DNA from: a virus
Lineage: Duplodnaviria > Caudoviricetes
IMG/VR virus record: IMGVR_UViG_3300028805_003982
Strand: one strand, 5' to 3'
DNA: 64,000 nt
Shown: piece after piece, positions 1 to 64,000 of the stretch
How positions within the stretch are numbered: the first letter of the stretch is position 1
How the letters are laid out: each line of letters opens with the position of its first letter
The notes under the pieces: model-generated
What the model was told of the DNA's origin: nothing
Databases searched by the model: none
What the model saw: the letters and a program-made list of their open reading frames with translations, nothing else
Made by a program: the position numbers and the translations under genes

Positions 1-54
1 CTTATCAGTTGCCTCGATTACTACAATGAGCGTCACGCTTTGAAGTTAAGTTGA
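1..54 (+). CDS. C-terminal fragment of group II intron reverse transcriptase/maturase (5' part outside window)
   Basis: Frame 1 reads LISCLDYYNERHALKLS-stop; the TGA abuts domain V, as is usual for class C intron ORFs. Confidence 0.7.
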   Translation, partial: LISCLDYYNERHALKLS

Positions 55-118
55 ACCGCCGTATGCCGAACGGCACGTACGGTGGTGTGAGAGGGGGATT
101 AATTTCCCCCTACTCGAT
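1..118 (+). mobile_element. 3' end of a group II intron (class C-like): end of intron-encoded protein plus domains V and VI
   Basis: GAACCGCCGTATGCCGAACGGCACGTACGGTGGTGTGAGAGG is a domain V with CGC triad, typical of class C. It is followed by a domain VI hairpin GGGGGATTAATTTCCCCC and the end CTACTCGAT at 118. Confidence 0.9.
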
Positions 119-195
119 TGGAAGTTGATCGGAATAAGATCCATCGGCTTTGAGGCGTGTTATAATTAACCTAATAATTGATGTTTGGGGGATTT

Positions 196-795
196 ATGCT
201 TTTTCGGGTTTATCACGGGAGTAATGTTGTTGTAGAGCATCCGGATTTAAAACACAGCAATCCGGCAACCGATTTTGGTTTGGGCTTCTATGTTACCGGC
301 GATGTTGATATGGCGGAGCGGTGGGCGGCTCAAAAGAAAGCGGCTTCTATAATCAATGTTTATTCTCTCGATGATTCTGAGTTAACTAAATTGAATCTGG
401 TTGCGGATTCAAGATGGTTGGATTATATTTTGGATAAACGCTTGGAACATAATGAGATTAATGATTTATATGATTTAATCATCGGGCCTACGGCAGATGA
501 TAGAATGTTCCGTGTTATTAACGCATATATGGACAAAGATCCTTTGTTTCATATAACGAGGGATCAGGTTTTACAGTGTATTTCGGCCATTCCCATAGGA
601 GAACAAATAGCGTTAAAAAGCGAAAAAGCTTTAGAATGTTTAACCTTTAACAGTTTTTATGAGCTGGATGAAAAACAAATAGACGGGCGTAAACAAGAAA
701 CAGAACAAAAAAGAAACCGGATCAACCAAATTATCGATGAGTTTTTGCGAACAGGGCAAGGCTTAGAAAGATTACAGGATATAAATCCGGATTAA
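196..795 (+). CDS. DUF3990-family protein (ADP-ribosyltransferase-like fold, putative toxin)
   Basis: YHGS...DFGLGFYVT...AERWA...YDLIIGPTADD motifs; ATG 196 follows a GGGGGA RBS. Confidence 0.75.
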   Translation: MLFRVYHGSNVVVEHPDLKHSNPATDFGLGFYVTGDVDMAERWAAQKKAASIINVYSLDDSELTKLNLVADSRWLDYILDKRLEHNEINDLYDLIIGPTADDRMFRVINAYMDKDPLFHITRDQVLQCISAIPIGEQIALKSEKALECLTFNSFYELDEKQIDGRKQETEQKRNRINQIIDEFLRTGQGLERLQDINPD

Positions 796-807
796 TGGAG
801 CGATAAG

Positions 808-1260
808 ATGACAGACGCTGAATCGGACGTTAAACGAAGGATAAACAATAGTCTGATAGATTCGATGGCTAATGTTTTTGCTTTGGCGTGCAGACGACAT
901 TATGATCTGCATGTTTTTACAAAACTGTTTTTAAATAGTGATACGTATAATGATTTTTATGATGATTTTTCTCTGAATTGTCAGTCAGTAAATTACGTGT
1001 TAAACCGTTTTATGTCTGAACTGGGTGTCGAGTTGCCTAAGTCCGAAACAGACGAAACCGAAGCCGGATATTGGGTCGGTTGGATCTTGGGGCATTGGCA
1101 GTTTGATAAGGGTTTGTCCGGCAGGGATATATTGAAGGGTTATGACATCGATTATATAATTGACAGCTATCCTTGCTATCATACCCAGGGGAATCGCTAT
1201 GTTTATTATCAATTTGAAAGAGAAGGCCGCTTAGATAAGTCTTCAGATATGCCGATTTAA
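808..1260 (+). CDS. DUF3791-like partner protein (putative antitoxin of the DUF3990 gene)
   Basis: F..LFLNS, YWVGWILGHWQ and YPCYHTQ pattern typical of proteins encoded next to DUF3990; GGAG RBS. Confidence 0.6.
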   Translation: MTDAESDVKRRINNSLIDSMANVFALACRRHYDLHVFTKLFLNSDTYNDFYDDFSLNCQSVNYVLNRFMSELGVELPKSETDETEAGYWVGWILGHWQFDKGLSGRDILKGYDIDYIIDSYPCYHTQGNRYVYYQFEREGRLDKSSDMPI

Positions 1261-1294
1261 CTTGGCGATAATATGTGAAACGGCGGTTTTTGCG

Positions 1295-1323
1295 GCTCTA
1301 ATAAGTATCCTTGGTGGTATACT
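1295..1323 (+). promoter_or_regulatory. Element-specific promoter (GTTCTA class)
   Basis: GCTCTA-17 bp-TATACT, G at -14; embedded in hairpin 1300-1352 that covers the GAGGTG RBS. Confidence 0.6.
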
Positions 1324-1352
1324 ATGAGTAATACTACTATGAGGTGCTATTT

Positions 1353-2225
1353 ATGGATGTAAAGAAATCTGAACGACATGACGAACACGCGCTGGTCTCG
1401 CCTTCGTCTCTTGCAAGAACAGCGGCTTGCCCCGCTTCGTTGATGATAAACAAGAACGCCGGAAGCAATGAAACTGCTTATACGCTGGAGGGTACAAGGG
1501 CACACATGGTTGCCGAGTATTTCGCCAGAGAAGCGTTGGGGCTTCCTGCCATCATGAAGTTTGAGGAAATCCCCGACAAGACAAAGGAAATGGTCAGATA
1601 CGGCATGGATTATGCCAAGTTCGCATATATGATCAAAGCTACCATGGAAGCGACATCTTCTTTGCCGGTAGCAGCTTATTGTGAGCGTAAGGTCAGCTGC
1701 GAACCGGTTATCCCCGAATGTTGGGGTACGGCAGACCTTATGTTCGTAGGTTCAGACCGCATCAGTGTTGCCGATTATAAGTTCGGTGCCAATAAAGTAG
1801 AAGTTCTCGGTAATTTCCAGCTTAAAGCGTATGCTTTGGGCGCTTATCTTTCTTTAACTGAGAAGGAGAGGGCAGGGGTTACCTATGTTGATACGTATAT
1901 CTTCCAGCCCAGAGCCAACTTCTTGAAGGACGGCAAGCCTGAAAAGGGGTATTTCGGAGTGACATCTTATTCAGTAAAGGAACTGTTTAACTGGGCTAAG
2001 GTCATTACTCCTACAGTCCTTAAAGCAATCGACGGTGTTGATGAAAGGCTCGGCGGCGATCATTGTATGTTCTGCGCAGCTAAGGGTTCTTGTGAGATGG
2101 CATTAAACTATAAGAAGGATTTTAAGGCGTCCCTTGCTGCCGAAGAAGAGGCACAGGATGTGTCATTGGCAGACGCATACCAGCAGGGCGGGGACGACCT
2201 GGATACGCCCACTTATTCTTTGTAA
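1353..2225 (+). CDS. DUF2800-family Cas4/RecB-like PD-(D/E)xK exonuclease (phage-type)
   Basis: HALVSPSS..R..ACP, EGTRAH, WGTADL...VADYKFG, QLKAYALG and CMFC...C Fe-S-type cysteines; acidic tail ending TYSL. Confidence 0.85.
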   Translation: MDVKKSERHDEHALVSPSSLARTAACPASLMINKNAGSNETAYTLEGTRAHMVAEYFAREALGLPAIMKFEEIPDKTKEMVRYGMDYAKFAYMIKATMEATSSLPVAAYCERKVSCEPVIPECWGTADLMFVGSDRISVADYKFGANKVEVLGNFQLKAYALGAYLSLTEKERAGVTYVDTYIFQPRANFLKDGKPEKGYFGVTSYSVKELFNWAKVITPTVLKAIDGVDERLGGDHCMFCAAKGSCEMALNYKKDFKASLAAEEEAQDVSLADAYQQGGDDLDTPTYSL

Positions 2226-2511
2226 CATTGTTACTTTTCAATGACTGTTGTTGTGTTCTTATAAAATGTTGATTTTCCGTAGTTTTTAGAAACCAACATT
2301 CACGTTCGTTTTATAAAGTATTGCATTATTAATACTTTACAAGACAGCGGTAAATAAATGTTTACCGGGTTTTTCGATAAACCAACAAAAGATTTTTAAC
2401 AAAATGTCATACAATTTCCTGATTTAGAAGTTATAATAACTCGTAGGAATACCCACAATATACCCACTCTCAGCAGGCGTATTGTGAGATAGAACCAAGG
2501 AGAGCAGTAAT

Positions 2512-4749
2512 ATGTTATTTATTGATTTTGAGACCCGTTCGGCAACGCCCATCACTTCCGGTGTCTATAGATATGTTGAAGATCCGTATTTCCGCATTCA
2601 GCTTTTTTCGTTTGCGTATGACGATGATGAGATAACGACCTTAGATCTGATGAATCCGTTAGTCGTCATTCCGGAGCAGGTTAAGAAAGACATGCTGGAT
2701 AAGACCTGTACCAAAGTTGCTCATAACTCCCAGTTTGAACGTATATGTTATTCCAGGTTCTGCGGTATGCCTACGGGGCAGTATATAGAGCCCGAAGGCT
2801 GGATATGCACTATGACATTAGGTCTTTTCAGAGGCTTTCCTGCAAAGCTCGAAGCGTTGGGCAACGCTCTTGGCATACCGGAAGACGCCAAGAAGATGAA
2901 GGAAGGTAAGAGGCTTATTGCCAAGTATGCCGTACCTCAGAAGACTAAGACCGGTCAGATCTATTTCAACGAGCCCGAGCCGGATCTGTTCGGCGTTGAC
3001 ACTGATTGGGACACTTATAAGAAATACAATAATACCGACGTTGCCGCTGAGAGAGCGATCTACAAGGCTCTTGTAAGACGTGGTGGCGGTTACGGCATGA
3101 TGGGAGCAAACGGCGTTTGGTCACCCACGCTTTGGGAAGAATTCTGGATCTCCGAAAGGGTCAATGACAGGGGAGTCAGGCTTGACAGAAAGTTTGTCAA
3201 CGGTGCGGTGGATCTTTCCAATGTCTTTTCCGAGAAGCAGGCAAAGGAGTTTAAGGCTACTTGTGATAAGATCGCCAAACTTCGCGGAGTGTCTGAGATA
3301 GAAAATGTTAAATCGATCCAGCAGCTTCAGGCAGTCTCCGGTTTTACTTCCGTTAAGAAAGAGGCATTAACAGATTATCTTTCGCATCATAAGGAACCCA
3401 AGACCGAGATGGAAAAGCTGCTCTGCGATTTCTGCCGTTACCGTTTGAGCGACGGCAAGACATCCGTTAAGAAGTATGAGAAGATGCAGGAGTGTATCAA
3501 TTCGGACGGCAGGGTAAGAGGGCTCTTCCGCTTTGGCGGTGCAGGGCAGACCCTTCGTTATGCGGGAAGGCTCGTTCAGCTTCAGAACCTTTCCAAGAAC
3601 CATTTCGGTACCATCGAAAAGGACGGCGTTCTGGTATCACCTGAAGTGCAGATCCTGAAAGCCCGTATCTCAAAGCTTGATCAGACGGTCTTTGACGAGT
3701 CCGAGGATTTTCTTGATATCCTGTCTCAGCTTGTAAGACCGTCACTTATCCCGGCTAAAGATCACATCTTTGCCGTTGCCGATTTCTCTGCTATCGAGGC
3801 CCGTGTCCTTTCGTGGCTTGCAGGAGAGCAGTGGCGTATAGACGCGTTCAGGAACGGTGAAGACATCTATTGTGCAACTGCAAGTAAGATGTTCGGCGTT
3901 CCCGTTGTTAAGCACGGTGAGAACGGAGAGCTCAGGGCGAAGGGCAAGGTCGCTGAGCTGGCGTGCGGTTACGGCGGCGGAGTGGGTGCTCTGCAGGCGT
4001 TCGGAGCCGATAAGATGGGCATGAACGAAGAACAGATGAAGGAGATAGTCACTAACTGGCGTAACAGTTCCCCCAGGATCACGGGTCTGTGGTGGGATCT
4101 TGAAAGGGCTGTCGTAGACTGTCTCCTGACAGGTGAGATGCAGCAGCTTGCCAAATATGTGGGGCTCAGGGTCTATGCGCTTACAAATGAGTTGGGTAAC
4201 ATGGATCTTATAATAGAGCTTCCCAACGGCAGAAGCCTGTTCTATAACGATGCGGAAATAAGAGATGCGAAAGATGACCCCATTAACCTCAGCGGACGCG
4301 GCATGGATCAGAGATCTCTGTCAATACAGCGCAGGAAGGTCGAACAGATCTCTTTTATGAGAACCGAAAAGAACAATCTTTTGAGGACTCCCACTTATTC
4401 CGGTAAACTCACCGAGAATGTTATACAGGCTCTTGCAAGAGACCTTTTGCAGGAAGCGCTGAAGAATCTTCAGAACGAAGGTTACGGCGTTGTTGCGCAT
4501 ATCCACGATGAGTGCATCGTTGAAGTTCCCAAGATAAAGCCGGACGGCACTTTCAAGACTCCTGAAGAACTTACGGCAGAACTCGATAAGATAAGTGACA
4601 TCATGGCAAGGGGCTGCAGTTGGAGCAAAGGGCTTCCTCTACGTGCCGACGGCTATCTTTGTAATTACTACATGAAGGACAGCGAGGGCGCTATTGACCC
4701 CAAATACACAATGAATGATGACTGGGATATAGATCCCGACGATCTTTGA
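2512..4749 (+). CDS. Phage-type family A DNA polymerase with 3'-5' exonuclease domain
   Basis: Exo I IDFETRS, AHNSQFER; motif A ADFSAIEARVL; motif B RAKGKVAELACGYG; motif C HIHDE; AAGGAG RBS. Confidence 0.93.
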   Translation: MLFIDFETRSATPITSGVYRYVEDPYFRIQLFSFAYDDDEITTLDLMNPLVVIPEQVKKDMLDKTCTKVAHNSQFERICYSRFCGMPTGQYIEPEGWICTMTLGLFRGFPAKLEALGNALGIPEDAKKMKEGKRLIAKYAVPQKTKTGQIYFNEPEPDLFGVDTDWDTYKKYNNTDVAAERAIYKALVRRGGGYGMMGANGVWSPTLWEEFWISERVNDRGVRLDRKFVNGAVDLSNVFSEKQAKEFKATCDKIAKLRGVSEIENVKSIQQLQAVSGFTSVKKEALTDYLSHHKEPKTEMEKLLCDFCRYRLSDGKTSVKKYEKMQECINSDGRVRGLFRFGGAGQTLRYAGRLVQLQNLSKNHFGTIEKDGVLVSPEVQILKARISKLDQTVFDESEDFLDILSQLVRPSLIPAKDHIFAVADFSAIEARVLSWLAGEQWRIDAFRNGEDIYCATASKMFGVPVVKHGENGELRAKGKVAELACGYGGGVGALQAFGADKMGMNEEQMKEIVTNWRNSSPRITGLWWDLERAVVDCLLTGEMQQLAKYVGLRVYALTNELGNMDLIIELPNGRSLFYNDAEIRDAKDDPINLSGRGMDQRSLSIQRRKVEQISFMRTEKNNLLRTPTYSGKLTENVIQALARDLLQEALKNLQNEGYGVVAHIHDECIVEVPKIKPDGTFKTPEELTAELDKISDIMARGCSWSKGLPLRADGYLCNYYMKDSEGAIDPKYTMNDDWDIDPDDL

Positions 4750-4840
4750 CCTCTTATAATCTTGCAAGAGCTGACACCTTGCATGTCCGGGAGGTTTAAG
4801 GGTTACTATCTGTAAACGGTACAGAAAGGAGTAAACTTAC

Positions 4841-6664
4841 ATGGCACAGAAAGATATGAAGGATGACGTTGACGTCAAGACCGGTGATGCCGAGAATAAG
4901 GGACCGGCTCCCGTAAAACCGAAGGTTAAGGACAAGTCTGCAAGCTTTACTCCCGAGTACGAGAATGAGCTCCGTAACATTGCTCAGAATAACGGCGTTG
5001 AGGGGCTTTTTAACGAGCTTTATGATGTTAAGGAAGTCATTATCAAGTATGATATTACACATTACCATATAGAAAAGAACGATGTGTATTTCGGTGACGA
5101 AAAGCTACTTATGCAAAAGGACCTTAAGGGGCGTCCCAACAGGTATCTTTATGCTTCGAGCGAGCATGATCCGATGGAAGGCAAGACAGTTACGCCTTTT
5201 ATGCTCCTGTCATATATCAAGTGTGCCAATGTTATAGGCCAGGCGACCAAGCAGTCGAGAAAAAAGGCTCTTGCCTTGGCAAAGGAAGACAAGCTGGTTG
5301 AAAAGTATCTTGGTGCAGAAAGCTGGATGTCCGACCTTGCCAAAGACGGCAAGGACAGGATACAGTCTAATGCGTTTAATGTCATGACTGTCTTTAAGTA
5401 TGATCCTTATTTCAAGGAACTCCGTTATAACGCATGGACACATCAGTATATCTGGAAAGGCAGGCCTCTTAAGGATTCGGACATAGCAGAGTTCGTTATC
5501 TACATGGGTCAGAACTACGATATGTTCAGCCTCAAGCAGAGCGTGGTATATGAATCGGTCAACTATGTTGAGAACTTCAGATCCTACGACCCTCTTCTTG
5601 AATACCTCGAAGGCTGCTACAGGGATTACGGAGCTACGGGCACTTATGAGATGGATCATCTGTTTCAGGAATTTCTCGGCTGCGAGGATTCGCCTTACAC
5701 CGTAGAAGTCAGCCGTTTGATGCTCTGCGGTGCGATAGGCCGTGCGTATAACCCCGGATGCAAGTTTGATACCATGTTCCTTATCCAGGGCGCAAGACAA
5801 GGTCAGGGCAAGTCAACCCTTATCAAGAAGCTTGGTGCGGGCTTCGGCCGTGAGGATATCAGCATCAAGGACTTTGAGAGCAAGACGATAGCAGAGAAGA
5901 TGAGGGGCGGTGCATGGCTTTGCGAGATCCCTGAGATGGACGGTCTTTCAGGACTTAACGAGAATACTTTGAAGGCTATGCTTTCCAAGAGCGAGGACTA
6001 TTTCAGGCCCGCTTACGCACGCAACATGGTGCTCATACCCAGAAGGACAGTGTTTGTCGGAACGGTCAACGATACTGATGACCTCTTTACAGACGTCAAA
6101 AACAGGCGTTTTGTTGTCATTCAGTGTGATGAGGAAAGGCAGACCAAGTATTCCTTTGACGATAAGGACATGAGTACGGAGTATGTCCGCAAGCTCTGGG
6201 GGCAGGCTATGGCATTGTACCGCAGCGGTGTTTATAACAAGAACGGTCTGGTATTATCGGACAGTGCGGCAGACGTTGCAGGCGACATCTGTGAATCTCT
6301 TGTAAAGCATGATCTTGCATTATCTCAGCTCGTCGATTTCCTCAGAATGCCTAGAGCCAACGGGTGGGATGAACTGCAGCCCTATGAGAAGGCTAAACTG
6401 TTCAGAGGGTATATCAATAATACCAATGAAGTTCCCGGGGAATTTGTATCTGAGATCTCGCTTCCCGAGATCATAGTAGAGATGCTGGGCAAAGAGATAT
6501 CCGCCGGTGTCGGCGATGACCGTATGGTCATACAGATCAAGAAGGAGCTTACCCGTCTGGGGTATCATAAGGGGCATGTCAAGGTCATAAAGGGCTACGG
6601 TAAGTCCGTGCAGATGTTTGTCCGCATTCCTCCCAAAGAGCATAAAAAGGCGTCAAAGTCCTAA
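4841..6664 (+). CDS. VapE-family (virulence-associated E) P-loop helicase of phage primase-helicase type
   Basis: PGCKFD, Walker A QGQGKST, WLCEIPEM, FRPAYAR, VFVGTVN, NRRF motifs. Confidence 0.88.
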   Translation: MAQKDMKDDVDVKTGDAENKGPAPVKPKVKDKSASFTPEYENELRNIAQNNGVEGLFNELYDVKEVIIKYDITHYHIEKNDVYFGDEKLLMQKDLKGRPNRYLYASSEHDPMEGKTVTPFMLLSYIKCANVIGQATKQSRKKALALAKEDKLVEKYLGAESWMSDLAKDGKDRIQSNAFNVMTVFKYDPYFKELRYNAWTHQYIWKGRPLKDSDIAEFVIYMGQNYDMFSLKQSVVYESVNYVENFRSYDPLLEYLEGCYRDYGATGTYEMDHLFQEFLGCEDSPYTVEVSRLMLCGAIGRAYNPGCKFDTMFLIQGARQGQGKSTLIKKLGAGFGREDISIKDFESKTIAEKMRGGAWLCEIPEMDGLSGLNENTLKAMLSKSEDYFRPAYARNMVLIPRRTVFVGTVNDTDDLFTDVKNRRFVVIQCDEERQTKYSFDDKDMSTEYVRKLWGQAMALYRSGVYNKNGLVLSDSAADVAGDICESLVKHDLALSQLVDFLRMPRANGWDELQPYEKAKLFRGYINNTNEVPGEFVSEISLPEIIVEMLGKEISAGVGDDRMVIQIKKELTRLGYHKGHVKVIKGYGKSVQMFVRIPPKEHKKASKS

Positions 6665-6830
6665 TATTTGGACATTTGGCGATAAAAACAGAAATTTGAA
6701 TGTTATACTAAAAGTAGGCAAGGCATGATACCTAAAGAGAAATCTCAGGGTATTACCAAAAACAAAGCAAGTGGTATAATATGCAAGTAATGCGTAGCAT
6801 TTGCTTATGACTAACAGGAGGTATAACACC

Positions 6831-7439
6831 ATGGCAAGAGCAAGTTCAAAGAGCAAAGCATCCGAAGGGTCGGCAGAAAGCGTGAAGGCGGTTACGCCGG
6901 CTAAAAAGAAGCCCGGCAGGATCAGGGATGTCGACAAACTGACGGAAGAAGAGATCAGGATCAAAAAGGAAAAGAACTCGGAGAGGATCAGTAAGTTCCA
7001 GAAAGAATCTTATAAGATGTCGCTGGTAAAACTCAGCCGCAACGACGACGCGGAACTTATAAAATTTCTTGATAATGAAGGTAATTTCTCAGGCGGCTGT
7101 AAGCAGATGCTGAGGTACGCGATAGCAAAAAGAAGGGAAGATATATTAGAGGCTTGCCCGGATCTTTCTCCTAAAGCGGATGCTATAAGATCGGACGTTA
7201 TATTTAAGGCTGAACTCTTAAGTGAATTGAGATTCTGGGCTTTAGTCGACCTGCTTCCGAAGCTTGGTACGGATAAATGGTGGACAGACCGCAAGAAGGT
7301 ATTTACATTTGACGAGACCGCAGACGAAAACGTACGTGTTAACGCTTTGTTTGACGAAGTTAAAAAAGACGGCGTAAAAGTGGTCGGCAAGCGCAGAGTT
7401 TATAAATATGTTTATGTGGAAGATGTAGAGGAGATCTGA
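6831..7439 (+). CDS. Hypothetical protein with probable ribbon-helix-helix DNA-binding segment
   Basis: AGGAGG RBS; segment SLVKLSRNDDAELIKFLDNEGNFSGGCKQMLRYAI resembles small phage RHH proteins. Confidence 0.55.
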   Translation: MARASSKSKASEGSAESVKAVTPAKKKPGRIRDVDKLTEEEIRIKKEKNSERISKFQKESYKMSLVKLSRNDDAELIKFLDNEGNFSGGCKQMLRYAIAKRREDILEACPDLSPKADAIRSDVIFKAELLSELRFWALVDLLPKLGTDKWWTDRKKVFTFDETADENVRVNALFDEVKKDGVKVVGKRRVYKYVYVEDVEEI

Positions 7440-7478
7440 CGATCTGATAATAATTCCCCGTATTTGAGTGTATTTTTC

Positions 7479-7510
7479 ATCCCTGACGTTATACTAATAA
7501 TGTTAGGGAT
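7479..7510 (+). terminator. Hairpin (probable terminator) overlapping a TATACT -10 element
   Basis: ATCCCTGACGTTAT / ATAATGTTAGGGAT, a 14-bp stem with two G-U pairs, followed by TATTTAT. Confidence 0.55.
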
Positions 7511-7542
7511 TATTTATAGCTTAAAGAAAGGAATGTGTTTTT

Positions 7543-7827
7543 ATGAACGGATCTAGTTATGACGCTATCCTGTTAAGGGTAAAAAGAGACCTTGATGACG
7601 GCGTTCTTACGGCGGGCAAAAAGGAAAAGGATGCGATGATGCTGTATGGCACGGGTACGGGGGTCGCCAAAGGTTTTCGTGAAGTAATGCCTGACTTTCT
7701 GGCAGGCTGGCTTTGGGCTTCTCTGGAAGAACAGAACGAATATCTTGAACTCAGCAATGAGATCAGGAAGGAAAGGGGCCTTGAGGTGTTGGATTCCTTT
7801 GAGACTTGTTCGGAGGCGGCCTGCTGA
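7543..7827 (+). CDS. Hypothetical protein
   Basis: AAAGGA RBS; 94-aa ORF directly upstream of VRR-NUC gene. Confidence 0.65.
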   Translation: MNGSSYDAILLRVKRDLDDGVLTAGKKEKDAMMLYGTGTGVAKGFREVMPDFLAGWLWASLEEQNEYLELSNEIRKERGLEVLDSFETCSEAAC

Positions 7828-7829
7828 TC

Positions 7830-8258
7830 ATGTATAACGGAAGAAGATCTAAGAAGCCTTTGGAATCCAAGAACGAAGGGTATCTCGTAAAAGCCGTTGC
7901 GAAAATGGGCGGAAAGGCTCCTAAGCTTACCTGCATGGGTATGTCGGGGTTCCCGGACAGAATGATATTGCTCCCTTATGGAATAGTAAGTTATGCAGAG
8001 GTAAAAAGACCCGGTGAAAAACCCAGACCTAAGCAGGTGGAACGCATGAGTGAACTGGCTGCTCTCGGTTTTGACGTATGGTGGGCTGATAATACCGACG
8101 AGATCGACAGGCAGCTTCAAAGACTGGGTAATGCTGTCACTGAGGCTCAGGCTTCAGGTAAGAGCAAGGCAACAATCGTTCAGGGCACGCAGGCTCAGAT
8201 AAGACCCGCAGCAGTGTTCAGGATCGTTACGGAGAGCGGCGAGCGCAAAGTTAAGTAG
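7830..8258 (+). CDS. VRR-NUC domain nuclease
   Basis: E..NE..L, GFPDRMIL, YAEVKRPG.KPRPKQ; GGAGG RBS before ATG 7830. Confidence 0.88.
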   Translation: MYNGRRSKKPLESKNEGYLVKAVAKMGGKAPKLTCMGMSGFPDRMILLPYGIVSYAEVKRPGEKPRPKQVERMSELAALGFDVWWADNTDEIDRQLQRLGNAVTEAQASGKSKATIVQGTQAQIRPAAVFRIVTESGERKVK

Positions 8259-8281
8259 ACTGCTTCTTTTATTTCAATAAC

Positions 8282-8310
8282 AGTCTAAAACTCCTTTTGG
8301 CGGTTATTCT
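8282..8310 (+). promoter_or_regulatory. Element-specific promoter (GTTCTA class)
   Basis: AGTCTAAA; 17 bp to TATTCT; inside hairpin 8286-8337 covering the AGGAG RBS. Confidence 0.6.
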
Positions 8311-8339
8311 TAAAAGAATACGCTGAGAGGAGTTTTATT

Positions 8340-9383
8340 ATGAATACCAAGAATAGCCGTACAACCGGCGGTAACTGGCAGGAAGTAGGGATCGACATAA
8401 ACGGCATCGTCTGGGAAAACAAGGATATTGCGGATGCGGATATCGAACTGATAAAAAACTGTCTCGTATGTACCGGGTATTGTCCTTTGATAGACGGGTC
8501 TAATCCCGAACAGCCCGAGTTCCCGTTAGCTTATGCGGTCATTAAGGTTTCCGATCTTTCCGACAGTCTGCGTTCATATCTGGAGGACGTTTATAACCCT
8601 GTCCGTGACGTGTTCATATTGCAGTGCGATGCGCAGTTTGGCTGGACGGCTGTTGTCGGCAGCAGCGAGTATCTTAATAAATACATGGAAAACCCTGCGG
8701 GCATCAGTCCCTGTAAGACCGGTGCGTTAGTTTCATATATTGTAGCAAATGATGTGAGATTTAATAAAGAACTGACTAATTACGTAAACTGCGTGAATGA
8801 TGTCCTTTATAAGAACAAATTATATGAGTCATATAAGTTTATCTGCGTTGATCACGACCGTGATCTCATGGATAAGAACACCTTGTTCAGGATAAGCACA
8901 CCTTATCTGTATCGTATGGGTGATAAGTATCTGCCGGTTATTGCCGACGTGCGTTTCTTAAACGATTACTATATGAAGAATGAGTGCCATGAGCAGTACA
9001 AGAATTGTGGTTATCACATGAATAAGACAGCCCGTACCGAGGTTCTTCATGTGGAAAACCCCGACGGCTCTCTTACAAAGATAGATAAGCCGAACATAAA
9101 CGGTTTTGTCTTAAAAGATGATCCTTTTAATGACGTTTCCGGCAATGATGAAAAAGCTAAAAACAAGATCATTCACGATATCTTGGCAAAAGGCGGTGCA
9201 TCCTATTATTTGCAGGGCTGGGGGTTCAGGGTAGCAGAAAACGCGGAAAACCTCGTCACCTTTTCGGCAGAGGATTTCGGTGCAGGGTGCTTGCCTCTTA
9301 AGCATTTCTTGGACCCGAGGTGCGAATCCAAAGGCGATATTACAAGGTTCGATCACGAAGATAACGACATGCCGTCACTCTGA
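8340..9383 (+). CDS. Hypothetical protein (C-terminal ...DMPSL)
   Basis: 347-aa ORF with RBS, own promoter and terminator. Confidence 0.8.
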   Translation: MNTKNSRTTGGNWQEVGIDINGIVWENKDIADADIELIKNCLVCTGYCPLIDGSNPEQPEFPLAYAVIKVSDLSDSLRSYLEDVYNPVRDVFILQCDAQFGWTAVVGSSEYLNKYMENPAGISPCKTGALVSYIVANDVRFNKELTNYVNCVNDVLYKNKLYESYKFICVDHDRDLMDKNTLFRISTPYLYRMGDKYLPVIADVRFLNDYYMKNECHEQYKNCGYHMNKTARTEVLHVENPDGSLTKIDKPNINGFVLKDDPFNDVSGNDEKAKNKIIHDILAKGGASYYLQGWGFRVAENAENLVTFSAEDFGAGCLPLKHFLDPRCESKGDITRFDHEDNDMPSL

Positions 9384-9398
9384 CGGCATATTTTTTTT
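9369..9398 (+). terminator. Rho-independent terminator overlapping the last codons of the upstream gene
   Basis: ATGCCGTCA-CTC-TGACGGCAT followed by ATTTTTTTT. Confidence 0.85.
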
Positions 9399-9449
9399 GT
9401 TAATTTTCCGGCTTATTAAACTATTTGTCCTTAAACGTCGGTATATACG

Positions 9450-9478
9450 GGTCTAAACACGTATCCGTTTGGTATAAT
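9450..9478 (+). promoter_or_regulatory. Element-specific promoter (GTTCTA class)
   Basis: GGTCTAAA; 17 bp to TATAAT with TGG extension. Confidence 0.65.
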
Positions 9479-9527
9479 TAACTCGTAGGAATACTCTAAG
9501 TAAACCAATAATCTTGCGAGGTACTAT

Positions 9528-10472
9528 ATGAAGGTTCGTGATTATCTTTCAAAGATCAAAAGCTGGTATTTAAGGCTTTCTCCCGCGGTTAAGCCGGGCG
9601 TATTCTCCGTTGCTCTCCTCTTCGTTCTTATTATGGTCGTATTTTTGATAATGGCCATAACAGGATGTGATAAAGTAAAGTCTTTTGCATCTGATGTCGA
9701 GTCAGAGGGCAAGAAGATCGTAGATGCAGGAGCTACAGTCGTATCAAAGGTCGAAGAGATCCAAAACGATGCCTCATCTCTGCAAAGCGCTGTTGAATCA
9801 GCAGTTTCTTCCGTCAGTGAAGCTGCTGAAGACATCCTTCCTTCAGATAATACCTGGCCTTCTTACGGTGTCGGACAGTTCGATCTTGACGAGGCTTGGA
9901 ACACCGAGGGTGATATTGTTATCCTCAATGACAATCAGCCTTATTTTTCAGACAGCGACAAGGTCAGAACGGACGCTTTTGAAGAGTATTCCGATCTGGA
10001 TTCCCTTAGCCGCTGCGGAGTTGCTTACGCTAATATCTGCACGGAACTGATGCCAACGGAGAAGAGGGAAGAGATAGGTTCTGTTAAGCCTTCCGGCTGG
10101 CATTCGGTTAAATACCCCGAACAGATCTCTGATAAGTACCTTTATAACAGATGCCATCTTATCGGGTTCCAGCTTGCAGGCGAGAACGCTAATCCCAAGA
10201 ACCTCATAACAGGCACAAGGTATCTTAATGTCACTTTAATGCTTCCTTATGAGAACGCTATAGATGACTTTATCGAAGCTAATCCCGACATGCACGTTTT
10301 ATACAGAGTAACTCCCGTTTTTGACGGTGATGATCTTGTGTGCAAGGGCATCATAATGGAAGGCTGGTCGGTAGAAGATAACGGCGACGGTGTTTGCTTC
10401 TGCATCTTTGAGAAGAACATTCAGCCGGGTATCACGATAGATTATGCAACAGGCGAAAGTCATATTTCATAA
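9528..10472 (+). CDS. Membrane-anchored/lipoprotein DNA/RNA non-specific endonuclease (DNA-entry nuclease type)
   Basis: N-terminal hydrophobic helix ending AITGC; LDSLSRCGVA, PSGWH, YNRCHLIG.QLAGEN, NLITGTRYLN, YRVTP motifs. Confidence 0.88.
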   Translation: MKVRDYLSKIKSWYLRLSPAVKPGVFSVALLFVLIMVVFLIMAITGCDKVKSFASDVESEGKKIVDAGATVVSKVEEIQNDASSLQSAVESAVSSVSEAAEDILPSDNTWPSYGVGQFDLDEAWNTEGDIVILNDNQPYFSDSDKVRTDAFEEYSDLDSLSRCGVAYANICTELMPTEKREEIGSVKPSGWHSVKYPEQISDKYLYNRCHLIGFQLAGENANPKNLITGTRYLNVTLMLPYENAIDDFIEANPDMHVLYRVTPVFDGDDLVCKGIIMEGWSVEDNGDGVCFCIFEKNIQPGITIDYATGESHIS

Positions 10473-10488
10473 CAGGAGGAAATGGATA

Positions 10489-10761
10489 ATGCTGGTTAGA
10501 ACAGATAGTGTAAGGTCTCCCCGGATGGTCAATATGGATAATTGTGATTATCTGTCCGTTGATATGGAGGCGGACGGAGCGGTCATACACGCAAACTTTG
10601 GCGGAGGTAACACAAAGGTTGTTCTTTCCCGCGGATTGGATGCTCGTGAGGCTGCACAGATCTTCGATGTAATATGTGATTGTTGGAGTAATGATGCTCC
10701 TGTTCTTGACATCGAAAACATGCGCCGGAGGATGTTTATTTCACATGACAGAAACTTATAG
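10489..10761 (+). CDS. Hypothetical protein (...HDRNL)
   Basis: AGGAGG RBS; operonic. Confidence 0.7.
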   Translation: MLVRTDSVRSPRMVNMDNCDYLSVDMEADGAVIHANFGGGNTKVVLSRGLDAREAAQIFDVICDCWSNDAPVLDIENMRRRMFISHDRNL

Positions 10762-10770
10762 GAGGCTTAT

Positions 10771-11553
10771 ATGTCTTTAAGTAAAGAAGAGCTGTTTGCC
10801 AAGTGTAAAGATTGGACATTGTTTGACGATGTGCTTCCGCGTAACGTTTTAGACGGAACCCCGTATTTCAAGTTGAGTATCCCCGGTTTTTACCGTTGGG
10901 GTCCCGGCTTTGTCGGTCAGGATGAGTTTCGTAAATTCCGTGCGGTAATGCGGGATTTCAAAGAGAACTTATCAGACATCATTACATCACAGCCTGTCAG
11001 GTTTGTTCCGTATGACAGATTCGGATCTGCTGACAGTATAGTAAAGATAACTGACGAAGAGCAGGTCGTGTATCTGCATCCGATGGAGTTTACCGGGTAT
11101 CTTCCGAAGTCGGATGTCGATAACATCATTTCTTTCATGCAGAGCGCGATAGATAAAGCATTTCCCGACAAACAGTATCAGGTAAGACTGACTGAGTTTT
11201 ACCCGACGGCGTCATTATCTGACGAGGAGTACAGGAAGCTGATAATGAAACATGCAGACGAGATCACGGAAAGGATGATAATCCTTTGTGAATGGTTCTT
11301 GTCCGGTCCCGGTAGCTCCGGTATCAAAGCTTCGAATGTCAGAGCAATTACCGAATGGGATCAAGCGGGTCTATCGTTTATCAAATATGGCGGGCGCATA
11401 CCGCGGAAAGGCGATATTCCGGGGTGTTTAAGCAGCAGCGATCCCGATTGGGCTGTTGTTGAGAAGATCGTTTCCAAGGCGGTGTCAGAAGGTAAGTTTA
11501 ATGACATTATAAATGCCGTAGAAGAACTTACACCAAGGAAAGAAGGGCTGTAA
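10771..11553 (+). CDS. Hypothetical protein, YLHPME motif (...RKEGL)
   Basis: GGAGG RBS; shares motif with 17504-18259. Confidence 0.75.
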   Translation: MSLSKEELFAKCKDWTLFDDVLPRNVLDGTPYFKLSIPGFYRWGPGFVGQDEFRKFRAVMRDFKENLSDIITSQPVRFVPYDRFGSADSIVKITDEEQVVYLHPMEFTGYLPKSDVDNIISFMQSAIDKAFPDKQYQVRLTEFYPTASLSDEEYRKLIMKHADEITERMIILCEWFLSGPGSSGIKASNVRAITEWDQAGLSFIKYGGRIPRKGDIPGCLSSSDPDWAVVEKIVSKAVSEGKFNDIINAVEELTPRKEGL

Positions 11554-11554
11554 G

Positions 11555-11866
11555 ATGATCGTTACCCGAGGTGAGTTTGATAAAACAAAAAAGGTTTACC
11601 GCGTCGAGTTGGCCGAAAAGCGGCAAAGGCAGGTTAACCGGTTCGGGCCGTTAAAGTTTTATAACCTCGAATGTTCGGAGCGGGAATGCCCGCAGTTCAT
11701 CAAAGACTGGTTTACCGATCCTTACATAACGGTAGAAGAAGAAATAGATACACCCGTGCGAAAACTCCGCGTTGGCAGTTACACCATAAATCAGCAGGGG
11801 GAACCCATATATAGATACGTAACCGGGCATTCGCCGGATAAATCGGATAACAACAAGGATCTTTAA
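11555..11866 (+). CDS. Hypothetical protein (...NNKDL)
   Basis: Translationally coupled ORF. Confidence 0.7.
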   Translation: MIVTRGEFDKTKKVYRVELAEKRQRQVNRFGPLKFYNLECSERECPQFIKDWFTDPYITVEEEIDTPVRKLRVGSYTINQQGEPIYRYVTGHSPDKSDNNKDL

Positions 11867-11886
11867 CATAAAGGAGGATTGGGAAA

Positions 11887-12456
11887 ATGAAAGACAAAAC
11901 GGCAATTAGAGTGTTAGATCAGATAGAGTACTATCTTAAGACTCATACTAACGAAAGTTGCGAAGAAGAACACGCGGCTCTTGCCCGTGCAAAAGAGGCT
12001 ATTGAAGAACAAAGACTGACAGGCGAAATCTATGAGTTTAAGGTTAAGTGCACAGAGCCTATGCAGGGCTTGGAAAAAGGAAAGGTATATCCCTGTACTA
12101 CAAAGGATTTCAGGGCATATTCCGTAAAGACAGGTGATGATGGTATTACTTTTGATACTTTCAAGGTCCTGCTTAATCATTTTGAGGTTTATGAAGGCAT
12201 CTCACTGCCTCCCATCCCGCCAGAGCTGGTTGACCATACGCTTGCGGACTCTATATACAGGCATGTGGATGCTAAATATATAAAGGAAGATGTAATATCT
12301 CATGCATCTGATCTGGAGGTGTCTCTCACTTCTGAAGAGGTTAACGAAGTAGCTATCATGTATGCATATGATGGCGAGTATGATTGTAACCTGTCTTACT
12401 GGCAGAACATCGAGAACCTCATTAATGAGGTTGTTGACAGAAGACCTAATCTTTGA
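11887..12456 (+). CDS. Hypothetical protein (...RRPNL)
   Basis: AAGGAGG RBS. Confidence 0.75.
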   Translation: MKDKTAIRVLDQIEYYLKTHTNESCEEEHAALARAKEAIEEQRLTGEIYEFKVKCTEPMQGLEKGKVYPCTTKDFRAYSVKTGDDGITFDTFKVLLNHFEVYEGISLPPIPPELVDHTLADSIYRHVDAKYIKEDVISHASDLEVSLTSEEVNEVAIMYAYDGEYDCNLSYWQNIENLINEVVDRRPNL

Positions 12457-12473
12457 GCTTTGGGGGGTATGAT

Positions 12474-13019
12474 ATGAATGATGTTTTGGCTTGGCTTGGG
12501 ATAGACCGGAGCAGGATCACCAGAATATATAACAGCTGCGAAGAAGTCTTGACGGCTTTGGACCTTGGCGGCGTCCTGAAAGACAGGAGCGCTGACGTAA
12601 GAGCGCGTTTTATCTCTTACGGTCAAAAAGAGACCGTCAGTCTGACAGATGCCTTTATCAGGGCGATTCATAACACGGCACGGCACATTATCATAACAGA
12701 ATATCCTCATCTGAAGTTTGATTCTTGTATAATGGCGGATCTTATGCTCTGTACATTTGCATGTGACAAAGGAAATCTGGGAGAGCTTATCAATGATCTT
12801 GAAAAGGCCCGTCCCGGCACCGTTCATGCCGTGTTAAGTTCGGGTGTTTATGAAGTAGCCGATCAGCAGGCCATCTTATCTTGTGTTGCTTCTGATGAAA
12901 AGGCTTTTGTTAAGTTGCTGGATAAGCATACGGCAGATCCTAATATCCCCGGAAGCGGGGATAAGCTTAAGGTTGCTGTCGAGGATTTTTTGAACGGGTT
13001 AGATGGAAGAGGATTATAA
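12474..13019 (+). CDS. Hypothetical protein (...DGRGL)
   Basis: GGGGGGT RBS before ATG 12474. Confidence 0.7.
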   Translation: MNDVLAWLGIDRSRITRIYNSCEEVLTALDLGGVLKDRSADVRARFISYGQKETVSLTDAFIRAIHNTARHIIITEYPHLKFDSCIMADLMLCTFACDKGNLGELINDLEKARPGTVHAVLSSGVYEVADQQAILSCVASDEKAFVKLLDKHTADPNIPGSGDKLKVAVEDFLNGLDGRGL

Positions 13020-13032
13020 AGGAAGGAAGAAA

Positions 13033-13506
13033 ATGAAAGTACAAAAGACAGTGACAAGTATTATCGATGTAGACCTGGCGTTCGAAGATATCTCTCTACT
13101 TAGCGTAGAAGAAGCTGATTTGATTCCTCAAAGTATAAGAGCCATAGAATGCGGTTCGTGGTTGCGGTCTCCGAGCAAGATTAGTGGCTTCGCGGCTTAC
13201 GTCCACGGCAGTGGTTACGTCGACGAGTTCGGCTTCGACATCGGCAGCTCTGGCGGTGTCCGTCCGGCTTTGTTAGTTCCTAATCTTAAATCTTCTAATC
13301 TTCAAATTGGAGACAAGATTGAAGTCGTCGGTTTCCCCTTTACAGTTGTTAGCGAATCAATACTGTTGTGCGATATAGTGCCTTTTAGGTCCGAATTTGG
13401 AAAAACTAATGATTATGAAACGTCAATTGTTAAAGAGAGCCTCTATAAATGGGCAAAAGATGTCGGAATAGACTTTGAAGGTGTTTCAAAAGAACATGAA
13501 TTGTAA
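13033..13506 (+). CDS. DUF6273-like protein (...KEHEL)
   Basis: WLRSP...AAYV..G.V...GVRPAL motif. Confidence 0.7.
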   Translation: MKVQKTVTSIIDVDLAFEDISLLSVEEADLIPQSIRAIECGSWLRSPSKISGFAAYVHGSGYVDEFGFDIGSSGGVRPALLVPNLKSSNLQIGDKIEVVGFPFTVVSESILLCDIVPFRSEFGKTNDYETSIVKESLYKWAKDVGIDFEGVSKEHEL

Positions 13507-13536
13507 GGCGGGAAGATTGGATAAAGGAGGACAGGC

Positions 13537-14277
13537 GTGATGAAGGAAGTCGAATATGATCAAGTATCTCTGGCGGTGATGGCTTTGGCAGCCAGGTTTG
13601 TCGTTCATAGTGAAGAATTCACTTTAGGTATCGGCATACCCGATATGAACATATTATCTTACGAAGAGTCGGCGCGTTACAAGAAGATGGATCAAATCCC
13701 GGAAGAAAAGCAGGATCTGTTGAAGTTCTGTATTTTTGATAATCAGTTAAGCGGCGGGATGGTTACGGATTATTACAATGAATCCTGGTACCCGTCATTG
13801 GCAGACGTTATATGCAGATTATCTTCGTTTCACGATGAATACTACGTAGCAGACGTTGTCGATCTTCTTCAGGGAATGAAGCCGGAAGATTTTGATGCCC
13901 TTGATTCAGAGAAAGGCGAATGGGTCTCGGCTAAGATCAAGTTGTCCCTTCTTTTGGAGGACGGTGCCTGGAACAGGGCGCTTGAAAAGATCACTCCGAA
14001 AGAACTGATCGGCTGGGGCATGATAACACTCCCTGTTTCTGCCAAGGATCTTGCCGAAGGGAATCTTTCAATGGTGCCCTCATCTTCCACAGAAGACTTA
14101 CTGGCCATTGACAAAGCGTTTAATCTGTTTGGTTCTGCTCTTCAGGAGAAGTATGAAAAACTCGTTTGCGGGGCCAAGACGGATAACATCGATAAGGAGA
14201 TAGAAGAAACGGCTCAGAAGATAATCGAGTTGAAGAACAGGCTTAATGTTCTGGAAGACCGTAAAAGGTCGTTGTGA
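13537..14277 (+). CDS. Hypothetical protein with C-terminal coiled coil (...RKRSL)
   Basis: AAGGAGG RBS. Confidence 0.75.
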   Translation: MMKEVEYDQVSLAVMALAARFVVHSEEFTLGIGIPDMNILSYEESARYKKMDQIPEEKQDLLKFCIFDNQLSGGMVTDYYNESWYPSLADVICRLSSFHDEYYVADVVDLLQGMKPEDFDALDSEKGEWVSAKIKLSLLLEDGAWNRALEKITPKELIGWGMITLPVSAKDLAEGNLSMVPSSSTEDLLAIDKAFNLFGSALQEKYEKLVCGAKTDNIDKEIEETAQKIIELKNRLNVLEDRKRSL

Positions 14278-14309
14278 ATAGTAATACCGTTTATCAAAAG
14301 GAGAATATT

Positions 14310-14768
14310 ATGGATAGAGAAACAAGCAAGGTATTTGTCGATCTTACGAATATAAATGATTCCATGCAGCTTGACAGCGGCACCGTCATCGCCACGGCAG
14401 AAGCATCAGGGAGGATAGCCGAAGCGGTGGTCTGCGGAGATGTTGACATATATTGGTTCCCTGACGGCGACCGGTATAAGGACGGGGAGAATTACACGAG
14501 ACCTTCCGATTTCCCTGATGAACTGAAGGCTGCTTTAGCTGATCCCGGATATAGCATGTTTATCGATCCCCGTGTTGAGGTCATTAATAATAACTGGTTT
14601 GAAGTGTTTATCTACGAATCTGACGGAAACGGCGGAATGGGTAACAACATCTGCTCGTATGTCGCAGAAGACCTTGAAAGGCAGGGCCCGGAGGACTTAA
14701 CAAAATGCCTGGAGGGCTATATCGAGCATTCGATGGAAATTGACGGCTCCGGCATGAGGGGCCTATAA
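14310..14768 (+). CDS. Hypothetical acidic protein (...GMRGL)
   Basis: AAGGAG RBS before ATG 14310. Confidence 0.75.
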   Translation: MDRETSKVFVDLTNINDSMQLDSGTVIATAEASGRIAEAVVCGDVDIYWFPDGDRYKDGENYTRPSDFPDELKAALADPGYSMFIDPRVEVINNNWFEVFIYESDGNGGMGNNICSYVAEDLERQGPEDLTKCLEGYIEHSMEIDGSGMRGL

Positions 14769-14773
14769 GGGTT

Positions 14774-14802
14774 GTTCTAAACAGACCCTTTGACGTTATA
14801 AC
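14774..14802 (+). promoter_or_regulatory. Element-specific promoter (GTTCTA class)
   Basis: GTTCTAAA; 17 bp to TATAAC. The -35 lies in hairpin AAGGGTTGTT/AACAGACCCTT, and the -10 region pairs with AGAGTTAT at the RBS. Confidence 0.6.
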
Positions 14803-14838
14803 TCTTGGTGAATGAATCATACAAACGGGAGAGTTATT

Positions 14839-15450
14839 ATGTCTGAGTTTACCGGTAATAAAGAACAGAATGTCAGATTGTTCTGGGTCGAAAGATCGTT
14901 CCCGGAAGGTTCTTGTGTCGGGTATCTTTATACCTTTGAACAGCTGATGACAACTCTCCGCTATTCGGAGGAAGAACTTAACAGGATGCTTAATAATCTC
15001 GGTGGTGTTCTGTCCGGTGTCTATTGGGGAAATAATAAGTACAGGGCTACAGAGCTCCACAATCTCCGTGAGGTGTACGACAAACTTACCTGGTCTGACT
15101 TTGTCCCGGATCAGGCTCTGACCAAACCCGTTAAAGTCCGTTTTGAATACCCCGAATATGTTGCATCTGAACACAGGGTCTCTTCGTGGATTCCGCATTT
15201 TATCGGTGCGACCGATTTTTGCATGATGAAGACACACGACGAAAATCCCACGGTCTATGAATACTGTAAAAAGCTCGGACTGGATTTTAACGAGACACGG
15301 TATGAGATGCCTAAAGACAAGATTATAGCAAATGTCGTAGCAGACCGCATCCGTGAGGGTGTGTTAAACGAGAATGAATATGCGAGGATCTGCAAAATAG
15401 TCAACAAGCTTGGCAGCGTAGATCCTGATGAGATAAGCATCGGCTTTTGA
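14839..15450 (+). CDS. Hypothetical protein (...ISIGF)
   Basis: GGGAG RBS before ATG 14839. Confidence 0.75.
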   Translation: MSEFTGNKEQNVRLFWVERSFPEGSCVGYLYTFEQLMTTLRYSEEELNRMLNNLGGVLSGVYWGNNKYRATELHNLREVYDKLTWSDFVPDQALTKPVKVRFEYPEYVASEHRVSSWIPHFIGATDFCMMKTHDENPTVYEYCKKLGLDFNETRYEMPKDKIIANVVADRIREGVLNENEYARICKIVNKLGSVDPDEISIGF

Positions 15451-15463
15451 GAGGAGCAGGCAA

Positions 15464-16084
15464 ATGAAACAAAGAGATACAATCGATATTACAAAACCTC
15501 TGGTCGTTAACCTTTTTGCAGGCCCCGGCGCCGGTAAGACCGTTATGGCAATGAGTCTGGTCGTAGAGCTTAAAAAGCAGGGGATTCATGCCGAGTATGT
15601 ATCGGAGGTCGCCAAAGGATGCGTTTACCGTCTTGATAATTACAGGCTCCCGAAAGAAGACGCCAAGGCCGCTGCTGATCTCATATCCGGCAGATTTTAC
15701 GATCAGGTCGAGCTTTTGCAGGAACAGAAGTATCAGCTTGATATCTTTGCAGGCAGCACTCAGGTCGACGTGGTCATCACTGACTCTCCGTTGGTCTTAA
15801 GTGCTGCGTATCTTAAGGATGATGACATGAGACCGGTGTTTGAGGACATGGTCAAGGACGAGTCTCTCAAATATCACAACATCAACTACTTTATACACAG
15901 GAACACGACCGAGTTTGAAGCGGAAGGCAGGATACACAATCTCGCGCAGAGCGTGGAGAAGGATAAAGAGGTAAGGGATCTTCTGAACCGCTTGGGCCAG
16001 AAATATCTTATTGTGAACAGAGAAAACATCGATGCCGTCGTGGACCGGATCGAAAGCGAGATCGGCAGAAGAAAGAGTCTTTGA
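15464..16084 (+). CDS. NadR/AAA_28-like P-loop NTPase (...RRKSL)
   Basis: VVNLFAGPGAGKT Walker A; VVITDSPL; FEAEGRIHN. Confidence 0.8.
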   Translation: MKQRDTIDITKPLVVNLFAGPGAGKTVMAMSLVVELKKQGIHAEYVSEVAKGCVYRLDNYRLPKEDAKAAADLISGRFYDQVELLQEQKYQLDIFAGSTQVDVVITDSPLVLSAAYLKDDDMRPVFEDMVKDESLKYHNINYFIHRNTTEFEAEGRIHNLAQSVEKDKEVRDLLNRLGQKYLIVNRENIDAVVDRIESEIGRRKSL

Positions 16085-16085
16085 C

Positions 16086-16526
16086 ATGGGTATTAACTGG
16101 CGGAACGTAATGAAGAACGAGATGCGGGGTATGGACCCTTATTCCGCTTATGAAAAAGAGAATAAAAGATACCGTCAGGAAGTTCGTGACAGGAACGAGA
16201 AACAGGCGGTACAGAGGCAGAGAAGAAACAGAAACAGTCATACATACGGAGGTGGCGGCATGATAATACCGAACGCAAGACAGGTAGCGATGTTAAAAGA
16301 AACGTACCCCGAAGGTACTAAGATAATCCTTAATCACATGGCAGACGATCCGCATCCCGTTGCGCCGGGCACAAAAGGTGTTGTCGAGAACGTGGATGAT
16401 GCGGGTACGATCCATTGTCTGTTCAACGACGGAAGGCGTCTGGGGATAATTCCCGAAAAAGATGACTTCCGCAAGCTGACAACAGAGGAGATAGCCAGTG
16501 ATGATTATTGGCAGCACCGTTTGTGA
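16086..16526 (+). CDS. DUF4314-domain protein (...WQHRL); possible internal start at 16260
   Basis: YPEGTKI.L..M.DDP.P...GTKG.V..VDDAGTIH..F..G..L...P..D.F motif. Confidence 0.8.
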   Translation: MGINWRNVMKNEMRGMDPYSAYEKENKRYRQEVRDRNEKQAVQRQRRNRNSHTYGGGGMIIPNARQVAMLKETYPEGTKIILNHMADDPHPVAPGTKGVVENVDDAGTIHCLFNDGRRLGIIPEKDDFRKLTTEEIASDDYWQHRL

Positions 16527-16535
16527 GGTGATGAC

Positions 16536-17489
16536 ATGAACAATCAGTTGCATTTAGACGGCATTATAACGGATCTTCGCTGGCTTGTTTTTGATATGGG
16601 TTCCAGTCTGTCAGACGACATATATGCGTTAAAAGAAGAGATCGGCGAGGATAAGATCAAAGAGCGTCTGGGGGATAAGTTCAGCATTGAAGACGATGAA
16701 TCGTTCGCTTTTTACAGGCAGCTTATTGCCATAGCCATAGACGAGCATAAATATGAATACATCAGATCGCTCTTGGATTATTGTTTTAAACCCGACCCGG
16801 AAGACCCCGATGTTTATGTTTTAGACAATACGTATTTTTATATGAACTTGTCGGCGGAATACCTTTCCAGAAATGAAGTGGCATTCGGCTGTTCCGTAGA
16901 AGAGGAATTAAGAGAACTGACAAAGAAATGCGAGAGCTTTTATCCTGAAATGGTTCCTCATATAAAAGAAACCTTGAATACTCTTTTAAGAGTTCCCAAA
17001 TCTCTTGGTTCGTTAGCCTATAACATAGCGCATGAATATTGGCGCATTATCGACAACCCTTATGCAGGCAGCGTGAAGTCCAATGATTTCTGGACTGTAG
17101 GGTGTCCTTCGATAAACCGCGCACATTCCTATATGTATGAGTGCCATCAGGACATCAAGCACGGGGAAGAAACTATCAGGCACTATAATACCGGAAACTA
17201 TACAGAGGCGGTGGAAAACTTTGTAACGGCAAGGTTCTCCGTAAAAGACAAAGAACTTTACGTTGATTTTGTAATAGGTGAAAAGTCCGCGTTAAAAGAC
17301 CCCGCAAGCGATCACTGCATAAGTCTTTCCACATCACCGGAATTCGCGGAAAAACCCGTGCCTGACAGCTCCTATAAGGTCAACAGGGACGGTGACTGTG
17401 TTAAAGAGTTTGCAGATCATTTTTCAGATGCGATCAAAAAGGCCGTAGAGGTGCTGCAGGCTGAAGAAGAAATACGCAACAGCTTATAA
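16536..17489 (+). CDS. Hypothetical protein (...IRNSL)
   Basis: GAGGTG RBS; 317 aa. Confidence 0.8.
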   Translation: MNNQLHLDGIITDLRWLVFDMGSSLSDDIYALKEEIGEDKIKERLGDKFSIEDDESFAFYRQLIAIAIDEHKYEYIRSLLDYCFKPDPEDPDVYVLDNTYFYMNLSAEYLSRNEVAFGCSVEEELRELTKKCESFYPEMVPHIKETLNTLLRVPKSLGSLAYNIAHEYWRIIDNPYAGSVKSNDFWTVGCPSINRAHSYMYECHQDIKHGEETIRHYNTGNYTEAVENFVTARFSVKDKELYVDFVIGEKSALKDPASDHCISLSTSPEFAEKPVPDSSYKVNRDGDCVKEFADHFSDAIKKAVEVLQAEEEIRNSL

Positions 17490-17503
17490 AGGAGGAAGAA
17501 GAT

Positions 17504-18259
17504 ATGCCTTACAAAGATGAAAAGAAACTGGTTGCCGCAGGCTCTGACATCTCAGTAGCTTTGTGGGACTGCGAGTTCTCACCTGATAAGAACTATAAGG
17601 ACACCGAGTATACCAAGATGATCATATCCATCACATCAGATTACAAGTGGGGTGACGGTTGGGCAGACTCAAAGACTTTGGAAAAGTACGGAGATCCGGC
17701 GATCCCTGCCAAAAGGTTCCGTGAAGAGGTAAATAAGATCTTCTCCGACAACGGATGGAAACTGGAGCTTACAAATGAATCGGGCACTTGTGACGTTGCT
17801 TATAAGGGGCTTTCTTCCATTTATATTCATCCCATGGAGCTGTCGGGCGAGGTTCATAAAAATGATGTAAACGAGCTTCTGGATATGTTTAAAATCGGGC
17901 ACGATCTTGCCGAAGGCCGTCCTTCGGAGCCCTATACCAAAAAGAGTTCGCCTTTTGAGACTTTTTCAGTTAACTATGTAAGGCTCCTTAACGACCTTAC
18001 GGGCTTTGGCGAGGCAGAGCTTGTTTCCTATCTTGAAGAACATAGCAGCGAGTTGGAAGCAGAAGTTGTCATCAGGAAAAATGCCGGCAGTATCTTCAGA
18101 CGCCCTGAACTTGCCGAAAAATACGGCATATTCAGCTTCGGGTTAAATCTGTCTCAGATGAATAAAAAGAACGGTATCCATTATGAACAAGGTATGCCTT
18201 TCTTTGATAACGCGGCCAGAGACGTGCTGCATAACATCTCAGACGAACCCGGTTTATAA
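17504..18259 (+). CDS. Hypothetical protein, YIHPME motif (...DEPGL)
   Basis: AAGGAGG RBS; shares motif with 10771-11553. Confidence 0.78.
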   Translation: MPYKDEKKLVAAGSDISVALWDCEFSPDKNYKDTEYTKMIISITSDYKWGDGWADSKTLEKYGDPAIPAKRFREEVNKIFSDNGWKLELTNESGTCDVAYKGLSSIYIHPMELSGEVHKNDVNELLDMFKIGHDLAEGRPSEPYTKKSSPFETFSVNYVRLLNDLTGFGEAELVSYLEEHSSELEAEVVIRKNAGSIFRRPELAEKYGIFSFGLNLSQMNKKNGIHYEQGMPFFDNAARDVLHNISDEPGL

Positions 18260-18281
18260 AACCGTCAAGGAGGGTATTAAT

Positions 18282-18650
18282 ATGAGTCAGTATAAAGCAA
18301 CTGAAATTGATTGGGATTTCGGCATTGATGACGAACTGGTTGATCTTCTTACAGATATCTGCAGTGAAGAGACTATGAGAACGACATTCGGCTGCGGCAG
18401 GGAGGATCTTACACCGGAAGAATACGCTCAGGTCAAGGATGTCGCAAGACATAAGCCCGGGGTCATATGCGACCTTTTAGGTCTGCCTTCGGAAGTAGAG
18501 CTTCCGGATAATATCGTTAATGTCGCGATTGCAAACGGAACGTGTGAAATGATCACCGATTGGCTGTCAGATGAATACGGTACCTGTATCAACGGGTATA
18601 CTCTGCCGGAAGAACTGGAAACCAAGATATATACCGGGAAGGATCTTTGA
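18282..18650 (+). CDS. Hypothetical acidic protein (...TGKDL)
   Basis: AAGGAGG RBS; I.WD...LP.EV.LP...ITDWLSDEYG.C..G pattern seen in MGE small proteins. Confidence 0.75.
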   Translation: MSQYKATEIDWDFGIDDELVDLLTDICSEETMRTTFGCGREDLTPEEYAQVKDVARHKPGVICDLLGLPSEVELPDNIVNVAIANGTCEMITDWLSDEYGTCINGYTLPEELETKIYTGKDL

Positions 18651-18654
18651 TCAT

Positions 18655-19233
18655 ATGAGTCTTTTAAGCCCTGAGTTTTTAAAGACATATCACCTTTCAG
18701 AAAATAAGCTGAAAGAAAATTATGGTCTGACCTCAGAAGAAGTAGAAGACATCAACAGTTCATGGTCAGGGTACGATCTGCTTCACGGGGAGTGTGTTTT
18801 TGTATCACGGGTGCTTTGGCTGACATTTTATCGTCTTGGTATTCCTGCATCTGACATGAGAACGGAACGGGCGCAGCTTACCGAAAGCGAAGGTTCCATC
18901 CTGCACGAGTATCTGGTCATCGACCGGGGCGGCGTGCCTTATTATGCCGATATCAGGGGCGTAACATCAGACTATAAAGAGTTTATGCAGGAGTTTGTTG
19001 ATTGGGAGAAGGATACCTTTGCAATGCAGATAGACATTAACGCTTTACGCCGTGTTACAGGCGTTCCTTATGGGGTGTTGGCCAAAGACGTTGTACGCGA
19101 TATGGAAGAGAGCACTGATACATATCCTGAGCTTAATCTGGCCGAAGACCTTGTTCATCAGCTGCTGGGGGATAAGCAGATTCTGGATATGTTTGTGAAA
19201 GACCTGAATAATTTAACCGAAAAGGAGCTCTAA
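18655..19233 (+). CDS. Hypothetical protein with possible Cys-His-Asp (papain/transglutaminase-like) triad (...TEKEL)
   Basis: HGEC...ILHEY...YADIRG in catalytic order. Confidence 0.55.
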   Translation: MSLLSPEFLKTYHLSENKLKENYGLTSEEVEDINSSWSGYDLLHGECVFVSRVLWLTFYRLGIPASDMRTERAQLTESEGSILHEYLVIDRGGVPYYADIRGVTSDYKEFMQEFVDWEKDTFAMQIDINALRRVTGVPYGVLAKDVVRDMEESTDTYPELNLAEDLVHQLLGDKQILDMFVKDLNNLTEKEL

Positions 19234-19235
19234 AA

Positions 19236-19778
19236 GTGAATAACATTGAGTTTTGCGATATTTTTGAACTGACGCCCGTTTTATCAAATTTGGATAACAG
19301 GGTATACATCATCGACGAAGGCAGCTTATTGCTTCCCGAAAATGACGGGGTGTGGGGAGTAATGACAAAAGAGGAGTTTTCAAAAGATTCCTTCGAGAAC
19401 GTGATCCCTGACCTGTTCATGGAAGGTCATTTAAACTACCTGTTAAACGAGTTTTTGCCTCTGGATCATGATGTTTCTCCAGATGTGATCATCAAGTTGA
19501 AATCAAGCCCGGTTTCACATTGGTCCAAGCTGCTTGATAAAACAGGATATCCTAAGGCGGCAGAGGTTTTGAAGGACTTTTGCGAATATATGAAGGGCAA
19601 TGTAACCCTTTTAACAGAGGACGTGATCGAAGGCCTGCGATCATCTCGTTTTGATGACCGCATAAGTTTATACATCGAGCGCGATCTGGCCGTACGTGAA
19701 CGCGATCATTATGAACATTATTTTAATGGCGGAGACGACATTCTCGATCTTGATGATCCTTTAACAGATCTGTCCTGA
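19236..19778 (+). CDS. Hypothetical protein (...LTDLS)
   Basis: AAGGAG RBS, GTG start. Confidence 0.7.
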   Translation: MNNIEFCDIFELTPVLSNLDNRVYIIDEGSLLLPENDGVWGVMTKEEFSKDSFENVIPDLFMEGHLNYLLNEFLPLDHDVSPDVIIKLKSSPVSHWSKLLDKTGYPKAAEVLKDFCEYMKGNVTLLTEDVIEGLRSSRFDDRISLYIERDLAVRERDHYEHYFNGGDDILDLDDPLTDLS

Positions 19779-19805
19779 CAGTCTCTGATGGCAGGGCCTT
19801 TGTCA

Positions 19806-19834
19806 GTTCTATGGGCAGAAAACGCCGTTATAGT
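19806..19834 (+). promoter_or_regulatory. Element-specific promoter (GTTCTA class)
   Basis: GTTCTA-17 bp-TATAGT, G at -14. Confidence 0.6.
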
Positions 19835-19863
19835 ATAGGCATGATCGATTGGAGGATACTTAT

Positions 19864-20397
19864 ATGAAAGAAACTGATCTGACAGAAGGCGTTGCATTTT
19901 ATCGTGATAGTAACAGCGGTCTTGTTGTTAAAGTAGAACAGGATACGTCCGGAACCGCCTGGGAAGACCTTGAAGCCGATGAGGACGTCGTATGTGAAAA
20001 GTTTTACGGCAGTGAACGCAAAACTCAGATGTATAAGAAGATCAATGTTTTGGCAGGTTATAACTGCCCGTATTCTGCAATGGACGTATCTGACGGGGCT
20101 TCAGCAGACCCGGCGTTTGTTTTGATTTATCCGACGGATTTTAAACACTATGGTTCTTTTAGTGATGATGTCAAGCGGGATATTGAGAGGACAATAAGAA
20201 GAAGCGAAGCTGACATTGAAGATTCGAAAGATAAAGTTTTTATCGTTAATGTTTTCAGCGCGGATATGAAGCATGTTCTTGATGAAGAACGCGTTGTCTG
20301 GGGCTTTGATAACATAATCGGCGGCATTGACAGTTTTTCTGTTTCGGAAAACACATTGGAACTGATAGACCTACCGGAGCTTAATAATGAACTTTAA
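19864..20397 (+). CDS. Hypothetical acidic protein (...LNNEL)
   Basis: GGAGG RBS before ATG 19864. Confidence 0.75.
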   Translation: MKETDLTEGVAFYRDSNSGLVVKVEQDTSGTAWEDLEADEDVVCEKFYGSERKTQMYKKINVLAGYNCPYSAMDVSDGASADPAFVLIYPTDFKHYGSFSDDVKRDIERTIRRSEADIEDSKDKVFIVNVFSADMKHVLDEERVVWGFDNIIGGIDSFSVSENTLELIDLPELNNEL

Positions 20398-20414
20398 TCA
20401 CAAGGAGGCGTGTT

Positions 20415-21248
20415 ATGACCATTAAGGATTTGCATGATAAGGGTTTGTCGGGCAAGCTGCCGGAAGAGCTCTATTGGGTTAACAGAAATCAGCAAGGTCT
20501 TTATGAAAGCGGCTATGTTTATACAAAAGAACAGGTAAAAGAAGACCTTAACCTGTCTGATGAAGCTCTTAAAATGCTGTTTGATGAAGATAAAACGGTA
20601 GAAGGTGCCTTCTGGGGCAATGATACTTATAATGTTAAAAGAGTTGAAACGTATGAAGAACTCTTTAATCTGATGACCTGGGCCGGGTATGATATCGAAA
20701 ATACCTGGGCTACAGGAGATCTGGATCAGATAGAATATCCGGACTTTGTTGACGAACAGTTTCAGCTGATTACAAATTATGTATATGAGATTACCGGATA
20801 TACGGCAAGTTGTATGGCCGGCAGCGGCTTTGAGAACCCCACTTTTACAAAGTATGTGGAACTGATGGGCATACCCGCAGACGAGCTTCAGTATAATCCG
20901 ACAGACGAGGAGATCGTTCGGTTTAATGTCGCTCAGGCGCTGCACGACAATCCGTGCCTTGAGGTGATTGACTATCTGAACATTGTCAGAACATCTGAAG
21001 TATCTTTTCCTACTTTGCCTAACGGGATCTGTTTTATAAGCACAAACCTTGACGGTAAAGAAGTCGGCTGGGTCTTTAAAGACAAAGACGCTTTGAAAGA
21101 TGCATGGGAAGACGGCATCGAGGTCCCTGCTAATGATGACAAGATCAACTGGCTCAGTATTAACGGCATGGAAAAGGAACTCGTCGGGGATTGGACCTTT
21201 GAAGATCTGGCCAAGCATCTCGGCATAGAAGCTCCGATGGATCTGTAA
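20415..21248 (+). CDS. Hypothetical very acidic protein (...APMDL)
   Basis: AAGGAGG RBS. Confidence 0.78.
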   Translation: MTIKDLHDKGLSGKLPEELYWVNRNQQGLYESGYVYTKEQVKEDLNLSDEALKMLFDEDKTVEGAFWGNDTYNVKRVETYEELFNLMTWAGYDIENTWATGDLDQIEYPDFVDEQFQLITNYVYEITGYTASCMAGSGFENPTFTKYVELMGIPADELQYNPTDEEIVRFNVAQALHDNPCLEVIDYLNIVRTSEVSFPTLPNGICFISTNLDGKEVGWVFKDKDALKDAWEDGIEVPANDDKINWLSINGMEKELVGDWTFEDLAKHLGIEAPMDL

Positions 21249-21282
21249 AATACTGACCGTGTAAACAGAAAGGGAATACAGC

Positions 21283-21828
21283 ATGTTAACCAATAAAGAA
21301 GTATCAGATATGTGCAAAATGCTCAATGCCAAGGGCTTTTCTGAGATCACTGAGCCTCAGCTGGGTTATAACGGCTATCTGCTCAGGTGCAACGCTCCTG
21401 CTGAAGAGAAGGGCGAAGACACGATCCTTCTTAAAGCGCCCGGAGGTATCTGGGGGCACACCCGTCTTGATAATGATGTTATGAAGCGTGTTGAGATGCG
21501 TAAAAAGTGGTTCGGTAAGACTACCCATAATCTCTATGTGGCAGTTAACATCGAAGTGCATCCGAAGCTTAGAAAGCATATAGAAAACCTGTTCTTAAAT
21601 GAACTGTCCGATGCGGACATAATGCGTATATCACAGTATTATTGTAAGATCCTGACCAATAATAAGCTGCCGAGCTTTGAACCGTTTATCGTTGTATGGC
21701 ACTTAAACCAGTGTCAGGAATATCCGGACGGCAGTCTTGACACAAGGCCTATGCACGCTCACTTTTTGTTCGCCCGTAAAACCAAGAGGATCACATCTGA
21801 AGAAGCAAGACTGATCAGACCCGGCTAA
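21283..21828 (+). CDS. Stand-alone HUH endonuclease/relaxase-like domain protein
   Basis: VVWH.N...PMHAHFLF resembles relaxase motif III (H...HUH); candidate catalytic Tyr in GYNGYL; helix LSDADIMRISQYYC precedes it. Confidence 0.5.
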   Translation: MLTNKEVSDMCKMLNAKGFSEITEPQLGYNGYLLRCNAPAEEKGEDTILLKAPGGIWGHTRLDNDVMKRVEMRKKWFGKTTHNLYVAVNIEVHPKLRKHIENLFLNELSDADIMRISQYYCKILTNNKLPSFEPFIVVWHLNQCQEYPDGSLDTRPMHAHFLFARKTKRITSEEARLIRPG

Positions 21829-21839
21829 GAATTTTGCGG

Positions 21840-21868
21840 GGCCTAAAAGGTGTTTGTGAAGTCATAAT
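21840..21868 (+). promoter_or_regulatory. Element-specific promoter (GTTCTA class)
   Basis: GGCCTAAA; 17 bp to CATAAT, G at -14. Confidence 0.55.
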
Positions 21869-21900
21869 AGAAGTTGAGTTGATATAAAGGAGAAAGTAAC

Positions 21901-22296
21901 ATGGAAGGGAATAAGATAACTGTTTTGATCGCGGTGCCTGGAGAGATAATCAGATCGGCTGATATCCGTAACTCGTTGGCAGAGTTTCAGGATATTATCG
22001 GAGGGTACCCCGAGTGCGTTTATCCTTTTGAAGACGACGTCGGCATAATCCGTAACGAGGATGCCGAGAGCAGGGGGTTGATGCCTAACCGTGCTTTAAA
22101 GGATGATGCAGGCAACATGTACGACATGATCTACGGCTCTTTCCTGATCGTGGGTCTTAATGATGATGATTTCGGCTCGCTTGATGACGAGCTGCTTGCC
22201 AAATATCAGGAACAGTTTATGTATCCGGAGACGCTGGTGCAGGAGAGGGGTCACATGGTACCCGTTCCGTATGCTCCAGATGTGCATACTTTGTAA
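21901..22296 (+). CDS. DUF3846-domain protein (...DVHTL)
   Basis: VL...PG.....I.NSL..FQ.IIGGY.E..YPF.D.V.II.NE.....L.PNR.L.......D.I.GSFLIVG. Confidence 0.8.
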   Translation: MEGNKITVLIAVPGEIIRSADIRNSLAEFQDIIGGYPECVYPFEDDVGIIRNEDAESRGLMPNRALKDDAGNMYDMIYGSFLIVGLNDDDFGSLDDELLAKYQEQFMYPETLVQERGHMVPVPYAPDVHTL

Positions 22297-22326
22297 TTGG
22301 CAAGCTGTTAGCAAAGGAGGATTATT

Positions 22327-22734
22327 ATGGTACATGTCAGAGGAAGTTTTGTTTTTATGACGCCTGAGGCTGCAAACGCAAGCAAGGATGTTATCGAAGC
22401 TGTTTTTGGTGTCGACAGTGTAATCGGGATAGATGGTTGTTTTGTAGAGATCTCCAAGTACTCAAGGGATGATAGATCTGAATGCCTTGCTCTTTATGCT
22501 AACCTTACCCCCGGTCTGGTTTCGGCTGATATTTATTTTGAAAGAAGAGATGACGGGACCTTCTGGAAAGATGCATACATCGGTACTGATGAGCGCTCTT
22601 ACGGGAAATGGATCACGATCCCCGGCGTGATCATGTTCACGCCCCCCGGCGTGGTCGTGTATCCGATGGAAAACGCAACTGAAATCAATTTATCCGGCAC
22701 AGACCCTGATGTTTCTGATCACGATTTATATTGA
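22327..22734 (+). CDS. Hypothetical protein (...DVSDHDLY)
   Basis: AAGGAGG RBS. Confidence 0.72.
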   Translation: MVHVRGSFVFMTPEAANASKDVIEAVFGVDSVIGIDGCFVEISKYSRDDRSECLALYANLTPGLVSADIYFERRDDGTFWKDAYIGTDERSYGKWITIPGVIMFTPPGVVVYPMENATEINLSGTDPDVSDHDLY

Positions 22735-22752
22735 TAAGTGAGGTAGATTGAT

Positions 22753-22989
22753 ATGAAAAAACTTACAAAAGACTATTTAGAAAATAAAGATACTGAAGAA
22801 TTAGGTGATATTCTTGCGGAACTCTGCGATATTAAGGGTTATACAGAAGTTCAGACAGACGAGTTATTTGAAGATGTTATACGCAGAGACGATAATTTTG
22901 TTTTGGATAAAGAAGATATGATTTCTTGGATTTTAAGATTGCAGTCCGGCGAAGACCTTGATGTTTCCGATCACGATTTTAACGTCTGA
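22753..22989 (+). CDS. Small acidic hypothetical protein (...DVSDHDFNV)
   Basis: GAGGT RBS. Confidence 0.7.
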   Translation: MKKLTKDYLENKDTEELGDILAELCDIKGYTEVQTDELFEDVIRRDDNFVLDKEDMISWILRLQSGEDLDVSDHDFNV

Positions 22990-23012
22990 GTGGAAAGAGA
23001 GGAGAAGATATT

Positions 23013-23561
23013 ATGGCAAACTTTTATTTTACTTACGGTACATCAAGCCAGTTTCCGTTCCGGAGAGGCTGGACACGTGTTGAAGCAGAAAATCTCGATC
23101 AGGCGATCGAGGCTTTTAGAGCCATACACCCGGACCGCAATCCTGGCTTGATCAATTGTGCGTTTTATTACACAGAAGAGCAGTTTAAAGGTTCTATTAT
23201 GGATACCTCGACTTTTGAGTCAGAGCATGAATGTCTTAATGCTGCAGAGATCCTCGTAGATCCTGCAAACAGATATGAGAGTTTCTATTTCACATACGGT
23301 TCTGCCGAGCATTTTCCTTTTGAAGGCGGATGGACACGTGTCGAGGCCCGTGACATTGTTGAAGCTATGGACGCATTTAAGGCAGTTCATCCTAATAACG
23401 GCGGGCTCTTAAATTGTGCTGGCTGTTATACGACTGAGATGTTCAGAAAGACCGAGATGTATCAGAATTGGGATAATAGAGGCTCTGCTGAGCACGAAGT
23501 TATCCAGGCGCGTTTGGTCTTGGACGGTGCCGGGGAAGCTTTGCAGCACCGCTTAGATTAG
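23013..23561 (+). CDS. Hypothetical protein with a tandemly duplicated FYFTYG...GWTRVEA...NCA domain (...QHRLD)
   Basis: Two copies of an approximately 85-aa unit; GAGGAG RBS. Confidence 0.8.
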   Translation: MANFYFTYGTSSQFPFRRGWTRVEAENLDQAIEAFRAIHPDRNPGLINCAFYYTEEQFKGSIMDTSTFESEHECLNAAEILVDPANRYESFYFTYGSAEHFPFEGGWTRVEARDIVEAMDAFKAVHPNNGGLLNCAGCYTTEMFRKTEMYQNWDNRGSAEHEVIQARLVLDGAGEALQHRLD

Positions 23562-23571
23562 GAGGGTGGTT

Positions 23572-23853
23572 ATGAAGATAGCAATTGATATACCAGAAGA
23601 AGAATACCGCAATTACTTGAAAATGAGACCAGCTTATCCCGAAGGAGTGTTTTGTTATATTGCGGCAATTCAGCAAGGTACACCACTTCCGGAAGGTAAA
23701 CTGGTATCCGTAGAAGGTTTGAAAGAGGATATCGAGGCTGCGTACAGACAAGGTGATATTATGGATTATCATTCGGTTCTTTCCGTTATTGACAATTCGT
23801 TGGCCGTTATAAATCCCGATTCTCCCGATCAGAGCCTCGGTTTCGATATTTGA
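23572..23853 (+). CDS. Hypothetical protein (...LGFDI)
   Basis: AGGAGG RBS; MKIAIDIPEE...GTPLP pattern common in phage small proteins. Confidence 0.7.
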   Translation: MKIAIDIPEEEYRNYLKMRPAYPEGVFCYIAAIQQGTPLPEGKLVSVEGLKEDIEAAYRQGDIMDYHSVLSVIDNSLAVINPDSPDQSLGFDI

Positions 23854-23940
23854 AGGGCCTTGAGTGTGATAAAATAAGATTAGGGGATTACGGAGATACT
23901 GTAGATTCTTTAGTGCTTGAACAGAAGGAAATTGGTCAAA

Positions 23941-24426
23941 ATGGACCCGAATTATGATTACTATCGAATGTCTGATAATGACGTCCAGTTTGTCAGGATG
24001 GTGGCAAACTCCCAAGGTGAGTTGTTTGAGCACTATGCGGAGCAACAGGTTAATATGGAAGAATTCATTCCCGCCTTTTTAAAATCAGAGTTTTGTAACA
24101 AGTGCTTAGATGCCGCTTGGGATTATGAGCAATCTCGGGGTTACACCACTTGGCGTGAGTTAGTGGAAAAAGAAATCAACACGGAACTCATGAGGCATGA
24201 GGAAAGAATTCCAGATGTCAATTATTTTGCAAGGTCTCTAGGGTATTTGCTCCGTTTGTTTCAAAAGCAATACGATTTATGCAGCCGTGAAATTGCTGGC
24301 AGACTGCCTTTATCAGAAATATTAAAGGTGGTGCAAGATTTAGAATATGCAGGGAACGATAACACAGCTTGTGCTGATTTGTACCGCATATATAACAGAA
24401 CGGATAAAAGACCGAAAGTGGGATAA
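23941..24426 (+). CDS. Orphan DUF3791-like (antitoxin-like) protein
   Basis: QGELFE, FIPAFLKSEF, LGYLLR...SREI pattern parallels 808-1260. Confidence 0.5.
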   Translation: MDPNYDYYRMSDNDVQFVRMVANSQGELFEHYAEQQVNMEEFIPAFLKSEFCNKCLDAAWDYEQSRGYTTWRELVEKEINTELMRHEERIPDVNYFARSLGYLLRLFQKQYDLCSREIAGRLPLSEILKVVQDLEYAGNDNTACADLYRIYNRTDKRPKVG

Positions 24427-24506
24427 GTGACTGCTTTTGTCCCAATAATCTCTCTTGTCGTTTGATATGATATTATCAAATAAGACTGCAAGGGAGATTT
24501 TTTATT

Positions 24507-25439
24507 ATGAAAAGAATCGTGGATGATATGAAGGTCTGCTATGTGAATGAGACAGCCCGCCCAATGCCTAAGGACCAGGCAGGTTTCTGGGCCATGCTGG
24601 TTACCTGTGAAGCAATTGGTGATGCCATGTGCCGCGTGGCCGTCGAAAAAGGCGCGGTTGACCTTGCAAGGTATATTACTCTTGGTGAATCTTGTTGTGT
24701 TAACTTCTATGTAGCATGTGATGATACCGACGGGCACAAGAGGCTTCTTAAGTTTCTTCTCGATCATCAGTTTATAAGCATGACATTTTTAGGCGAACTG
24801 GAGAACATCGAGTACACCTTGGAAAACAGTGATTCCGATCTGGTTCACGGGAGAAGAGTGCGCCTGGGTGATTTTGTGGATCTGACTACCGGTGTTATGT
24901 TTCCGGAGCCATTCAAAAATCCGTTGCATAAAAGGTCGGAAGAAGAGCGTGTCGATTATTACCGTCGTAGGCTTGAAGATTTGTTCTGCAGGACCGTCAT
25001 ATTTCTAAAAGACCCGGCTGTCCCGGCTTCAATCAAACCATATTGTGTTGACGACTATATAGATCGCTGTATCGGTGTTTTTTCGCCGCGTGACATTAAA
25101 TACATCAGAAACATATTGACGGCTGTATATAAGACAGGATCAGAGTTCTCTCCTTATCAGTCTGTTTTTGAGGTCATCAGAAGCCATCGTCAAATCCTAA
25201 AAGCCCATGCAGCATTGCTTATAGCCCAGAAGTATGAACTGGATGCTACCATGATCCTTTCCAAGCTCGGCAAAGATCCTGATGCAACACCTGATCTGAT
25301 TGAAGAAGACCTTGAAGAGCTGGTCTCAAGTGCTTCATGGGAAAGGGTAGAGGAGTACTATCATTGCTCCTTCAACGATGCAAAGCCTTTTATCAGAAAA
25401 GCTATTGTTGATGCGTGGAGCGAGATTAAAGAGTTTTAA
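24507..25439 (+). CDS. Hypothetical protein
   Basis: 310-aa ORF, AGGGAG RBS. Confidence 0.75.
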   Translation: MKRIVDDMKVCYVNETARPMPKDQAGFWAMLVTCEAIGDAMCRVAVEKGAVDLARYITLGESCCVNFYVACDDTDGHKRLLKFLLDHQFISMTFLGELENIEYTLENSDSDLVHGRRVRLGDFVDLTTGVMFPEPFKNPLHKRSEEERVDYYRRRLEDLFCRTVIFLKDPAVPASIKPYCVDDYIDRCIGVFSPRDIKYIRNILTAVYKTGSEFSPYQSVFEVIRSHRQILKAHAALLIAQKYELDATMILSKLGKDPDATPDLIEEDLEELVSSASWERVEEYYHCSFNDAKPFIRKAIVDAWSEIKEF

Positions 25440-25445
25440 TGTTGA

Positions 25446-25480
25446 ATTATATTGATTAAACAATATAATAGCGTTATAAT
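25446..25480 (+). promoter_or_regulatory. Sigma-A-type promoter of the hsd operon with overlapping palindrome
   Basis: TTGATT-17 bp-TATAAT; perfect 9-bp inverted repeat ATTATATTG-N6-CAATATAAT over the -35. Confidence 0.7.
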
Positions 25481-25516
25481 TAACCTAACAATCAATATTT
25501 AAGGAGACCACACCTT

Positions 25517-27091
25517 ATGGCTTTATCTAAAAACGCACAAGAAAAGAATGAACTATTCAAAGCAATATGGAATATAGCATGTGAAGTTAGAGGTTCTGGT
25601 GTTACCGGTTGGGATTTCAAGTCCTATATCCTTAACACCTTGTTCTACCGGTATATTTCTGAAAGCCTTGTTCAGTCAATAAATAAGAATGAGCGTGAGG
25701 CAGGTGATAAGGACTTTGACTATACTAAGCTGACTGATGATGATGTCAAAGCTGTTGATGGCTTTAGGGAAGAAATTATCAAGGATAGAGGATTCTTCTT
25801 GTATCCTTCAGAGTTGTTCCAGAATGTTGCTAAAGATGCGGCAAAGAACGAAGACTTAAACATTAAGTTATCTGAAGTGTTCCGTCATATTGAGGAGTCT
25901 GCCAAGAATACTGATTCAGAGAAGTGTTTTAGTGGTTTGTTCAATGACTTTGACCTTAATTCTGAGAGTAAACTCGGTAACACTCTTGAGAAGCGTAATA
26001 AGAAGCTGGCAAGCCTATTGCAGAAGATTGCTGCAATCGATTTCGGCGGTGATTACCTAAGTAACGATAGCGATGTATTTGGTGATGCATACGAGTATCT
26101 GATGGGCATGTACGCTTCTGATGCAGGACAGAAAGGCGGAGAGTTCTTTACACCGCAGGAAGTATCAGAACTTCTTACAAAAATCTGTGTTCATGGCAAA
26201 GAGCGCGTCAACAAGGTTTACGATCCTGCTTGCGGTTCCGGCTCGCTTCTTCTGCAGCCTGCAAAGATACTTGGGCATGATAATGTAGATATCGGATATT
26301 TTGGTCAGGAAATTAATTCTACGACATATAATCTTTGTCGTATGAATATGATCCTTCATAATATCCCGTACAGTAAGTTTGATGTAGCTTGTGAGGATAC
26401 TCTTATCAATCCTCAGCATTGGGACTTCGAGCCTTTCGAAGTAATAGTGTCAAATCCTCCGTACTCGATACCGTGGGTAGGAGATGATGACGTAACTCTT
26501 ATAAACGATCCCCGTTTCTCTCCTGCAGGTGTGTTGGCGCCTAAGTCCAAGGCGGACTTCGCGTTCATCATGCACACAGATGCTTGGCTTGCTCCCAATG
26601 GTGTTGCTGCAATCGTATGCTTCCCGGGAATCATGTATCGCAGCGGCGCTGAACAGAAGATCAGACAGTATCTTGTTGATAACAATAGAGTAGATTGCAT
26701 CATTCAGCTTCCTGATAACCTGTTTTATGGTACCTCCATTGCGACCTGTATCATGGTCTTAAAGAAGAACAAAGCTGATAATAAGATCCTGTTCATTGAC
26801 GCAAGCAAAGAGTTTACGAAGGAGACAAATCAGAACAGGCTTAGTGTGGATAACGTAAAGAACATCATGAAGCTCTACACGGATAGAGTTGATGTTCCTT
26901 ATCAGGCTAAACTTGTGGATCACGATGATATTGTTAAGGCGAAGTATAACCTTTCTGTATCTACTTACGTTGAGAAGGAAGATACGAGAGAAGTTATTGA
27001 CATTGATGACCTCAATAAGAAACTTGCCGAGGTTGTGGCAAAGGAGAATCAGCTTAGAGCTGATATTGATGCGATCATTAAGGAGATTTGA
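25517..27091 (+). CDS. hsdM: Type I restriction-modification methyltransferase subunit M (m6A)
   Basis: GEFFTPQEV, motif [12 protein letters not shown], motif IV VSNPPYS. Confidence 0.96.
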
Positions 27092-27095
27092 TGTG

Positions 27096-27758
27096 ATGGA
27101 AAGGGTCGTTGTTGGAGAATCTGGTTGGTCAAAAGAAGACCTGAAAACTGATCCCGATAAATTGCTCAAAATATCTCGGCAAATGGAATCGGTAGTGAAC
27201 ACATATTCTAATAACGAATGTCCAAACTCTGAAGAAATGATTGTTCTTTTTGAAAATATCGGGGGTGCTTTGTACAAATGGACAGGGGCGACTTATGTCG
27301 GTGTGAAAAAAGATGCCAAATTAGAATTGGCGTATACAAAATTCTATGATTCGCTATTTGATCTGCTGATTTGTTTATTTTCCGTTAATGAATATACTCA
27401 TAAGATTGCTAAAAGAATGCTATATCGAGGTGTTTTGTATCGATATCTTGGTCATGCGTCTGGTTCAGAAGATTATTTTTCTCGTGTAGAACCCGAATAT
27501 AATGGCGTATGGGTTTCTTGGAGTAAAGATGATGTGAGAAATAACTGTTATCTTGGTAGCAAGTTATATGGGACAAGAACGGTTCTTATATGTGAAACTG
27601 ATTATCCTTTTGGTATTGATTTAACCGGATGGGATGAGTTGTTCGGAACAAATATCGTAAGAGCAAATGAAACAGAAGTTGTCTACCCAACACTAAAAAA
27701 TACTATAAAAGATGTTATTTATATCGATGTCAAAAAAGGAGATGATGGAGATGAGTAG
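27096..27758 (+). CDS. Accessory gene between hsdM and hsdS; candidate R-S-E class ADP-ribosyltransferase
   Basis: LYRYLG ... WVSWSK ... NETEVVYP in the canonical R / SxS / ExE order; AAGGAG RBS; lower GC than flanks. Confidence 0.55.
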   Translation: MERVVVGESGWSKEDLKTDPDKLLKISRQMESVVNTYSNNECPNSEEMIVLFENIGGALYKWTGATYVGVKKDAKLELAYTKFYDSLFDLLICLFSVNEYTHKIAKRMLYRGVLYRYLGHASGSEDYFSRVEPEYNGVWVSWSKDDVRNNCYLGSKLYGTRTVLICETDYPFGIDLTGWDELFGTNIVRANETEVVYPTLKNTIKDVIYIDVKKGDDGDE

Positions 27759-28977
27759 ATTAGAAGAACTTATAAATCAGCATTGCCCTGATGGTGTGGA
27801 ATATAGAACAATAGCATCATTGTCAAAAGTTCAGCGAGGCAAGCGATTGACTAAAGATAAGTTATCTGCGTCTTCATCAGTTACACATCCGTTTCCTGTG
27901 TTCCACGGAGGTATTGAACCTCTTGGTTACTACGACAATAGTAATAGATCGGCAGATACTGTAATGGTTATAAATGTCGGTGCGTCTGCTGGTACTGTTG
28001 CATATTCTGATGTTGAGTTTTGGTCATCTGATGGTTGTTTCTGCATTTCTCATTCAGTAAAAATAAATGATAGGTTCTTATATTATGTTTTGAAGAATGA
28101 CGAATTTTATTTTCAGTCAAAAGTTAGAAAAGCAGGCATTCCGACATTGGATAACTTTATTGTCGAGGATTATGAAATCCCCGTACCCCCGCTCCCGGTT
28201 CAGGAAGAAATCGTGCGGATTCTGGATAAGATGACAGAACTGGAGACAGAACTGGAGACAGAACTGGATCTTCGTAAGAAGCAGTATGATTATTATAGGG
28301 ATAAGATGCTTTCAAAAGAGTATTTGGAACAGCATTGTCCTGATGGAGTTGAATATAAGCCTGTTTCAGAAGTTATTGAGTCATTAAAAACAGGATTAAA
28401 CCCTCGTAAAAACTTTAAGTTGAATGATGTAGGAGCTTGTTGTTATTACATTACTGGCAAAGATGTTTATGGCAATAGTATAAATGTATCTGAACGTACA
28501 GATAAGATAACTAAAGAGGCAGTAAAACTCATAAATAAAAGAGCCTGTTTGCATGACGATGTTTTGTTGTTTGTCAGTACAGGTACAGGTACTGTTGGTC
28601 GCATGACAGTTGTAGATAAATATACAGGTGATTGGAATGTTAGTGAAACTATGTATATTATTACAACCAAGCCCAAAACTATCACAACAAAGTTCCTGTT
28701 TTATGTTTTATATTCCAATATAGCAAAGGATCAGTATGAATCTAAAATTTCTAAGGGTTCTGTGCCTCATTTAAAGGTATCTGATTTGCTCAATGTGGAA
28801 ATCCCCGTACCCCCGCTCCCGGTTCAGGAAGAAATCGTGCGTATCCTTGATAATTTCAGCACTCTGACATCTGATATTTCCGAAGGTCTTCCTGCTGAAA
28901 TCAAGATGCGTCATCAGCAGTACGAATACTATCGTGATAAACTTCTTGCTTTTAAGAGATTAAACGTAACAGGATAA
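27751..28977 (+). CDS. hsdS: Type I (IC-like) restriction-modification specificity subunit S
   Basis: Two TRDs each preceded by CPDGVEY and followed by IPVPPLPVQEEIVRILD; central TELETELETEL; terminal QYEYYRDKLL. Confidence 0.95.
   Translation: MSRLEELINQHCPDGVEYRTIASLSKVQRGKRLTKDKLSASSSVTHPFPVFHGGIEPLGYYDNSNRSADTVMVINVGASAGTVAYSDVEFWSSDGCFCISHSVKINDRFLYYVLKNDEFYFQSKVRKAGIPTLDNFIVEDYEIPVPPLPVQEEIVRILDKMTELETELETELDLRKKQYDYYRDKMLSKEYLEQHCPDGVEYKPVSEVIESLKTGLNPRKNFKLNDVGACCYYITGKDVYGNSINVSERTDKITKEAVKLINKRACLHDDVLLFVSTGTGTVGRMTVVDKYTGDWNVSETMYIITTKPKTITTKFLFYVLYSNIAKDQYESKISKGSVPHLKVSDLLNVEIPVPPLPVQEEIVRILDNFSTLTSDISEGLPAEIKMRHQQYEYYRDKLLAFKRLNVTG
28174..28841 (+). repeat. 44-bp perfect direct repeat flanking the second hsdS TRD (28174-28217 and 28798-28841)
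   Basis: GAAATCCCCGTACCCCCGCTCCCGGTTCAGGAAGAAATCGTGCG present twice. Confidence 0.95.
28233..28268 (+). repeat. In-frame 12-bp tandem repeat x3 in the hsdS spacer helix
   Basis: GACAGAACTGGA x3, perfect. Confidence 0.95.
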
Positions 28978-28989
28978 TTGGTGCCAGAT

Positions 28990-29421
28990 ATGAAAACTAT
29001 AGCTTTAAGGTTTGCTGAAAACTTTGCTCCTGAATGTGGAACTATCACTGCTCATCAACAAGTGATAGATACTATTGGGTTTGTTTGGTATGGAAAAATG
29101 GGGACTCCATTATCCATGAAACTGGTTAATGAATTGAAGAATCAGCACCCTTCACGAATCCTTTTGATCCATAGCGGGAAAGCAATGCGCTATTGGGCAT
29201 ATATTACTGATGTTCAGAGAGATACCCCTTATTTAGAAGAAATCCCTGAATACTATAGATGTTCAACAGATAAGTTTAAGACTTGGTTTAAAGTTGTAAG
29301 ATTCGAATTGGCACCCAAAGATGTGATGTCAAACTGTTACGTTGCTTCTTCCCAACACCTATTGAGTGAAGCATCTAAGCATAGTATGAGCCCGTATTTT
29401 ATTATCGAAACTGATCTTTAG
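28990..29421 (+). CDS. Accessory gene between hsdS and hsdR, unknown function
   Basis: 143-aa ORF filling the gap; GTITAHQQVI...GFVWYGK motif. Confidence 0.7.
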   Translation: MKTIALRFAENFAPECGTITAHQQVIDTIGFVWYGKMGTPLSMKLVNELKNQHPSRILLIHSGKAMRYWAYITDVQRDTPYLEEIPEYYRCSTDKFKTWFKVVRFELAPKDVMSNCYVASSQHLLSEASKHSMSPYFIIETDL

Positions 29422-29435
29422 GAGGATAATGCTGT

Positions 29436-32400
29436 ATGAGTAGTTATAACTTAGTTCTCGCGTCAGATGAAATGACGGTAATGGATGAGTACACTCCGGA
29501 AGGTCAGAACAGAGTGCAGTATCAGACCGAAGCTGAACTTGAAGCCGATATGATTAAAAGACTTCAGACCCAAGGTTATGATTATCCTGCTATCCACAAT
29601 TTCGATGAAGCCTTAGCCAATCTTCGCGCTTGTCTTGAAGAACTTAATGATTTCAAGTTTAATGATCCTGAATGGAGGCGGTTCCTTGATACTTATATTC
29701 TCAAAAAGGGTGATGGCATTAAGGAAAAGACAAGAACTATTCAGACAGATCATATCAAGGCGTTTGTCTGTGATGACGGCAGAACTGTAAATATCAGACT
29801 TATTGATAAGAATAATGTTCATAACAATAAGGTTCAGGTCATAAATCAGTACGAAACAAGCGGAAATCATGATAATCGCTACGATGTCACTATCCTTATC
29901 AACGGTTTGCCTCTTGTTCACTGTGAGCTGAAAAGGCGTGGTATCGCTCTTAAACAGGCATTTAATCAGATCGACCGCTATCAGCGTGATTCATTCTGGG
30001 CAGATAATGGGCTTTTCGAGTATGTTCAGATATTCGTTATCTCAAACGGTACTCATACCAAGTATTACTCAAATACGACACGCTGGAACGCTGTTGAAGA
30101 GAACAATGGCAAGCGCAAGGCTGTTCGTTCCGGATCTAATTCCTTCGAGTTTACTTCTTTCTGGGCCGATGCATCTAATAGGACAATTCAGGATATCGTT
30201 GATTTCATCAAGACATTCTTTGATAAAGGTACGCTGTTGAAGATACTGGCTAAGTATTGTGTCTTCACTGCTGATGAAACACTGATGGTTATGAGACCGT
30301 ATCAGATTGCAGCTGTTGAGAGAATCCTTACTAAGATCAAGATTGCCGAGAATTATAAGAAGTTTGGAACTACTGATGCAGGCGGATATATCTGGCACGC
30401 AACGGGTTCTGGTAAGACGCTCACATCTTTCAAGACAGCTCAGCTTGCAACAAATATGGACTGCATCGATAAGGTCTTGTTTGTTGTTGATAGAAACGAT
30501 TTGGACTATCAGACAATGCGTGAGTATGACCGTTTCGAGAAGGGTGCTGCTAATGGTAATAAGAGTACAAGAGTGCTTACAAGACAGCTTGAGGATAAGG
30601 ATAAAGACGGTAATCATCACGAGTATAAGATAATCATTACGACTATTCAGAAGCTCGGATACTTTATTAAGAGCAATCCTCAGCATCCGATATATGGTAA
30701 GAATGTCGTTATGATCTTCGATGAATGCCATAGAAGCCAGTTTGGTGAGTATCATGTAGCGATAACAAGTCATTTCAAAAAGTATGCTATCTTCGGTTTT
30801 ACCGGAACTCCTATCTTTGCAGAAAACTCCGGGAGCGGTAAGATTCCCAATCTTCGTACTACTGAACAGGCTTTCGGACAGAGATTGCATACTTATACTG
30901 TTGTTGATGCTATTGGCGATAAGAATGTACTGCCGTTCAGAGTTGATTATTACAATACTATCAAGGCTACAACAGCAGATGGTACTTTGATTGAAGATAT
31001 TGATGATGAGAAGATCGTTCTTGCTGAACCGAGAGTGCAGGATATTGTTCATTATATCCTTACACACTTCGACCAGAAGACTATGCGTAATGCTAAGGCG
31101 TATAGCTTTAATTCATTGCAGAACATTAAAGATGTGGCAAGCGGACAGGCTCAGGAGAAGAAAAAGACTGTTAAAAGACAGGGTTTTAATTCTATTTTTG
31201 CTGTATCGTCAATTAATGCGGCAAAGGTGTATTACACTGAGTTTAAAAAGCAGATGGAAGCCGATCCGTCTTTGCGTAGGAATGTGGCTTTGATATATAG
31301 CTACGGCGTAAACAATGACGATGATGGTCTTGGCTTTATCGACGAGAACTCGGAAGATACATCCGCTCTTGATGTCCAGGACAGAGATTTCCTTGATTTA
31401 GCAATAGATGACTATAACAAGATGTTTGGTACGCAGTACAGTACCGACAATAATCTGTTTGCCAATTACTATAAGGATCTATCTTTGAGAATGAAGAATG
31501 GCGAGGTTGACATCCTTATCGTCGTTAATATGTTCCTGACCGGATTTGATGCTGTCACCTTGAACACATTATGGGTTGATAAGCATTTGATTCATCACGG
31601 ACTGATACAGGCGTTTTCAAGAACTAATCGTATCCTTAATTCCGTAAAGGCATACGGCAATATCGTATGCTTCAGGAATTTGCGCAAGGAAGTAGATGAT
31701 GCCATAGCGTTGTTTGGTGACAAAGAAGCCGGCGGAATCATTCTGTTGAAGTCTTATAATGACTACTACTATGGTTATGATGAAACGGTTAAGGGTAAGA
31801 CAAAACATCACTTAGGCTATAAAGATACGATTGAACGTCTTACAAGTAATTATGCATTGCCTTGTATTCTCGTTACCAACGAAGAGAAGAAAGATTTTAT
31901 CAAACTGTTTGGTAGTACATTAAGACTTCAAAACATTCTCCGTTCATTTGATGAATTTGAAGGTAATCAGATATTGACTGATGCTGATATGCAGGACTAT
32001 TTAAGCATCTATGTTGATCTGCACGACGAGTTCAAGGTAGTTCAGGTTAAAGAGGATGTTAGCGCCGATATAATCTTTGAAATGGATCTTGTTAAACAGA
32101 TTGTGGTTAATATCGACTATATTCTTCAGTTAATTGAGCAGTATAAGGGTTCTTTGAAGAAGGATAAGGAGATCCCGGTCGATGTTATTTATCGTGCTAT
32201 TGATGCCAATCCTGAATTAAGACCCAAAAAAGAATTGATTGAGAGATTCATAGCTACCATTGATAATGTAAATGATATTTATTCTTCTTGGGTAGAGTTC
32301 AAAGAAAAGCAGAAAGAAGCCGATTTTACATTTCTTATTAATAAAGAAGATTTAAAAATGCCTGAGACGCAGTTGCTTGTGGAGAAGATATTTAGACTGA

Positions 32401-32543
32401 ACACATTCGAAGTGTCCGATGCGGATCTTTCTGATATCATACCGCCTATGCCGAGATTTGGCGGTGGTATGGCTAAGAGACTGGAAAAGAAAACAAGAGT
32501 CTTAGAATTGTTAAATGAGTTCTTCATTAAGTACAGTGATTGA
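29436..32543 (+). CDS. hsdR: Type I restriction endonuclease subunit R
   Basis: RYDVTILINGLPLVHCELK nuclease motif, HATGSGKT, DECH, FTGTP, MFLTGFD, QAFSRTNR. Confidence 0.97.
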   Translation: MSSYNLVLASDEMTVMDEYTPEGQNRVQYQTEAELEADMIKRLQTQGYDYPAIHNFDEALANLRACLEELNDFKFNDPEWRRFLDTYILKKGDGIKEKTRTIQTDHIKAFVCDDGRTVNIRLIDKNNVHNNKVQVINQYETSGNHDNRYDVTILINGLPLVHCELKRRGIALKQAFNQIDRYQRDSFWADNGLFEYVQIFVISNGTHTKYYSNTTRWNAVEENNGKRKAVRSGSNSFEFTSFWADASNRTIQDIVDFIKTFFDKGTLLKILAKYCVFTADETLMVMRPYQIAAVERILTKIKIAENYKKFGTTDAGGYIWHATGSGKTLTSFKTAQLATNMDCIDKVLFVVDRNDLDYQTMREYDRFEKGAANGNKSTRVLTRQLEDKDKDGNHHEYKIIITTIQKLGYFIKSNPQHPIYGKNVVMIFDECHRSQFGEYHVAITSHFKKYAIFGFTGTPIFAENSGSGKIPNLRTTEQAFGQRLHTYTVVDAIGDKNVLPFRVDYYNTIKATTADGTLIEDIDDEKIVLAEPRVQDIVHYILTHFDQKTMRNAKAYSFNSLQNIKDVASGQAQEKKKTVKRQGFNSIFAVSSINAAKVYYTEFKKQMEADPSLRRNVALIYSYGVNNDDDGLGFIDENSEDTSALDVQDRDFLDLAIDDYNKMFGTQYSTDNNLFANYYKDLSLRMKNGEVDILIVVNMFLTGFDAVTLNTLWVDKHLIHHGLIQAFSRTNRILNSVKAYGNIVCFRNLRKEVDDAIALFGDKEAGGIILLKSYNDYYYGYDETVKGKTKHHLGYKDTIERLTSNYALPCILVTNEEKKDFIKLFGSTLRLQNILRSFDEFEGNQILTDADMQDYLSIYVDLHDEFKVVQVKEDVSADIIFEMDLVKQIVVNIDYILQLIEQYKGSLKKDKEIPVDVIYRAIDANPELRPKKELIERFIATIDNVNDIYSSWVEFKEKQKEADFTFLINKEDLKMPETQLLVEKIFRLNTFEVSDADLSDIIPPMPRFGGGMAKRLEKKTRVLELLNEFFIKYSD

Positions 32544-32557
32544 TATAGGAGAGTAAT

Positions 32558-32749
32558 ATGCCCAGACCCAGAAAAGAAGGTAAAGTAATAAATTATTATG
32601 TACGGAAGGACTTGGTTGACCGTCTTGATGCTTATTCTGAGAAGTCGTTGATACCGAAAACTTCCATTATTGAGGTTGCTCTTAAGGAGTACCTGGATAA
32701 GGTTGATCCAATCGAAGAAGAAAATAAAAAAATGAAGCAAGTTACTTAG
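32558..32749 (+). CDS. Ribbon-helix-helix (CopG-like) DNA-binding protein
   Basis: INYYVRKDLVDRLDAYS...PKTSIIEVALKEYL. Confidence 0.75.
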   Translation: MPRPRKEGKVINYYVRKDLVDRLDAYSEKSLIPKTSIIEVALKEYLDKVDPIEEENKKMKQVT

Positions 32750-32765
32750 TGATGAGGAGATAAAA

Positions 32766-33230
32766 ATGACTGATTTAAATGAATTGTTTTGTGTCATTTC
32801 ACAATCAAGTATGTCCGATGAAGATAAAAGAAAATCAACGGAAAAGGTATTGAGTTCTGTTAATTTGTTTATAGATTATGTGAGTCATGTCTGCAGAATG
32901 GATGCTTTTATTGCTTCTGTTACAGATTATAATTCTATGACAGACGCAAAGGTCAACAGTATGGATAGAACTCGCACTCAAATTCACAACAACTGTATCC
33001 AGGCTTGCCGAGACTTAAACAAATTGTGTGCAGAGCTTAAAATAGACCCTGTTTGCAATTTCCCTCTGGAAAATCGTTACCAAGTCGCAGATTTTTGCGG
33101 GGCTGTTGTCGGTGCAATATTTTTAAAAGACAGAGATCTTGGCAGTTTTGATGAAATAATTAACAGATTTGAGTTTACAAACACCTATCTTCGTCACGTT
33201 ACAGAAAAGGATTTTAACCATGGAATGTAA
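32766..33230 (+). CDS. DUF3232-like protein (...FNHGM)
   Basis: YV..V..M....DR.RT..HN.CI.....LN.LC...R..VADF pattern. Confidence 0.65.
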   Translation: MTDLNELFCVISQSSMSDEDKRKSTEKVLSSVNLFIDYVSHVCRMDAFIASVTDYNSMTDAKVNSMDRTRTQIHNNCIQACRDLNKLCAELKIDPVCNFPLENRYQVADFCGAVVGAIFLKDRDLGSFDEIINRFEFTNTYLRHVTEKDFNHGM

Positions 33231-33570
33231 GATTGTTGAACCTAATAAGCACATTATATATATGTTCGAATACTTCCAAATAGAAGTGTATTTACTGGAT
33301 CTTTCTAACACAAATACAACTATTCCGGTCATCAAAGTCCGATCCAACGACGAAATAGCCGGAACCTTTTCGGGTGTGCTTTACCCTGATATAATCTATA
33401 TGGAAGGTAGTGGTGAGTTTGCCATTAACACCCGAATGAGCCCTCTGTATCTTTTAGAAGAGGATTTTGAAATGAATAAGCTTGCTTTTGAAAGAAGTAT
33501 GGCTTTTGTCCGCGAAGCTAATGCTTTCTTTGCAGCACATGATTGGTTCGGAAACGAAAAGACCAAATAA
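33220..33570 (+). CDS. Hypothetical protein
   Basis: AAAGGA RBS before ATG 33220. Confidence 0.6.
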   Translation: MECKIVEPNKHIIYMFEYFQIEVYLLDLSNTNTTIPVIKVRSNDEIAGTFSGVLYPDIIYMEGSGEFAINTRMSPLYLLEEDFEMNKLAFERSMAFVREANAFFAAHDWFGNEKTK

Positions 33571-33795
33571 TACCTGTCATAGATCCATCAACTATCTTTA
33601 GCCCTTTCTAACAGCCTGCTGCAAAGCAGGTTGTGCTTGCGTGCGAAAAAATCTCAAAAACGCCTCTTTTTTAATTTTTTGCTGTCATAATTAAAAATAA
33701 TGGTTTAATAGCGGTAATACTTACGGTTTAACAACGGGTATATGTTATAATGAACCTGTAAGTAACATACGTCTGTTCATTAAAGGAGGCAAAGT

Positions 33796-34668
33796 ATGAA
33801 ATTGATCAAAGCTAATAAGCACGGATTTACGTTAATGGAGATCGTTATTGTCGTTGCGATTATCGTCATCCTTACCGGTTTGGTCGGCGGACTTACTATC
33901 AGCCAAATCAAGCAGTACCGTGAATGGAATGATTATGCCAAAGAGCATTTTGGCGAGAACTGGGAGAAGGAAGCCCGTCTTCAGATCGATAATATGATGA
34001 AGAACCCCGGTGCAGGCGGCGGCAGTGGCGGAAGCGGCGGCGGTTCAGGAGAAGGCAGCCCTGAAGACCCCAGGATCGCTATAGACCAGTCTATCAGGGC
34101 AAAGTATCAGGAACTGATCGATAAGGGTGTTCCTGAATCGGATATCCACGTAACGATCGACGGTGACGGTTATTGGACAGCTATCACATGGGCATCAGAC
34201 AATCCTATTTCTGATGATCCTACGCCTGCAGACCCTACCAAGGAGCCTACCAAGCCGGCTGATCCAACAACACCACCTACAACGCCGCCTACGACTCCGC
34301 CTACGCAGACACCGACGACACCGCCTACGTCAACTCCTACTCAGGCACCCAGCAATACTGGAATTGCCCCTTCAAGTGGCGTAAGCGCCGACGGTAAGTT
34401 TAAGGTAACATCTACAGGTGCTAACAGCGTTCATCTGGTCAATGCCACCAATTCCGGTGATACAGTCGATTTCAGCATTGCCAATAACGGTGGTAAGTAT
34501 ACCCTTACGATCACCGGCGGTAACAAGTGGGTGCTCGCCAATAACTCAAACGGCATCTTTGACCGTGAAGGCATTTACTTCTGGGCATACAATACTCCTA
34601 CATTTTCAGTAGAGTTAACACCTAATCTTGTTAATTATTTCCGTAACACTTTAGGTTTTAATATCTGA
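33796..34668 (+). CDS. Prepilin-type (type IV pilin N-methylation motif) surface protein with Gly-rich and Pro/Thr linkers
   Basis: KHG|FTLMEIVIVVAIIVIL class III signal; GGGSGGSGGGSG; (PTTP)n linker. Confidence 0.85.
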   Translation: MKLIKANKHGFTLMEIVIVVAIIVILTGLVGGLTISQIKQYREWNDYAKEHFGENWEKEARLQIDNMMKNPGAGGGSGGSGGGSGEGSPEDPRIAIDQSIRAKYQELIDKGVPESDIHVTIDGDGYWTAITWASDNPISDDPTPADPTKEPTKPADPTTPPTTPPTTPPTQTPTTPPTSTPTQAPSNTGIAPSSGVSADGKFKVTSTGANSVHLVNATNSGDTVDFSIANNGGKYTLTITGGNKWVLANNSNGIFDREGIYFWAYNTPTFSVELTPNLVNYFRNTLGFNI

Positions 34669-34716
34669 GCATAGCTGTTTGGCAGTTGGCATATCATCTT
34701 AACAGATAACTCATAA

Positions 34717-34746
34717 AAGCCCCGTCCTTAACCGGGCGGGGTTTCT
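34717..34746 (+). terminator. Rho-independent terminator
   Basis: CCCGTCC-TTAACC-GGGCGGG followed by GTTTCTT. Confidence 0.65.
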
Positions 34747-34768
34747 TAAATAACAGGAAGGGAATAGT

Positions 34769-34975
34769 GTGGAATCCAAAATGAGTATTGTCAAACCTTA
34801 TTTGTGGCTGCCGGTTAATGACCCGCAGCTTTTCACGCCCGGCGGTGATCCGCTTTACAGATGCCCTAAGTGCGGCAAAGGCGTGCATTGTAACGGGGTC
34901 GAATTCCCGAACCGTCTTGACAGTTGTCCCGATTGCGGGGTTTCCATTGACGGTTATGCAGATGATCACGCCTGA
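34769..34975 (+). CDS. Small zinc-ribbon protein
   Basis: CPKCG...CPDCG. Confidence 0.65.
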   Translation: MESKMSIVKPYLWLPVNDPQLFTPGGDPLYRCPKCGKGVHCNGVEFPNRLDSCPDCGVSIDGYADDHA

Positions 34976-35007
34976 GGTAACCGTTTGTATGAAGGAGATT
35001 TAAGAAA

Positions 35008-35301
35008 ATGGTCGTAAAAGCATTAAAGTGCGATGATGATACTCCGAACTGTACTGAGTTTGTTTATCTTCACGGAAGGTTCGAAGATGATAACGGATAT
35101 GATCTCATCTATTGTGAGCAGCTGCCCGCAAAGGACGGCATCTATGATTGCGACGTTGTGATAAACGATGTGGCGGCTCCCGGGAAACTTTTCTTCTGGA
35201 GGGTAGGGAAGACTAACAGAGGTCTTGTGGTAAGTCTTGATGATCCGGAGCATTTGAAAGATGCAAAGGCGAAGTTCGATAAAAGATCGGTTTGGCTTTG
35301 A
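35008..35301 (+). CDS. Hypothetical protein
   Basis: AAGGAG RBS. Confidence 0.65.
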   Translation: MVVKALKCDDDTPNCTEFVYLHGRFEDDNGYDLIYCEQLPAKDGIYDCDVVINDVAAPGKLFFWRVGKTNRGLVVSLDDPEHLKDAKAKFDKRSVWL

Positions 35302-35344
35302 TCTGCAGGTGTTGTAACACTGTTAAAGAAAGGGAAAATAATTA

Positions 35345-36688
35345 ATGTCAGGTGTTGTGAAAGCAGTTTCTAAGGCGTTTGAAGTGGAGTCGGTAAGGAA
35401 AAGGCTCCTTTATACTTTAGGCATACTGGCTCTTTTTATGTTAGGCGGACTGATCCCGGTTCCCGGTCTGGACGGAGCTAAGTTTACGGAGCTTATAAGG
35501 CAGTGGGGGCAGCTCGGGTCCATTATGGACTTTGTATCAGGCGGAGGCCTTTATCACGCAACCATCTTTGCTCTCGGAGTTTCACCCTACATCAATGCGT
35601 CTATCATAATCCAGCTTCTTCAGGTAGTGATCCCCCGGTTGGAGGAGCTTTCTAAAGAAGGGGAAGCAGGAAGGAAGACGATCACACGCATTACACGAGT
35701 ATCTGCTGTATGTCTTGCTTTTATTCAGTCCTGTTTGTTCTGCTATTCAACCAGAAGTGCAATGGTGCCTTCGCTGCCCGCATGGCTTAACGCAATGCTC
35801 GTGATCGTTTCGTTTACGGCAGGTTCCTGCCTTGTTGTCTGGTTGGGTGAGAAGATCAATGACAAGGGTATCGGAAACGGCGTATCCCTTATCATCTTCG
35901 CAGGCATCGTAACAAGACTCCCTGATATGGCAAGGAGTTTATATGTAAAATGTACCGACATCGCAGTTTCTTTCGATAACCGGGTAATAGGAACGGTACT
36001 CGGCATTTTGACTTTTATCGGGATTTCCGTTATAAGTGTCGGCATCATCGTGTTTGTTTTGTATGTTCAGTGTGCGGAAAGGCGCATTCCCGTTCAGTAT
36101 TCCAAGAAGGTCGTTGGCAGATCTCAACGGGGCGGCAATAAGGACTACATTCCTTTGAAGGTCAACCAGTCAGGTGTTATGCCCGTAATCTTTGCGATGA
36201 GCATCCTGGCAGTACCTTCCATGATCGTAATGCTGTTTTTCAAGAACAGCGAAAGTCCCGTTGCCAAGTTCTTTGCCGGGGCATTTACAGGCAGCGTATG
36301 GTACTACATAGCGTATTTCCTGTTCATCATCGGATTTACATTCTTTTATTCGTCGATACAGTTTCACCCGACGGAGATCGCCAACAATCTCGCCAAGAAC
36401 GGCGGCAGTATAAGCGGAATAAGACCCGGAAAACCCACGGCTGATTTTATTAAGAGAACGGCTTTCCGTCTTAATTGGGCTGATGCAGCCTTTTTATCTT
36501 TAGTTTGCATTGTTCCGACGGTTATCGGCATCTTAACCGGTTTTCAGAACGTCTGGTTTGCGGGAACATCTGTCCTCATTCTTACGGGTGTGGCTAACGA
36601 TATGTCTATGCAGATAGACAGTGAAGTGGAAGTAAGAAGTCCCAAGGGCTTCTTGGACAATATATTGATCAAGACAGTAAAAGCATAA
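35345..36688 (+). CDS. secY: Preprotein translocase subunit SecY (stand-alone copy)
   Basis: IFALGVSPYINASIIIQLL, WLGEKI..KGIGNGVSLIIFAGI, RRIPVQY, IPLKVNQSGVMPVIFA, GIRPGKPT, GTSVLI; about 10 hydrophobic helices. Confidence 0.95.
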   Translation: MSGVVKAVSKAFEVESVRKRLLYTLGILALFMLGGLIPVPGLDGAKFTELIRQWGQLGSIMDFVSGGGLYHATIFALGVSPYINASIIIQLLQVVIPRLEELSKEGEAGRKTITRITRVSAVCLAFIQSCLFCYSTRSAMVPSLPAWLNAMLVIVSFTAGSCLVVWLGEKINDKGIGNGVSLIIFAGIVTRLPDMARSLYVKCTDIAVSFDNRVIGTVLGILTFIGISVISVGIIVFVLYVQCAERRIPVQYSKKVVGRSQRGGNKDYIPLKVNQSGVMPVIFAMSILAVPSMIVMLFFKNSESPVAKFFAGAFTGSVWYYIAYFLFIIGFTFFYSSIQFHPTEIANNLAKNGGSISGIRPGKPTADFIKRTAFRLNWADAAFLSLVCIVPTVIGILTGFQNVWFAGTSVLILTGVANDMSMQIDSEVEVRSPKGFLDNILIKTVKA

Positions 36689-36737
36689 ATGCTGTTAAGG
36701 GTTAGGAAATTACATTGCGAATGGAAAGGAAAGAACT

Positions 36738-37160
36738 ATGGGGCTTACATTGACAGCTAACAAATCTAATTATTCTTTTGATATGGGAGCCGGCGGGTTT
36801 TTTAATCTTAGAGCGAACATAGCGGATCTGTTTGACGAACAGTTCGGTGAACATTACAGAAAATTATTGAAATGCTATTACCAGAAAGATTACGAAGAGC
36901 ACGACCGTATAGCAAATGAGATTCTGTCGCACCCAAGATTTAAAGAGGAAGACGAAGACATTTTGGATTTCCTGTACGCCTCTGATTGTGATGGGAAGAT
37001 CAGTTATAAGACTTGCGGAAAGCTGTACAACCTGATAAAAGATCATGATTTCAGCAATGAATGCTTCCGCTATGCGGCATATGCGCACAACGATTACGAA
37101 GAGCTAAAGGGGTTTCTTAAAGAATGTTATTCGCACAGAAGAAACGCATATTGGAGGTAG
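36738..37160 (+). CDS. Hypothetical protein
   Basis: AAAGGA RBS; FLYASDCDGKI motif. Confidence 0.7.
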   Translation: MGLTLTANKSNYSFDMGAGGFFNLRANIADLFDEQFGEHYRKLLKCYYQKDYEEHDRIANEILSHPRFKEEDEDILDFLYASDCDGKISYKTCGKLYNLIKDHDFSNECFRYAAYAHNDYEELKGFLKECYSHRRNAYWR

Positions 37161-37166
37161 GGGATT

Positions 37167-38384
37167 ATGGAAAACAAATGGATCAGAGCGGCAGTGCCTG
37201 CACTTTTGATACACTGTTCCATCGGCACGGTGTATTGCTGGAGCACTTTTAAGGAGGCTATCGCCACAGCGATAGGGATGAGCCCTTTCGCAATTGGCTG
37301 GGCGTTTTCCTTTGCGATATTCTTCCTCGGTATGTCCGCAGCCTTTGCGGGCAAGCTGGTCGAGCTGAATATCCACAAGTCGTCTCTTGTATCCGCGATC
37401 TGTTTCACGGTCGGAATGATCGGCACGGGTCTTACGATCAATTATTGCAAAGGCGTATTGGCATTGATACTTATCTATCTGTTTTACGGTTGTATTATGG
37501 GTATCGGTCTTGGCGTCGGATATTTAACGCCGGTCAAGACGCTGATGTTATGGTTTAAGGATAATAAAGGTCTTGCCACGGGTATCTCGATAATGGGGTT
37601 TGGGCTTGCCAAAGCGATCGCAACACCCGTTATGGAGCTTTTGCAGAAAAAGTGCGGAATATCTGCAATGTTTATCGTTTTAGGCGGTTGCTATTTTGTT
37701 CTGATGATGTTAGGCCATCTGCTTCTGAAAAAGCCTTCCGGCTGGGTTGAAGACAATGCAACGAACAATGAGTTCAAAGTCAGCTCCATGCTCAAAGACA
37801 AGACATTCATCGGCATCTGGCTTATCTTCTATATCAACATCCACTGCGGTCTGATGCTCATTACCTATGAAAAACAATTGCTTAACGAGAAGTTTGCAGG
37901 TCTTGCGATACTTACTGCGATAGTCAGCGTCGTGCCTTCTGTAACTGCCGTATGTAACGCCCTCGGCCGTATAGGGTATTCTACCATTTCCGATAAGATG
38001 AAAGACCGTGCGACGGTTTACGGTATCATATTCCTGTCCTGTATCCTGATCTGCTGCGCAGGCACTCTTGTCGGCAACGGTTATGTGATAATTGCGCTGC
38101 TCATGATAATCAACCTTGGCTACGGCGGCGGTTTCTCAACGCTTCCGGCTCTTCTTGAGTCGCGTTTCGGCATGAAGAACATATCAAAGATACACGGCCT
38201 CGCCCTGTCCGCGTGGGCTATCGCAGGATTGACCGGCAACAATACTTCTGAGTTGCTCTTAAAGAGCACAAACAATAATTATGGATATATCATAGCGACA
38301 GCTACGATGCTATATTCGATAGCTTGGTTCATATATTTCATGATGGTTAGGACAGGCGCGGATAGAAAGCAGGCCGGATCATGA
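37167..38384 (+). CDS. OFA-family (oxalate/formate antiporter-like) MFS transporter
   Basis: HCSIGTVYCWS, GLGVGYLTPVKTLMLWF, GLATGISIMGFG, YGGGFSTLP; about 12 hydrophobic helices. Confidence 0.9.
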   Translation: MENKWIRAAVPALLIHCSIGTVYCWSTFKEAIATAIGMSPFAIGWAFSFAIFFLGMSAAFAGKLVELNIHKSSLVSAICFTVGMIGTGLTINYCKGVLALILIYLFYGCIMGIGLGVGYLTPVKTLMLWFKDNKGLATGISIMGFGLAKAIATPVMELLQKKCGISAMFIVLGGCYFVLMMLGHLLLKKPSGWVEDNATNNEFKVSSMLKDKTFIGIWLIFYINIHCGLMLITYEKQLLNEKFAGLAILTAIVSVVPSVTAVCNALGRIGYSTISDKMKDRATVYGIIFLSCILICCAGTLVGNGYVIIALLMIINLGYGGGFSTLPALLESRFGMKNISKIHGLALSAWAIAGLTGNNTSELLLKSTNNNYGYIIATATMLYSIAWFIYFMMVRTGADRKQAGS

Positions 38385-40669
38385 CGTCGCAAACGTTCTA
38401 CACTACGATCTTTTGGCTCCTCGCCTTTTTACAGGCGGGGTGTGCCTTTTTGGCGTTCCGGTCGGAAAAGTCGATAGGTAAGCACACCGGATGGCTTAAT
38501 CTCGCACTTATTGCGCCAATCGTATCCAATATCGCAATAACCGATTCACATTCTTTTGATGTGTCCCGTTTGGGGTATTATGCTTCTTACATCGGCATGA
38601 CCTGCGTCATGATCGCAGTAGTCAATTTTACCGTCAGCTACTGCCAGAAGGAGAGCGGGCTTCGGTATAAAGGCCTGATACTGATGTACGTTATCGGGGT
38701 CTTTGACATAGTGCAGATCCTGTCAGGCTTTATCTTCGACCACGTCTTTTCTATGGAAACGGTAATGCTGGACGGGCTTCCTTTCATTGCAGACGTACCT
38801 AAATACGGACTGACCATACACAGGGTCTTGTCCTATGTAATGTATTCTTATGCGTTGGTGATCCTTATCATCAACATAGCAAAGACAGCAAAGCTATACA
38901 GAGAAAAATTCGTTGTGATCCTTATAACCCTGCTGGCTGCGGGGATCGCACAGTTTATGTTTATATTTTCGAGAACACCCATAGATAAATCAGTCATATT
39001 ACACGGCATCTTTGGTTTGGTAGTCTACTATTTTTCAATCCATTATCGTCCGTTAAAGCTTCTAGACGCCGTATTGTCCACTGTAGCCTCCGACATGAAC
39101 GATGCCGTCTATGTCTTTGATGCCGACAACAAATGCGTTTGGGCAAACGATCCGGGGTATAAGCTCATCGGCGTTCCGGCGGGGAAGACCGGTCTGGTCA
39201 AAGCGGCTCTCTTTCAGATGTTCGGAGATTTTTCTGACAAAGGAAAGGCTTGGGCGGATGATATATACATTCCTTCGGTTCATGGATATTACATTCTTGA
39301 ACGTAAGGCCGTGGAGACGTCAAGGCTTCAGAACGGTTCGTTCCTTGTTATTAAGGACAGTACGGAGCGGCATAGGGCTTTGGAAAAGGAGTTGTACGCC
39401 TCAACTCACGACGGTCTTACGGGGCTTCACAATATGAGATATCTTTATCAGTGTATAGAAGATATCTTGAAAAAAGAATCTGCCGAGTATTGTGTGCTGT
39501 ATTTGAACCTGAAGAACTTTAAGATCGTAAATGATATATTCGGGAAAAAGTTCGGGGATAAGGTGCTGGTCGAATTGGCACAGTGGATCAAGACCAATCT
39601 TACTGATGAAAGGATCTTGTACGGAAGGCTTATAGGCGATACTTTCGGTATCTTTATGCCGATTGAACTTTTTAATGAAGACATGTTTTTAAAGGATCTG
39701 GCGAATTTTTCCGTCGATAATCAGGTTCATCATCAGATCTGCATCCATACCGGCGTCTATTTCATATCAGACCCCACTGTCGAAGTGTCGGTATTGTTTG
39801 ACCGGGCACATCTTGCCTTAAACAACATAACGGGTAACTATAAGACATATGTGGCTTATTATAATGATGAGCTGCGCAGGTCCCTTATAGAAGAACAGCA
39901 GCTGGTCTCTGACCTCAACGAAGCATTGGCCAATGATCAGATAAAGGCTTATCTGCAGCCCATAGCAGATGTCAACGGCGTTGTAGTCGGCGCAGAGGCC
40001 CTGGCGCGGTGGGAGCATCCTTCATTGGGGTTCTTGTCGCCGTCTAAGTTTATACCCATGTTTGAGAAAAACGGCATGATAATCGAAGTCGACAAGCATA
40101 TCTGGGAATATGTATGTAAGATCCTCAGGCGGTGGAAAGGGGTATACGACAACCTTTTTATATCTTTCAATGTATCGCCTAAGGATTTTTATTACATAGA
40201 TGTCGTAGACGTCATTAAAGGACTCGTCGCAAGATATGAGATAGATCCCGCCAAGCTCAGGATCGAGATCACGGAAACTGCCATGATGTCTGATCCCGAA
40301 GAGAAGATCAAGATCTTTAATGCTCTGAGAAATGCCGGATTCGTGGTTGAAATGGACGATTTCGGCAGCGGATATTCCTCTCTTAATCTCTTAAAGGATA
40401 TGCCGGTCGATGTCTTAAAGATAGATATGGCGTTTCTGTCGTCGGAAGAAAATGACAAATCGGAAACCATTATCCGCAACGTGCTGAACTTATCCAATGA
40501 TCTTAAGATAACCGCTTTGACCGAAGGTGTTGAGACTAAGCAGCAGTATGCCCAATTAGTCGATCTCGGGTGTTCCTTGTTCCAGGGATATTACTTTGCC
40601 AAACCGATGTCAGCAGAAGATTTTGATAAGTTTATAGAAGCTAGGTCATCCGATCCCGGGTCCAAGTAA
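38381..40669 (+). CDS. 7TM-PAS-GGDEF(degenerate)-EAL c-di-GMP signalling protein, likely a phosphodiesterase
   Basis: N-terminal membrane region; HDGLTGL, VNDIFG; IGDTF replaces GGDEF; intact EALARW, IEITE, MDDFGSGYSSL, LKID, EGVET, QGYYF. Confidence 0.9.
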   Translation: MTSQTFYTTIFWLLAFLQAGCAFLAFRSEKSIGKHTGWLNLALIAPIVSNIAITDSHSFDVSRLGYYASYIGMTCVMIAVVNFTVSYCQKESGLRYKGLILMYVIGVFDIVQILSGFIFDHVFSMETVMLDGLPFIADVPKYGLTIHRVLSYVMYSYALVILIINIAKTAKLYREKFVVILITLLAAGIAQFMFIFSRTPIDKSVILHGIFGLVVYYFSIHYRPLKLLDAVLSTVASDMNDAVYVFDADNKCVWANDPGYKLIGVPAGKTGLVKAALFQMFGDFSDKGKAWADDIYIPSVHGYYILERKAVETSRLQNGSFLVIKDSTERHRALEKELYASTHDGLTGLHNMRYLYQCIEDILKKESAEYCVLYLNLKNFKIVNDIFGKKFGDKVLVELAQWIKTNLTDERILYGRLIGDTFGIFMPIELFNEDMFLKDLANFSVDNQVHHQICIHTGVYFISDPTVEVSVLFDRAHLALNNITGNYKTYVAYYNDELRRSLIEEQQLVSDLNEALANDQIKAYLQPIADVNGVVVGAEALARWEHPSLGFLSPSKFIPMFEKNGMIIEVDKHIWEYVCKILRRWKGVYDNLFISFNVSPKDFYYIDVVDVIKGLVARYEIDPAKLRIEITETAMMSDPEEKIKIFNALRNAGFVVEMDDFGSGYSSLNLLKDMPVDVLKIDMAFLSSEENDKSETIIRNVLNLSNDLKITALTEGVETKQQYAQLVDLGCSLFQGYYFAKPMSAEDFDKFIEARSSDPGSK

Positions 40670-40688
40670 CAGGTCCAGGGTAAACCTG

Positions 40689-40717
40689 ACCCTAAATCCG
40701 GGTTATAACGTCATACT
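40689..40717 (+). promoter_or_regulatory. Element-specific promoter (GTTCTA class)
   Basis: ACCCTAAA; 17 bp to CATACT, G at -14. Confidence 0.55.
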
Positions 40718-40756
40718 TTCTGTAGATTAAATCTATCGGCAAAGGAGAAGAGTGTT

Positions 40757-41662
40757 ATGACTATATACAGCCTGGAAGGTTTTTCGTCCCGATTGACAGA
40801 ACGTCTTAAAATGCTTGAGCCGTCGCTTAAAGACTATAATTTCAGGATAGATACCATTGTAAAACAGAATCAGCCGACTTATACCGGTCTTATATGTGAG
40901 CAAAAGGATCATAATCCGGGTAAATATCCGATCTTGGATCTCGATGAAATGTACGAAGCGTATTGTGAAGGCACGTCTATTCAGGAGATCGCAGAGTATT
41001 CGCTGAAATTGATTCATCGCGTCGATAAGGAAACTCCCGATAAATATGAATTTCTCTTGGATTATGAACAGTGCAAAGGTATGTTGTATGTACAGCTTAT
41101 GGCAAAAGATAATGTTATGGGAGAGGTTCCTTATCAGATGCTTGATGACCTGGCCGTAGTCTGCTATGTCCACATTGATCTGGGGCCGGACCGCTACGGA
41201 CGCACCGCCGTTAATGATTCTTTGATCAAGTTATGGGGCGTGTCGCCCAAAGAAGTATTCGATCAGGCGTTCAAAAACTCGCCTAAAATCGACCCTGCCG
41301 TTGCTGTTCCCATGGCAGACATCCTTCCTTCCGGCGTTCCGGATGAATTGGGTATGGTAATCCTTTCCAATCGTCAGACCCGTTGCGGATGCGGCGTTAT
41401 CTGCCAGCAGGGTTTTCTTGATAAGGTAGATAAAGAGTTCTTTGACGGCAAGGGAATGATCCTCATTCCGGAAAGCGTTGATTCTTTCCTTGCACTGCCT
41501 TTAGATATCGACATCGAGTCGGAGGCTATCAAAGCGATTATAGATCATTGCAATCGTGGTCTTGACCCGAGTCAGGTGCTTTCCAACCATCTTTACACAT
41601 ATAGTAAGGATCTTGGGTTCCAGAGTCTTGAAAACAGCGGACTTGATGGTTTTTCGAGGTGA
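40757..41662 (+). CDS. DUF5688-family protein
   Basis: VKQN...TGL, P.L.LDEMYEAY, P....DDLAV, WGV..EVFDQA..N, ILSN, LS.H.Y.Y pattern. Confidence 0.75.
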   Translation: MTIYSLEGFSSRLTERLKMLEPSLKDYNFRIDTIVKQNQPTYTGLICEQKDHNPGKYPILDLDEMYEAYCEGTSIQEIAEYSLKLIHRVDKETPDKYEFLLDYEQCKGMLYVQLMAKDNVMGEVPYQMLDDLAVVCYVHIDLGPDRYGRTAVNDSLIKLWGVSPKEVFDQAFKNSPKIDPAVAVPMADILPSGVPDELGMVILSNRQTRCGCGVICQQGFLDKVDKEFFDGKGMILIPESVDSFLALPLDIDIESEAIKAIIDHCNRGLDPSQVLSNHLYTYSKDLGFQSLENSGLDGFSR

Positions 41663-41667
41663 TCAAA

Positions 41668-42021
41668 ATGGCTAAAAAGAAAGATTACGGCGGAGCTTGG
41701 GATGTAGATCCTGAAATGTACTGGAGTATGGAAGACCTTAGAGAACTTTCTTCTTCAGTAGCTGAAGCAATGTGTGGCATAGACGGGCTGGAGAGTTTTT
41801 GTGTCACCGATGTCTATTGTGATGCCGATAACAATCTGACCATTGAAGGAGAGTCTTCTTGCGGTACTGTTTCGGTAACTGAAAAGATCGACCTTCGTAA
41901 GGCCAAGACCTGCAAGGAGCTCGTGGATAAGTACACGTCTGTTTTTGTTGAAAGTCTTTTGGCAGGAACGGAATCAAACAAGATCGATATGGCTGAGTAT
42001 TACTCAGGGTTGGGGGAATAA
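41668..42021 (+). CDS. Hypothetical acidic protein
   Basis: GAGGTG RBS. Confidence 0.7.
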   Translation: MAKKKDYGGAWDVDPEMYWSMEDLRELSSSVAEAMCGIDGLESFCVTDVYCDADNNLTIEGESSCGTVSVTEKIDLRKAKTCKELVDKYTSVFVESLLAGTESNKIDMAEYYSGLGE

Positions 42022-42023
42022 TC

Positions 42024-42773
42024 ATGTCTGATGTAAATGGCGAGAGTTTTAAGGCTCAGATATCTGAAAAGTTTAACGTAGTACCTTCGGCAAATATTGC
42101 CGGGCGCTATGTTATTGTGTACAGACAGACAGGAGCCGTTGCAGACGACGCTGACGGACACGGCTATACTTCTCCTGCAGCTGCTTGGAAAAGTCTTTAT
42201 CATAAGGTCAATGAGCATGAAATCACTTTAACCGATACCAAAAGTCCCGACGCTTTTCGTCTTGAGCGTATCAGTAATTATAAAGAGCACAAGAAAGCTG
42301 TTGATCAGGAAGCAAAACATAATATAAACAAACAGTTCAGGACTCTGATGCCCAGGATCGAAAGGGCTTTGGTGACTTTGGATGCCGCGATTACTGCAGG
42401 GGTTGTTTCTGCAAACCGGTATTATGCCAGAAGTGTAGGAAACTATTCTACTATTCATTTTATACCTTCTAACGGTGATGCGGGAGCTTTTCTCGTTATG
42501 ACTAATACTTCTATGACGCAGTCTCTGGAAAGCGATATTCCGTGCGGTGTGAGTGTCGATGCTAAAGGGGCCAAGTTTGTTTCTTTTGATCATACTACGG
42601 GTGAAAGAGCCGTTTTAAAAAATCTGCACGTCTGCGTAGCACAGCGTTGTACGAATGCTTTTATGAAGGTATACGACGAGTGGGAGAAAACAGTTTTATC
42701 TGAAATAGATGCCGAATTGGACAGAGTCTACGGTAAATCAAGTGAAACCGGCCCGGAAGGGACCTCATTATAA
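42024..42773 (+). CDS. Hypothetical protein (...EGTSL)
   Basis: Coupled ORF, 249 aa. Confidence 0.75.
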   Translation: MSDVNGESFKAQISEKFNVVPSANIAGRYVIVYRQTGAVADDADGHGYTSPAAAWKSLYHKVNEHEITLTDTKSPDAFRLERISNYKEHKKAVDQEAKHNINKQFRTLMPRIERALVTLDAAITAGVVSANRYYARSVGNYSTIHFIPSNGDAGAFLVMTNTSMTQSLESDIPCGVSVDAKGAKFVSFDHTTGERAVLKNLHVCVAQRCTNAFMKVYDEWEKTVLSEIDAELDRVYGKSSETGPEGTSL

Positions 42774-42797
42774 AATAAACAGGAGGCTTGTTGCAAA

Positions 42798-43376
42798 ATG
42801 GAAAACAACAATTATTTTAAAGAAATCTATGACAGACTTTATGAGCTTGGTAAAGACTTTATCCCGTCGACTAAGCAGGAATGGGAGAATGACTGGGCAA
42901 AAAGCACATGCGGAGAAGACGACAGAGGTCTTTTCTTGTTAGAGGATTCCATGGCTTTTGTGGCAGGTAAGTTGCATATTACAAAAGGCATGTCTCCTGA
43001 AGATATCATCTGTGAGATCGAGTCGTGGCCGGAAGTCAAAAAGTCTTCTTCAGTTGACAGTGTGCTGGTTTCATACAGGGTATATGAAGGCGTAAAGGAA
43101 TGGAAGGTCAGAGGTGACTGGAAGACCGCTTTAGACGGGGTTAGTGCAGGGCATAGGCTGTCCTCCGTTATCGGATACGGATTCTATAAAGAGGATATTA
43201 CCGAACTGGCCAAGCTTTATAAGAGCGATGGCGTAAATGAATACGGGCATCTTACGGAGCGGCAGCAGAAGATCTACGACCTTTTGGAGGATTGCAATTT
43301 CCATAAAGAGTGCGGTGACTTCATTGATGGCCGGTTTGATGAATACATTACCGATTCTAATGATCTCGGAGTTTAA
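42798..43376 (+). CDS. Hypothetical protein (...NDLGV)
   Basis: AGGAGG RBS; LEDCNFH motif. Confidence 0.75.
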   Translation: MENNNYFKEIYDRLYELGKDFIPSTKQEWENDWAKSTCGEDDRGLFLLEDSMAFVAGKLHITKGMSPEDIICEIESWPEVKKSSSVDSVLVSYRVYEGVKEWKVRGDWKTALDGVSAGHRLSSVIGYGFYKEDITELAKLYKSDGVNEYGHLTERQQKIYDLLEDCNFHKECGDFIDGRFDEYITDSNDLGV

Positions 43377-43391
43377 AGGAGGATATGGATA

Positions 43392-43823
43392 ATGGATAGA
43401 AACGAAGCTTACAGCAGGTTCTGCAAAGAGGAAAAGAAGAATAAGGAAGACCTTGTTACTTCCTTTAACAACAGAGCTGCAGAGACAGTTGATTTTTGCA
43501 GTATGCTTTTAGACATTGAGAGTAGAGGCTACGACGTCAGACCCATTATTCCCAAGTTTGAGATCAATGTATATAACATACCTGGCAGGGAAGGAAACAC
43601 TGCTTTCATTACGTATATCAAGAATCCTGAGAATGCTCAGGTCGAGCGTTTCGCTTGGAATTCGGATGAAATGCGCTTTTATAAGCCTCAGCAGGACGAT
43701 AAGGTCCTGTCTGCCAAGACGATCGAAGATTTTATCACAGAATTTGACGGCTTTAAGGCAGTATGTCTTCGCGGTATTGATCAGATCATCGGTTACGATG
43801 ACCGTCCCGCACACGGCATGTAA
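43392..43823 (+). CDS. Hypothetical protein (...PAHGM)
   Basis: AAGGAGG RBS. Confidence 0.75.
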   Translation: MDRNEAYSRFCKEEKKNKEDLVTSFNNRAAETVDFCSMLLDIESRGYDVRPIIPKFEINVYNIPGREGNTAFITYIKNPENAQVERFAWNSDEMRFYKPQQDDKVLSAKTIEDFITEFDGFKAVCLRGIDQIIGYDDRPAHGM

Positions 43824-43834
43824 GGAGGTTTGAT

Positions 43835-44080
43835 ATGGCTTCGAAAAAGAATACAAAGAAAAAATCCGCGAAAACTGCTGAGCTCGGCGAGACTTTTTTA
43901 GTTCTTCGGGTTCCCAAAGACACCGTGCGCATCGATCTGAAAGCGACTGTCCTGCAGGACGATTCCAGTCTGCTTAAAGTGAGCAGGAAGTTCGGCCCGG
44001 GGGAGATAGCACAGATGCGAAGTGATTTTTTGATCATGAGTCCGGCGGAAAACGAGGGGTTTTTACCTTTTGAACTGTAA
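43835..44080 (+). CDS. Hypothetical protein (...LPFEL)
   Basis: AAGGAGG RBS. Confidence 0.7.
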   Translation: MASKKNTKKKSAKTAELGETFLVLRVPKDTVRIDLKATVLQDDSSLLKVSRKFGPGEIAQMRSDFLIMSPAENEGFLPFEL

Positions 44081-44099
44081 TTAGAGGAGAATAACCAGT

Positions 44100-44534
44100 A
44101 TGGATAATGGTTTTGAGAACAAGTATAAGCTTTTGAACGCTTCTGCGGTCCGCGGTGTGGTCGAGGGGCTTTGCAAAGAAGCCGGGATCAGTGAAGATGC
44201 TATGAAAAAGCTTTTAAACACGATAGACGAGATGCCCGACATGTCAGTTATGAATGTGGGTAAGGGAAGGCTCAGGTTATATGCGTTAAACGACGCAGAT
44301 GAAAAAGAGTGCGGCATTGTATATGAAAACGCTAACGGCGATATTGCCGATCTTTTCTATGTCAAAGGTCGTACGGACCCTGAAGACCTTGTGTTTAAGC
44401 ATGAGCCTGACAGCGCGGATATGAGATGTTATGTGTATTCAGATCCTCTGACCGAGGATTACTCAGAGGATTTTAATATGAGCTCTGCCGATTTTGAAAA
44501 GGGCTTTGGAAATGATCATATAGAAGGACTTTAA
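44100..44534 (+). CDS. Hypothetical protein (...HIEGL)
   Basis: GAGGAG RBS. Confidence 0.72.
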   Translation: MDNGFENKYKLLNASAVRGVVEGLCKEAGISEDAMKKLLNTIDEMPDMSVMNVGKGRLRLYALNDADEKECGIVYENANGDIADLFYVKGRTDPEDLVFKHEPDSADMRCYVYSDPLTEDYSEDFNMSSADFEKGFGNDHIEGL

Positions 44535-44546
44535 CGGAGGTGTGTT

Positions 44547-44843
44547 ATGGAACTTGGTGAATCTAAGTTTGAGCTTGGTACAACCTTGGTTACCGGCGGG
44601 GTATCTCAGATAATGGAAAGCAACCCCGTTTTTGCTAAGGAAGTATATGAGTGCTTGAGCAGGTACGCGCAAGGCGATTGGGGCGTCGTTGATCCTGAGG
44701 ATGCCAAGATGAATGATGCTGCGTTAGACCCTGAAGAGCCCGATCGCATTCTGGCGGCTTATAACACTTCAGCAGGGAAGATATGGATAATTACCGAATG
44801 GGATCGTTCCGCTACAACGGTTCTTTTCCCGAATGAATACTGA
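44547..44843 (+). CDS. Conserved small plasmid/ICE-associated protein
   Basis: F.LG....T.G...L.R...GDWG....D...N..AL...IWIITEWDRSATT.LFPNEY signature. Confidence 0.8.
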   Translation: MELGESKFELGTTLVTGGVSQIMESNPVFAKEVYECLSRYAQGDWGVVDPEDAKMNDAALDPEEPDRILAAYNTSAGKIWIITEWDRSATTVLFPNEY

Positions 44844-44869
44844 CATAAGATCAGTAAAGGAGTAATAAA

Positions 44870-45199
44870 ATGGACAGAGTTTATGATTTTACTTTGACTA
44901 AAGTCGGCGAAGATCTTTACTCTTTGGATTGCAACAGCCTTAAAATGCCTGACGGTTCTTTAAAGTTGCTTCACAATGAAGTTGCGGTTGATTTTAAAGT
45001 AACCGAAGACGGGTTTCAGATACTTTCCGGATGGCACATAGGTACAGAGGATTTTGATTTTGAAGAAGGCGATTCCTGGGATGATTATGTAGAATATTAT
45101 CACCCCGGAATAACTGAGCAGGTAAGATCTGAAATGAAAAGAATGGAAGAGTGCGGAGTGGATTGTAATAGAAAGACAAATGACGGACAGAGTCTTTGA
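44870..45199 (+). CDS. Hypothetical protein (...DGQSL)
   Basis: AAGGAG RBS. Confidence 0.72.
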   Translation: MDRVYDFTLTKVGEDLYSLDCNSLKMPDGSLKLLHNEVAVDFKVTEDGFQILSGWHIGTEDFDFEEGDSWDDYVEYYHPGITEQVRSEMKRMEECGVDCNRKTNDGQSL

Positions 45200-45213
45200 A
45201 GGAGGGATTTAAT

Positions 45214-46317
45214 ATGGGTCAATTCTCATGGCTTGATTGTTGTGATCATCGGCAGCAGATCTTAGACGGATTTGCAAAGACTTCATATCTTTTGGTGCCT
45301 CAGGAGTTCCAGGATGAATACGGTTCCAGTATTGAAGAATCCTGTTATGACGGGTACGGCATCTTTGGAAAATATGATGTCTATGACCTTGTTGCCGACT
45401 GGAATAAAAAGTACATCAATCTGGATAATTTTACCAGTAAGGGCCTTGATATAGGCTCTCCCGAAAGCTATGGCGGACTCTGGCCTTTTGAAAAAGAAAA
45501 GCTTGTTAAATCGGGTTTATCACCTGAAGAGATAGCGAATTTAGATAAAGAGGCAAAACAGATGCACTACGACGCCGCTAAACAGCGTGCGGAACATGAT
45601 CTGAAGCAGATCAAAGATTTCTGCGAAGGCAAGCCTGATTCATATATGAGGAAAACATACGGCGATGATTACAAGCGTCTTATTGGCATTACGCTTGCCT
45701 GCTGGGACGAGGATAATTTCAAGCTTAAATATCCCATTAAGATAACATATTATTCAGGTGCGATCTACGAAAACTGCGGGCCGTCTCCTTCAGACCCCAA
45801 TCAGGGTTGGTTTGACGCTGACAGGCAGATAAAACCGATAGTTGCAGAGTGGCTTGGCCGTCAGGAAGACGCGCTGATCGAGGCGATGGACGATCTGGAC
45901 GCTGACGATGCTTCGTTCGAGAATGTGGATTGCGAGGATCTTCTGGTCTGGATAGGTGAGCATCCCCGCCTTTGTAAGAGTATGATGAATTACTTGGATT
46001 TTGACGTTCGCTCCTGGATCTGGGAGATAACCGGAGATTACGACTTCGGTGATTACGGAAGATATAAGATCACGAATCTTTCATGGCAGCAGGGCGGCAA
46101 ACAGCACGCGTTGACCTTGATCGCTGAAGGTCCGTCAGAGATCATACTTCCTGAGAGATTTAATTATCTTGTCGAAGGTACATCCTGTGGTGATATGGAC
46201 GACTTGTACGACCGTATCAGTGAATATGTGCATAGCAAAACGGGGATGTCTTGTGACAAGTCTTTTAAGATTGAGGGTTTTGATATCAATAATGGCCCTG
46301 ACAGACCTTCTTTATAA
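45214..46317 (+). CDS. Hypothetical protein (MGQFSW N-terminus; ...DRPSL)
   Basis: AAGGAGG RBS; YDGYG.FG.YDVY, S.SDPNQG motifs. Confidence 0.8.
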   Translation: MGQFSWLDCCDHRQQILDGFAKTSYLLVPQEFQDEYGSSIEESCYDGYGIFGKYDVYDLVADWNKKYINLDNFTSKGLDIGSPESYGGLWPFEKEKLVKSGLSPEEIANLDKEAKQMHYDAAKQRAEHDLKQIKDFCEGKPDSYMRKTYGDDYKRLIGITLACWDEDNFKLKYPIKITYYSGAIYENCGPSPSDPNQGWFDADRQIKPIVAEWLGRQEDALIEAMDDLDADDASFENVDCEDLLVWIGEHPRLCKSMMNYLDFDVRSWIWEITGDYDFGDYGRYKITNLSWQQGGKQHALTLIAEGPSEIILPERFNYLVEGTSCGDMDDLYDRISEYVHSKTGMSCDKSFKIEGFDINNGPDRPSL

Positions 46318-46339
46318 GCAGTGGAAAGGGGATACCGAT

Positions 46340-46807
46340 ATGCAGTTATCTGTCTTTGATGATCCTGAGTTTGATCCTTCAACGACTTTTGTTCCGGGCT
46401 ACGAATTACAGCCCGGCGATCTTCATATAGGAGAGGCTTTGTCTTTTGATTCTTTAGCAGACCTTGTAGGGAAGAACGTTGTCTTGGATGACGGGAATAC
46501 CATAAGGGTCGTTCATATAACTTGGTTTGCCAAGGATATTAATCCGGTCTACGGGTGCGGAAATAATCCGCCTGACAAGAAATACGGACCGATCGTCAAC
46601 TCATACGTTTATGATGACTTGAATGCAAAAGTGGTTATCCCCGATTACTATTCCCAGGTCGGGCTTGAATCCCGGGTAGGTTATGAAGACAACCGTAAAG
46701 AATGGTTTATTTCTTCTGAGTTGTGGACTTACGGCGGCAGGTGGGATGATTTTGTTCAGGCCGGCAACCGTTTCTATGCGTTAGACCTTTCGCCCGACAA
46801 TTCCTGA
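46340..46807 (+). CDS. Hypothetical protein with N-terminal QLSVF (beta-clamp-binding-like) motif
   Basis: AAAGGGG RBS before ATG 46340; MQLSVFD. Confidence 0.7.
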   Translation: MQLSVFDDPEFDPSTTFVPGYELQPGDLHIGEALSFDSLADLVGKNVVLDDGNTIRVVHITWFAKDINPVYGCGNNPPDKKYGPIVNSYVYDDLNAKVVIPDYYSQVGLESRVGYEDNRKEWFISSELWTYGGRWDDFVQAGNRFYALDLSPDNS

Positions 46808-46853
46808 TTTTTGCGTTATAATATGTAGTATAACTTTAAGGTATACCAGGAGT

Positions 46854-47855
46854 GTGAATATGACTGAGTCTCAGATTAATGAAACCCGCCTCATTTTGGC
46901 GGCCGTTGAACGGGGGTGCCCTAACCCTATGCTGATAGGGTATGGCGGCAGCATTGCCTATGGAACGTCTACTGATACTTCGGACGTTGATATACGCGGG
47001 ATCTATGTTAATCCGATAGAAGAATTTATTGGTCTTTATCCTGATTCAGAACAGTTCATGCTTCAGGAATACGATGTTACCATATATAGCCTTAAGAAAA
47101 TGATGAAGCTCCTGGCAGACTGTAATCCCAATACGATAGAGCTGTTAGGTCTTAAGCCTGACCAGTATCTGTTTATAAGCGGAGCAGGTAAGCACCTTCT
47201 TGATCATTCGGATCTGTTCCTTTCTAAGAAGGCCGGATATACATTCGGCTGTTATGCACGTTCTCAGCTTAACAGATTAATGAATAAATCCGGACGGGCC
47301 GTTTCTGCCGTCGTCTCCAACGAAGCACGGTCTCTTACCAACGCGTTAGCGTCGCTTAAACAGAAGGAAGGCATAGAGGGGGTTACGGTCAATACAGATG
47401 ACAAGAACGGCGTTGTACTGACTATTAACGGGTCTTTTTCTATAGATAAGGCCACCCGTTTATTCGGAGAGATAAACAACATCCATTCGGATTACAAAAA
47501 GAGTCATCGCAACGATAAGGCTGTTGCGCACAACAAGATCGGTAAGCACATGATGCATCTTGTCAGGCTGTATCTGATGGGCATCGACATCCTTAAAGAC
47601 CACAAGATCGTTACTTATCGTCCTGAGCATGACCTTTTGATGGATATAAGAAACGGCAGATACTTTGAATCAGACGGAGTCACACCAAACGCGGCATTTA
47701 ACCGTCTGGTATCAGATCTGTCAAAACAGTTCGATGACGCTTGGAAAAACTCAACTCTTCCCGAGTATCCGGATAATGATAAGCTTAATGCGCTTATGAT
47801 GAATTGTGTATGCGAAAGTTTAGGTATTGAAATAAATGAACTCGATCTCTTCTGA
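46854..47855 (+). CDS. Pol-beta superfamily nucleotidyltransferase (RlaP/YcgL-like)
   Basis: GGSIAYGTST.TSDVDIRGI, NPNTIELL, K.MMHLVRL..MG..IL. Confidence 0.85.
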   Translation: MNMTESQINETRLILAAVERGCPNPMLIGYGGSIAYGTSTDTSDVDIRGIYVNPIEEFIGLYPDSEQFMLQEYDVTIYSLKKMMKLLADCNPNTIELLGLKPDQYLFISGAGKHLLDHSDLFLSKKAGYTFGCYARSQLNRLMNKSGRAVSAVVSNEARSLTNALASLKQKEGIEGVTVNTDDKNGVVLTINGSFSIDKATRLFGEINNIHSDYKKSHRNDKAVAHNKIGKHMMHLVRLYLMGIDILKDHKIVTYRPEHDLLMDIRNGRYFESDGVTPNAAFNRLVSDLSKQFDDAWKNSTLPEYPDNDKLNALMMNCVCESLGIEINELDLF

Positions 47856-49230
47856 CGTTGTCATTAATATACCGACAGGTGCCGATCAGCTGCTTCGTGT
47901 TTTGCAGGAGGAGGGCTTTGACGCGTTCGTTGTCGGAGGCTGCGTAAGGGATGGCCTTCTGGGTATAACGCCTCACGATTGGGATATAACGACTTCGGCC
48001 ACACCCGAAGAAGTGCATTCGGTCCTTTCTTCTTTTAGCATATACGATACGGGTATAAAGCACGGAACGGTTTCCGTTCGTGCGTCTGACGGGGAACTGT
48101 ATGAAGTTACGACGTTCCGCATGGATGGAGAATATCTTGATAACAGGCATCCTGAAAGCGTAAGCTTTGTCCGGGATATAGTAAAAGACCTTGCCCGTCG
48201 TGATTTTACCGTTAATGCCATGGCGTATAGTCCTAAAACAGGGCTTATAGACCCCTTTGGCGGAAGATCGGATCTTGAAAACAACATCTTAAGATGTGTC
48301 GGAAATCCCGACAAAAGATTTAACGAGGATGGATTAAGGATACTTCGGGCTTTGCGGTTTGCATCCGTATATTGTTTTGATATCGAAGCGGACACTGCTG
48401 TTTCGCTCATCAAGAACAGGGCTTTGCTGAATAACATCTCTGCAGAAAGGGTATCCTCCGAATTGGTAAAACTCTTATGCGGAGACAGGGCATTTAAGAT
48501 CCTGGTAGGATATAAGGATGTTATCTTACAGATCATACCTGAACTGTGGCCTTGTGTTCATTTTGCGCAGCACAGCAAATGGCACGATTATTCTGTCTAT
48601 ACCCACATTGCTCATTCGGTTGCTGCATATCAAGGTGATGATCCTGTCATAAAGCTTACAATGCTTTTACACGACATAGCAAAACCCGATTGCTTTGTTC
48701 TCGATGAGCAGGGAAGAGGGCATTTTCCTTATCATGCTGAGAACGGCGAGAAGATCGCTTACGACATCCTGACCAGACTGAAGTTTGATTCATATACCAG
48801 AGATACCGTCTGTCAGCTGATAAGACTTCACGACCGTCAGATAGATCCGACCAGGAGAGCCTGCAGGCGTCTGTTGAATCAGACAGGGGCTGATCTAGCG
48901 TATAAACTCCTGGAAGTGAAAAAGGCTGATACATTGGCTCAGTCAGAATATGCAAAAGATCAGAAAATACCTGAATTTAAGAAAGTACGAGAGCTGATAG
49001 GAGATATATTAAGTGCAGGAAACTGTTTTTCGATAAAGGATCTTCAGATCAACGGCAGTGATCTTATATCAGAGCTGGGAATGGCTCCCGGTAAAGAGAT
49101 AGGCGTTGTACTGCAAAAGCTTCTGGACGGGGTTATCGATGAGAAGGTTGAAAACGCGCACGACGCTTTGCTCTCGGAAGCTGAAAAGATAATAGGTGTT
49201 GATTCTGTATCCGGAACGAACAATCTGTAA
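47836..49230 (+). CDS. cca: CCA tRNA nucleotidyltransferase (class II) with HD domain (...GTNNL)
   Basis: VGGCVRD...DWDITT, EVTTFR.DGEY..NRHP, DLARRDFTVNAMA, RFNEDGLRILRALRF, LLHDIAKP. Confidence 0.9.
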   Translation: MNSISSDVVINIPTGADQLLRVLQEEGFDAFVVGGCVRDGLLGITPHDWDITTSATPEEVHSVLSSFSIYDTGIKHGTVSVRASDGELYEVTTFRMDGEYLDNRHPESVSFVRDIVKDLARRDFTVNAMAYSPKTGLIDPFGGRSDLENNILRCVGNPDKRFNEDGLRILRALRFASVYCFDIEADTAVSLIKNRALLNNISAERVSSELVKLLCGDRAFKILVGYKDVILQIIPELWPCVHFAQHSKWHDYSVYTHIAHSVAAYQGDDPVIKLTMLLHDIAKPDCFVLDEQGRGHFPYHAENGEKIAYDILTRLKFDSYTRDTVCQLIRLHDRQIDPTRRACRRLLNQTGADLAYKLLEVKKADTLAQSEYAKDQKIPEFKKVRELIGDILSAGNCFSIKDLQINGSDLISELGMAPGKEIGVVLQKLLDGVIDEKVENAHDALLSEAEKIIGVDSVSGTNNL

Positions 49231-49251
49231 AGAAAGGGCGGGTAATCTAAT

Positions 49252-49773
49252 ATGACTGAAGGTGTTTGGATCTCGATATTATCCGGCGATACCATAATCC
49301 TTAAGGAAGAGGATGTTGTCACGTTTGATATCTATAAGGCTTGTATAAGTGCGGGTAAGGATATGCAAGAATTGATGCGCACGATCCTTAACGCTAACCG
49401 TGAGGGAGATTCGATCTTTCTTGAGGACCGCGAGTTCGTGGCGCTTTTTAATTTTGCCAAGAACGGTGACCAGATCAAGCTTTATGAGCTCAACAGGCGG
49501 CACACCGAAGATTTTGAGGGTATCTTAAGAGGTATATATAAGTTCGGCAGCAAAGTATGTCTTGATGTCTCGTCCTACAGGGCCGTAAAGCTCGTAAAAG
49601 AGCTCCCCTTAGACGCCGCGGTGCCCAAGCTGCGCGAATGTGTGGCGGAGCTGAAAGATCAGGAACGTCAGATTTTGGAAAATATCGGTAAAAAAGAGGA
49701 GCCTGCTGCTGACGAAACGCTGCAGAAGCAGGCTGAAGATCCGCTTGATGAGTTAAACGAGATGTTCGGCTGA
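49252..49773 (+). CDS. Hypothetical protein
   Basis: 173-aa ORF in operon. Confidence 0.7.
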   Translation: MTEGVWISILSGDTIILKEEDVVTFDIYKACISAGKDMQELMRTILNANREGDSIFLEDREFVALFNFAKNGDQIKLYELNRRHTEDFEGILRGIYKFGSKVCLDVSSYRAVKLVKELPLDAAVPKLRECVAELKDQERQILENIGKKEEPAADETLQKQAEDPLDELNEMFG

Positions 49774-49799
49774 TAATTTAAAGACAGTCGGGCAAGACA

Positions 49800-49828
49800 G
49801 TTCTAAAAAGGTTCTCCGATGTCATTCT
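49800..49828 (+). promoter_or_regulatory. Element-specific promoter (GTTCTA class) inside a terminator-like hairpin
   Basis: GTTCTAAA; 17 bp to CATTCT; hairpin AAAAAG..TCTCCGA..CATTCTT / AAGAATG..TCGGGGG CTTTTT. Confidence 0.6.
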
Positions 49829-49913
49829 TATATAAAGAATGTGTCGGGGGCTTTTTTATGGCTGCTTTTTGTTTATGACACGACGCCCCGGAACGCATGA
49901 TGAGGAGAACACT

Positions 49914-50483
49914 ATGAATAAAGAAATTACTATGTATGAATCCTTTGAAACCAGCGGGTTTATGTCGCTTCTGATCGATCAGGATGCTGTTGTTTCTGAA
50001 GATAAGCTTACCAAGCTCGTGTATCTTGCCAGAAAACAGTTTGATCAGGTCATCTCTGAATTGACCGGCGGAGAATCGTATCACATTTCCGTTGAAGCAC
50101 GAAGCGTTTTATCAAGGGTATTGCCCGGCAGCTTTGTCGGGCTTGAGTATTACGCCGAAGGAAGTTTTAAATTGACCGATTATGTTCCCGGCGAAAAAGG
50201 GGATAGGGATTATCCCGGGGCGAAGCCTTTCTTCGGCGATTATAAAGAAGAATCAGATATCGATCAGACTATTCATCAAGCCTTTTCCGAGGGATTGGCA
50301 GAACTTTGCAAGACGGAGCTGCCTGATATGTTGGGGCGTATCAGCATGAAAACGGATACTATCTCCTGTACTGCTTTGGATTCGATCATGGAAGACCTCG
50401 CGTATTCCATGTCAGCCGAGCAGGACGCAGCTTTGGAAAAGAAAGCCGAATGGCAGCGAAAGATCGATAGGGAGGGATTGTAA
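49914..50483 (+). CDS. Hypothetical protein (...DREGL)
   Basis: GAGGAG RBS before ATG 49914. Confidence 0.75.
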   Translation: MNKEITMYESFETSGFMSLLIDQDAVVSEDKLTKLVYLARKQFDQVISELTGGESYHISVEARSVLSRVLPGSFVGLEYYAEGSFKLTDYVPGEKGDRDYPGAKPFFGDYKEESDIDQTIHQAFSEGLAELCKTELPDMLGRISMKTDTISCTALDSIMEDLAYSMSAEQDAALEKKAEWQRKIDREGL

Positions 50484-50484
50484 G

Positions 50485-50955
50485 ATGAGCAGAGACTGGA
50501 CGCCTTTTACACACCACCAGATAGACAAAGATGTTACGCGTTTATCCGAACGCGGTATTAAGTTTGTTAATTCCAACGGTGAAAAGTTTGTCCTGTACGA
50601 CCCTGAGTCGCCTTTTTCCAAGCGCTGCCCCAACTTGTCGTTTTTGTTGGGCGAAAACGAGTGCAAAGCGCTTTTAGAGCGTTCCAAATGTATGGAAGCT
50701 GTCCTTGACAGTGTAGAGGTTAAACTGGATCTGATCATTAAGACCAGGGATACAGTAGGACCTGTAGATACTTCCTGGTATGACAAAGACCCTGATGCCT
50801 TATTTTTGTTAACCGATAAATGGTATACGGGTAATCTTGACCCCGGATTTTATTACAACACGCTTAATCACGGGCGTTTCATTGAGGGCTTGACTGATTA
50901 TGCACGGGAATTGGAAAAAGTATTTCCGAAAACAGGCGTAAAGCCGGAATTATAA
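50485..50955 (+). CDS. Hypothetical protein (...VKPEL)
   Basis: GGAGG RBS, coupled. Confidence 0.75.
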   Translation: MSRDWTPFTHHQIDKDVTRLSERGIKFVNSNGEKFVLYDPESPFSKRCPNLSFLLGENECKALLERSKCMEAVLDSVEVKLDLIIKTRDTVGPVDTSWYDKDPDALFLLTDKWYTGNLDPGFYYNTLNHGRFIEGLTDYARELEKVFPKTGVKPEL

Positions 50956-50968
50956 GGAGGGCGGATAA

Positions 50969-51457
50969 ATGGCTGAATATGGTTTTGAAGAGATGAAGAT
51001 GTCAGGAACCATTGATATCAGACTGTCTGAAGGTATCTCTGTTCACGATCCGATGAAGCTCACGCTCCTTTTCGGCGTTAAGGACAGCCTTTCTCAGGCT
51101 GCTGCAATCGTTTATGGCACGCCTGATTGGGGCAGCAGAGTAACAGATACTTTTGATGACCTTTCTCCGAAGGAATCTTTGGATAAAGCGTTGGCAAAGC
51201 CTGTTATTGATGTCATTACTTACCGGTTTGATATCCGCGGTGAACGTGATGCTTCAAAAGATTATATGGACAGCAACAGGTTTAAAAAATCCTTATGTGA
51301 TGCCTGGGCTGAACAGCTTATTAAATATTGTTCCGAAGTTATGCTGAAGACTCTTGATATGGTCGAGATCAACCCCTCCGAGATCAGCTGTACTGATCAG
51401 GCGGATATCTTTAAGAGCCCGGAAGAGGAAGTCTTTGAGATAAGGTCGGGGCTTTGA
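50969..51457 (+). CDS. Hypothetical protein (...IRSGL)
   Basis: AAGGAGG RBS. Confidence 0.75.
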   Translation: MAEYGFEEMKMSGTIDIRLSEGISVHDPMKLTLLFGVKDSLSQAAAIVYGTPDWGSRVTDTFDDLSPKESLDKALAKPVIDVITYRFDIRGERDASKDYMDSNRFKKSLCDAWAEQLIKYCSEVMLKTLDMVEINPSEISCTDQADIFKSPEEEVFEIRSGL

Positions 51458-51484
51458 TATTTTGTTGTGAAGGAGCTGAAATAA

Positions 51485-52102
51485 GTGAGTTACAGCATTA
51501 AGACTGATAATACGAATTTTTATTATACCGGCGGAGGTATCTTTGAATACTCCGGTGCTTGCGAACAGAATAAGGCGTGGTTCATGACATCCGACAACTG
51601 GATGAGTGAAGGAAATCCCTATGTTCTCATCGTTAATGAAAACCCTGCTAAAACAGATATGCCGTTTACGGATTCCTGGTGTAACGAACATCAGGTTGCC
51701 GAATTAAACGGTGATGACGCGGGAAGGTTCATTTCAGAGATGTTTAAGGATCTTATCCTTCAGGTACAGTCCGGAAAGCTTGCCATGCTGCCTTCCATTC
51801 TTTATGAAAAGAAGGAACGCTATTCCTTCGGAGGACCTGTAATGTACCAGCCTTCCGGAAATCTGCCGGAAGATACCGTCTTTGCTCCGGACAGCGCAGG
51901 TTCTGCTTTGTTCTGGGTCAAGACCATGGCACTGCAGCTTATAAGCGATGGATTGCTGAATTCGAAGAAGTCCCAGGACTTCAGCGAACAGAAGGCGATC
52001 TACAAGATCCTGGAGATAGGGGAAGAAGAATTCCTTAACGCCGAGGGTGCCGTGTGGGGGATACAGTTTCACCCCATTGACATTGCAAACATAGATTTTT
52101 GA
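51485..52102 (+). CDS. Hypothetical protein (...ANIDF)
   Basis: AAGGAG RBS, GTG start. Confidence 0.72.
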   Translation: MSYSIKTDNTNFYYTGGGIFEYSGACEQNKAWFMTSDNWMSEGNPYVLIVNENPAKTDMPFTDSWCNEHQVAELNGDDAGRFISEMFKDLILQVQSGKLAMLPSILYEKKERYSFGGPVMYQPSGNLPEDTVFAPDSAGSALFWVKTMALQLISDGLLNSKKSQDFSEQKAIYKILEIGEEEFLNAEGAVWGIQFHPIDIANIDF

Positions 52103-52119
52103 CTGAAGGAGGATCTGAT

Positions 52120-52578
52120 ATGAAACACTATTGGCTTGGCGTTCCGGGGGAACCCGTTTCATTGGCTCTTTTGCTTAATATATGCGTCGATGAATGCATC
52201 GACAAGCGTCGTGACATTTCTAATTTCACCACTTTCGGGTTTCTGCAGCTGGCTACTGATTCTTTGGCTAGCGATATGCTGAACGACGCCGGGGTGACCA
52301 GTGACGACGTTATAAAGCTGTGGTCTTGTGTATCTATTTATTGGAACGAACCCGAAGGCTGTTACAAGATACAGCTCTTGAGGAGCTCTTTTGATGAAGA
52401 GCCTATAGTGTTGGCTTCAGCCGACGTTGAAACAAACGGTCGCGTACGCAACTACGGAAAGCCCGGAGAGTGGCTTATCGAAAAGGCCATAGAACTGAAA
52501 ATGCCGGGTTTTAAGAACTTGAAAGAAGAAGACAAGCGCGTTTTGTTCGGTAATCTGGACAATACTTTTAACTTGTAA
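52120..52578 (+). CDS. Hypothetical protein (...NTFNL)
   Basis: AAGGAGG RBS before ATG 52120. Confidence 0.72.
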   Translation: MKHYWLGVPGEPVSLALLLNICVDECIDKRRDISNFTTFGFLQLATDSLASDMLNDAGVTSDDVIKLWSCVSIYWNEPEGCYKIQLLRSSFDEEPIVLASADVETNGRVRNYGKPGEWLIEKAIELKMPGFKNLKEEDKRVLFGNLDNTFNL

Positions 52579-52595
52579 TATCGGAGGGGTTTGAT

Positions 52596-54551
52596 ATGGG
52601 GCAGCATTACGACAGATTATTAACTGAGATAGGTCAGAATCACGCGCCTTTTATCGTGTATGATCTTGAAACGACCGGAAGGATGAACGGGCATGACAAC
52701 CGCATTACCCAGATAGCTTTAACAGCCTATCTGTGGAACCTTGCATCGGACAGATATGAACTCAGGGATCACATGTTCATTCTGGCAAAGCCCGATCCCG
52801 ATAATCTCAGATCGCTTATAAAGCGTGCAGAACCTACCAGAGAAAATGCCAGAGAAGAGCTTCGTTCGGAGTTCATGTTTAAATACGGCAGGGCAGAGAA
52901 GGAAGCATACGAAAAATGCAAAGAACAGCACGCTAAATATAAAGCATTGATAGAAGATTACAGAAACGGCACATATACAGGACGCTTCTCTTTGGATCTG
53001 TTAAAGAAAAGATCTCATGAATATGCTGCCAGAGCGCCATATTTAAAGAAGCTTTGGGATGAGAAAACGGCAAAGCTTGCCAATAATGATCCTTCTATGC
53101 AGGCGGAATGCAATAAATACATTGCAGACCATCTGGACGAAAAGATAGATGCCATGAAGAAGACTCCGTCTTTGAAAGAAGAACTGGCGCTTCAGGGCAT
53201 TACTCTTGATACCTATATTGCCGGTAATCTTGGGCTGACCGGAAGCGAGATGCAGACCGGTATAATGGAGTTTTTGTCCAAGTATGACAGTCCGGATACC
53301 ATCTTTATTACAAACGGTACCTATTATCAGAAGCATTATCTTGCCAAGGCCGGCATGGGCATTACAAAGGACTGGGATCACATAGTTGACTATGCACATA
53401 TCCTCAAAGAAAACATAAAGGACCCCAGCAAGATCCGTCTCAGTTCTTTTGTTGAAGAGTATCAGAAAAAGACCGGGAAACAGATCAAGACGTTCGACTC
53501 GTTTACCAAAGCGTTATGCTTTGCCGAGATGGCTGCAAGCACTTGCGGCGTCAAGATCTCCAATAGAAGTCTTGAGCAGCTGACAAACGCCGTTAAGACC
53601 GAGGCCTTTAAGAATGATGAGAATTATGTCATGTCTTTGTCCGCCATGGCAAACCACAACTGGATCAGTATAGATAAAGCCATTTCTGCTACATACACCT
53701 TCAGCTCTTTGGAGTTTGTCCAGTTCGGCAACGACAGAAGGTATGTGGATCTTGATAAGATGTTTGAAGTAAATGACAATTTCGAGATCACCTTGGAAGG
53801 CGAGAAGGAACCTATCAAGACATGGGACGAGCTTGAAGCGAAGATAAAAGCTCTTAACAGCCACATTTCAAATGACCTTCTGGAAAAGATAAAGACTAAG
53901 TATGAAGAACTTGAGGTCGAGGTCAATTTAAAGAAACAGAACGCTTCGGCCCATATCAAAGAGCATGACGCGGATAATGAAGACGTAGAGGTCAGGAAAG
54001 AACGCGAAAAGATACGGGACAACCTTGATGCCAAAGACAATGTCAGACAGGATTCCCCTGAGGTCGATAAGGTAAAGGATCTCGAAAAGAGAGCCGCTGC
54101 AGTTACCGGGCAGCTGTCTGACAATGCACATAAGGCCGCAGCCAAGATAGTAAAGCAGATGCTTAATATCGAACAGTATCTTGCTCCTGAGGCGTCCGCA
54201 TTAAACGACCTCGAAAAGAAATATAAGATCTCACCGGGCCGTTCGGACGATGTCCGCATCTGCGGGTACCTGATCGACGGCGGTAAGTTCGCCATCCTCG
54301 GCGCATGGTCTCAGCGCTCGGACAAGAGTTTAGAAAAGGGTACTGAGCAGATAGAAGATACTCTCTTGAAGAGGGGTTTTAATCCGTTTAAGCCTTTGTT
54401 TGATCCCTCTTACATCGATTCTGTTAAGCGGGATATGTCCGGGCTTGCGTGCAGCCTTTTGGAGAAGTACATCGACGATCAGACAAAGACATTGAACTCA
54501 ATCCCTGCAGATCTGGATATTACCGACTTCGGCGATCATTCAGGGCTGTAA
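52596..54551 (+). CDS. DEDDh/DnaQ-like exonuclease-fold protein with large helical insertion, probably degenerate (...DHSGL)
   Basis: Exo I VYDLETTG...ITQIA; later Exo II/III acidic residues not recognisable. Confidence 0.65.
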   Translation: MGQHYDRLLTEIGQNHAPFIVYDLETTGRMNGHDNRITQIALTAYLWNLASDRYELRDHMFILAKPDPDNLRSLIKRAEPTRENAREELRSEFMFKYGRAEKEAYEKCKEQHAKYKALIEDYRNGTYTGRFSLDLLKKRSHEYAARAPYLKKLWDEKTAKLANNDPSMQAECNKYIADHLDEKIDAMKKTPSLKEELALQGITLDTYIAGNLGLTGSEMQTGIMEFLSKYDSPDTIFITNGTYYQKHYLAKAGMGITKDWDHIVDYAHILKENIKDPSKIRLSSFVEEYQKKTGKQIKTFDSFTKALCFAEMAASTCGVKISNRSLEQLTNAVKTEAFKNDENYVMSLSAMANHNWISIDKAISATYTFSSLEFVQFGNDRRYVDLDKMFEVNDNFEITLEGEKEPIKTWDELEAKIKALNSHISNDLLEKIKTKYEELEVEVNLKKQNASAHIKEHDADNEDVEVRKEREKIRDNLDAKDNVRQDSPEVDKVKDLEKRAAAVTGQLSDNAHKAAAKIVKQMLNIEQYLAPEASALNDLEKKYKISPGRSDDVRICGYLIDGGKFAILGAWSQRSDKSLEKGTEQIEDTLLKRGFNPFKPLFDPSYIDSVKRDMSGLACSLLEKYIDDQTKTLNSIPADLDITDFGDHSGL

Positions 54552-54584
54552 CAAAAACACATAACAGGTAAAGGAGGGACAAAG

Positions 54585-55016
54585 ATGGACAAGCGTGAAA
54601 AGCAGCGTCAGATAGCTGAACAGATGCTGGCAGGTGCCGCCATTGAGTGGGGCTCCCAGTTCTTTGAGATCAAAGAAGATAATGTTAAATATGAAAGAGG
54701 TCTGGTACTTACCGTTTATAACGACAAGGAACACAAATGCAGGGAATGGAGTCACTGCATCGATCTGGATACCATCGAAGTGGAAGACCTTCCCGAATTC
54801 AGTGAAGCTGTTGTTCAGAAAAGAACTCTTGATAACATCATGGACGCTGTTGAAGACGCCGTTTATGACATCAGGGAAGATTATGACATCCCACAGCCTG
54901 ATAAGGAAACGAGACTGCCTGCTGACGTACAGCGTTCCGCAGAGCAGTTGGCTTCTTCAGTCGCGAGATCATTAGTTAAGGAAAAAGAGATAGATGACAG
55001 CAGAAAGAGTCTTTGA
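54585..55016 (+). CDS. Hypothetical protein (...SRKSL)
   Basis: AAGGAGG RBS. Confidence 0.75.
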   Translation: MDKREKQRQIAEQMLAGAAIEWGSQFFEIKEDNVKYERGLVLTVYNDKEHKCREWSHCIDLDTIEVEDLPEFSEAVVQKRTLDNIMDAVEDAVYDIREDYDIPQPDKETRLPADVQRSAEQLASSVARSLVKEKEIDDSRKSL

Positions 55017-55033
55017 CCGTAAGGAGGTAAGTT

Positions 55034-55378
55034 ATGACTATTGAATTTGATTGTGTGAGCAATGATACCAGCACCGTTTATGTTAATTCGGCAAGTTTTA
55101 AGCTGGATTGCGGAAAGATCGTAACCGTTGACAGAGATTTAACAAGAATATCCAGATCAGATAACGGTCACATATCAATGGCTTGGAGCGAGATCTATAT
55201 ATGGGACGGTGAAAACGAAATCCGGGATATAGAAGACCTGTTTTCGAAGGGAGCTACCTTGGTTGGTATTGAAATTGAAGACGACGCGCCCGACGGATAT
55301 AACATAGAGGCAATTTCCTGTAAGGTGTACGGAAAAGACTTCGAACTTAATGCTTGTAGCGACGGGATCGGAATGTAA
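55034..55378 (+). CDS. Hypothetical acidic protein (...DGIGM)
   Basis: AAGGAGGT RBS. Confidence 0.72.
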   Translation: MTIEFDCVSNDTSTVYVNSASFKLDCGKIVTVDRDLTRISRSDNGHISMAWSEIYIWDGENEIRDIEDLFSKGATLVGIEIEDDAPDGYNIEAISCKVYGKDFELNACSDGIGM

Positions 55379-55392
55379 AACGCGGGTTTTTT

Positions 55393-55421
55393 ATACTATT
55401 TTCAAGAATCGCTGTTATATA
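55393..55421 (+). promoter_or_regulatory. Element-specific promoter (GTTCTA class, weaker match)
   Basis: ATACTA-17 bp-TATATA with TG extension; ATACTATTTTC can pair with GAAAATAG-AG-GTAT over the RBS/start. Confidence 0.45.
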
Positions 55422-55487
55422 TTAAATATGGGTAGTTAATACGGAAGTATTACCGCCAGTATAATTTTGGCAAAGGAAAATAGAGGT

Positions 55488-56318
55488 ATGTCTGATTTTA
55501 ATAACAAGTTCATCATCGTCGGCAAGAGTGGCGTAGGTAAGGATTACATTACCAAGATATTCGAAGACCTGGGCAAAGAGAGGCTGGTTACTTATACGAC
55601 CAGGCCTCAGCGTTATCCCGGGGAAGATACACATAAGTTCATAACAGAACAGGAGGCTGCTTCTTTTGCCAACTCCGAAAAGTATCTGCGTACGTCAGTT
55701 GCGCAACACGAGTATTTTACGACCTTGGAAGACGTGAAAAAGGCGGATGTAATTATCTTAGATCCGGCAGGCGTTAAGGAGATCTTATCCAGAATGCCCG
55801 ATCAGACATTTCATCTGATCTACATTAATGCAGATCCCGCAGAGCGTATGCGGGCTGCCCTTTTAAGACAGGACAGACGTTTTGACAGGGCTTGTCCGGT
55901 TCTTTCGGATAAACTGGACTACATCATGCACAAGACCCGTTCATCCAAAGTGGTTGATTCGTACAACAACGCTGTAAGCGAAGCTATCGAAACGATCGGT
56001 AAGTTCAGTAAGTATACCAGTTTTACTGATGAGGATAAAAATACGCTGGCTAAGGAAGTGGGTATCGTCTACTCGCGTTTCGTTGATGAAGAGCAGGCGT
56101 TTGATGACTTTGAGCATGTTTTTTACGGATATGTGGGAAGAAGGGTTGAAACCCCCGATAACGTAGTCTTTGTCTGGGATATTACGAATAATTTTGACCC
56201 TTCGGACATCAGAGAAAAGGTTCAGGAGATCGTCCGTACCGATGAAATGGCCAAGAAAATGTGCGAAAAGAATTTTTGCGGCATTAACGATAAGGGCGAT
56301 GGCGACAGGGGGTTATGA
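55488..56318 (+). CDS. Guanylate kinase-like protein (...GDRGL)
   Basis: IIVGKSGVGKD P-loop; VTYTTRP.R..GE...H.F GMP-binding motif; ILDPAG. Confidence 0.8.
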   Translation: MSDFNNKFIIVGKSGVGKDYITKIFEDLGKERLVTYTTRPQRYPGEDTHKFITEQEAASFANSEKYLRTSVAQHEYFTTLEDVKKADVIILDPAGVKEILSRMPDQTFHLIYINADPAERMRAALLRQDRRFDRACPVLSDKLDYIMHKTRSSKVVDSYNNAVSEAIETIGKFSKYTSFTDEDKNTLAKEVGIVYSRFVDEEQAFDDFEHVFYGYVGRRVETPDNVVFVWDITNNFDPSDIREKVQEIVRTDEMAKKMCEKNFCGINDKGDGDRGL

Positions 56319-56319
56319 T

Positions 56320-57126
56320 ATGGATTACGCAAAACTCAGGCTCAGCGCTTTGATAGATCTGTATAAGTCCGGGGATAAGGAAGCCGGGGCTGCTCTTGTT
56401 GAAAAGAAGATCCCTTCAATTACCAAACTTGCCGAATCTTTTGGCAATACCGGTGTTGTCACCGTTGATGATTTGGTGCAGGTAGGGTGCCTGGGTCTTC
56501 TCAAAGCTCTCGATAAGTTCGACAGATCCAAGGGTGAAAACTTTAACGCATACGCTTCTTTCTGGATCAGGCGTGAAATGCAGCACGAGCTTGAAGAGAA
56601 TGTAAGGACCATTCATGTTCCGCTTCAGGTTCAGAACGACATCCGTAAGATCGCCGAGTATCAGGAAGACTGTTATGGAGCGGCAGACGAAATCCCGACC
56701 GTCAGGAATATAGCAGAGCATTTCGATTTTACCGAGGATTACGTACGCGAGTGCATAAAGCTTATGGACCATACAGACCCGTTAAATAAACATAAGGAAG
56801 TATTGAGTGATCTGGGCAATGATTATATCGAAACGACCCCTGAGCAGCTCAGCAGACAAGGGGTTTTGAAAGATGAATTGATCAAAGCCATAAATAAAAC
56901 ACTGACACCCCGCGAGGCTTTTGTTATCCGTGAGCGTTATTTGAATGAAGATGAATCGCTCGTGCCGTTTGAAAAAATAGGCAAAAAGATCGGCCTCACA
57001 AGAGAACGCGTAAGACAGATAGAGGCCAGAGCTTTATATAAACTGCGCCACTATAACAAAAATCTGCAGTTTTTAGGGGATTCGAACGGCGTTCCGCTGG
57101 AACCCGATCACAGCAGAAAGCTCTAA
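56320..57126 (+). CDS. Sigma-70 family RNA polymerase sigma factor (...HSRKL)
   Basis: Region 2 DDLVQVG.LGLLKA.DKFD..KG.NF..YA.FWIR; region 4 LTPRE..VI..RY...IG..IGLTRERVRQIE.RAL.KLR. Confidence 0.9.
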   Translation: MDYAKLRLSALIDLYKSGDKEAGAALVEKKIPSITKLAESFGNTGVVTVDDLVQVGCLGLLKALDKFDRSKGENFNAYASFWIRREMQHELEENVRTIHVPLQVQNDIRKIAEYQEDCYGAADEIPTVRNIAEHFDFTEDYVRECIKLMDHTDPLNKHKEVLSDLGNDYIETTPEQLSRQGVLKDELIKAINKTLTPREAFVIRERYLNEDESLVPFEKIGKKIGLTRERVRQIEARALYKLRHYNKNLQFLGDSNGVPLEPDHSRKL

Positions 57127-57144
57127 AAAAGGAACGGAAAGGAA

Positions 57145-58164
57145 ATGAAATACATGACACCTGAAGAATACTGGCACATTCCTGCCGAAGAAATGGAAGT
57201 TTTATCTCCCGAAAGGGAACAGGACCTTGCAAGACGCGCCCGCAACGGGGACAGTACTGCAAGGGATGAGTTGGTCTCGCATAATTTAAGGCTTGTAATG
57301 TCGCTGGCCAATAAAGCCACGTCTTCCGGAGTAGGCGTCGACCAAGACGATAAGATCCAGGATGGCATGATGGGGCTGATGCGTGCGATAGAATCCTTTG
57401 ACCCGGATCTGGGTTTCAAATTTTCAACCTATGCCGTTTGGTGGATCAATCAGGCGATCGGAAGAGGCATCGCTAATGGAGACAGAGCCATAAGGATTCC
57501 CGTTCATGCATTGGATCGTCTTAACGCCATGAATAAGTTCCGCAAACAGTACCAGCAGGAAACCGGTGAGATCCCGGATAGGGAAACGATGCGAAACGCT
57601 TTTTCGGACCTGTCTGAAGATACTTTCAACCTGTTGTACAGCGGCTGCGTGGAACCGTTATCTCTTGATAATGTCGTAAGGCCCGACGAAGGAGAAGACG
57701 GAACCGTCGGCGATCTGATAGCTTTTTATAATGCGGATATAATGGCCGGGGATACCGTGTCTTCCGTAGAACGTGACAATGAATTGGAAGATCTGAAACG
57801 CAGAGTCCTCTTTGCTGTTGAAACATATCTCGATCCCAGAGAGCAGGAAGTCATCAAATGCAGATTCGGCCTTTGCGGCAGACCCATCTCGACTTTACAG
57901 GATGTCGGCGAAAAGATGGGCATCACACGGGAGCGAATCCGTCAGATAGAAAACAAGGCCCTGCGCAAACTCCGTATGAAAGGGTATAACATGCTTAACG
58001 GCCTCGATGGACACGAATTTCCGAAGATCAGGGTCGAGTCAAAACAGGACTTCAACAATATCCAGGTCGGTACCGGAGGGGGCTATGCAGGTATGTCAAA
58101 AGGGGAGAGGATCGAGCGCCCCTCTGACGGTCAACATAGTTTCGGTTCCGGTTCAAACTTGTGA
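57145..58164 (+). CDS. Sigma-70 family RNA polymerase sigma factor, RpoD/RpoS-like regions 1.2-4 (...SGSNL)
   Basis: LV.HNLRLV..LA, IQDG.MGLMRAIE.FDP.LGFKFSTYAVWWI.QAI, IRIPVH, TLQDVG..MGITRERIRQIE.KALRKLR. Confidence 0.93.
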   Translation: MKYMTPEEYWHIPAEEMEVLSPEREQDLARRARNGDSTARDELVSHNLRLVMSLANKATSSGVGVDQDDKIQDGMMGLMRAIESFDPDLGFKFSTYAVWWINQAIGRGIANGDRAIRIPVHALDRLNAMNKFRKQYQQETGEIPDRETMRNAFSDLSEDTFNLLYSGCVEPLSLDNVVRPDEGEDGTVGDLIAFYNADIMAGDTVSSVERDNELEDLKRRVLFAVETYLDPREQEVIKCRFGLCGRPISTLQDVGEKMGITRERIRQIENKALRKLRMKGYNMLNGLDGHEFPKIRVESKQDFNNIQVGTGGGYAGMSKGERIERPSDGQHSFGSGSNL

Positions 58165-58310
58165 AAATTCATAAAATCGAAAGAAAATTAAGAAAAAAAG
58201 TTGCGAAACTTCGGTTTTTGCCCCCGGGTTCTTTAGATGCGTGTGTTATTTTATAAGTAAGAACAACAATTTCTTGCCGGGATGGTCCGGAGAGAAAGGA
58301 GGCAAAGACT

Positions 58311-58517
58311 ATGAAGAGCATGTTATGGGTAATCCTGGTATACGACAAATGTATGCGTATGGAAGAGACACAGAGGGAAAGAGAGTTCAAAGATACTCCC
58401 GATCTCAAGCGTTACTGCCAGATGGCCGCAGACCTGATCGATACTTCCGATTATCACAGGAATTTTTATTCCAGGTTATCCGAGGATCGCTTGGCTTCTG
58501 CCGGACGTGAGATGTGA
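58311..58517 (+). CDS. Small hypothetical protein (...AGREM)
   Basis: AAGGAGG RBS. Confidence 0.6.
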   Translation: MKSMLWVILVYDKCMRMEETQREREFKDTPDLKRYCQMAADLIDTSDYHRNFYSRLSEDRLASAGREM

Positions 58518-58578
58518 CATGGACAATTACCGGGGCAGATCCGGATTGTATATATTTGAATAAAGGAGACATAAATCT

Positions 58579-59019
58579 ATGAATTGTGTTATGCTTACCG
58601 GACGTCTTACTAAGGACGTCGAGCTGATCGTTAAGGATGAGAACCGTTGTCATACATCGTTTGACATCGCCGTTGACCGCAGGTTTCCGGACAAGGAAGG
58701 CAACAAGAAGTGTGACTTTATCAAGTGCATGGCCTTCGGCAGCAGAGCGAAGTTTCTCAGTAACTACTGCAAGCAGGGCGACCTTGTTCTTCTTTCCGGA
58801 ACTTTGGAGACTTCTACTTATGAGAAGGACGGAGTTAAGGTAAAGTCTTACTGCGTAGTCATCGACGGGATCGAACCCCTGTCTAAGAAGAAGAGTCCTT
58901 CTGTCAGCGGAGAGGATTCCGAAGATGCTGATGAGGCGACTTCTGATGCAGCTCCTGCTGAGGGTGATATCAATACCGATACCGGCAGCGATGATGACGG
59001 CACTCTTTTCCAGGTATGA
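58579..59019 (+). CDS. ssb: Single-stranded DNA-binding protein
   Basis: MN.V.LTGRLTKD.EL, F.IAVDR, DFI.C.AFG..A, G.L.T..YEKDG; acidic tail. Confidence 0.9.
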   Translation: MNCVMLTGRLTKDVELIVKDENRCHTSFDIAVDRRFPDKEGNKKCDFIKCMAFGSRAKFLSNYCKQGDLVLLSGTLETSTYEKDGVKVKSYCVVIDGIEPLSKKKSPSVSGEDSEDADEATSDAAPAEGDINTDTGSDDDGTLFQV

Positions 59020-59063
59020 CGTTTTCTGGTATAATCCAACGTATAATTTTTCGGGGGTGATCT

Positions 59064-59276
59064 ATGGATAAGCTGTTTATTCAGATCGGTTTATTTAAGA
59101 TCTGGTATGATCCTGACCTCATTAACATCTCCGACCCGGAGGTAGTCAAGGTTATTGAGGAGTTCAGAAGTAAGTATGCCTGTCTGACTGAGAAGGATCT
59201 GAGCGAGTATGAGGAGAGAGATCTCAGTATCTGGCCGTATCCTTATGACGGCGAGAAATACAGGATCGCTCCGTAA
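59064..59276 (+). CDS. Small hypothetical protein
   Basis: GGGGGTG RBS. Confidence 0.6.
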   Translation: MDKLFIQIGLFKIWYDPDLINISDPEVVKVIEEFRSKYACLTEKDLSEYEERDLSIWPYPYDGEKYRIAP

Positions 59277-59289
59277 GTGCTGATATAAA

Positions 59290-59318
59290 GTTCTAAACTC
59301 CCGTTTAGATGTGATACT
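59290..59318 (+). promoter_or_regulatory. Element-specific promoter (GTTCTA class) inside an RBS-masking hairpin
   Basis: GTTCTAAA; 17 bp to GATACT; CTCCCGTTT/AAACGGGAG and AAAGTTC/GAACTTT stems. Confidence 0.6.
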
Positions 59319-59353
59319 TAAGATATTGGTATCTTCAAACGGGAGGAACTTTT

Positions 59354-59848
59354 ATGTTAAGCGTATATGAACTCAGACCCGGCATGATCTTAAGCGGCAG
59401 GCTGCCGTTTCCCAATGGTGAAATGCCCTGCAAGGACAGGTTTTATATTGTAGCCGCCGTAGAGGATCGCAAAGCATACGTTTGGTATTGTAATTCTCAA
59501 AAACCGTGGCGGCAGCCGGGCCAGTACAATAACGAGTTCTGGTATGGAACTAACGAAGCACCGGTTCCGCCATTCCATAAGGGAGGCGTTTTACAGCTGC
59601 AGAATATAAGAAGGCTTTCCGGTGAGGATCTGGGAAATCTCTCCATCGCTTACGGGGGAAATACGATCCCGTATTCATTATTGATAGATTTTAAGGAAGC
59701 TTTCATAGAAGGCATGGTCTTAGGTAAGTGGCAGATCACCAACCCCAAAAGGATACCGCAGGAGTTTCAGAGAATGATAGATCTTGTGAACAGTCACAGG
59801 ATGGATGTTGAAAAAGAAATGCTAAGTACGTCAAAACGGATGGATTAA
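59354..59848 (+). CDS. Possible PemK/MazF-fold protein
   Basis: G.I....LPFP.G....KDR..IV....YCNSQ resembles the PemK N-terminal pattern; weak. Confidence 0.4.
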   Translation: MLSVYELRPGMILSGRLPFPNGEMPCKDRFYIVAAVEDRKAYVWYCNSQKPWRQPGQYNNEFWYGTNEAPVPPFHKGGVLQLQNIRRLSGEDLGNLSIAYGGNTIPYSLLIDFKEAFIEGMVLGKWQITNPKRIPQEFQRMIDLVNSHRMDVEKEMLSTSKRMD

Positions 59849-59850
59849 AG

Positions 59851-60012
59851 ATGACAAGCAAAAGAAAAAGAGAAGAGATCAGGCTTAAAGACGAGGGGAA
59901 GATAAGGGAGTTTAAAAGAAAACCGCCCATTCCTCCGAATAAAGTCGTTCCTTTGAAAAACAAGGAGAAACTGGAACAGATCATCAGAAAGGAAGCGGAA
60001 AGAGAATTATGA
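59851..60012 (+). CDS. Small basic hypothetical protein, 53 aa (...AEREL); absent from ORF track
   Basis: Starts 2 nt after the upstream stop; the stop overlaps the next ATG. Confidence 0.6.
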   Translation: MTSKRKREEIRLKDEGKIREFKRKPPIPPNKVVPLKNKEKLEQIIRKEAEREL

Positions 60013-60170
60013 TGAAGAACATAAACAATCTGAAACTGAATAAGCGTGAGGAATACGTCAAGACATACAATAAACTGTGCAGCGCTCTGTTCGTGGTTTG
60101 TTTACTCGGTGTGGGTGTTTTTCTGTTTCCCATCATCGTGGGTTTCTTTGTCGGGTTCTTCGGTGGTTAA
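60009..60170 (+). CDS. Small membrane peptide, 53 aa; absent from ORF track
   Basis: Basic N-terminus followed by hydrophobic ALFVVCLLGVGVFLFPIIVGFFVGFFGG. Confidence 0.6.
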   Translation: MMKNINNLKLNKREEYVKTYNKLCSALFVVCLLGVGVFLFPIIVGFFVGFFGG

Positions 60171-60197
60171 GACCAGATCCATTTTAGCGCTTTTACT

Positions 60198-60229
60198 AAC
60201 GGGTCATTAAGACCCGTTTATTTTTTTTT
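60198..60229 (+). terminator. Rho-independent terminator
   Basis: AACGGGTC-ATTAA-GACCCGTT followed by TATTTTTTTTT. Confidence 0.85.
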
Positions 60230-60267
60230 CTTGTATAACACGTTTTGTAAAAAACACTGTTATAATA

Positions 60268-60470
60268 ATAATTGTAGGAAAACAACGGTAATTCCTACGA
60301 CAATTCGCTTGATAAGATCGATTGACTGTTCATTGACATTACCGTGCTTTGCCAACCTTATACCTCTAACGGTCTTGTACGGTCATCGATTTCATACTTT
60401 CTTCTTTCAACGGGCTTCTATTACACCAACCTCTCATTTGTTTTTTATCACCTCAGAAGCCCGTTTTTTA
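60268..60470 (+). ncRNA. Candidate structured small RNA (about 200 nt)
   Basis: TGTTATAAT promoter at 60258-60266; three stems; the last (AACGGGCTTCT/AGAAGCCCGTT) ends in a U-tract; no RBS-supported ORF. Confidence 0.5.
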
Positions 60471-60628
60471 ATGCCCGGATTTTTGAGAAAAACTGATTAT
60501 TAAAATGTTCTGGAACGGGTCGTAAAAAATCCCTGAAACGTCGGTAAAACAAGGTTTTGCTGGGTGTTTAGGTGGTATAATAACAGTGTAGGAAAACAAC
60601 ACGAAACTGGTTTTTAAAGGAGATTTTT

Positions 60629-62062
60629 ATGGCACAGATTACACCCGTTCAGATCAGCATGAATTTCGATATCGCTTCAGAGGTTAAGGCAGGTTCTGCA
60701 TCAACCGTTCTTTCCGCTTTGGCAAAAGAAGGCAAGGCTCTTCAGGAGGCTGCCGATGAAGCCGCCAAGAAGGAAGAGGAAGTTACGAAGGAGAAGACGA
60801 AGAAGGAAGCAGTTGTAGTCAAGACTGTTAAGTTGGCATTAGCGGATTATCCCGATTTCATTTTGGAGAGGGATTATGCACACAAGGTCGTTCAGTTCGT
60901 CTATCTTGTTTCCGCAGGAACCTGTTTCCTTAAAACGATAAACAAGAAGTCCGGCGAGAGCACGACAGAACTCTACACTGATCCTGTTCAGTACACACGC
61001 CTGTTTGACAGGGCTTCGGATAAGGTAGAGTTTTCTGAAGGTTTTTGGATCGGCAAGATCGACGGCAGTATGGATAGTGCCCGTTGGCTTCTGAGCGTTA
61101 TTCGGTCTGAAGATGACCGTAATGTCATCGTTCACAAGGCCGCCAAGTGTAACTATGCAGAGTTTGGTTTTGAGCCTTCCCGTCAGCCTTCGGGCAAGAT
61201 CTACATAGCATTTCCGAAGTTGTTTGATCTTATAATGAAGCTGGTCAACGAAGCCGGTTCTGATCAAAATCTGGTAAGATGTTTTGATTACAATTGCGGA
61301 CGTGCTTTTATTGGTTGGTTGCTTTCAGAGTATGGTCTTGATAATACAAGGGATTACATCAGCTGTGTATTCCAGACCCCGTTGATAACAACAGGCAATT
61401 TCGGTTTCCCCAATGTTTATTCTTGTTCATATCGGATGGACCAAACGGTTGAGGAATTGCGTGAATTCTGCCGTATCAACGCAGATTACAAGCGCTTTAA
61501 GGAGTATACTCTCTATCAGTCAGTGCAGATGGGGTATGGATGGAAGTGGGATGATTTCTTTACGGAATGGGATGATACATTGCGTATGCAGACCTATGTA
61601 TATGGCAAGGTTACTGACAAGTATCCCACATGTCTTCCTATGACCCACAGGCAGCTTTCCACAATGACACAGATCAGGAAGATCGACATTGACGAGATGA
61701 AGTTGGCTAAAGCGTTTGAGACTTGTAAGGTTTTTGAGGGCTTTGTTTGGGACACGGATCTTAAGGTGGTAGCACCCGCAAGCCGTCAGGACATCCTGAA
61801 CGAAGCAACCCGTCAGAGCAACTGTCTGGCAAGTTATATGAATAATATCATCGACGGCAGATCGATAATCCTGTTTGTCCGTAAGAAGGACGATATCGAA
61901 GCATCACACATCACGATGGAACTCGATCCTGTTAACTACACTATCGTACAGTGTAAATATGCGTTTAACCGTGAAGTACCCGTTGATATTCAGAGGAAGA
62001 TCGCCGAACACATCCGTAAGCGTTTGGCAAAGGGAGACGAACAGCAGCAGGCGGTTTGCTGA
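60629..62062 (+). CDS. PcfJ-like domain protein
   Basis: D.L.MQ....YP..L...H, P.S..DI..EA..QSNCLASY...I..G.S.ILFVRK...TMEL...Q.K..FN; AAGGAG RBS. Confidence 0.8.
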   Translation: MAQITPVQISMNFDIASEVKAGSASTVLSALAKEGKALQEAADEAAKKEEEVTKEKTKKEAVVVKTVKLALADYPDFILERDYAHKVVQFVYLVSAGTCFLKTINKKSGESTTELYTDPVQYTRLFDRASDKVEFSEGFWIGKIDGSMDSARWLLSVIRSEDDRNVIVHKAAKCNYAEFGFEPSRQPSGKIYIAFPKLFDLIMKLVNEAGSDQNLVRCFDYNCGRAFIGWLLSEYGLDNTRDYISCVFQTPLITTGNFGFPNVYSCSYRMDQTVEELREFCRINADYKRFKEYTLYQSVQMGYGWKWDDFFTEWDDTLRMQTYVYGKVTDKYPTCLPMTHRQLSTMTQIRKIDIDEMKLAKAFETCKVFEGFVWDTDLKVVAPASRQDILNEATRQSNCLASYMNNIIDGRSIILFVRKKDDIEASHITMELDPVNYTIVQCKYAFNREVPVDIQRKIAEHIRKRLAKGDEQQQAVC

Positions 62063-62069
62063 TATATGA

Positions 62070-62097
62070 GCCCGCCGGTACAAAAAGTATCGGCGGG
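62070..62097 (+). terminator. Probable terminator hairpin
   Basis: CCCGCCGGTAC-AAAAA-GTATCGGCGGG. Confidence 0.6.
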
Positions 62098-62217
62098 AAT
62101 ATTTCTTCTAATTTGTTGTTCAAACGGCGGTAAAACAAGCATTTTTCGGAGTAACGGCTGTTATAATTAAATTATAGGTAAACAACATAAAAACCCACAT
62201 TTTTCAGGAGGTCTATT

Positions 62218-62472
62218 ATGGCAAGGATAATCAACTCCATCGAATATGATACCCCGACGGTTATGGGCAATGTCTCTACGCTCGGATGCTGCGTGGAAGC
62301 TGACAGCTATGAGGAAGCAAAGGCTTTGGCTGTAAAGTTTGCTCAGGAGCATTTCCAGAACAAGATGGAACAGATGCTGGCAACACAGCTTCTTTTGCAG
62401 TCTCTTGAAGAAGAGTATGACACGCCTACGTTTGATGGCTCGGAAGATGACGGTTGGGACGATGATTGGTGA
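62218..62472 (+). CDS. Small hypothetical protein with acidic tail
   Basis: AGGAGGT RBS; own promoter at about 62128-62167. Confidence 0.7.
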   Translation: MARIINSIEYDTPTVMGNVSTLGCCVEADSYEEAKALAVKFAQEHFQNKMEQMLATQLLLQSLEEEYDTPTFDGSEDDGWDDDW

Positions 62473-62609
62473 TATGAGATTTGTTTACGATCAGTAATAT
62501 AAAGGAGGTTTTAGCGCAGGGTGCGGAGGGGTCTCCGCACTCTATCCGTTAAAAGCCGGATGCGCCAAGATTGTGCAAGGTCATTAAGTTAAGGGAAAGG
62601 AAATCGAAA

Positions 62610-62870
62610 GTGAAAATATCTGAAGTAAAACGCATCATAGAAGGTCTTGAAAGATTATCAAGAAATTTGGAAAATTTGCGAGCTCTATCAACAGGTGTTA
62701 TGGCTTCCCTGCCCGATAAAGATAAAGCTTGTGAATGGAGTGAGAAAATAGCAGATATGGCGAATGTAGATTCTTCACTTCCTAATATTTTTCAGGAAGC
62801 AAAAAATGTTACCGATAATGAAATCAATCGGTTGAATGAATTGATTGACAATGCAGACGTGAATCTTTAA
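62610..62870 (+). CDS. Hypothetical helical protein (...ADVNL)
   Basis: AAAGGA RBS before GTG 62610. Confidence 0.6.
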   Translation: MKISEVKRIIEGLERLSRNLENLRALSTGVMASLPDKDKACEWSEKIADMANVDSSLPNIFQEAKNVTDNEINRLNELIDNADVNL

Positions 62871-62907
62871 TTAAATGCCATTGCAAGATTATGTGGGGTA
62901 TATTTCT

Positions 62908-63117
62908 ATGAGCGAAGAAGAAATGATCCTTTTGTTGGCGATCCTTGAAGCACTGTTTGGTGGCGGGGAACAGTTTCCGGACGGTAACGGGTATTCCAAT
63001 AGGGATAAAGAGAAGAACAGCGGGTGTTTCTGCTGTCTGTTTTGCGATGAATGCCCTGACGCTTTCTGCGATAATGCGGTACATTGTGGAAATTACGGTT
63101 ATGAGGTAGAACGCTGA
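62908..63117 (+). CDS. Small Cys-rich hypothetical protein
   Basis: CFCCLFCDECPDAFCDNAVHC; stop overlaps next ATG. Confidence 0.55.
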   Translation: MSEEEMILLLAILEALFGGGEQFPDGNGYSNRDKEKNSGCFCCLFCDECPDAFCDNAVHCGNYGYEVER

Positions 63118-63788
63118 TGAAAACACCAAGAGGCGACATGGCCGCTCCAACACACGTCGAAAAATTAACTAAAGCCAAGTGGGCCGATCTGAATAAATAC
63201 AGAAAAGAAATGTCCGGCAAGAACGTAAATGTCAAACCTGCTTCTTTTGTAAAGGCAGGGGCTTACCGGGATGCTTCTGACAAAAATGCGTGGTCTGAAA
63301 CAAGAAATATTCGGGTTCGCAGGGGCGTTCTTCATAAGGTGATCAAGAAACCTTTTGTTTTTTGTATTTCGTGGCATTTTGCAGGTCAAGGTACTTTTGT
63401 CAGCGATGACGGCAGATATATTATCTCCAAAGCAGGAAGGCTCTGGAGATTGCACGATAATATTTCCCAAGACCTGAGAACTTCAGATTATGAAGCCCGA
63501 TCCTGTTACGGCTGTAAAATCCAGGCTGAACGTCTCATTCAGCGGGAAAAGTATTGTTTAACCCGGTTGTGCCGTATTGTCTGGAGCAAAACGGAAGACG
63601 GATTTGCCAGTCAGCCGGAAGGACGGTTTTTGATATTAAAGGAAAAGAACGGGTACTCGTTATATGACAGTTGGGCAAGAACAAGGAACAAGCCCATCTT
63701 AAAAGGCGTTTCTTTTAAGGATTGTTTTTACCGGGCAGATGACGAGACTGAAATGGAAAAGAAGACCGGAAATTTTGGAAGGAGTTAA
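63117..63788 (+). CDS. Hypothetical basic protein
   Basis: 223-aa coupled ORF followed by hairpin ATGCAATGATT/AATCGTTGCAT-TTTT. Confidence 0.7.
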   Translation: MKTPRGDMAAPTHVEKLTKAKWADLNKYRKEMSGKNVNVKPASFVKAGAYRDASDKNAWSETRNIRVRRGVLHKVIKKPFVFCISWHFAGQGTFVSDDGRYIISKAGRLWRLHDNISQDLRTSDYEARSCYGCKIQAERLIQREKYCLTRLCRIVWSKTEDGFASQPEGRFLILKEKNGYSLYDSWARTRNKPILKGVSFKDCFYRADDETEMEKKTGNFGRS

Positions 63789-63922
63789 AACAGATTATGC
63801 AATGATTTCGTAATCGTTGCATTTTTGTTACATCAATACTATCCGTGGGTATATAATAGGGTTATCTGATAGTTATACTGTATGATGTAATCATATAACT
63901 GATCCAGAAAGGAGATATGAAT

Positions 63923-64000
63923 ATGGATGCAGGAACTAATCAGATAAGCATTTTCGATTTGATGCCTTCGCAGGAACTGACACCTTCTGTAAAGGCCGTT
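63923..64000 (+). CDS. N-terminal fragment of a gene running off the window; QISIF clamp-binding-like motif
   Basis: AAGGAG RBS; MDAGTNQISIFDLM. Confidence 0.6.
   Translation, partial: MDAGTNQISIFDLMPSQELTPSVKAV

Follow-up and report, generated by a model that had tools for sequence, protein, structure and literature searches.

The operons of this mobile element raise the question of whether a promoter class of its own stands at their heads and, if so, what reads it. A sequence-only reading of the window, by which is meant the whole 64,000-nucleotide stretch analysed here, had proposed that ten operon starts share a non-canonical promoter by which an element-encoded sigma factor or activator switches on a set of genes whose products end in leucine.

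The box and its register

Inspection of the individual sites recovered the proposed geometry at all ten operon starts, namely a box at the -35 position, a spacer of exactly 17 bp, G at -14 and A-T at positions 2 and 3 of the -10 hexamer. Each site lies in a gap, with a ribosome-binding site and a start codon directly after it. The -35/-10 hexamers are those originally given, and the box continues as CTAAA in seven of the ten, also as claimed. The predicted promoters, with leave-one-out matrix scores for several of them, are listed below together with one possible further site and two promoters of other types.

1295..1323, + strand: predicted CTA-box promoter, GCTCTA/TATACT, 5' of the DUF2800 nuclease gene; GGT 33 nt before the -10; leave-one-out score 15.5
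8282..8310, + strand: predicted CTA-box promoter, AGTCTA/TATTCT, 5' of orphan gene 8340-9383; leave-one-out score 12.7
9450..9478, + strand: predicted CTA-box promoter, GGTCTA/TATAAT, 3' of a strong terminator (9369-9389); GGTA box at 33 nt
14774..14802, + strand: predicted CTA-box promoter, GTTCTA/TATAAC, in a 43-nt gap, heading genes 14812-19778; leave-one-out score 16.1
19806..19834, + strand: weak member, GTTCTA/TATAGT, with CTA and -10 and without AA after CTA; leave-one-out score 7.2
21840..21868, + strand: predicted CTA-box promoter, GGCCTA/CATAAT, 5' of the DUF3846 gene
40689..40717, + strand: predicted CTA-box promoter, ACCCTA/CATACT, 5' of the DUF5688 gene; GGTA box at 33 nt
49800..49828, + strand: predicted CTA-box promoter, GTTCTA/CATTCT, with the top leave-one-out score (22.5) and a poor -10; of the eight genes that it heads, six are Leu-tailed
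55393..55421, + strand: weakest member, ATACTA/TATATA, 5' of a guanylate-kinase-like gene and two sigma genes; leave-one-out score 3.7
59290..59318, + strand: predicted CTA-box promoter, GTTCTA/GATACT, with a perfect 7-bp inverted repeat of box and spacer; leave-one-out score 20.7
6658..6686, + strand: possible 11th site, weak, its CTA overlapping the VapE stop codon; poor -10
25452..25480, + strand: hsd operon promoter, ordinary sigma-A-type, for contrast
60543..60581, + strand: predicted promoter with an AAAC-N3-GGTA box 33 nt before the -10, without a CTA box

The block behind the 9450 promoter comprises nine genes, eight of them Leu-ending, and a further -10 is present at 55460, near the weakest member. 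A homologue search with the protein of 8340-9383 returned nothing but itself, and a protein-atlas look-up gave the gene behind 59290 a weak lead to a PemK-like fold.

The feature that defines the class is the asymmetric 8-bp box R-N-T-CTA-A-A at the -35 position only. The designation of a non-canonical promoter class is sound for the box in its fixed register but does not extend to the -10 and G(-14), which are also common to about 14 further promoters in the window. This half looks like a sigma-A-type extended -10, often with TG, rather than anything non-canonical: A is found at position 2 and G at -14 in all ten sites, T at position 6 in eight and T at -15 in five. At the -35 position the sites agree with a TTGACA-type hexamer at two of six bases for a 17-bp spacer and three of six for a 16-bp spacer; no canonical -35 hexamer was found at any of them, and a sigma-70-type scan lists none of the ten (sigma-70-type sites in the window as a whole show no enrichment over shuffles). 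The hsd operon promoter, by comparison, has the ordinary TTGATT-17-TATAAT form attributed to it. The CTA-box class is not cleanly separate from the AAAC-N3-GGTA promoter type, because three of its members also bear that second box, exactly 33 nt before the -10; the promoter at 60543-60581, which represents this other type, has a twin at 62129-62167.

Chance, the host and relatives of the element

Selection bias was feared from the outset, and the ten sites could in principle be a by-eye pick of chance matches upstream of genes. The core contains just six fixed bases, for which about 15 occurrences per strand are expected by chance, and two sites perform poorly in leave-one-out scoring (19806 at 7.2 and 55393 at 3.7, against at least 12.7 for the other eight). 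Objective scans, shuffles, the opposite strand and host genomes nevertheless all reject this explanation, which we regard as highly improbable. Candidates for a -10 were picked from the intergenic + strand solely by G(-14), A-T at hexamer positions 2 and 3 and a consensus match of at least 4/6, which gave 55. When all 3-mers upstream of these were scanned at spacers of 12-23, the top entry was CTA at spacer 17, with ten occurrences; at any other spacer CTA occurred at most once, and none of 2000 shuffles of the upstream sequence reached ten. This objectively derived set consists of nine of the claimed ten sites plus the weak site at 6658, 49800 being excluded by the 4/6 filter.

Further searches recovered the same motif. 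The + strand contains 16 copies of the invariant core (CTA, 15 nt, G, 2 nt, AT) and the - strand a single one; 11 of the + strand copies fall in the non-coding 14%, compared with 2.5 +/- 1.5 expected from Markov-1 sequences. In a blind dyad scan the CTA/-10 dyad ranked third of 32,168 (p=1.7e-6), the two entries above it being AAA/TTT dyads that were set aside as homopolymer artefacts, and de novo EM on 36 intergenic regions returned the box plus -10 as its second and third models.

The genomes of the likely host were examined as a control. The SecY encoded in the cargo has an identity of 70-77% with its counterparts in Saccharofermentans/Mageeibacillus-type genomes from the rumen, and this one cargo gene suggests that the host is likely a rumen Clostridia-type bacterium of that family. 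The strict pattern has seven matches in the 64-kb window, all of them on the + strand; across 143 genomes of the likely host family (~350 Mb) it has 520 matches and lies below a reversed-pattern control in nearly all of them. Matrix matches scoring at least 13 number 13 on the + strand of the window and 13 in 2.67 Mb-strands of host-lineage loci. Conversely, the perfect canonical -35/17/-10 promoter occurs 1272 times in the 143 genomes, against ~0.4 per genome for its control, and has zero copies in the window. (EM on host upstream regions was dominated by orthologous leaders and its result was discarded.) Judged by these counts, the CTA box is outside the likely host's promoter repertoire and the class is specific to the element, which fits a reader encoded by the element.

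These genomes also bear on an explanation that needs no dedicated factor, in which host sigma-A, or the second RpoD-like sigma of the window, reads the sites as extended -10 promoters, and the box, as a weak -35 or spacer feature particular to the lineage, tunes strength and is kept via selection on output. The -10 half is indeed of the standard sigma-A extended type, as in the promoters without a CTA box; a by-eye count of the first 31 listed host promoters of the consensus type finds G(-14) in ~40%, and with a 16-bp spacer the box matches three of six canonical positions. However, the invariant C, T and A sit at positions that mismatch the canonical hexamer, sigma-A usually tolerates looser spacing, and the host-family genomes, heavy users of the canonical hexamer, carry the pattern below control. 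We consider this explanation unlikely.

Searches for relatives of the element gave little. No close relatives were found in viral contigs for the four proteins searched. Relatives of its PolA are 25-41% identical and reside in ordinary prophage replication modules (e.g. a Monoglobus record), and their loci show no motif excess; DUF5688 homologues within the host family have identities of at most 32%. Protein-based relative searches found no related element bearing the CTA-box motif, and literature word searches for the box returned nothing relevant.

Candidate readers and the Leu-tailed genes

Intergenic DNA has 12 copies of the shorter form R-N-Y-CTAA on the + strand, against a single one on the - strand. 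For nine of the 12 the distance to a -10 is exactly 17 bp, as would be the case for a promoter element but not for a free operator. This register bears on the possibility that the box is the operator of an element repressor and that the operons, of the establishment type, are silent in a resident cell and fire briefly after transfer, in the manner of those under Reg576 on plasmid p576. Several features of the locus agree with such a role. The block is unidirectional, with numerous small genes of no known function in several operons; it includes DUF3846, DUF4314, DUF5688, SSB and PcfJ, families that occur on conjugative elements; and the box at 59290 lies in a perfect inverted repeat. A faint ribbon-helix-helix lead was also obtained by protein-atlas look-up for the gene at 6801-7439 (score 0.77, a level where chance hits are common). 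Gram-positive plasmids are known to have establishment regulons with one shared regulatory sequence (PMC6294495, PMC8708921). Yet what is conserved is a single asymmetric 8-bp box, dual or palindromic sites being absent at nine of the ten promoters; a repressor would have no need of an exact register to the -10; and half of the promoters look too weak unaided, whereas those of p576 are near consensus (PMC6294495). Repression by an element protein is thus, in our judgement, an improbable account of the box.

In five members the -10 is imperfect and both T(-15) and a -35 hexamer are lacking. Under established sigma-A rules such a combination makes a weak promoter unaided, which suggests activation rather than simple repression. 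The explanation that we favour is one element-specific class of putative promoters, in which a sigma-A-type extended -10 would be combined with R-N-T-CTA-A-A in place of the -35 hexamer, the box most likely being the recognition site of an element-encoded positive specificity factor. This factor could be a sigma with a box-reading region 4 or an activator standing in for the -35 contact; together with sigma-A-type region 2/3 on the -10 it would turn on at least ten operons, including most of the Leu-tailed genes. The sequence data show the motif and its register, where it stands at the operons, how rare it is in host-type genomes and that it goes with the tailed genes; that a dedicated factor binds the box, that this factor acts positively, and its identity are inferred. 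The explanation as a whole is an evenly balanced judgement.

The window itself offers two sigma factors, which are as follows.

56320..57126, + strand: sigma factor 1, RpoD-like, with a sigma-A-type 4.2 helix and diverged regions 2.4 and 3.0
57145..58164, + strand: sigma factor 2, RpoD-like, with a sigma-A-type 4.2 helix and a C-terminal extension of 60 aa, and lacking region 1.1

Both retain the sigma-A-type 4.2 helix, which reads the -35, as the sequence-only reading had cautioned. Because of this helix neither is likely to read the box, and the two appear to be unlikely candidates; their exclusion as likely readers narrows the search. No third sigma-like ORF is present in the window, and no Pfam DNA-binding family was detected among the window ORFs scanned, which covered the small ORFs in part. 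The proposal of an element sigma factor or activator for the tailed set is borne out insofar as the rarity of the box in host genomes fits an element reader, but no reader was found among the window ORFs scanned.

Other roles for the box were considered and rejected: the gaps, at just 43-90 nt, are too short for a single-stranded-DNA promoter; the partial repeats that could link box and -10 as a hairpin or dimer site lie at variable distances; and the core bases mismatch the LexA, SinR and Spo0A boxes and the sigma-B, -E and -K consensus sequences.

A leucine ending is found in 34 of 56 genes behind CTA-box promoters and in 5 of 31 elsewhere (Fisher p=9e-5), a contrast in which operon-mates are not independent and which the cargo island inflates. 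The claim that these operons contain most of the Leu-tailed genes is upheld, with 34 of 39 tailed genes behind CTA-box promoters. The rarity of the box in host-type genomes and its position at the head of Leu-tail operons make joint control likely; the operons are probably controlled together by a putative element factor. The box provides a simple handle to delimit a regulon, and its coincidence with the independent and unexplained C-terminal Leu tails points to a coordinated programme. A bolder reading, possible but doubtful, is that of a giant mobile element with a private transcription class, with a new -35 specificity, at least ten operons and about 34 unrelated products that share one C-terminal Leu tail; the new specificity might then, with similar reserve, lie in a variant of sigma region 4 or in an equivalent, among Firmicutes, of sigma appropriation. 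If this reading were true, one regulon would be defined twice, by promoter box and by protein tag.

Comparison with known promoter classes and regulons

Mobile genomes such as phages and plasmids time their programmes through private promoter classes, of which few have been described in uncultured giant elements of Firmicutes from gut and rumen. In the middle promoters of phage T4, a MotA box acts with AsiA by sigma appropriation and marks one temporal class. These promoters resemble the present ones in having a sigma-70-type -10, often extended, and a short asymmetric box in fixed register instead of a -35 hexamer. They differ in box sequence and position, and here the host is a Firmicute and sigma remodelling is not indicated; no MotA- or AsiA-family proteins were among the window proteins scanned against Pfam.

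A parallel for a promoter class private to a mobile element is SigN of the Bacillus subtilis plasmid pBS32, whose regulon is essentially plasmid-confined and has its own -35/-10 consensus (PMC6751061). That consensus has a TTTACG-type -35 and a GATATA-type -10, however, and the window sigmas are both RpoD-like, neither being of the SigN kind. The clostridial promoters of the group 5 sigmas TcdR, BotR, TetR and UviA have a GTTATA -10 with a conserved G, paired to a -35 that is T-rich and non-canonical (PMC4031146). This very -10 is present at three of the sites here, but the defining TTTACA -35 is absent at all ten and there is no group 5 sigma in the window. SigD/FliA (sigma-28) recognizes TAAA at -35, often preceded by C, and, 13-16 nt beyond TAAA, a GCCGATAW-type -10 whose core is CGA (PMC3865298). 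Seven of the ten sites have TAAA at this position (as CTAAA), whereas none has the CGA core at the expected place and the distance from box to -10 is ~3 bp shorter.

The establishment regulons of the pLS20 family, with Reg576 operators on p576 and EGeRS1 on pLS20 (PMC6294495, PMC8708921), resemble this locus in placing the same regulatory sequence before each of several operons of small variable genes in one region of a Gram-positive conjugative element. Those regulons have either sigma-A promoters close to consensus, with dual heptamer operators next to the -35, or conserved regions of 400-600 bp; here, in contrast, an inverted repeat is seen at 59290 alone, and the -35 position is itself taken up by a single 8-bp box.

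The CTA box and what defines the class

The sequences given in the sequence-only reading for ten predicted promoters (plus-strand sites at 1295, 8282, 9450, 14774, 19806, 21840, 40689, 49800, 55393 and 59290) are exactly as written at all ten. Aligned, they share a conserved upstream part (purine, any base, T, CTA, A, A; the CTA box) and a downstream half with G at -14, usually T at -13, and then the hexamer. The six invariant bases are by themselves weak, with ~15 chance matches per strand, but the invariant core has 16 matches on the plus strand, 11 of them in non-coding DNA (14% of the sequence) against 2.5 expected, and a single match on the minus strand. With its flanks, the box occurs 12 times in plus-strand intergenic DNA, nine times exactly 17 bp from a -10, and once on the minus strand.

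The original caveat of selection bias was addressed with 55 intergenic -10 candidates chosen blind to upstream sequence. Over spacers 12 to 23, CTA at spacer 17 is the commonest upstream 3-mer (10 sites), CTA at any other spacer occurs at one site at most, and none of 2000 shuffles reaches 10 sites. In a blind dyad count the CTA/-10 pair ranks third among 32,168, behind two homopolymer artefacts, and our own expectation-maximisation on 36 intergenic segments returns the box together with the -10 in its second- and third-best models. The ten-site observation is confirmed as a set of predicted promoters. Leave-one-out scoring supports eight of the sites solidly but gives poor values for 19806 and 55393; a possible, weak eleventh site lies at 6658.

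Because the downstream half recurs without CTA at ~14 further promoter-like sites of the window, and the best de novo model merges CTA and non-CTA promoters, the class is set apart only by its box at the -35 position. The proposal of a non-canonical promoter class thus holds for this box and not for the G at -14 and the -10.

The element and its likely host

The window is part of a ~235 kb contig; its gene block lies nearly all on the plus strand and has a G+C content of 44%. It encodes a phage-type replication module (DUF2800 nuclease, family A polymerase and VapE), a CCA-adding enzyme, two tandem RpoD-like sigma genes, and many small genes without known family besides DUF4314, DUF3846, DUF5688, SSB and PcfJ. 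A cargo island at ~24.5-40.7 kb holds a type I restriction system, a full-length SecY (35345-36688), and an MFS transporter and a GGDEF-EAL protein that adjoin SecY. This SecY island has no CTA promoters and hardly any Leu tails (C-terminal leucines).

SecY is 70-77% identical to that of rumen Saccharofermentans/Mageeibacillus-type Clostridia, which by this one cargo gene are the likely host lineage. A strict pattern, met by seven of the ten CTA sites, has seven matches on the plus strand of the window and none on the minus strand. Across 143 likely-host-family genomes (~350 Mb) it has 520 matches and is rarer than a reversed-pattern control in nearly every genome. Perfect canonical promoters (-35, 17 bp, -10) number 1272 in these genomes against ~0.4 per genome in the control, and none occurs in the window. 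Matrix matches of at least 13 number 13 on both strands together of 1.33 Mb of host-lineage loci, and 13 on the plus strand of the window alone. By these comparisons the CTA class is foreign to the promoter types of the likely host's chromosome.

No relative of the element with the CTA motif was found among viral contigs, PolA-relative loci and host-family DUF5688 homologues. The Monoglobus record NZ_OY725741.1 is filed as a 286-kb plasmid, yet it has genes for pyrimidine biosynthesis, along with an ordinary prophage containing the same DUF2800-PolA-VapE module, and looks like chromosomal DNA.

Leu-tailed genes and local architecture

Leucine ends 34 of the 80 called ORFs (1344-62870), preceded by G, S, D, N or E in 30 of the 34 and with varying Leu codons; the Leu-ended fraction at PolA-relative loci is 25% at most. 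These tails are concentrated in the core blocks, and the cargo island has almost none. When every plus-strand gene is assigned to its nearest upstream promoter, Leu ends are found in 34 of 56 genes behind CTA promoters and 5 of 31 behind others (Fisher p=9e-5, with genes of one operon not independent and the cargo island feeding many untailed genes into the comparison group). Each CTA unit has at least one tailed gene, and the earlier claim that tailed genes lie mostly in CTA-headed operons stands.

Six promoters carry GGT, in most cases within AAAC-N3-GGTA, at a distance of exactly 33 nt ahead of the -10:

1285, second box (first G of GGT)
9440, second box
33713, second box
40679, second box
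60543, second box
62129, second box

Three of the six (1295, 9450 and 40689) are CTA promoters as well, each combining both boxes, so the CTA class overlaps with other promoter types. Two promoter pairs (2432-2459 with 9473-9500; 161-185 with 25475-25499) are almost identical in -10 and ~20 nt leader and differ in their upstream halves, which suggests copying and recombination of promoter-leader modules.

At 59290 the box makes up one arm of a perfect inverted repeat (arms of 7 bp, 4 nt apart) that lies within the promoter spacer (59292-59309); the 2409 promoter, a non-CTA one, carries an inverted box copy beside its -10. Behind a CTA promoter, 59354-60210 encodes a 164-aa product with a PemK/MazF-like fold lead in a protein atlas and, downstream of it, two small ORFs (53 and 54 aa); the region may represent a toxin-antitoxin-like module. 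The hairpin of a strong two-way terminator (9367-9391) immediately precedes the 9450 promoter. An upstream terminator is missing at most other CTA promoters, so read-through from the preceding operon into their units is likely.

Candidate readers and known systems

The sigma genes of the window are:

56320-57126, plus strand, sigma 1
57145-58164, plus strand, sigma 2

Both align with primary sigma factors. As the sequence-only reading had cautioned, both keep a sigma-A-type region 4.2 helix, the -35-reading element, unchanged; such a sigma factor is expected to prefer the canonical hexamer, and therefore both should do so. Sigma 1 has a rewritten region 2.4 and replacements at two region 3.0 residues for reading the TG extension, and sigma 2 mostly keeps both regions. 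With the weakest CTA promoter upstream of their genes and Leu at both C-termini, the two sigma factors look like products of the class. Region 2 and region 4 profiles, run over all frames of the window, found no sigma-like ORF besides these two, and Pfam and NCBIfam found no DNA-binding family among the window ORFs scanned, a set excluding some small ones; the reader of the box may therefore be encoded elsewhere on the element.

The exact register and -35-slot position fit contact either by the polymerase holoenzyme itself or by an activator replacing the -35 contact. Five CTA promoters have no T at -15, no -35 and an imperfect -10; such members would be weak unaided, and we infer that help from a positive factor is more likely than a repressor, or than factor-free reading by host sigma-A. 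The proposed sigma- or activator-driven regulon is supported in part, as a putative promoter class private to the mobile element and linked to the tails; no reader was recognised among the window ORFs scanned.

Two known consensus sequences were rejected for the class. SigD promoters share TAAA with it but have a different -10, absent here (PMC3865298), and the TcdR group has a GTTATA-type -10 like that of three CTA sites but a -35 unlike the CTA class (PMC4031146). The class gains interest from its coincidence with the Leu-tail signature. Precedent for this kind of system exists in the middle promoters of T4. Plasmids offer further precedents: on pBS32, the SigN regulon, which is restricted to that plasmid (PMC6751061), and on members of the pLS20 family, their establishment regulons (PMC6294495, PMC8708921).

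Follow-up and report, generated by a model that had tools for sequence, protein, structure and literature searches.

A short C-terminal leucine tail on about half of the proteins from one stretch of a giant, uncultured conjugative element may mark joint delivery, docking or destruction

Why do dozens of unrelated proteins encoded on a single genetic element finish with the same residue? The initial annotation of the window, which is the whole 64,000-nucleotide stretch of DNA analysed here, had counted 39 of about 87 proteins with a terminal Leu. This is confirmed by a recount of 38 out of 85 plus-strand ORFs, while a six-frame greedy ORF set gave 35/76 on the plus strand. Related loci on three other elements have few orthologues in common with the window and ended in Leu in 14/31, 12/33 and 21/32 cases. 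Altogether, 82 of 172 ORFs (48%) from the window and these three giant elements (L001, L002 and L004) carry a terminal Leu. In the binomial test of terminal residues that had been proposed earlier, run on these loci against the internal Leu frequency of 8.4%, the excess was significant with p = 6e-42. The penultimate residue was mostly Gly (19), Ser (16), Asn (11), Asp (10) or Glu (10) in the 80 Leu-end ORFs with a length of 60 aa or more from the same loci, which agrees with the Gly or polar residue described before. The resulting motif is D-[R/E]-[H/P/R]-[G/S/N/D/E]-L-COOH, preceded by a polar, net-acidic linker. Non-Leu ends were mainly Ile, Met, Val and Phe, and thus other hydrophobic residues, as had also been noticed.

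Table 1. Tailed and untailed features along the window
Feature	Position	Strand	Basis and remarks	C-terminal end
DUF2800 / PD-(D/E)XK nuclease	1344..2225	+	Pfam domain to residue 279/293	...TPTYSL
Family A DNA polymerase (PolA), 745 aa	2512..4749	+	Pfam	...DIDPDDL
347-aa protein	8340..9383	+	ORF	...NDMPSL
First run, 18 consecutive genes	10444..21248	+	ORF set; 16 with [polar]-Leu	DRNL, KEGL, NKDL, RPNL, GRGL, EHEL, KRSL, MRGL, RKSL, QHRL, RNSL, EPGL, GKDL, EKEL, NNEL, PMDL; exceptions (2/18) IGF, DLS
AAA_28 protein, first run	15464-16084	+	Pfam	
DUF4314 protein, first run	16032-16526	+	Pfam domain to residue 149/164	
DUF3846 protein	21901..22296	+	domain to residue 106/131	...DVHTL
Cargo block: HsdM, HsdS, Pua-like protein, HsdR, pilin-like protein, SecY, MFS transporter, GGDEF-EAL protein	25517..40669	+	Pfam	
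Seven small genes	42024..46317	+		[polar]-Leu: GTSL, IEGL, GQSL, RPSL; one FEL; two LGV, HGM
373-aa protein	45196..46317	+	conserved 200-aa N-terminal domain and clade-specific extension	DRPSL
CCA-adding enzyme homologue	47836..49230	+	last Pfam domain to residue 448/464	...SGTNNL
Second run	49839..58164	+	ORF set; 8/10 genes with [polar]-Leu	REGL, KPEL, RSGL, TFNL, HSGL, RKSL, SRKL, GSNL
651-aa protein, N-terminal DEDD-type exonuclease motif	52596..54551	+	element-family marker	...GDHSGL
Eleventh second-run gene	about 55488-56318	+	called on source contig; weak guanylate kinase match	
Two sigma-70 family proteins	56320..58164	+	region 4 stops 24 and 62 residues before the C-terminus	...DHSRKL, ...GSGSNL
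SSB and PcfJ	58579..62062	+	Pfam; conjugation-associated, without Leu tail	...TLFQV, ...QQAVC
99-aa protein	62571..62870	+	last tailed gene of the finding	...NADVNL

The tails are concentrated in two runs of genes (Table 1). The first was recounted with endings identical to those listed in the initial annotation, and only AAA_28 and DUF4314 gave Pfam matches there. For the second run, nine tailed genes out of eleven had been claimed. Eight of the ten genes in our ORF set bear this out, and the full figure holds only if the gene at about 55488-56318, which this set left out, ends in DRGL as previously read. The starts of the two sigma-70 genes were taken from the gene calls of the source contig. 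In seven families, namely PolA, the two sigma factors, the CCA enzyme, DUF2800, DUF3846 and DUF4314, the tail is located 14-62 residues past the last Pfam domain.

An excess of one terminal residue could also be imposed by the DNA, if the last codons were set by a ribosome-binding site, the stop-codon context or a junction repeat. The ORF caller used for the window was also applied to all control sets. Among spurious ORFs from this DNA, just 12-16% ended in Leu (12.6% for antisense and 16.2% for off-frame sense ORFs). The value was 5.8% for 896 ORFs from 47 phage loci with a PolA homologue and 5.6% for 142 ORFs of a Ruminococcus (Firmicutes) MAG, which is an outside control. The terminal Leu used all six codons (TTA 29, CTT 22, TTG 13, CTG 9, CTA 5 and CTC 4) followed by all three stop codons; in the DUF2800 gene, for example, TTG is followed by TAA, with a distance of 286 nt to the gene after it. 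Codon position 1 was split between T (42) and C (40), position 3 was free, and the DNA flanks held less than 0.35 bit per position. Ser at position -2 was encoded by two unrelated codon boxes, TCN as well as AGY, and Leu was strongly favoured over the rare Phe (TTY) although both have YTN codons. The bias held whether the following gene was near or far (15/29, 36/60 and 28/79 Leu ends) and persisted with intergenic gaps above 25 nt, while the Shine-Dalgarno sequence is mostly found 3' of the stop codon in the Leu-tail clade. These data uphold the earlier view that selection acts on the protein. A nucleic-acid origin would account for the excess of terminal TTA over internal Leu codons and for the NTN codons likewise shared by the non-Leu ends (I, M, V and F). 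The mechanism demonstrably gives rise to shared endings in distant relatives, where KGEER and KGExK correspond to AAAGGAG plus an ATGA stop/start overlap and are largely by-products of the ribosome-binding site. For the Leu tail itself, however, this explanation is already largely refuted and hardly credible.

Homologues were compared inside and outside the clade, as had been suggested, and the tail was absent from those outside, while divergent relatives of the element keep it. The best phage homologues of PolA have 35-41% identity, and the alignment stops at about residue 723-726 of 745; they finish with ...FYKKD about 20 residues earlier and without the Leu tail. The five closest homologues of the 651-aa protein all end in [G/S/D]-L; their contigs measure between 13 and 235 kb, and four of these exceed 125 kb. 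Of 50 more distant homologues, only four had a Leu end and 22 ended with an acidic residue and Arg. For the 373-aa protein, 445 homologues were found, mostly of about 190 aa and with their own family end motif DPxQG[CWFYL]. One of them is encoded on an ordinary conjugative element (L043), where the neighbouring genes have no common tail. Within the clade, the DUF3846 orthologue of L001 ends in ...ELGGL at 42% identity, and the L001 orthologues of genes from 42024..46317 retained the tail (SGHSL, GLDL) with linkers that cannot be aligned. L002 encodes a tailed SNF2 helicase. These comparisons support that the tail is maintained in divergent relatives of the element. Since the controls are low, the codons are free, the tail lies beyond the domains and homologues outside the clade lack it, the tail is a real, clade-specific add-on tag selected at the protein level.

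Not all genes of the window carry this tag. The cargo block, in which HsdM, HsdS and HsdR constitute a type I restriction-modification system, had been described as poor in Leu ends (2/15), and the recount agrees with 2/12 ORFs compared with 33/64 outside (Fisher p = 0.03). The data support that the tail is carried by soluble element proteins and is largely absent from cargo and membrane proteins. Genes of a conjugation context in the window are PcfJ, DUF3846, DUF4314, DUF5688, DUF3990/ART-PolyVal and SSB. VirD4, VirB4 and a relaxase were found neither in the window nor in the related loci of the Leu-tail clade that were examined.

The tail may be understood as a short C-terminal docking tag, composed of a polar, net-acidic and probably unstructured linker and a free-carboxylate end of the form [H/P/R]-[G/S/N/D/E]-Leu. 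In a single clade of giant conjugative elements of the Firmicutes type, about every second soluble protein has acquired it. The replisome, nucleases, RNA-repair enzymes and the two sigma factors are among the carriers, together with numerous orphan proteins. It is probable that one common partner recognises the tag. The likeliest reader would be the element's own conjugative substrate-receptor machinery, a coupling protein or an adaptor, which would pass the tagged proteins through the transfer channel to the recipient alongside the DNA. We tentatively favour such a co-transfer signal as one possible function. If it is correct, a polymerase, sigma factors and anti-defence enzymes encoded by the 235-kb element itself would be available to it in the recipient without delay. 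The TraC-like DUF3991/Toprim primase of L002, which ends in ERRGL, is weakly consistent with co-transfer.

Type IV substrates (Agrobacterium VirB/D4 with Arg-rich tails, Dot/Icm and pED208) likewise have unstructured C-terminal signals on many unrelated proteins (PMC8406263, PMC11288057). At least 16 plasmid and 32 host proteins are transferred through the channel of the F-like plasmid pED208, guided by C-terminal or internal signals (PMC11288057). Conjugation systems co-transfer plasmid proteins, and the tail described here is likewise found on a transfer-competent element. It differs from type IV signals as a sharp, net-acidic terminal Leu motif that is present on about half of the proteins of an element presumed to be Gram-positive. 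The parallel to positively charged Agrobacterium-type tails drawn in the initial annotation did not hold because the tails are net acidic, with a mean charge of -2.1 over the last 20 residues and +2 or more in only 4%. Legionella Dot/Icm signals, composed of an E-block and a near-terminal hydrophobic residue, are acidic like the tails here. The likeness to RalF that had also been proposed fails in position, as its hydrophobic residue is reportedly found at -3 or -4 and that of the tail at the very last position. Delivery with the DNA was proposed for the polyvalent proteins of conjugative elements, and ART-PolyVal/DUF3990, SNF2, primase and nucleases are the same establishment and anti-defence repertoire (Iyer et al. 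2017, PMC5512222). In contrast to the separate small proteins here, each with its own tail, polyvalent proteins are giant single chains that are cleaved by peptidases within the chain.

Several observations stand against delivery. The SSB lacks a terminal Leu. Acidic tails with a hydrophobic residue in the last position match the defined signals of neither VirB/D4 nor Dot/Icm. We know of no precedent for a 745-aa polymerase or a CCA enzyme passing a Gram-positive channel.

The identity of several carriers could point to another partner. PolA, the DEDD exonuclease, the DUF2800 nuclease, both sigma factors, the primase and the SNF2 helicase might be gathered on the element's own DNA if the tip of the tail bound a replication or transcription hub, e.g. 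SSB, a sliding clamp or a polymerase. The acidic linkers with a hydrophobic tip suit such docking, and a clamp-loader subunit resembling DNA polymerase III delta is encoded on L004. The tips of SSB (DDDIPF) and of T7 gp2.5 and gp4, which have acidic tails with a Phe end, are comparable, as are the tail of F TraD, which binds TraM, and the C-terminal tails of the T4 polymerase gp43, the late sigma factor gp55 and gp33, which are bound by the gp45 clamp. In these acidic docking tips, the hydrophobic side chain and the carboxylate dock on a common partner. They share with our tails an acidic flexible linker and a terminal hydrophobic residue, and in T4, as here, a polymerase and a sigma factor are among the carriers. 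However, they involve either one to a few carriers or a single tail that serves many readers, as opposed to more than 80 carriers here with one hydrophobic position. So many partners on one replisome hub would be unusual, and most carriers are small orphan proteins without DNA-related signs. In addition, clamp-binding motifs have two or three hydrophobic residues and a Gln in place of the single conserved one, and a clamp was not recognised in the window. Docking at a hub is regarded as a less likely but serious rival of delivery.

A shell encoded elsewhere on the element, whether a capsid, an encapsulin-like compartment or an RNA cage, could use the tail to load cargo. The [G/S]-L core and the variants SLGFDI and TLGFNI loosely resemble the G-S-L core of the encapsulin cargo-loading peptide, but the upstream hydrophobic positions of the encapsulin type are missing. 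Capsid, portal, terminase and encapsulin families were absent from the window and the clade loci examined, and a profile of the exonuclease family had no relative in IMG/VR. A packaging tag is very improbable.

The exposed polar linker and the hydrophobic end with a free carboxylate also match the general build of C-terminal degrons in bacteria, such as ssrA-LAA and MuA, which likewise need a free C-terminus. In this case, the tail would hand the proteins to an AAA+ unfoldase/protease (host Clp, Lon, FtsH or an element-encoded Lon-like ATPase), and the proteins for replication, transcription and anti-defence, produced in a burst, would be short-lived. The tag is indeed found on potentially harmful proteins such as nucleases and sigma factors, and a more distant relative of the 373-aa family shares its contig with an FtsH homologue. 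The motif differs from the ssrA LAA and MuA-type ClpX signals and from the defined ClpA and Lon signals, as it has no terminal Ala-Ala or basic MuA-type tail. Marking about half a proteome for breakdown would be costly. Moreover, protease specificity is usually host-wide, yet the cargo genes and ordinary elements have no tail. A role as a degron is likewise considered a less likely but serious rival. Finally, the tail codons of the 347-aa protein, which had no match in Pfam, PHROG or Atlas, are located within a terminator-like hairpin at 9369-9389.

The Leu tail, a C-terminal [G/S/N/D/E]-Leu ending common to many unrelated proteins of the window, proved to be as abundant as the initial annotation had claimed, since 38 out of 85 plus-strand ORFs end in Leu. 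The endings are also clustered as described there: 16 of 18 genes in a first run are Leu-ended, whereas the cargo block is poor in such ends with 2/12 compared to 33/64 elsewhere in the window. A second run had been counted as 9/11. In the ORF set used here, eight of its ten genes end in Leu, and the claimed value is only reached if an eleventh gene, called on the source contig, is counted with its reported DRGL ending. Proteins with predicted membrane helices carried a Leu end in 3 of 16 cases only. ORFs were called with a simple longest-ORF rule, by which starts are uncertain and ends are set by the stop codons.

Coordinates of the features discussed in the text
Feature	Locus	Position	Strand
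Gene whose tail codons form a terminator-like hairpin	Window	8340-9383	plus
Terminator-like hairpin and T-run	Window	9369-9389	
First run of Leu-ended genes	Window	10444-21248	plus
Cargo block	Window	25517-40669	plus
SecY	Window	35345-36688	plus
373-aa protein	Window	45196-46317	plus
N-terminal domain family of the 373-aa protein	Window	45214-46317 (further members P0063-P0211)	
Second run of Leu-ended genes	Window	49839-58164	plus
651-aa exonuclease-like protein	Window	52596-54551	plus
Eleventh gene of the second run	Window	~55488-56318	plus
Four proteins with [I/L]-G-F at or near the end	Window	14812-15450, 23566-23853, 33796-34668, 58241-58510	plus
tRNAs from an array of 14	L008 (related 196-kb element)	7809-8041	minus

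Three related giant elements (loci L001, L002 and L004), which form the Leu-tail clade together with the window, yielded 14/31, 12/33 and 21/32 Leu-ended plus-strand ORFs, and each has only a handful of orthologues in the window. A binomial test for terminal Leu gave p = 6e-42 for the pooled loci (82/172) relative to the 8.4% Leu at internal positions; the loci were found via one marker family, that is by the homologues nearest to the 651-aa protein, and belong to related elements, so that their counts are not independent events, yet few tagged proteins are orthologous between them. With the same ORF caller, Leu ends amounted to 12.6% among antisense ORFs of the same DNA and 16.2% among off-frame sense ORFs. 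They made up 5.8% of 896 ORFs in 47 phage loci with a homologous polymerase and 5.6% of 142 ORFs in a Ruminococcus MAG. The host chromosome was approximated by the cargo block, by spurious ORFs and by unrelated genomes.

Ahead of the terminal Leu (-1), Gly, Ser, Asn, Asp or Glu occupy position -2 in 66 of 80 tails. Enrichment was observed at -3 for His (7.3-fold), Pro (4.1-fold) and Arg (2.5-fold), at -4 for Arg (3.3-fold) as well as Glu, and at -5 for Asp (2.9-fold). Compared with the protein bodies, the 14 residues preceding the end show higher polarity and lower hydrophobicity. Mean net charge over the final 20 positions is -2.1, with 62% of the tails at -2 or below and 4% at +2 or more. 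Where the last residue is not Leu, Ile, Met, Val and Phe are over-represented in its place, often with Gly before them. The tail is an exposed polar acidic linker capped by a single hydrophobic residue whose carboxylate is free, a form that suggests a docking tip for one partner.

The view that selection acts on the protein was borne out by the codons, as all six Leu codons are used at the terminus with T (42) or C (40) as first base and a free third base. That the endings arise as a by-product at the nucleic-acid level is hardly credible, because the Shine-Dalgarno sequence of the Leu clade usually lies 3' of the stop codon, the bias persists for overlapping (15/29), close (36/60) and distant (28/79) downstream genes, no position flanking the stop exceeds 0.35 bit, Ser at -2 is encoded by both TCN and AGY, and terminal Phe is rare though it shares the YTN pattern. 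Such a DNA-level source of shared tails can nevertheless mimic a protein tag. In five distant relatives (L006, L013, L014, L015 and L021), KGEER or KGExK endings occur on many genes, and they are the ribosome-binding site of the next gene (AAAGGAG) read in frame together with an ATGA stop/start overlap. Among the ORFs of six more distant loci, 36/103 are Arg-ended, mostly after Glu or Asp, compared to 3.5% in the MAG holding one of these loci. AGR codons account for 89% of the Arg ends, and some [D/E]-R ends persist where no gene lies within 25 nt (13 of 53). Much of the acidic-Arg ending is ribosome-binding-site overlap. The idea of two dialects, with a Leu clade and an acidic-Arg clade, is weakened by the origin of KGEER and KGExK and by the AGR share.

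The tail behaves as an addition to otherwise recognisable proteins. In seven of them, namely the DUF2800, DUF3846, DUF4314 and AAA_28 proteins, the CCA enzyme and both sigma factors, it lies 14-62 residues past the last recognisable domain. The comparison of homologues that had been suggested as a check pointed the same way. For the closest phage polymerases, the alignment stops at residue ~725 of 745, and their own sequence ends in ...FYKKD. In the family of the 651-aa protein, the five closest homologues all end in [G/S/D]-L with barely alignable C-terminal halves, and 4 of 50 more distant ones have a Leu end. The five are located on contigs of 13 to 235 kb, with related contigs of 385-389 kb, and the protein is a good family marker for these giant elements. 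The 373-aa protein consists of an N-terminal domain of 200 aa, which represents a large family without Pfam match, and a clade-specific extension. Its 445 homologues are mostly 190 aa long and mostly end in a conserved D-P-x-Q-G-[C/W/F/Y/L], while some extend into poly-acidic tails with terminal Trp or Tyr. In an ordinary VirD4-bearing element with such a homologue, the neighbouring genes have no common ending. The tail is therefore not general to conjugative elements, to those families or to Firmicutes genes.

The ending DPxQG[CWFYL] was itself considered as a shared tag and rejected, as it is the 373-aa family's own motif. The 651-aa protein, otherwise an orphan, carries an N-terminal DEDD-type exonuclease signature (consensus FIVYDVETTG). 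Within GTDB genomes, this exonuclease family was detected on two MAG contigs only (Holdemanella and Ruminococcus), both outside the Leu clade, and it was not found in IMG/VR.

The window is a portion of a 234,910-bp metagenomic contig with a G+C content of ~44%, and all of its credible genes lie on the plus strand. Pfam searches revealed a phage-type replication module (DUF2800 nuclease, family A polymerase and VapE-like primase-helicase) along with families characteristic of Firmicutes conjugative elements (DUF3990/ART-PolyVal, DUF3846, DUF4314, DUF5688, PcfJ and SSB), two sigma-70 homologues, an RlaP-like nucleotidyltransferase and a CCA-adding enzyme. The cargo block encodes a type I restriction-modification system (HsdM/S/R), a pilin-like protein, SecY, an MFS transporter and a GGDEF-EAL protein. 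The remaining proteins mostly had no match in Pfam, PHROGs or the ESM Atlas. No DNA match to the window was found in PLSDB and INPHARED, and a search of plasmid proteins returned no match for two marker proteins and only distant ones for PcfJ. In these searches, the element resembled no sequenced plasmid or phage record. Its SecY is full-length and adjoins the pilin-like protein and the MFS transporter. The identity of this SecY to its counterparts in 400 sampled Firmicutes genomes does not exceed 50%. It may represent a divergent accessory translocon.

C-terminal address tags are already known, and the Leu tail was compared with several of them. A degron, one of the alternatives raised initially, is an unlikely explanation. 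ssrA-like ClpX degrons (C-motif 1) end in Leu-Ala-Ala or Ala-Ala-COOH; the tails have terminal Leu with G/S/N/D/E as penultimate residue and Ala at -2 in 2/80 cases. PDZ-binding motifs I-III combine a hydrophobic position 0 with S/T, a hydrophobic residue or D/E at position -2. The tails agree at position 0; PDZ position -2 (tail -3) is mainly His, Pro or Arg. The Pfam search of the window found no PDZ domain.

A tag for a replication or transcription hub, comparable to the tips of the T4 clamp or SSB, likewise seems improbable. A clamp-loader delta-like protein encoded in L004 speaks for it. In tips of the SSB-Ct / T7 gp2.5 type, a run of acidic residues leads up to a hydrophobic residue at the very end. 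The tails are acidic overall and have Asp enriched at -5, but frequently carry Arg, His or Pro at -3/-4 and show no Asp run. The sliding-clamp motif QL[SD]LF / QLxLxL calls for Gln near -5 together with two or three hydrophobic residues at intervals. In the tails, Gln is not enriched at -5/-6 (1.6-fold at -3 only), nor is a second hydrophobic position.

A packaging tag is very improbable, since shell genes were not seen in the window or the related loci. Encapsulin cargo-loading peptides have a hydrophobic-x-G-S-L core near the C-terminus and a shell gene in the locus; the tails lack the upstream hydrophobic position, and no HK97-fold/encapsulin family was found in the window or related loci.

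The leading reading, although a tentative one, is that of the initial annotation: conjugative coupling machinery would recognise the tail, and the tagged proteins would be co-transferred into the recipient. It is consistent with the conjugative context and with two tail-bearing proteins of L002, a TraC-like primase and an SNF2 helicase. It is supported by the precedent of the F-like plasmid pED208, which transfers at least 16 plasmid proteins (PMC11288057, PMC8406263), and by the polyvalent-protein idea, according to which establishment enzymes enter the recipient with the DNA (PMC5512222). A further attraction, by inference only, is that delivery of the element's own sigma factors would allow transcription to start from element-specific promoters. 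The type IV secretion signals that had been put forward as models did not match. Signals of the VirB/D4 type, which the relaxase bears and which depend on the coupling protein, comprise a net positive, Arg-rich stretch of 20-30 C-terminal residues as in Agrobacterium; the net acidic tails differ from it. The Dot/Icm-type signal of Legionella combines a Glu-rich block at about -10 to -17 with a hydrophobic residue at -3 or -4. Although acidic too, the tails have their conserved hydrophobic residue at -1, and hydrophobic residues occur at -3 and at -4 in 13/80 each. Being acidic with a terminal hydrophobic residue, they thus fit neither definition, which counts against co-transfer, as does the fact that such a payload is, to our knowledge, unprecedented for a Gram-positive system. 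A search seeded with the VirD4 of a relative gave six matches, none of them from the Leu clade. A GLCGL ending in an F-plasmid screen was a cloning scar without effect on transfer and is uninformative for the Leu tail.

In its full form, which we regard as rather doubtful, the co-transfer reading would mean that a family of conjugative elements of 100-390 kb loads about a hundred of its own proteins into the transfer channel by means of a polar residue and Leu-COOH. This set would include a replisome, sigma factors, RNA-repair and anti-defence enzymes, so that the recipient would obtain a "starter proteome" with the DNA. A Gram-positive type IV secretion system would then have, in this tail, a protein-delivery signal that is both simple and portable.

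We know of no mobile element with one sharp terminal motif on about half of its soluble proteome, and no account of such a Leu tail was found in full-text literature searches on T4SS translocation signals, polyvalent proteins, ROOL-bearing conjugative plasmids and conjugative protein co-transfer. With the conjugation machinery as reader, the tail would define a substrate signal of a Gram-positive conjugative channel for the first time, would be evidence for a large protein payload moved by conjugation and could be used directly in protein-delivery assays. As a degron or hub tag, it would show how giant plasmids hold a private proteome separate from that of the host. Whichever the reader, it provides a simple sequence handle for "core" proteins of an uncultured element family, and dozens of orphan proteins become one testable set.

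Some minor observations concern individual endings, stop codons and tRNAs. In one gene, the last four codons (MPSL) and the stop make up a terminator-like hairpin followed by a T-run, so that the tail codons also serve as terminator stem. Four proteins carry an [I/L]-G-F tripeptide at or near their end (ISIGF, SLGFDI, TLGFNI and SLGFCRT). Clp unfoldases dock on ClpP through IGF/LGF loops, which these endings recall; this may be coincidence. TAG is rare as a stop codon in the window and L001, L002 and L004 with 6 out of 172 ORFs (TAA 110, TGA 56). Bacterial tRNA-Leu has a long variable arm. The tRNA array of L008 comprises three tRNAs with Leu anticodons (taa, taa, tag) that are 74-76 nt long and therefore have no long variable arm, while its Ser and Tyr tRNAs have kept theirs. 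A Leu-like D-arm and A73 were present in one of the three.
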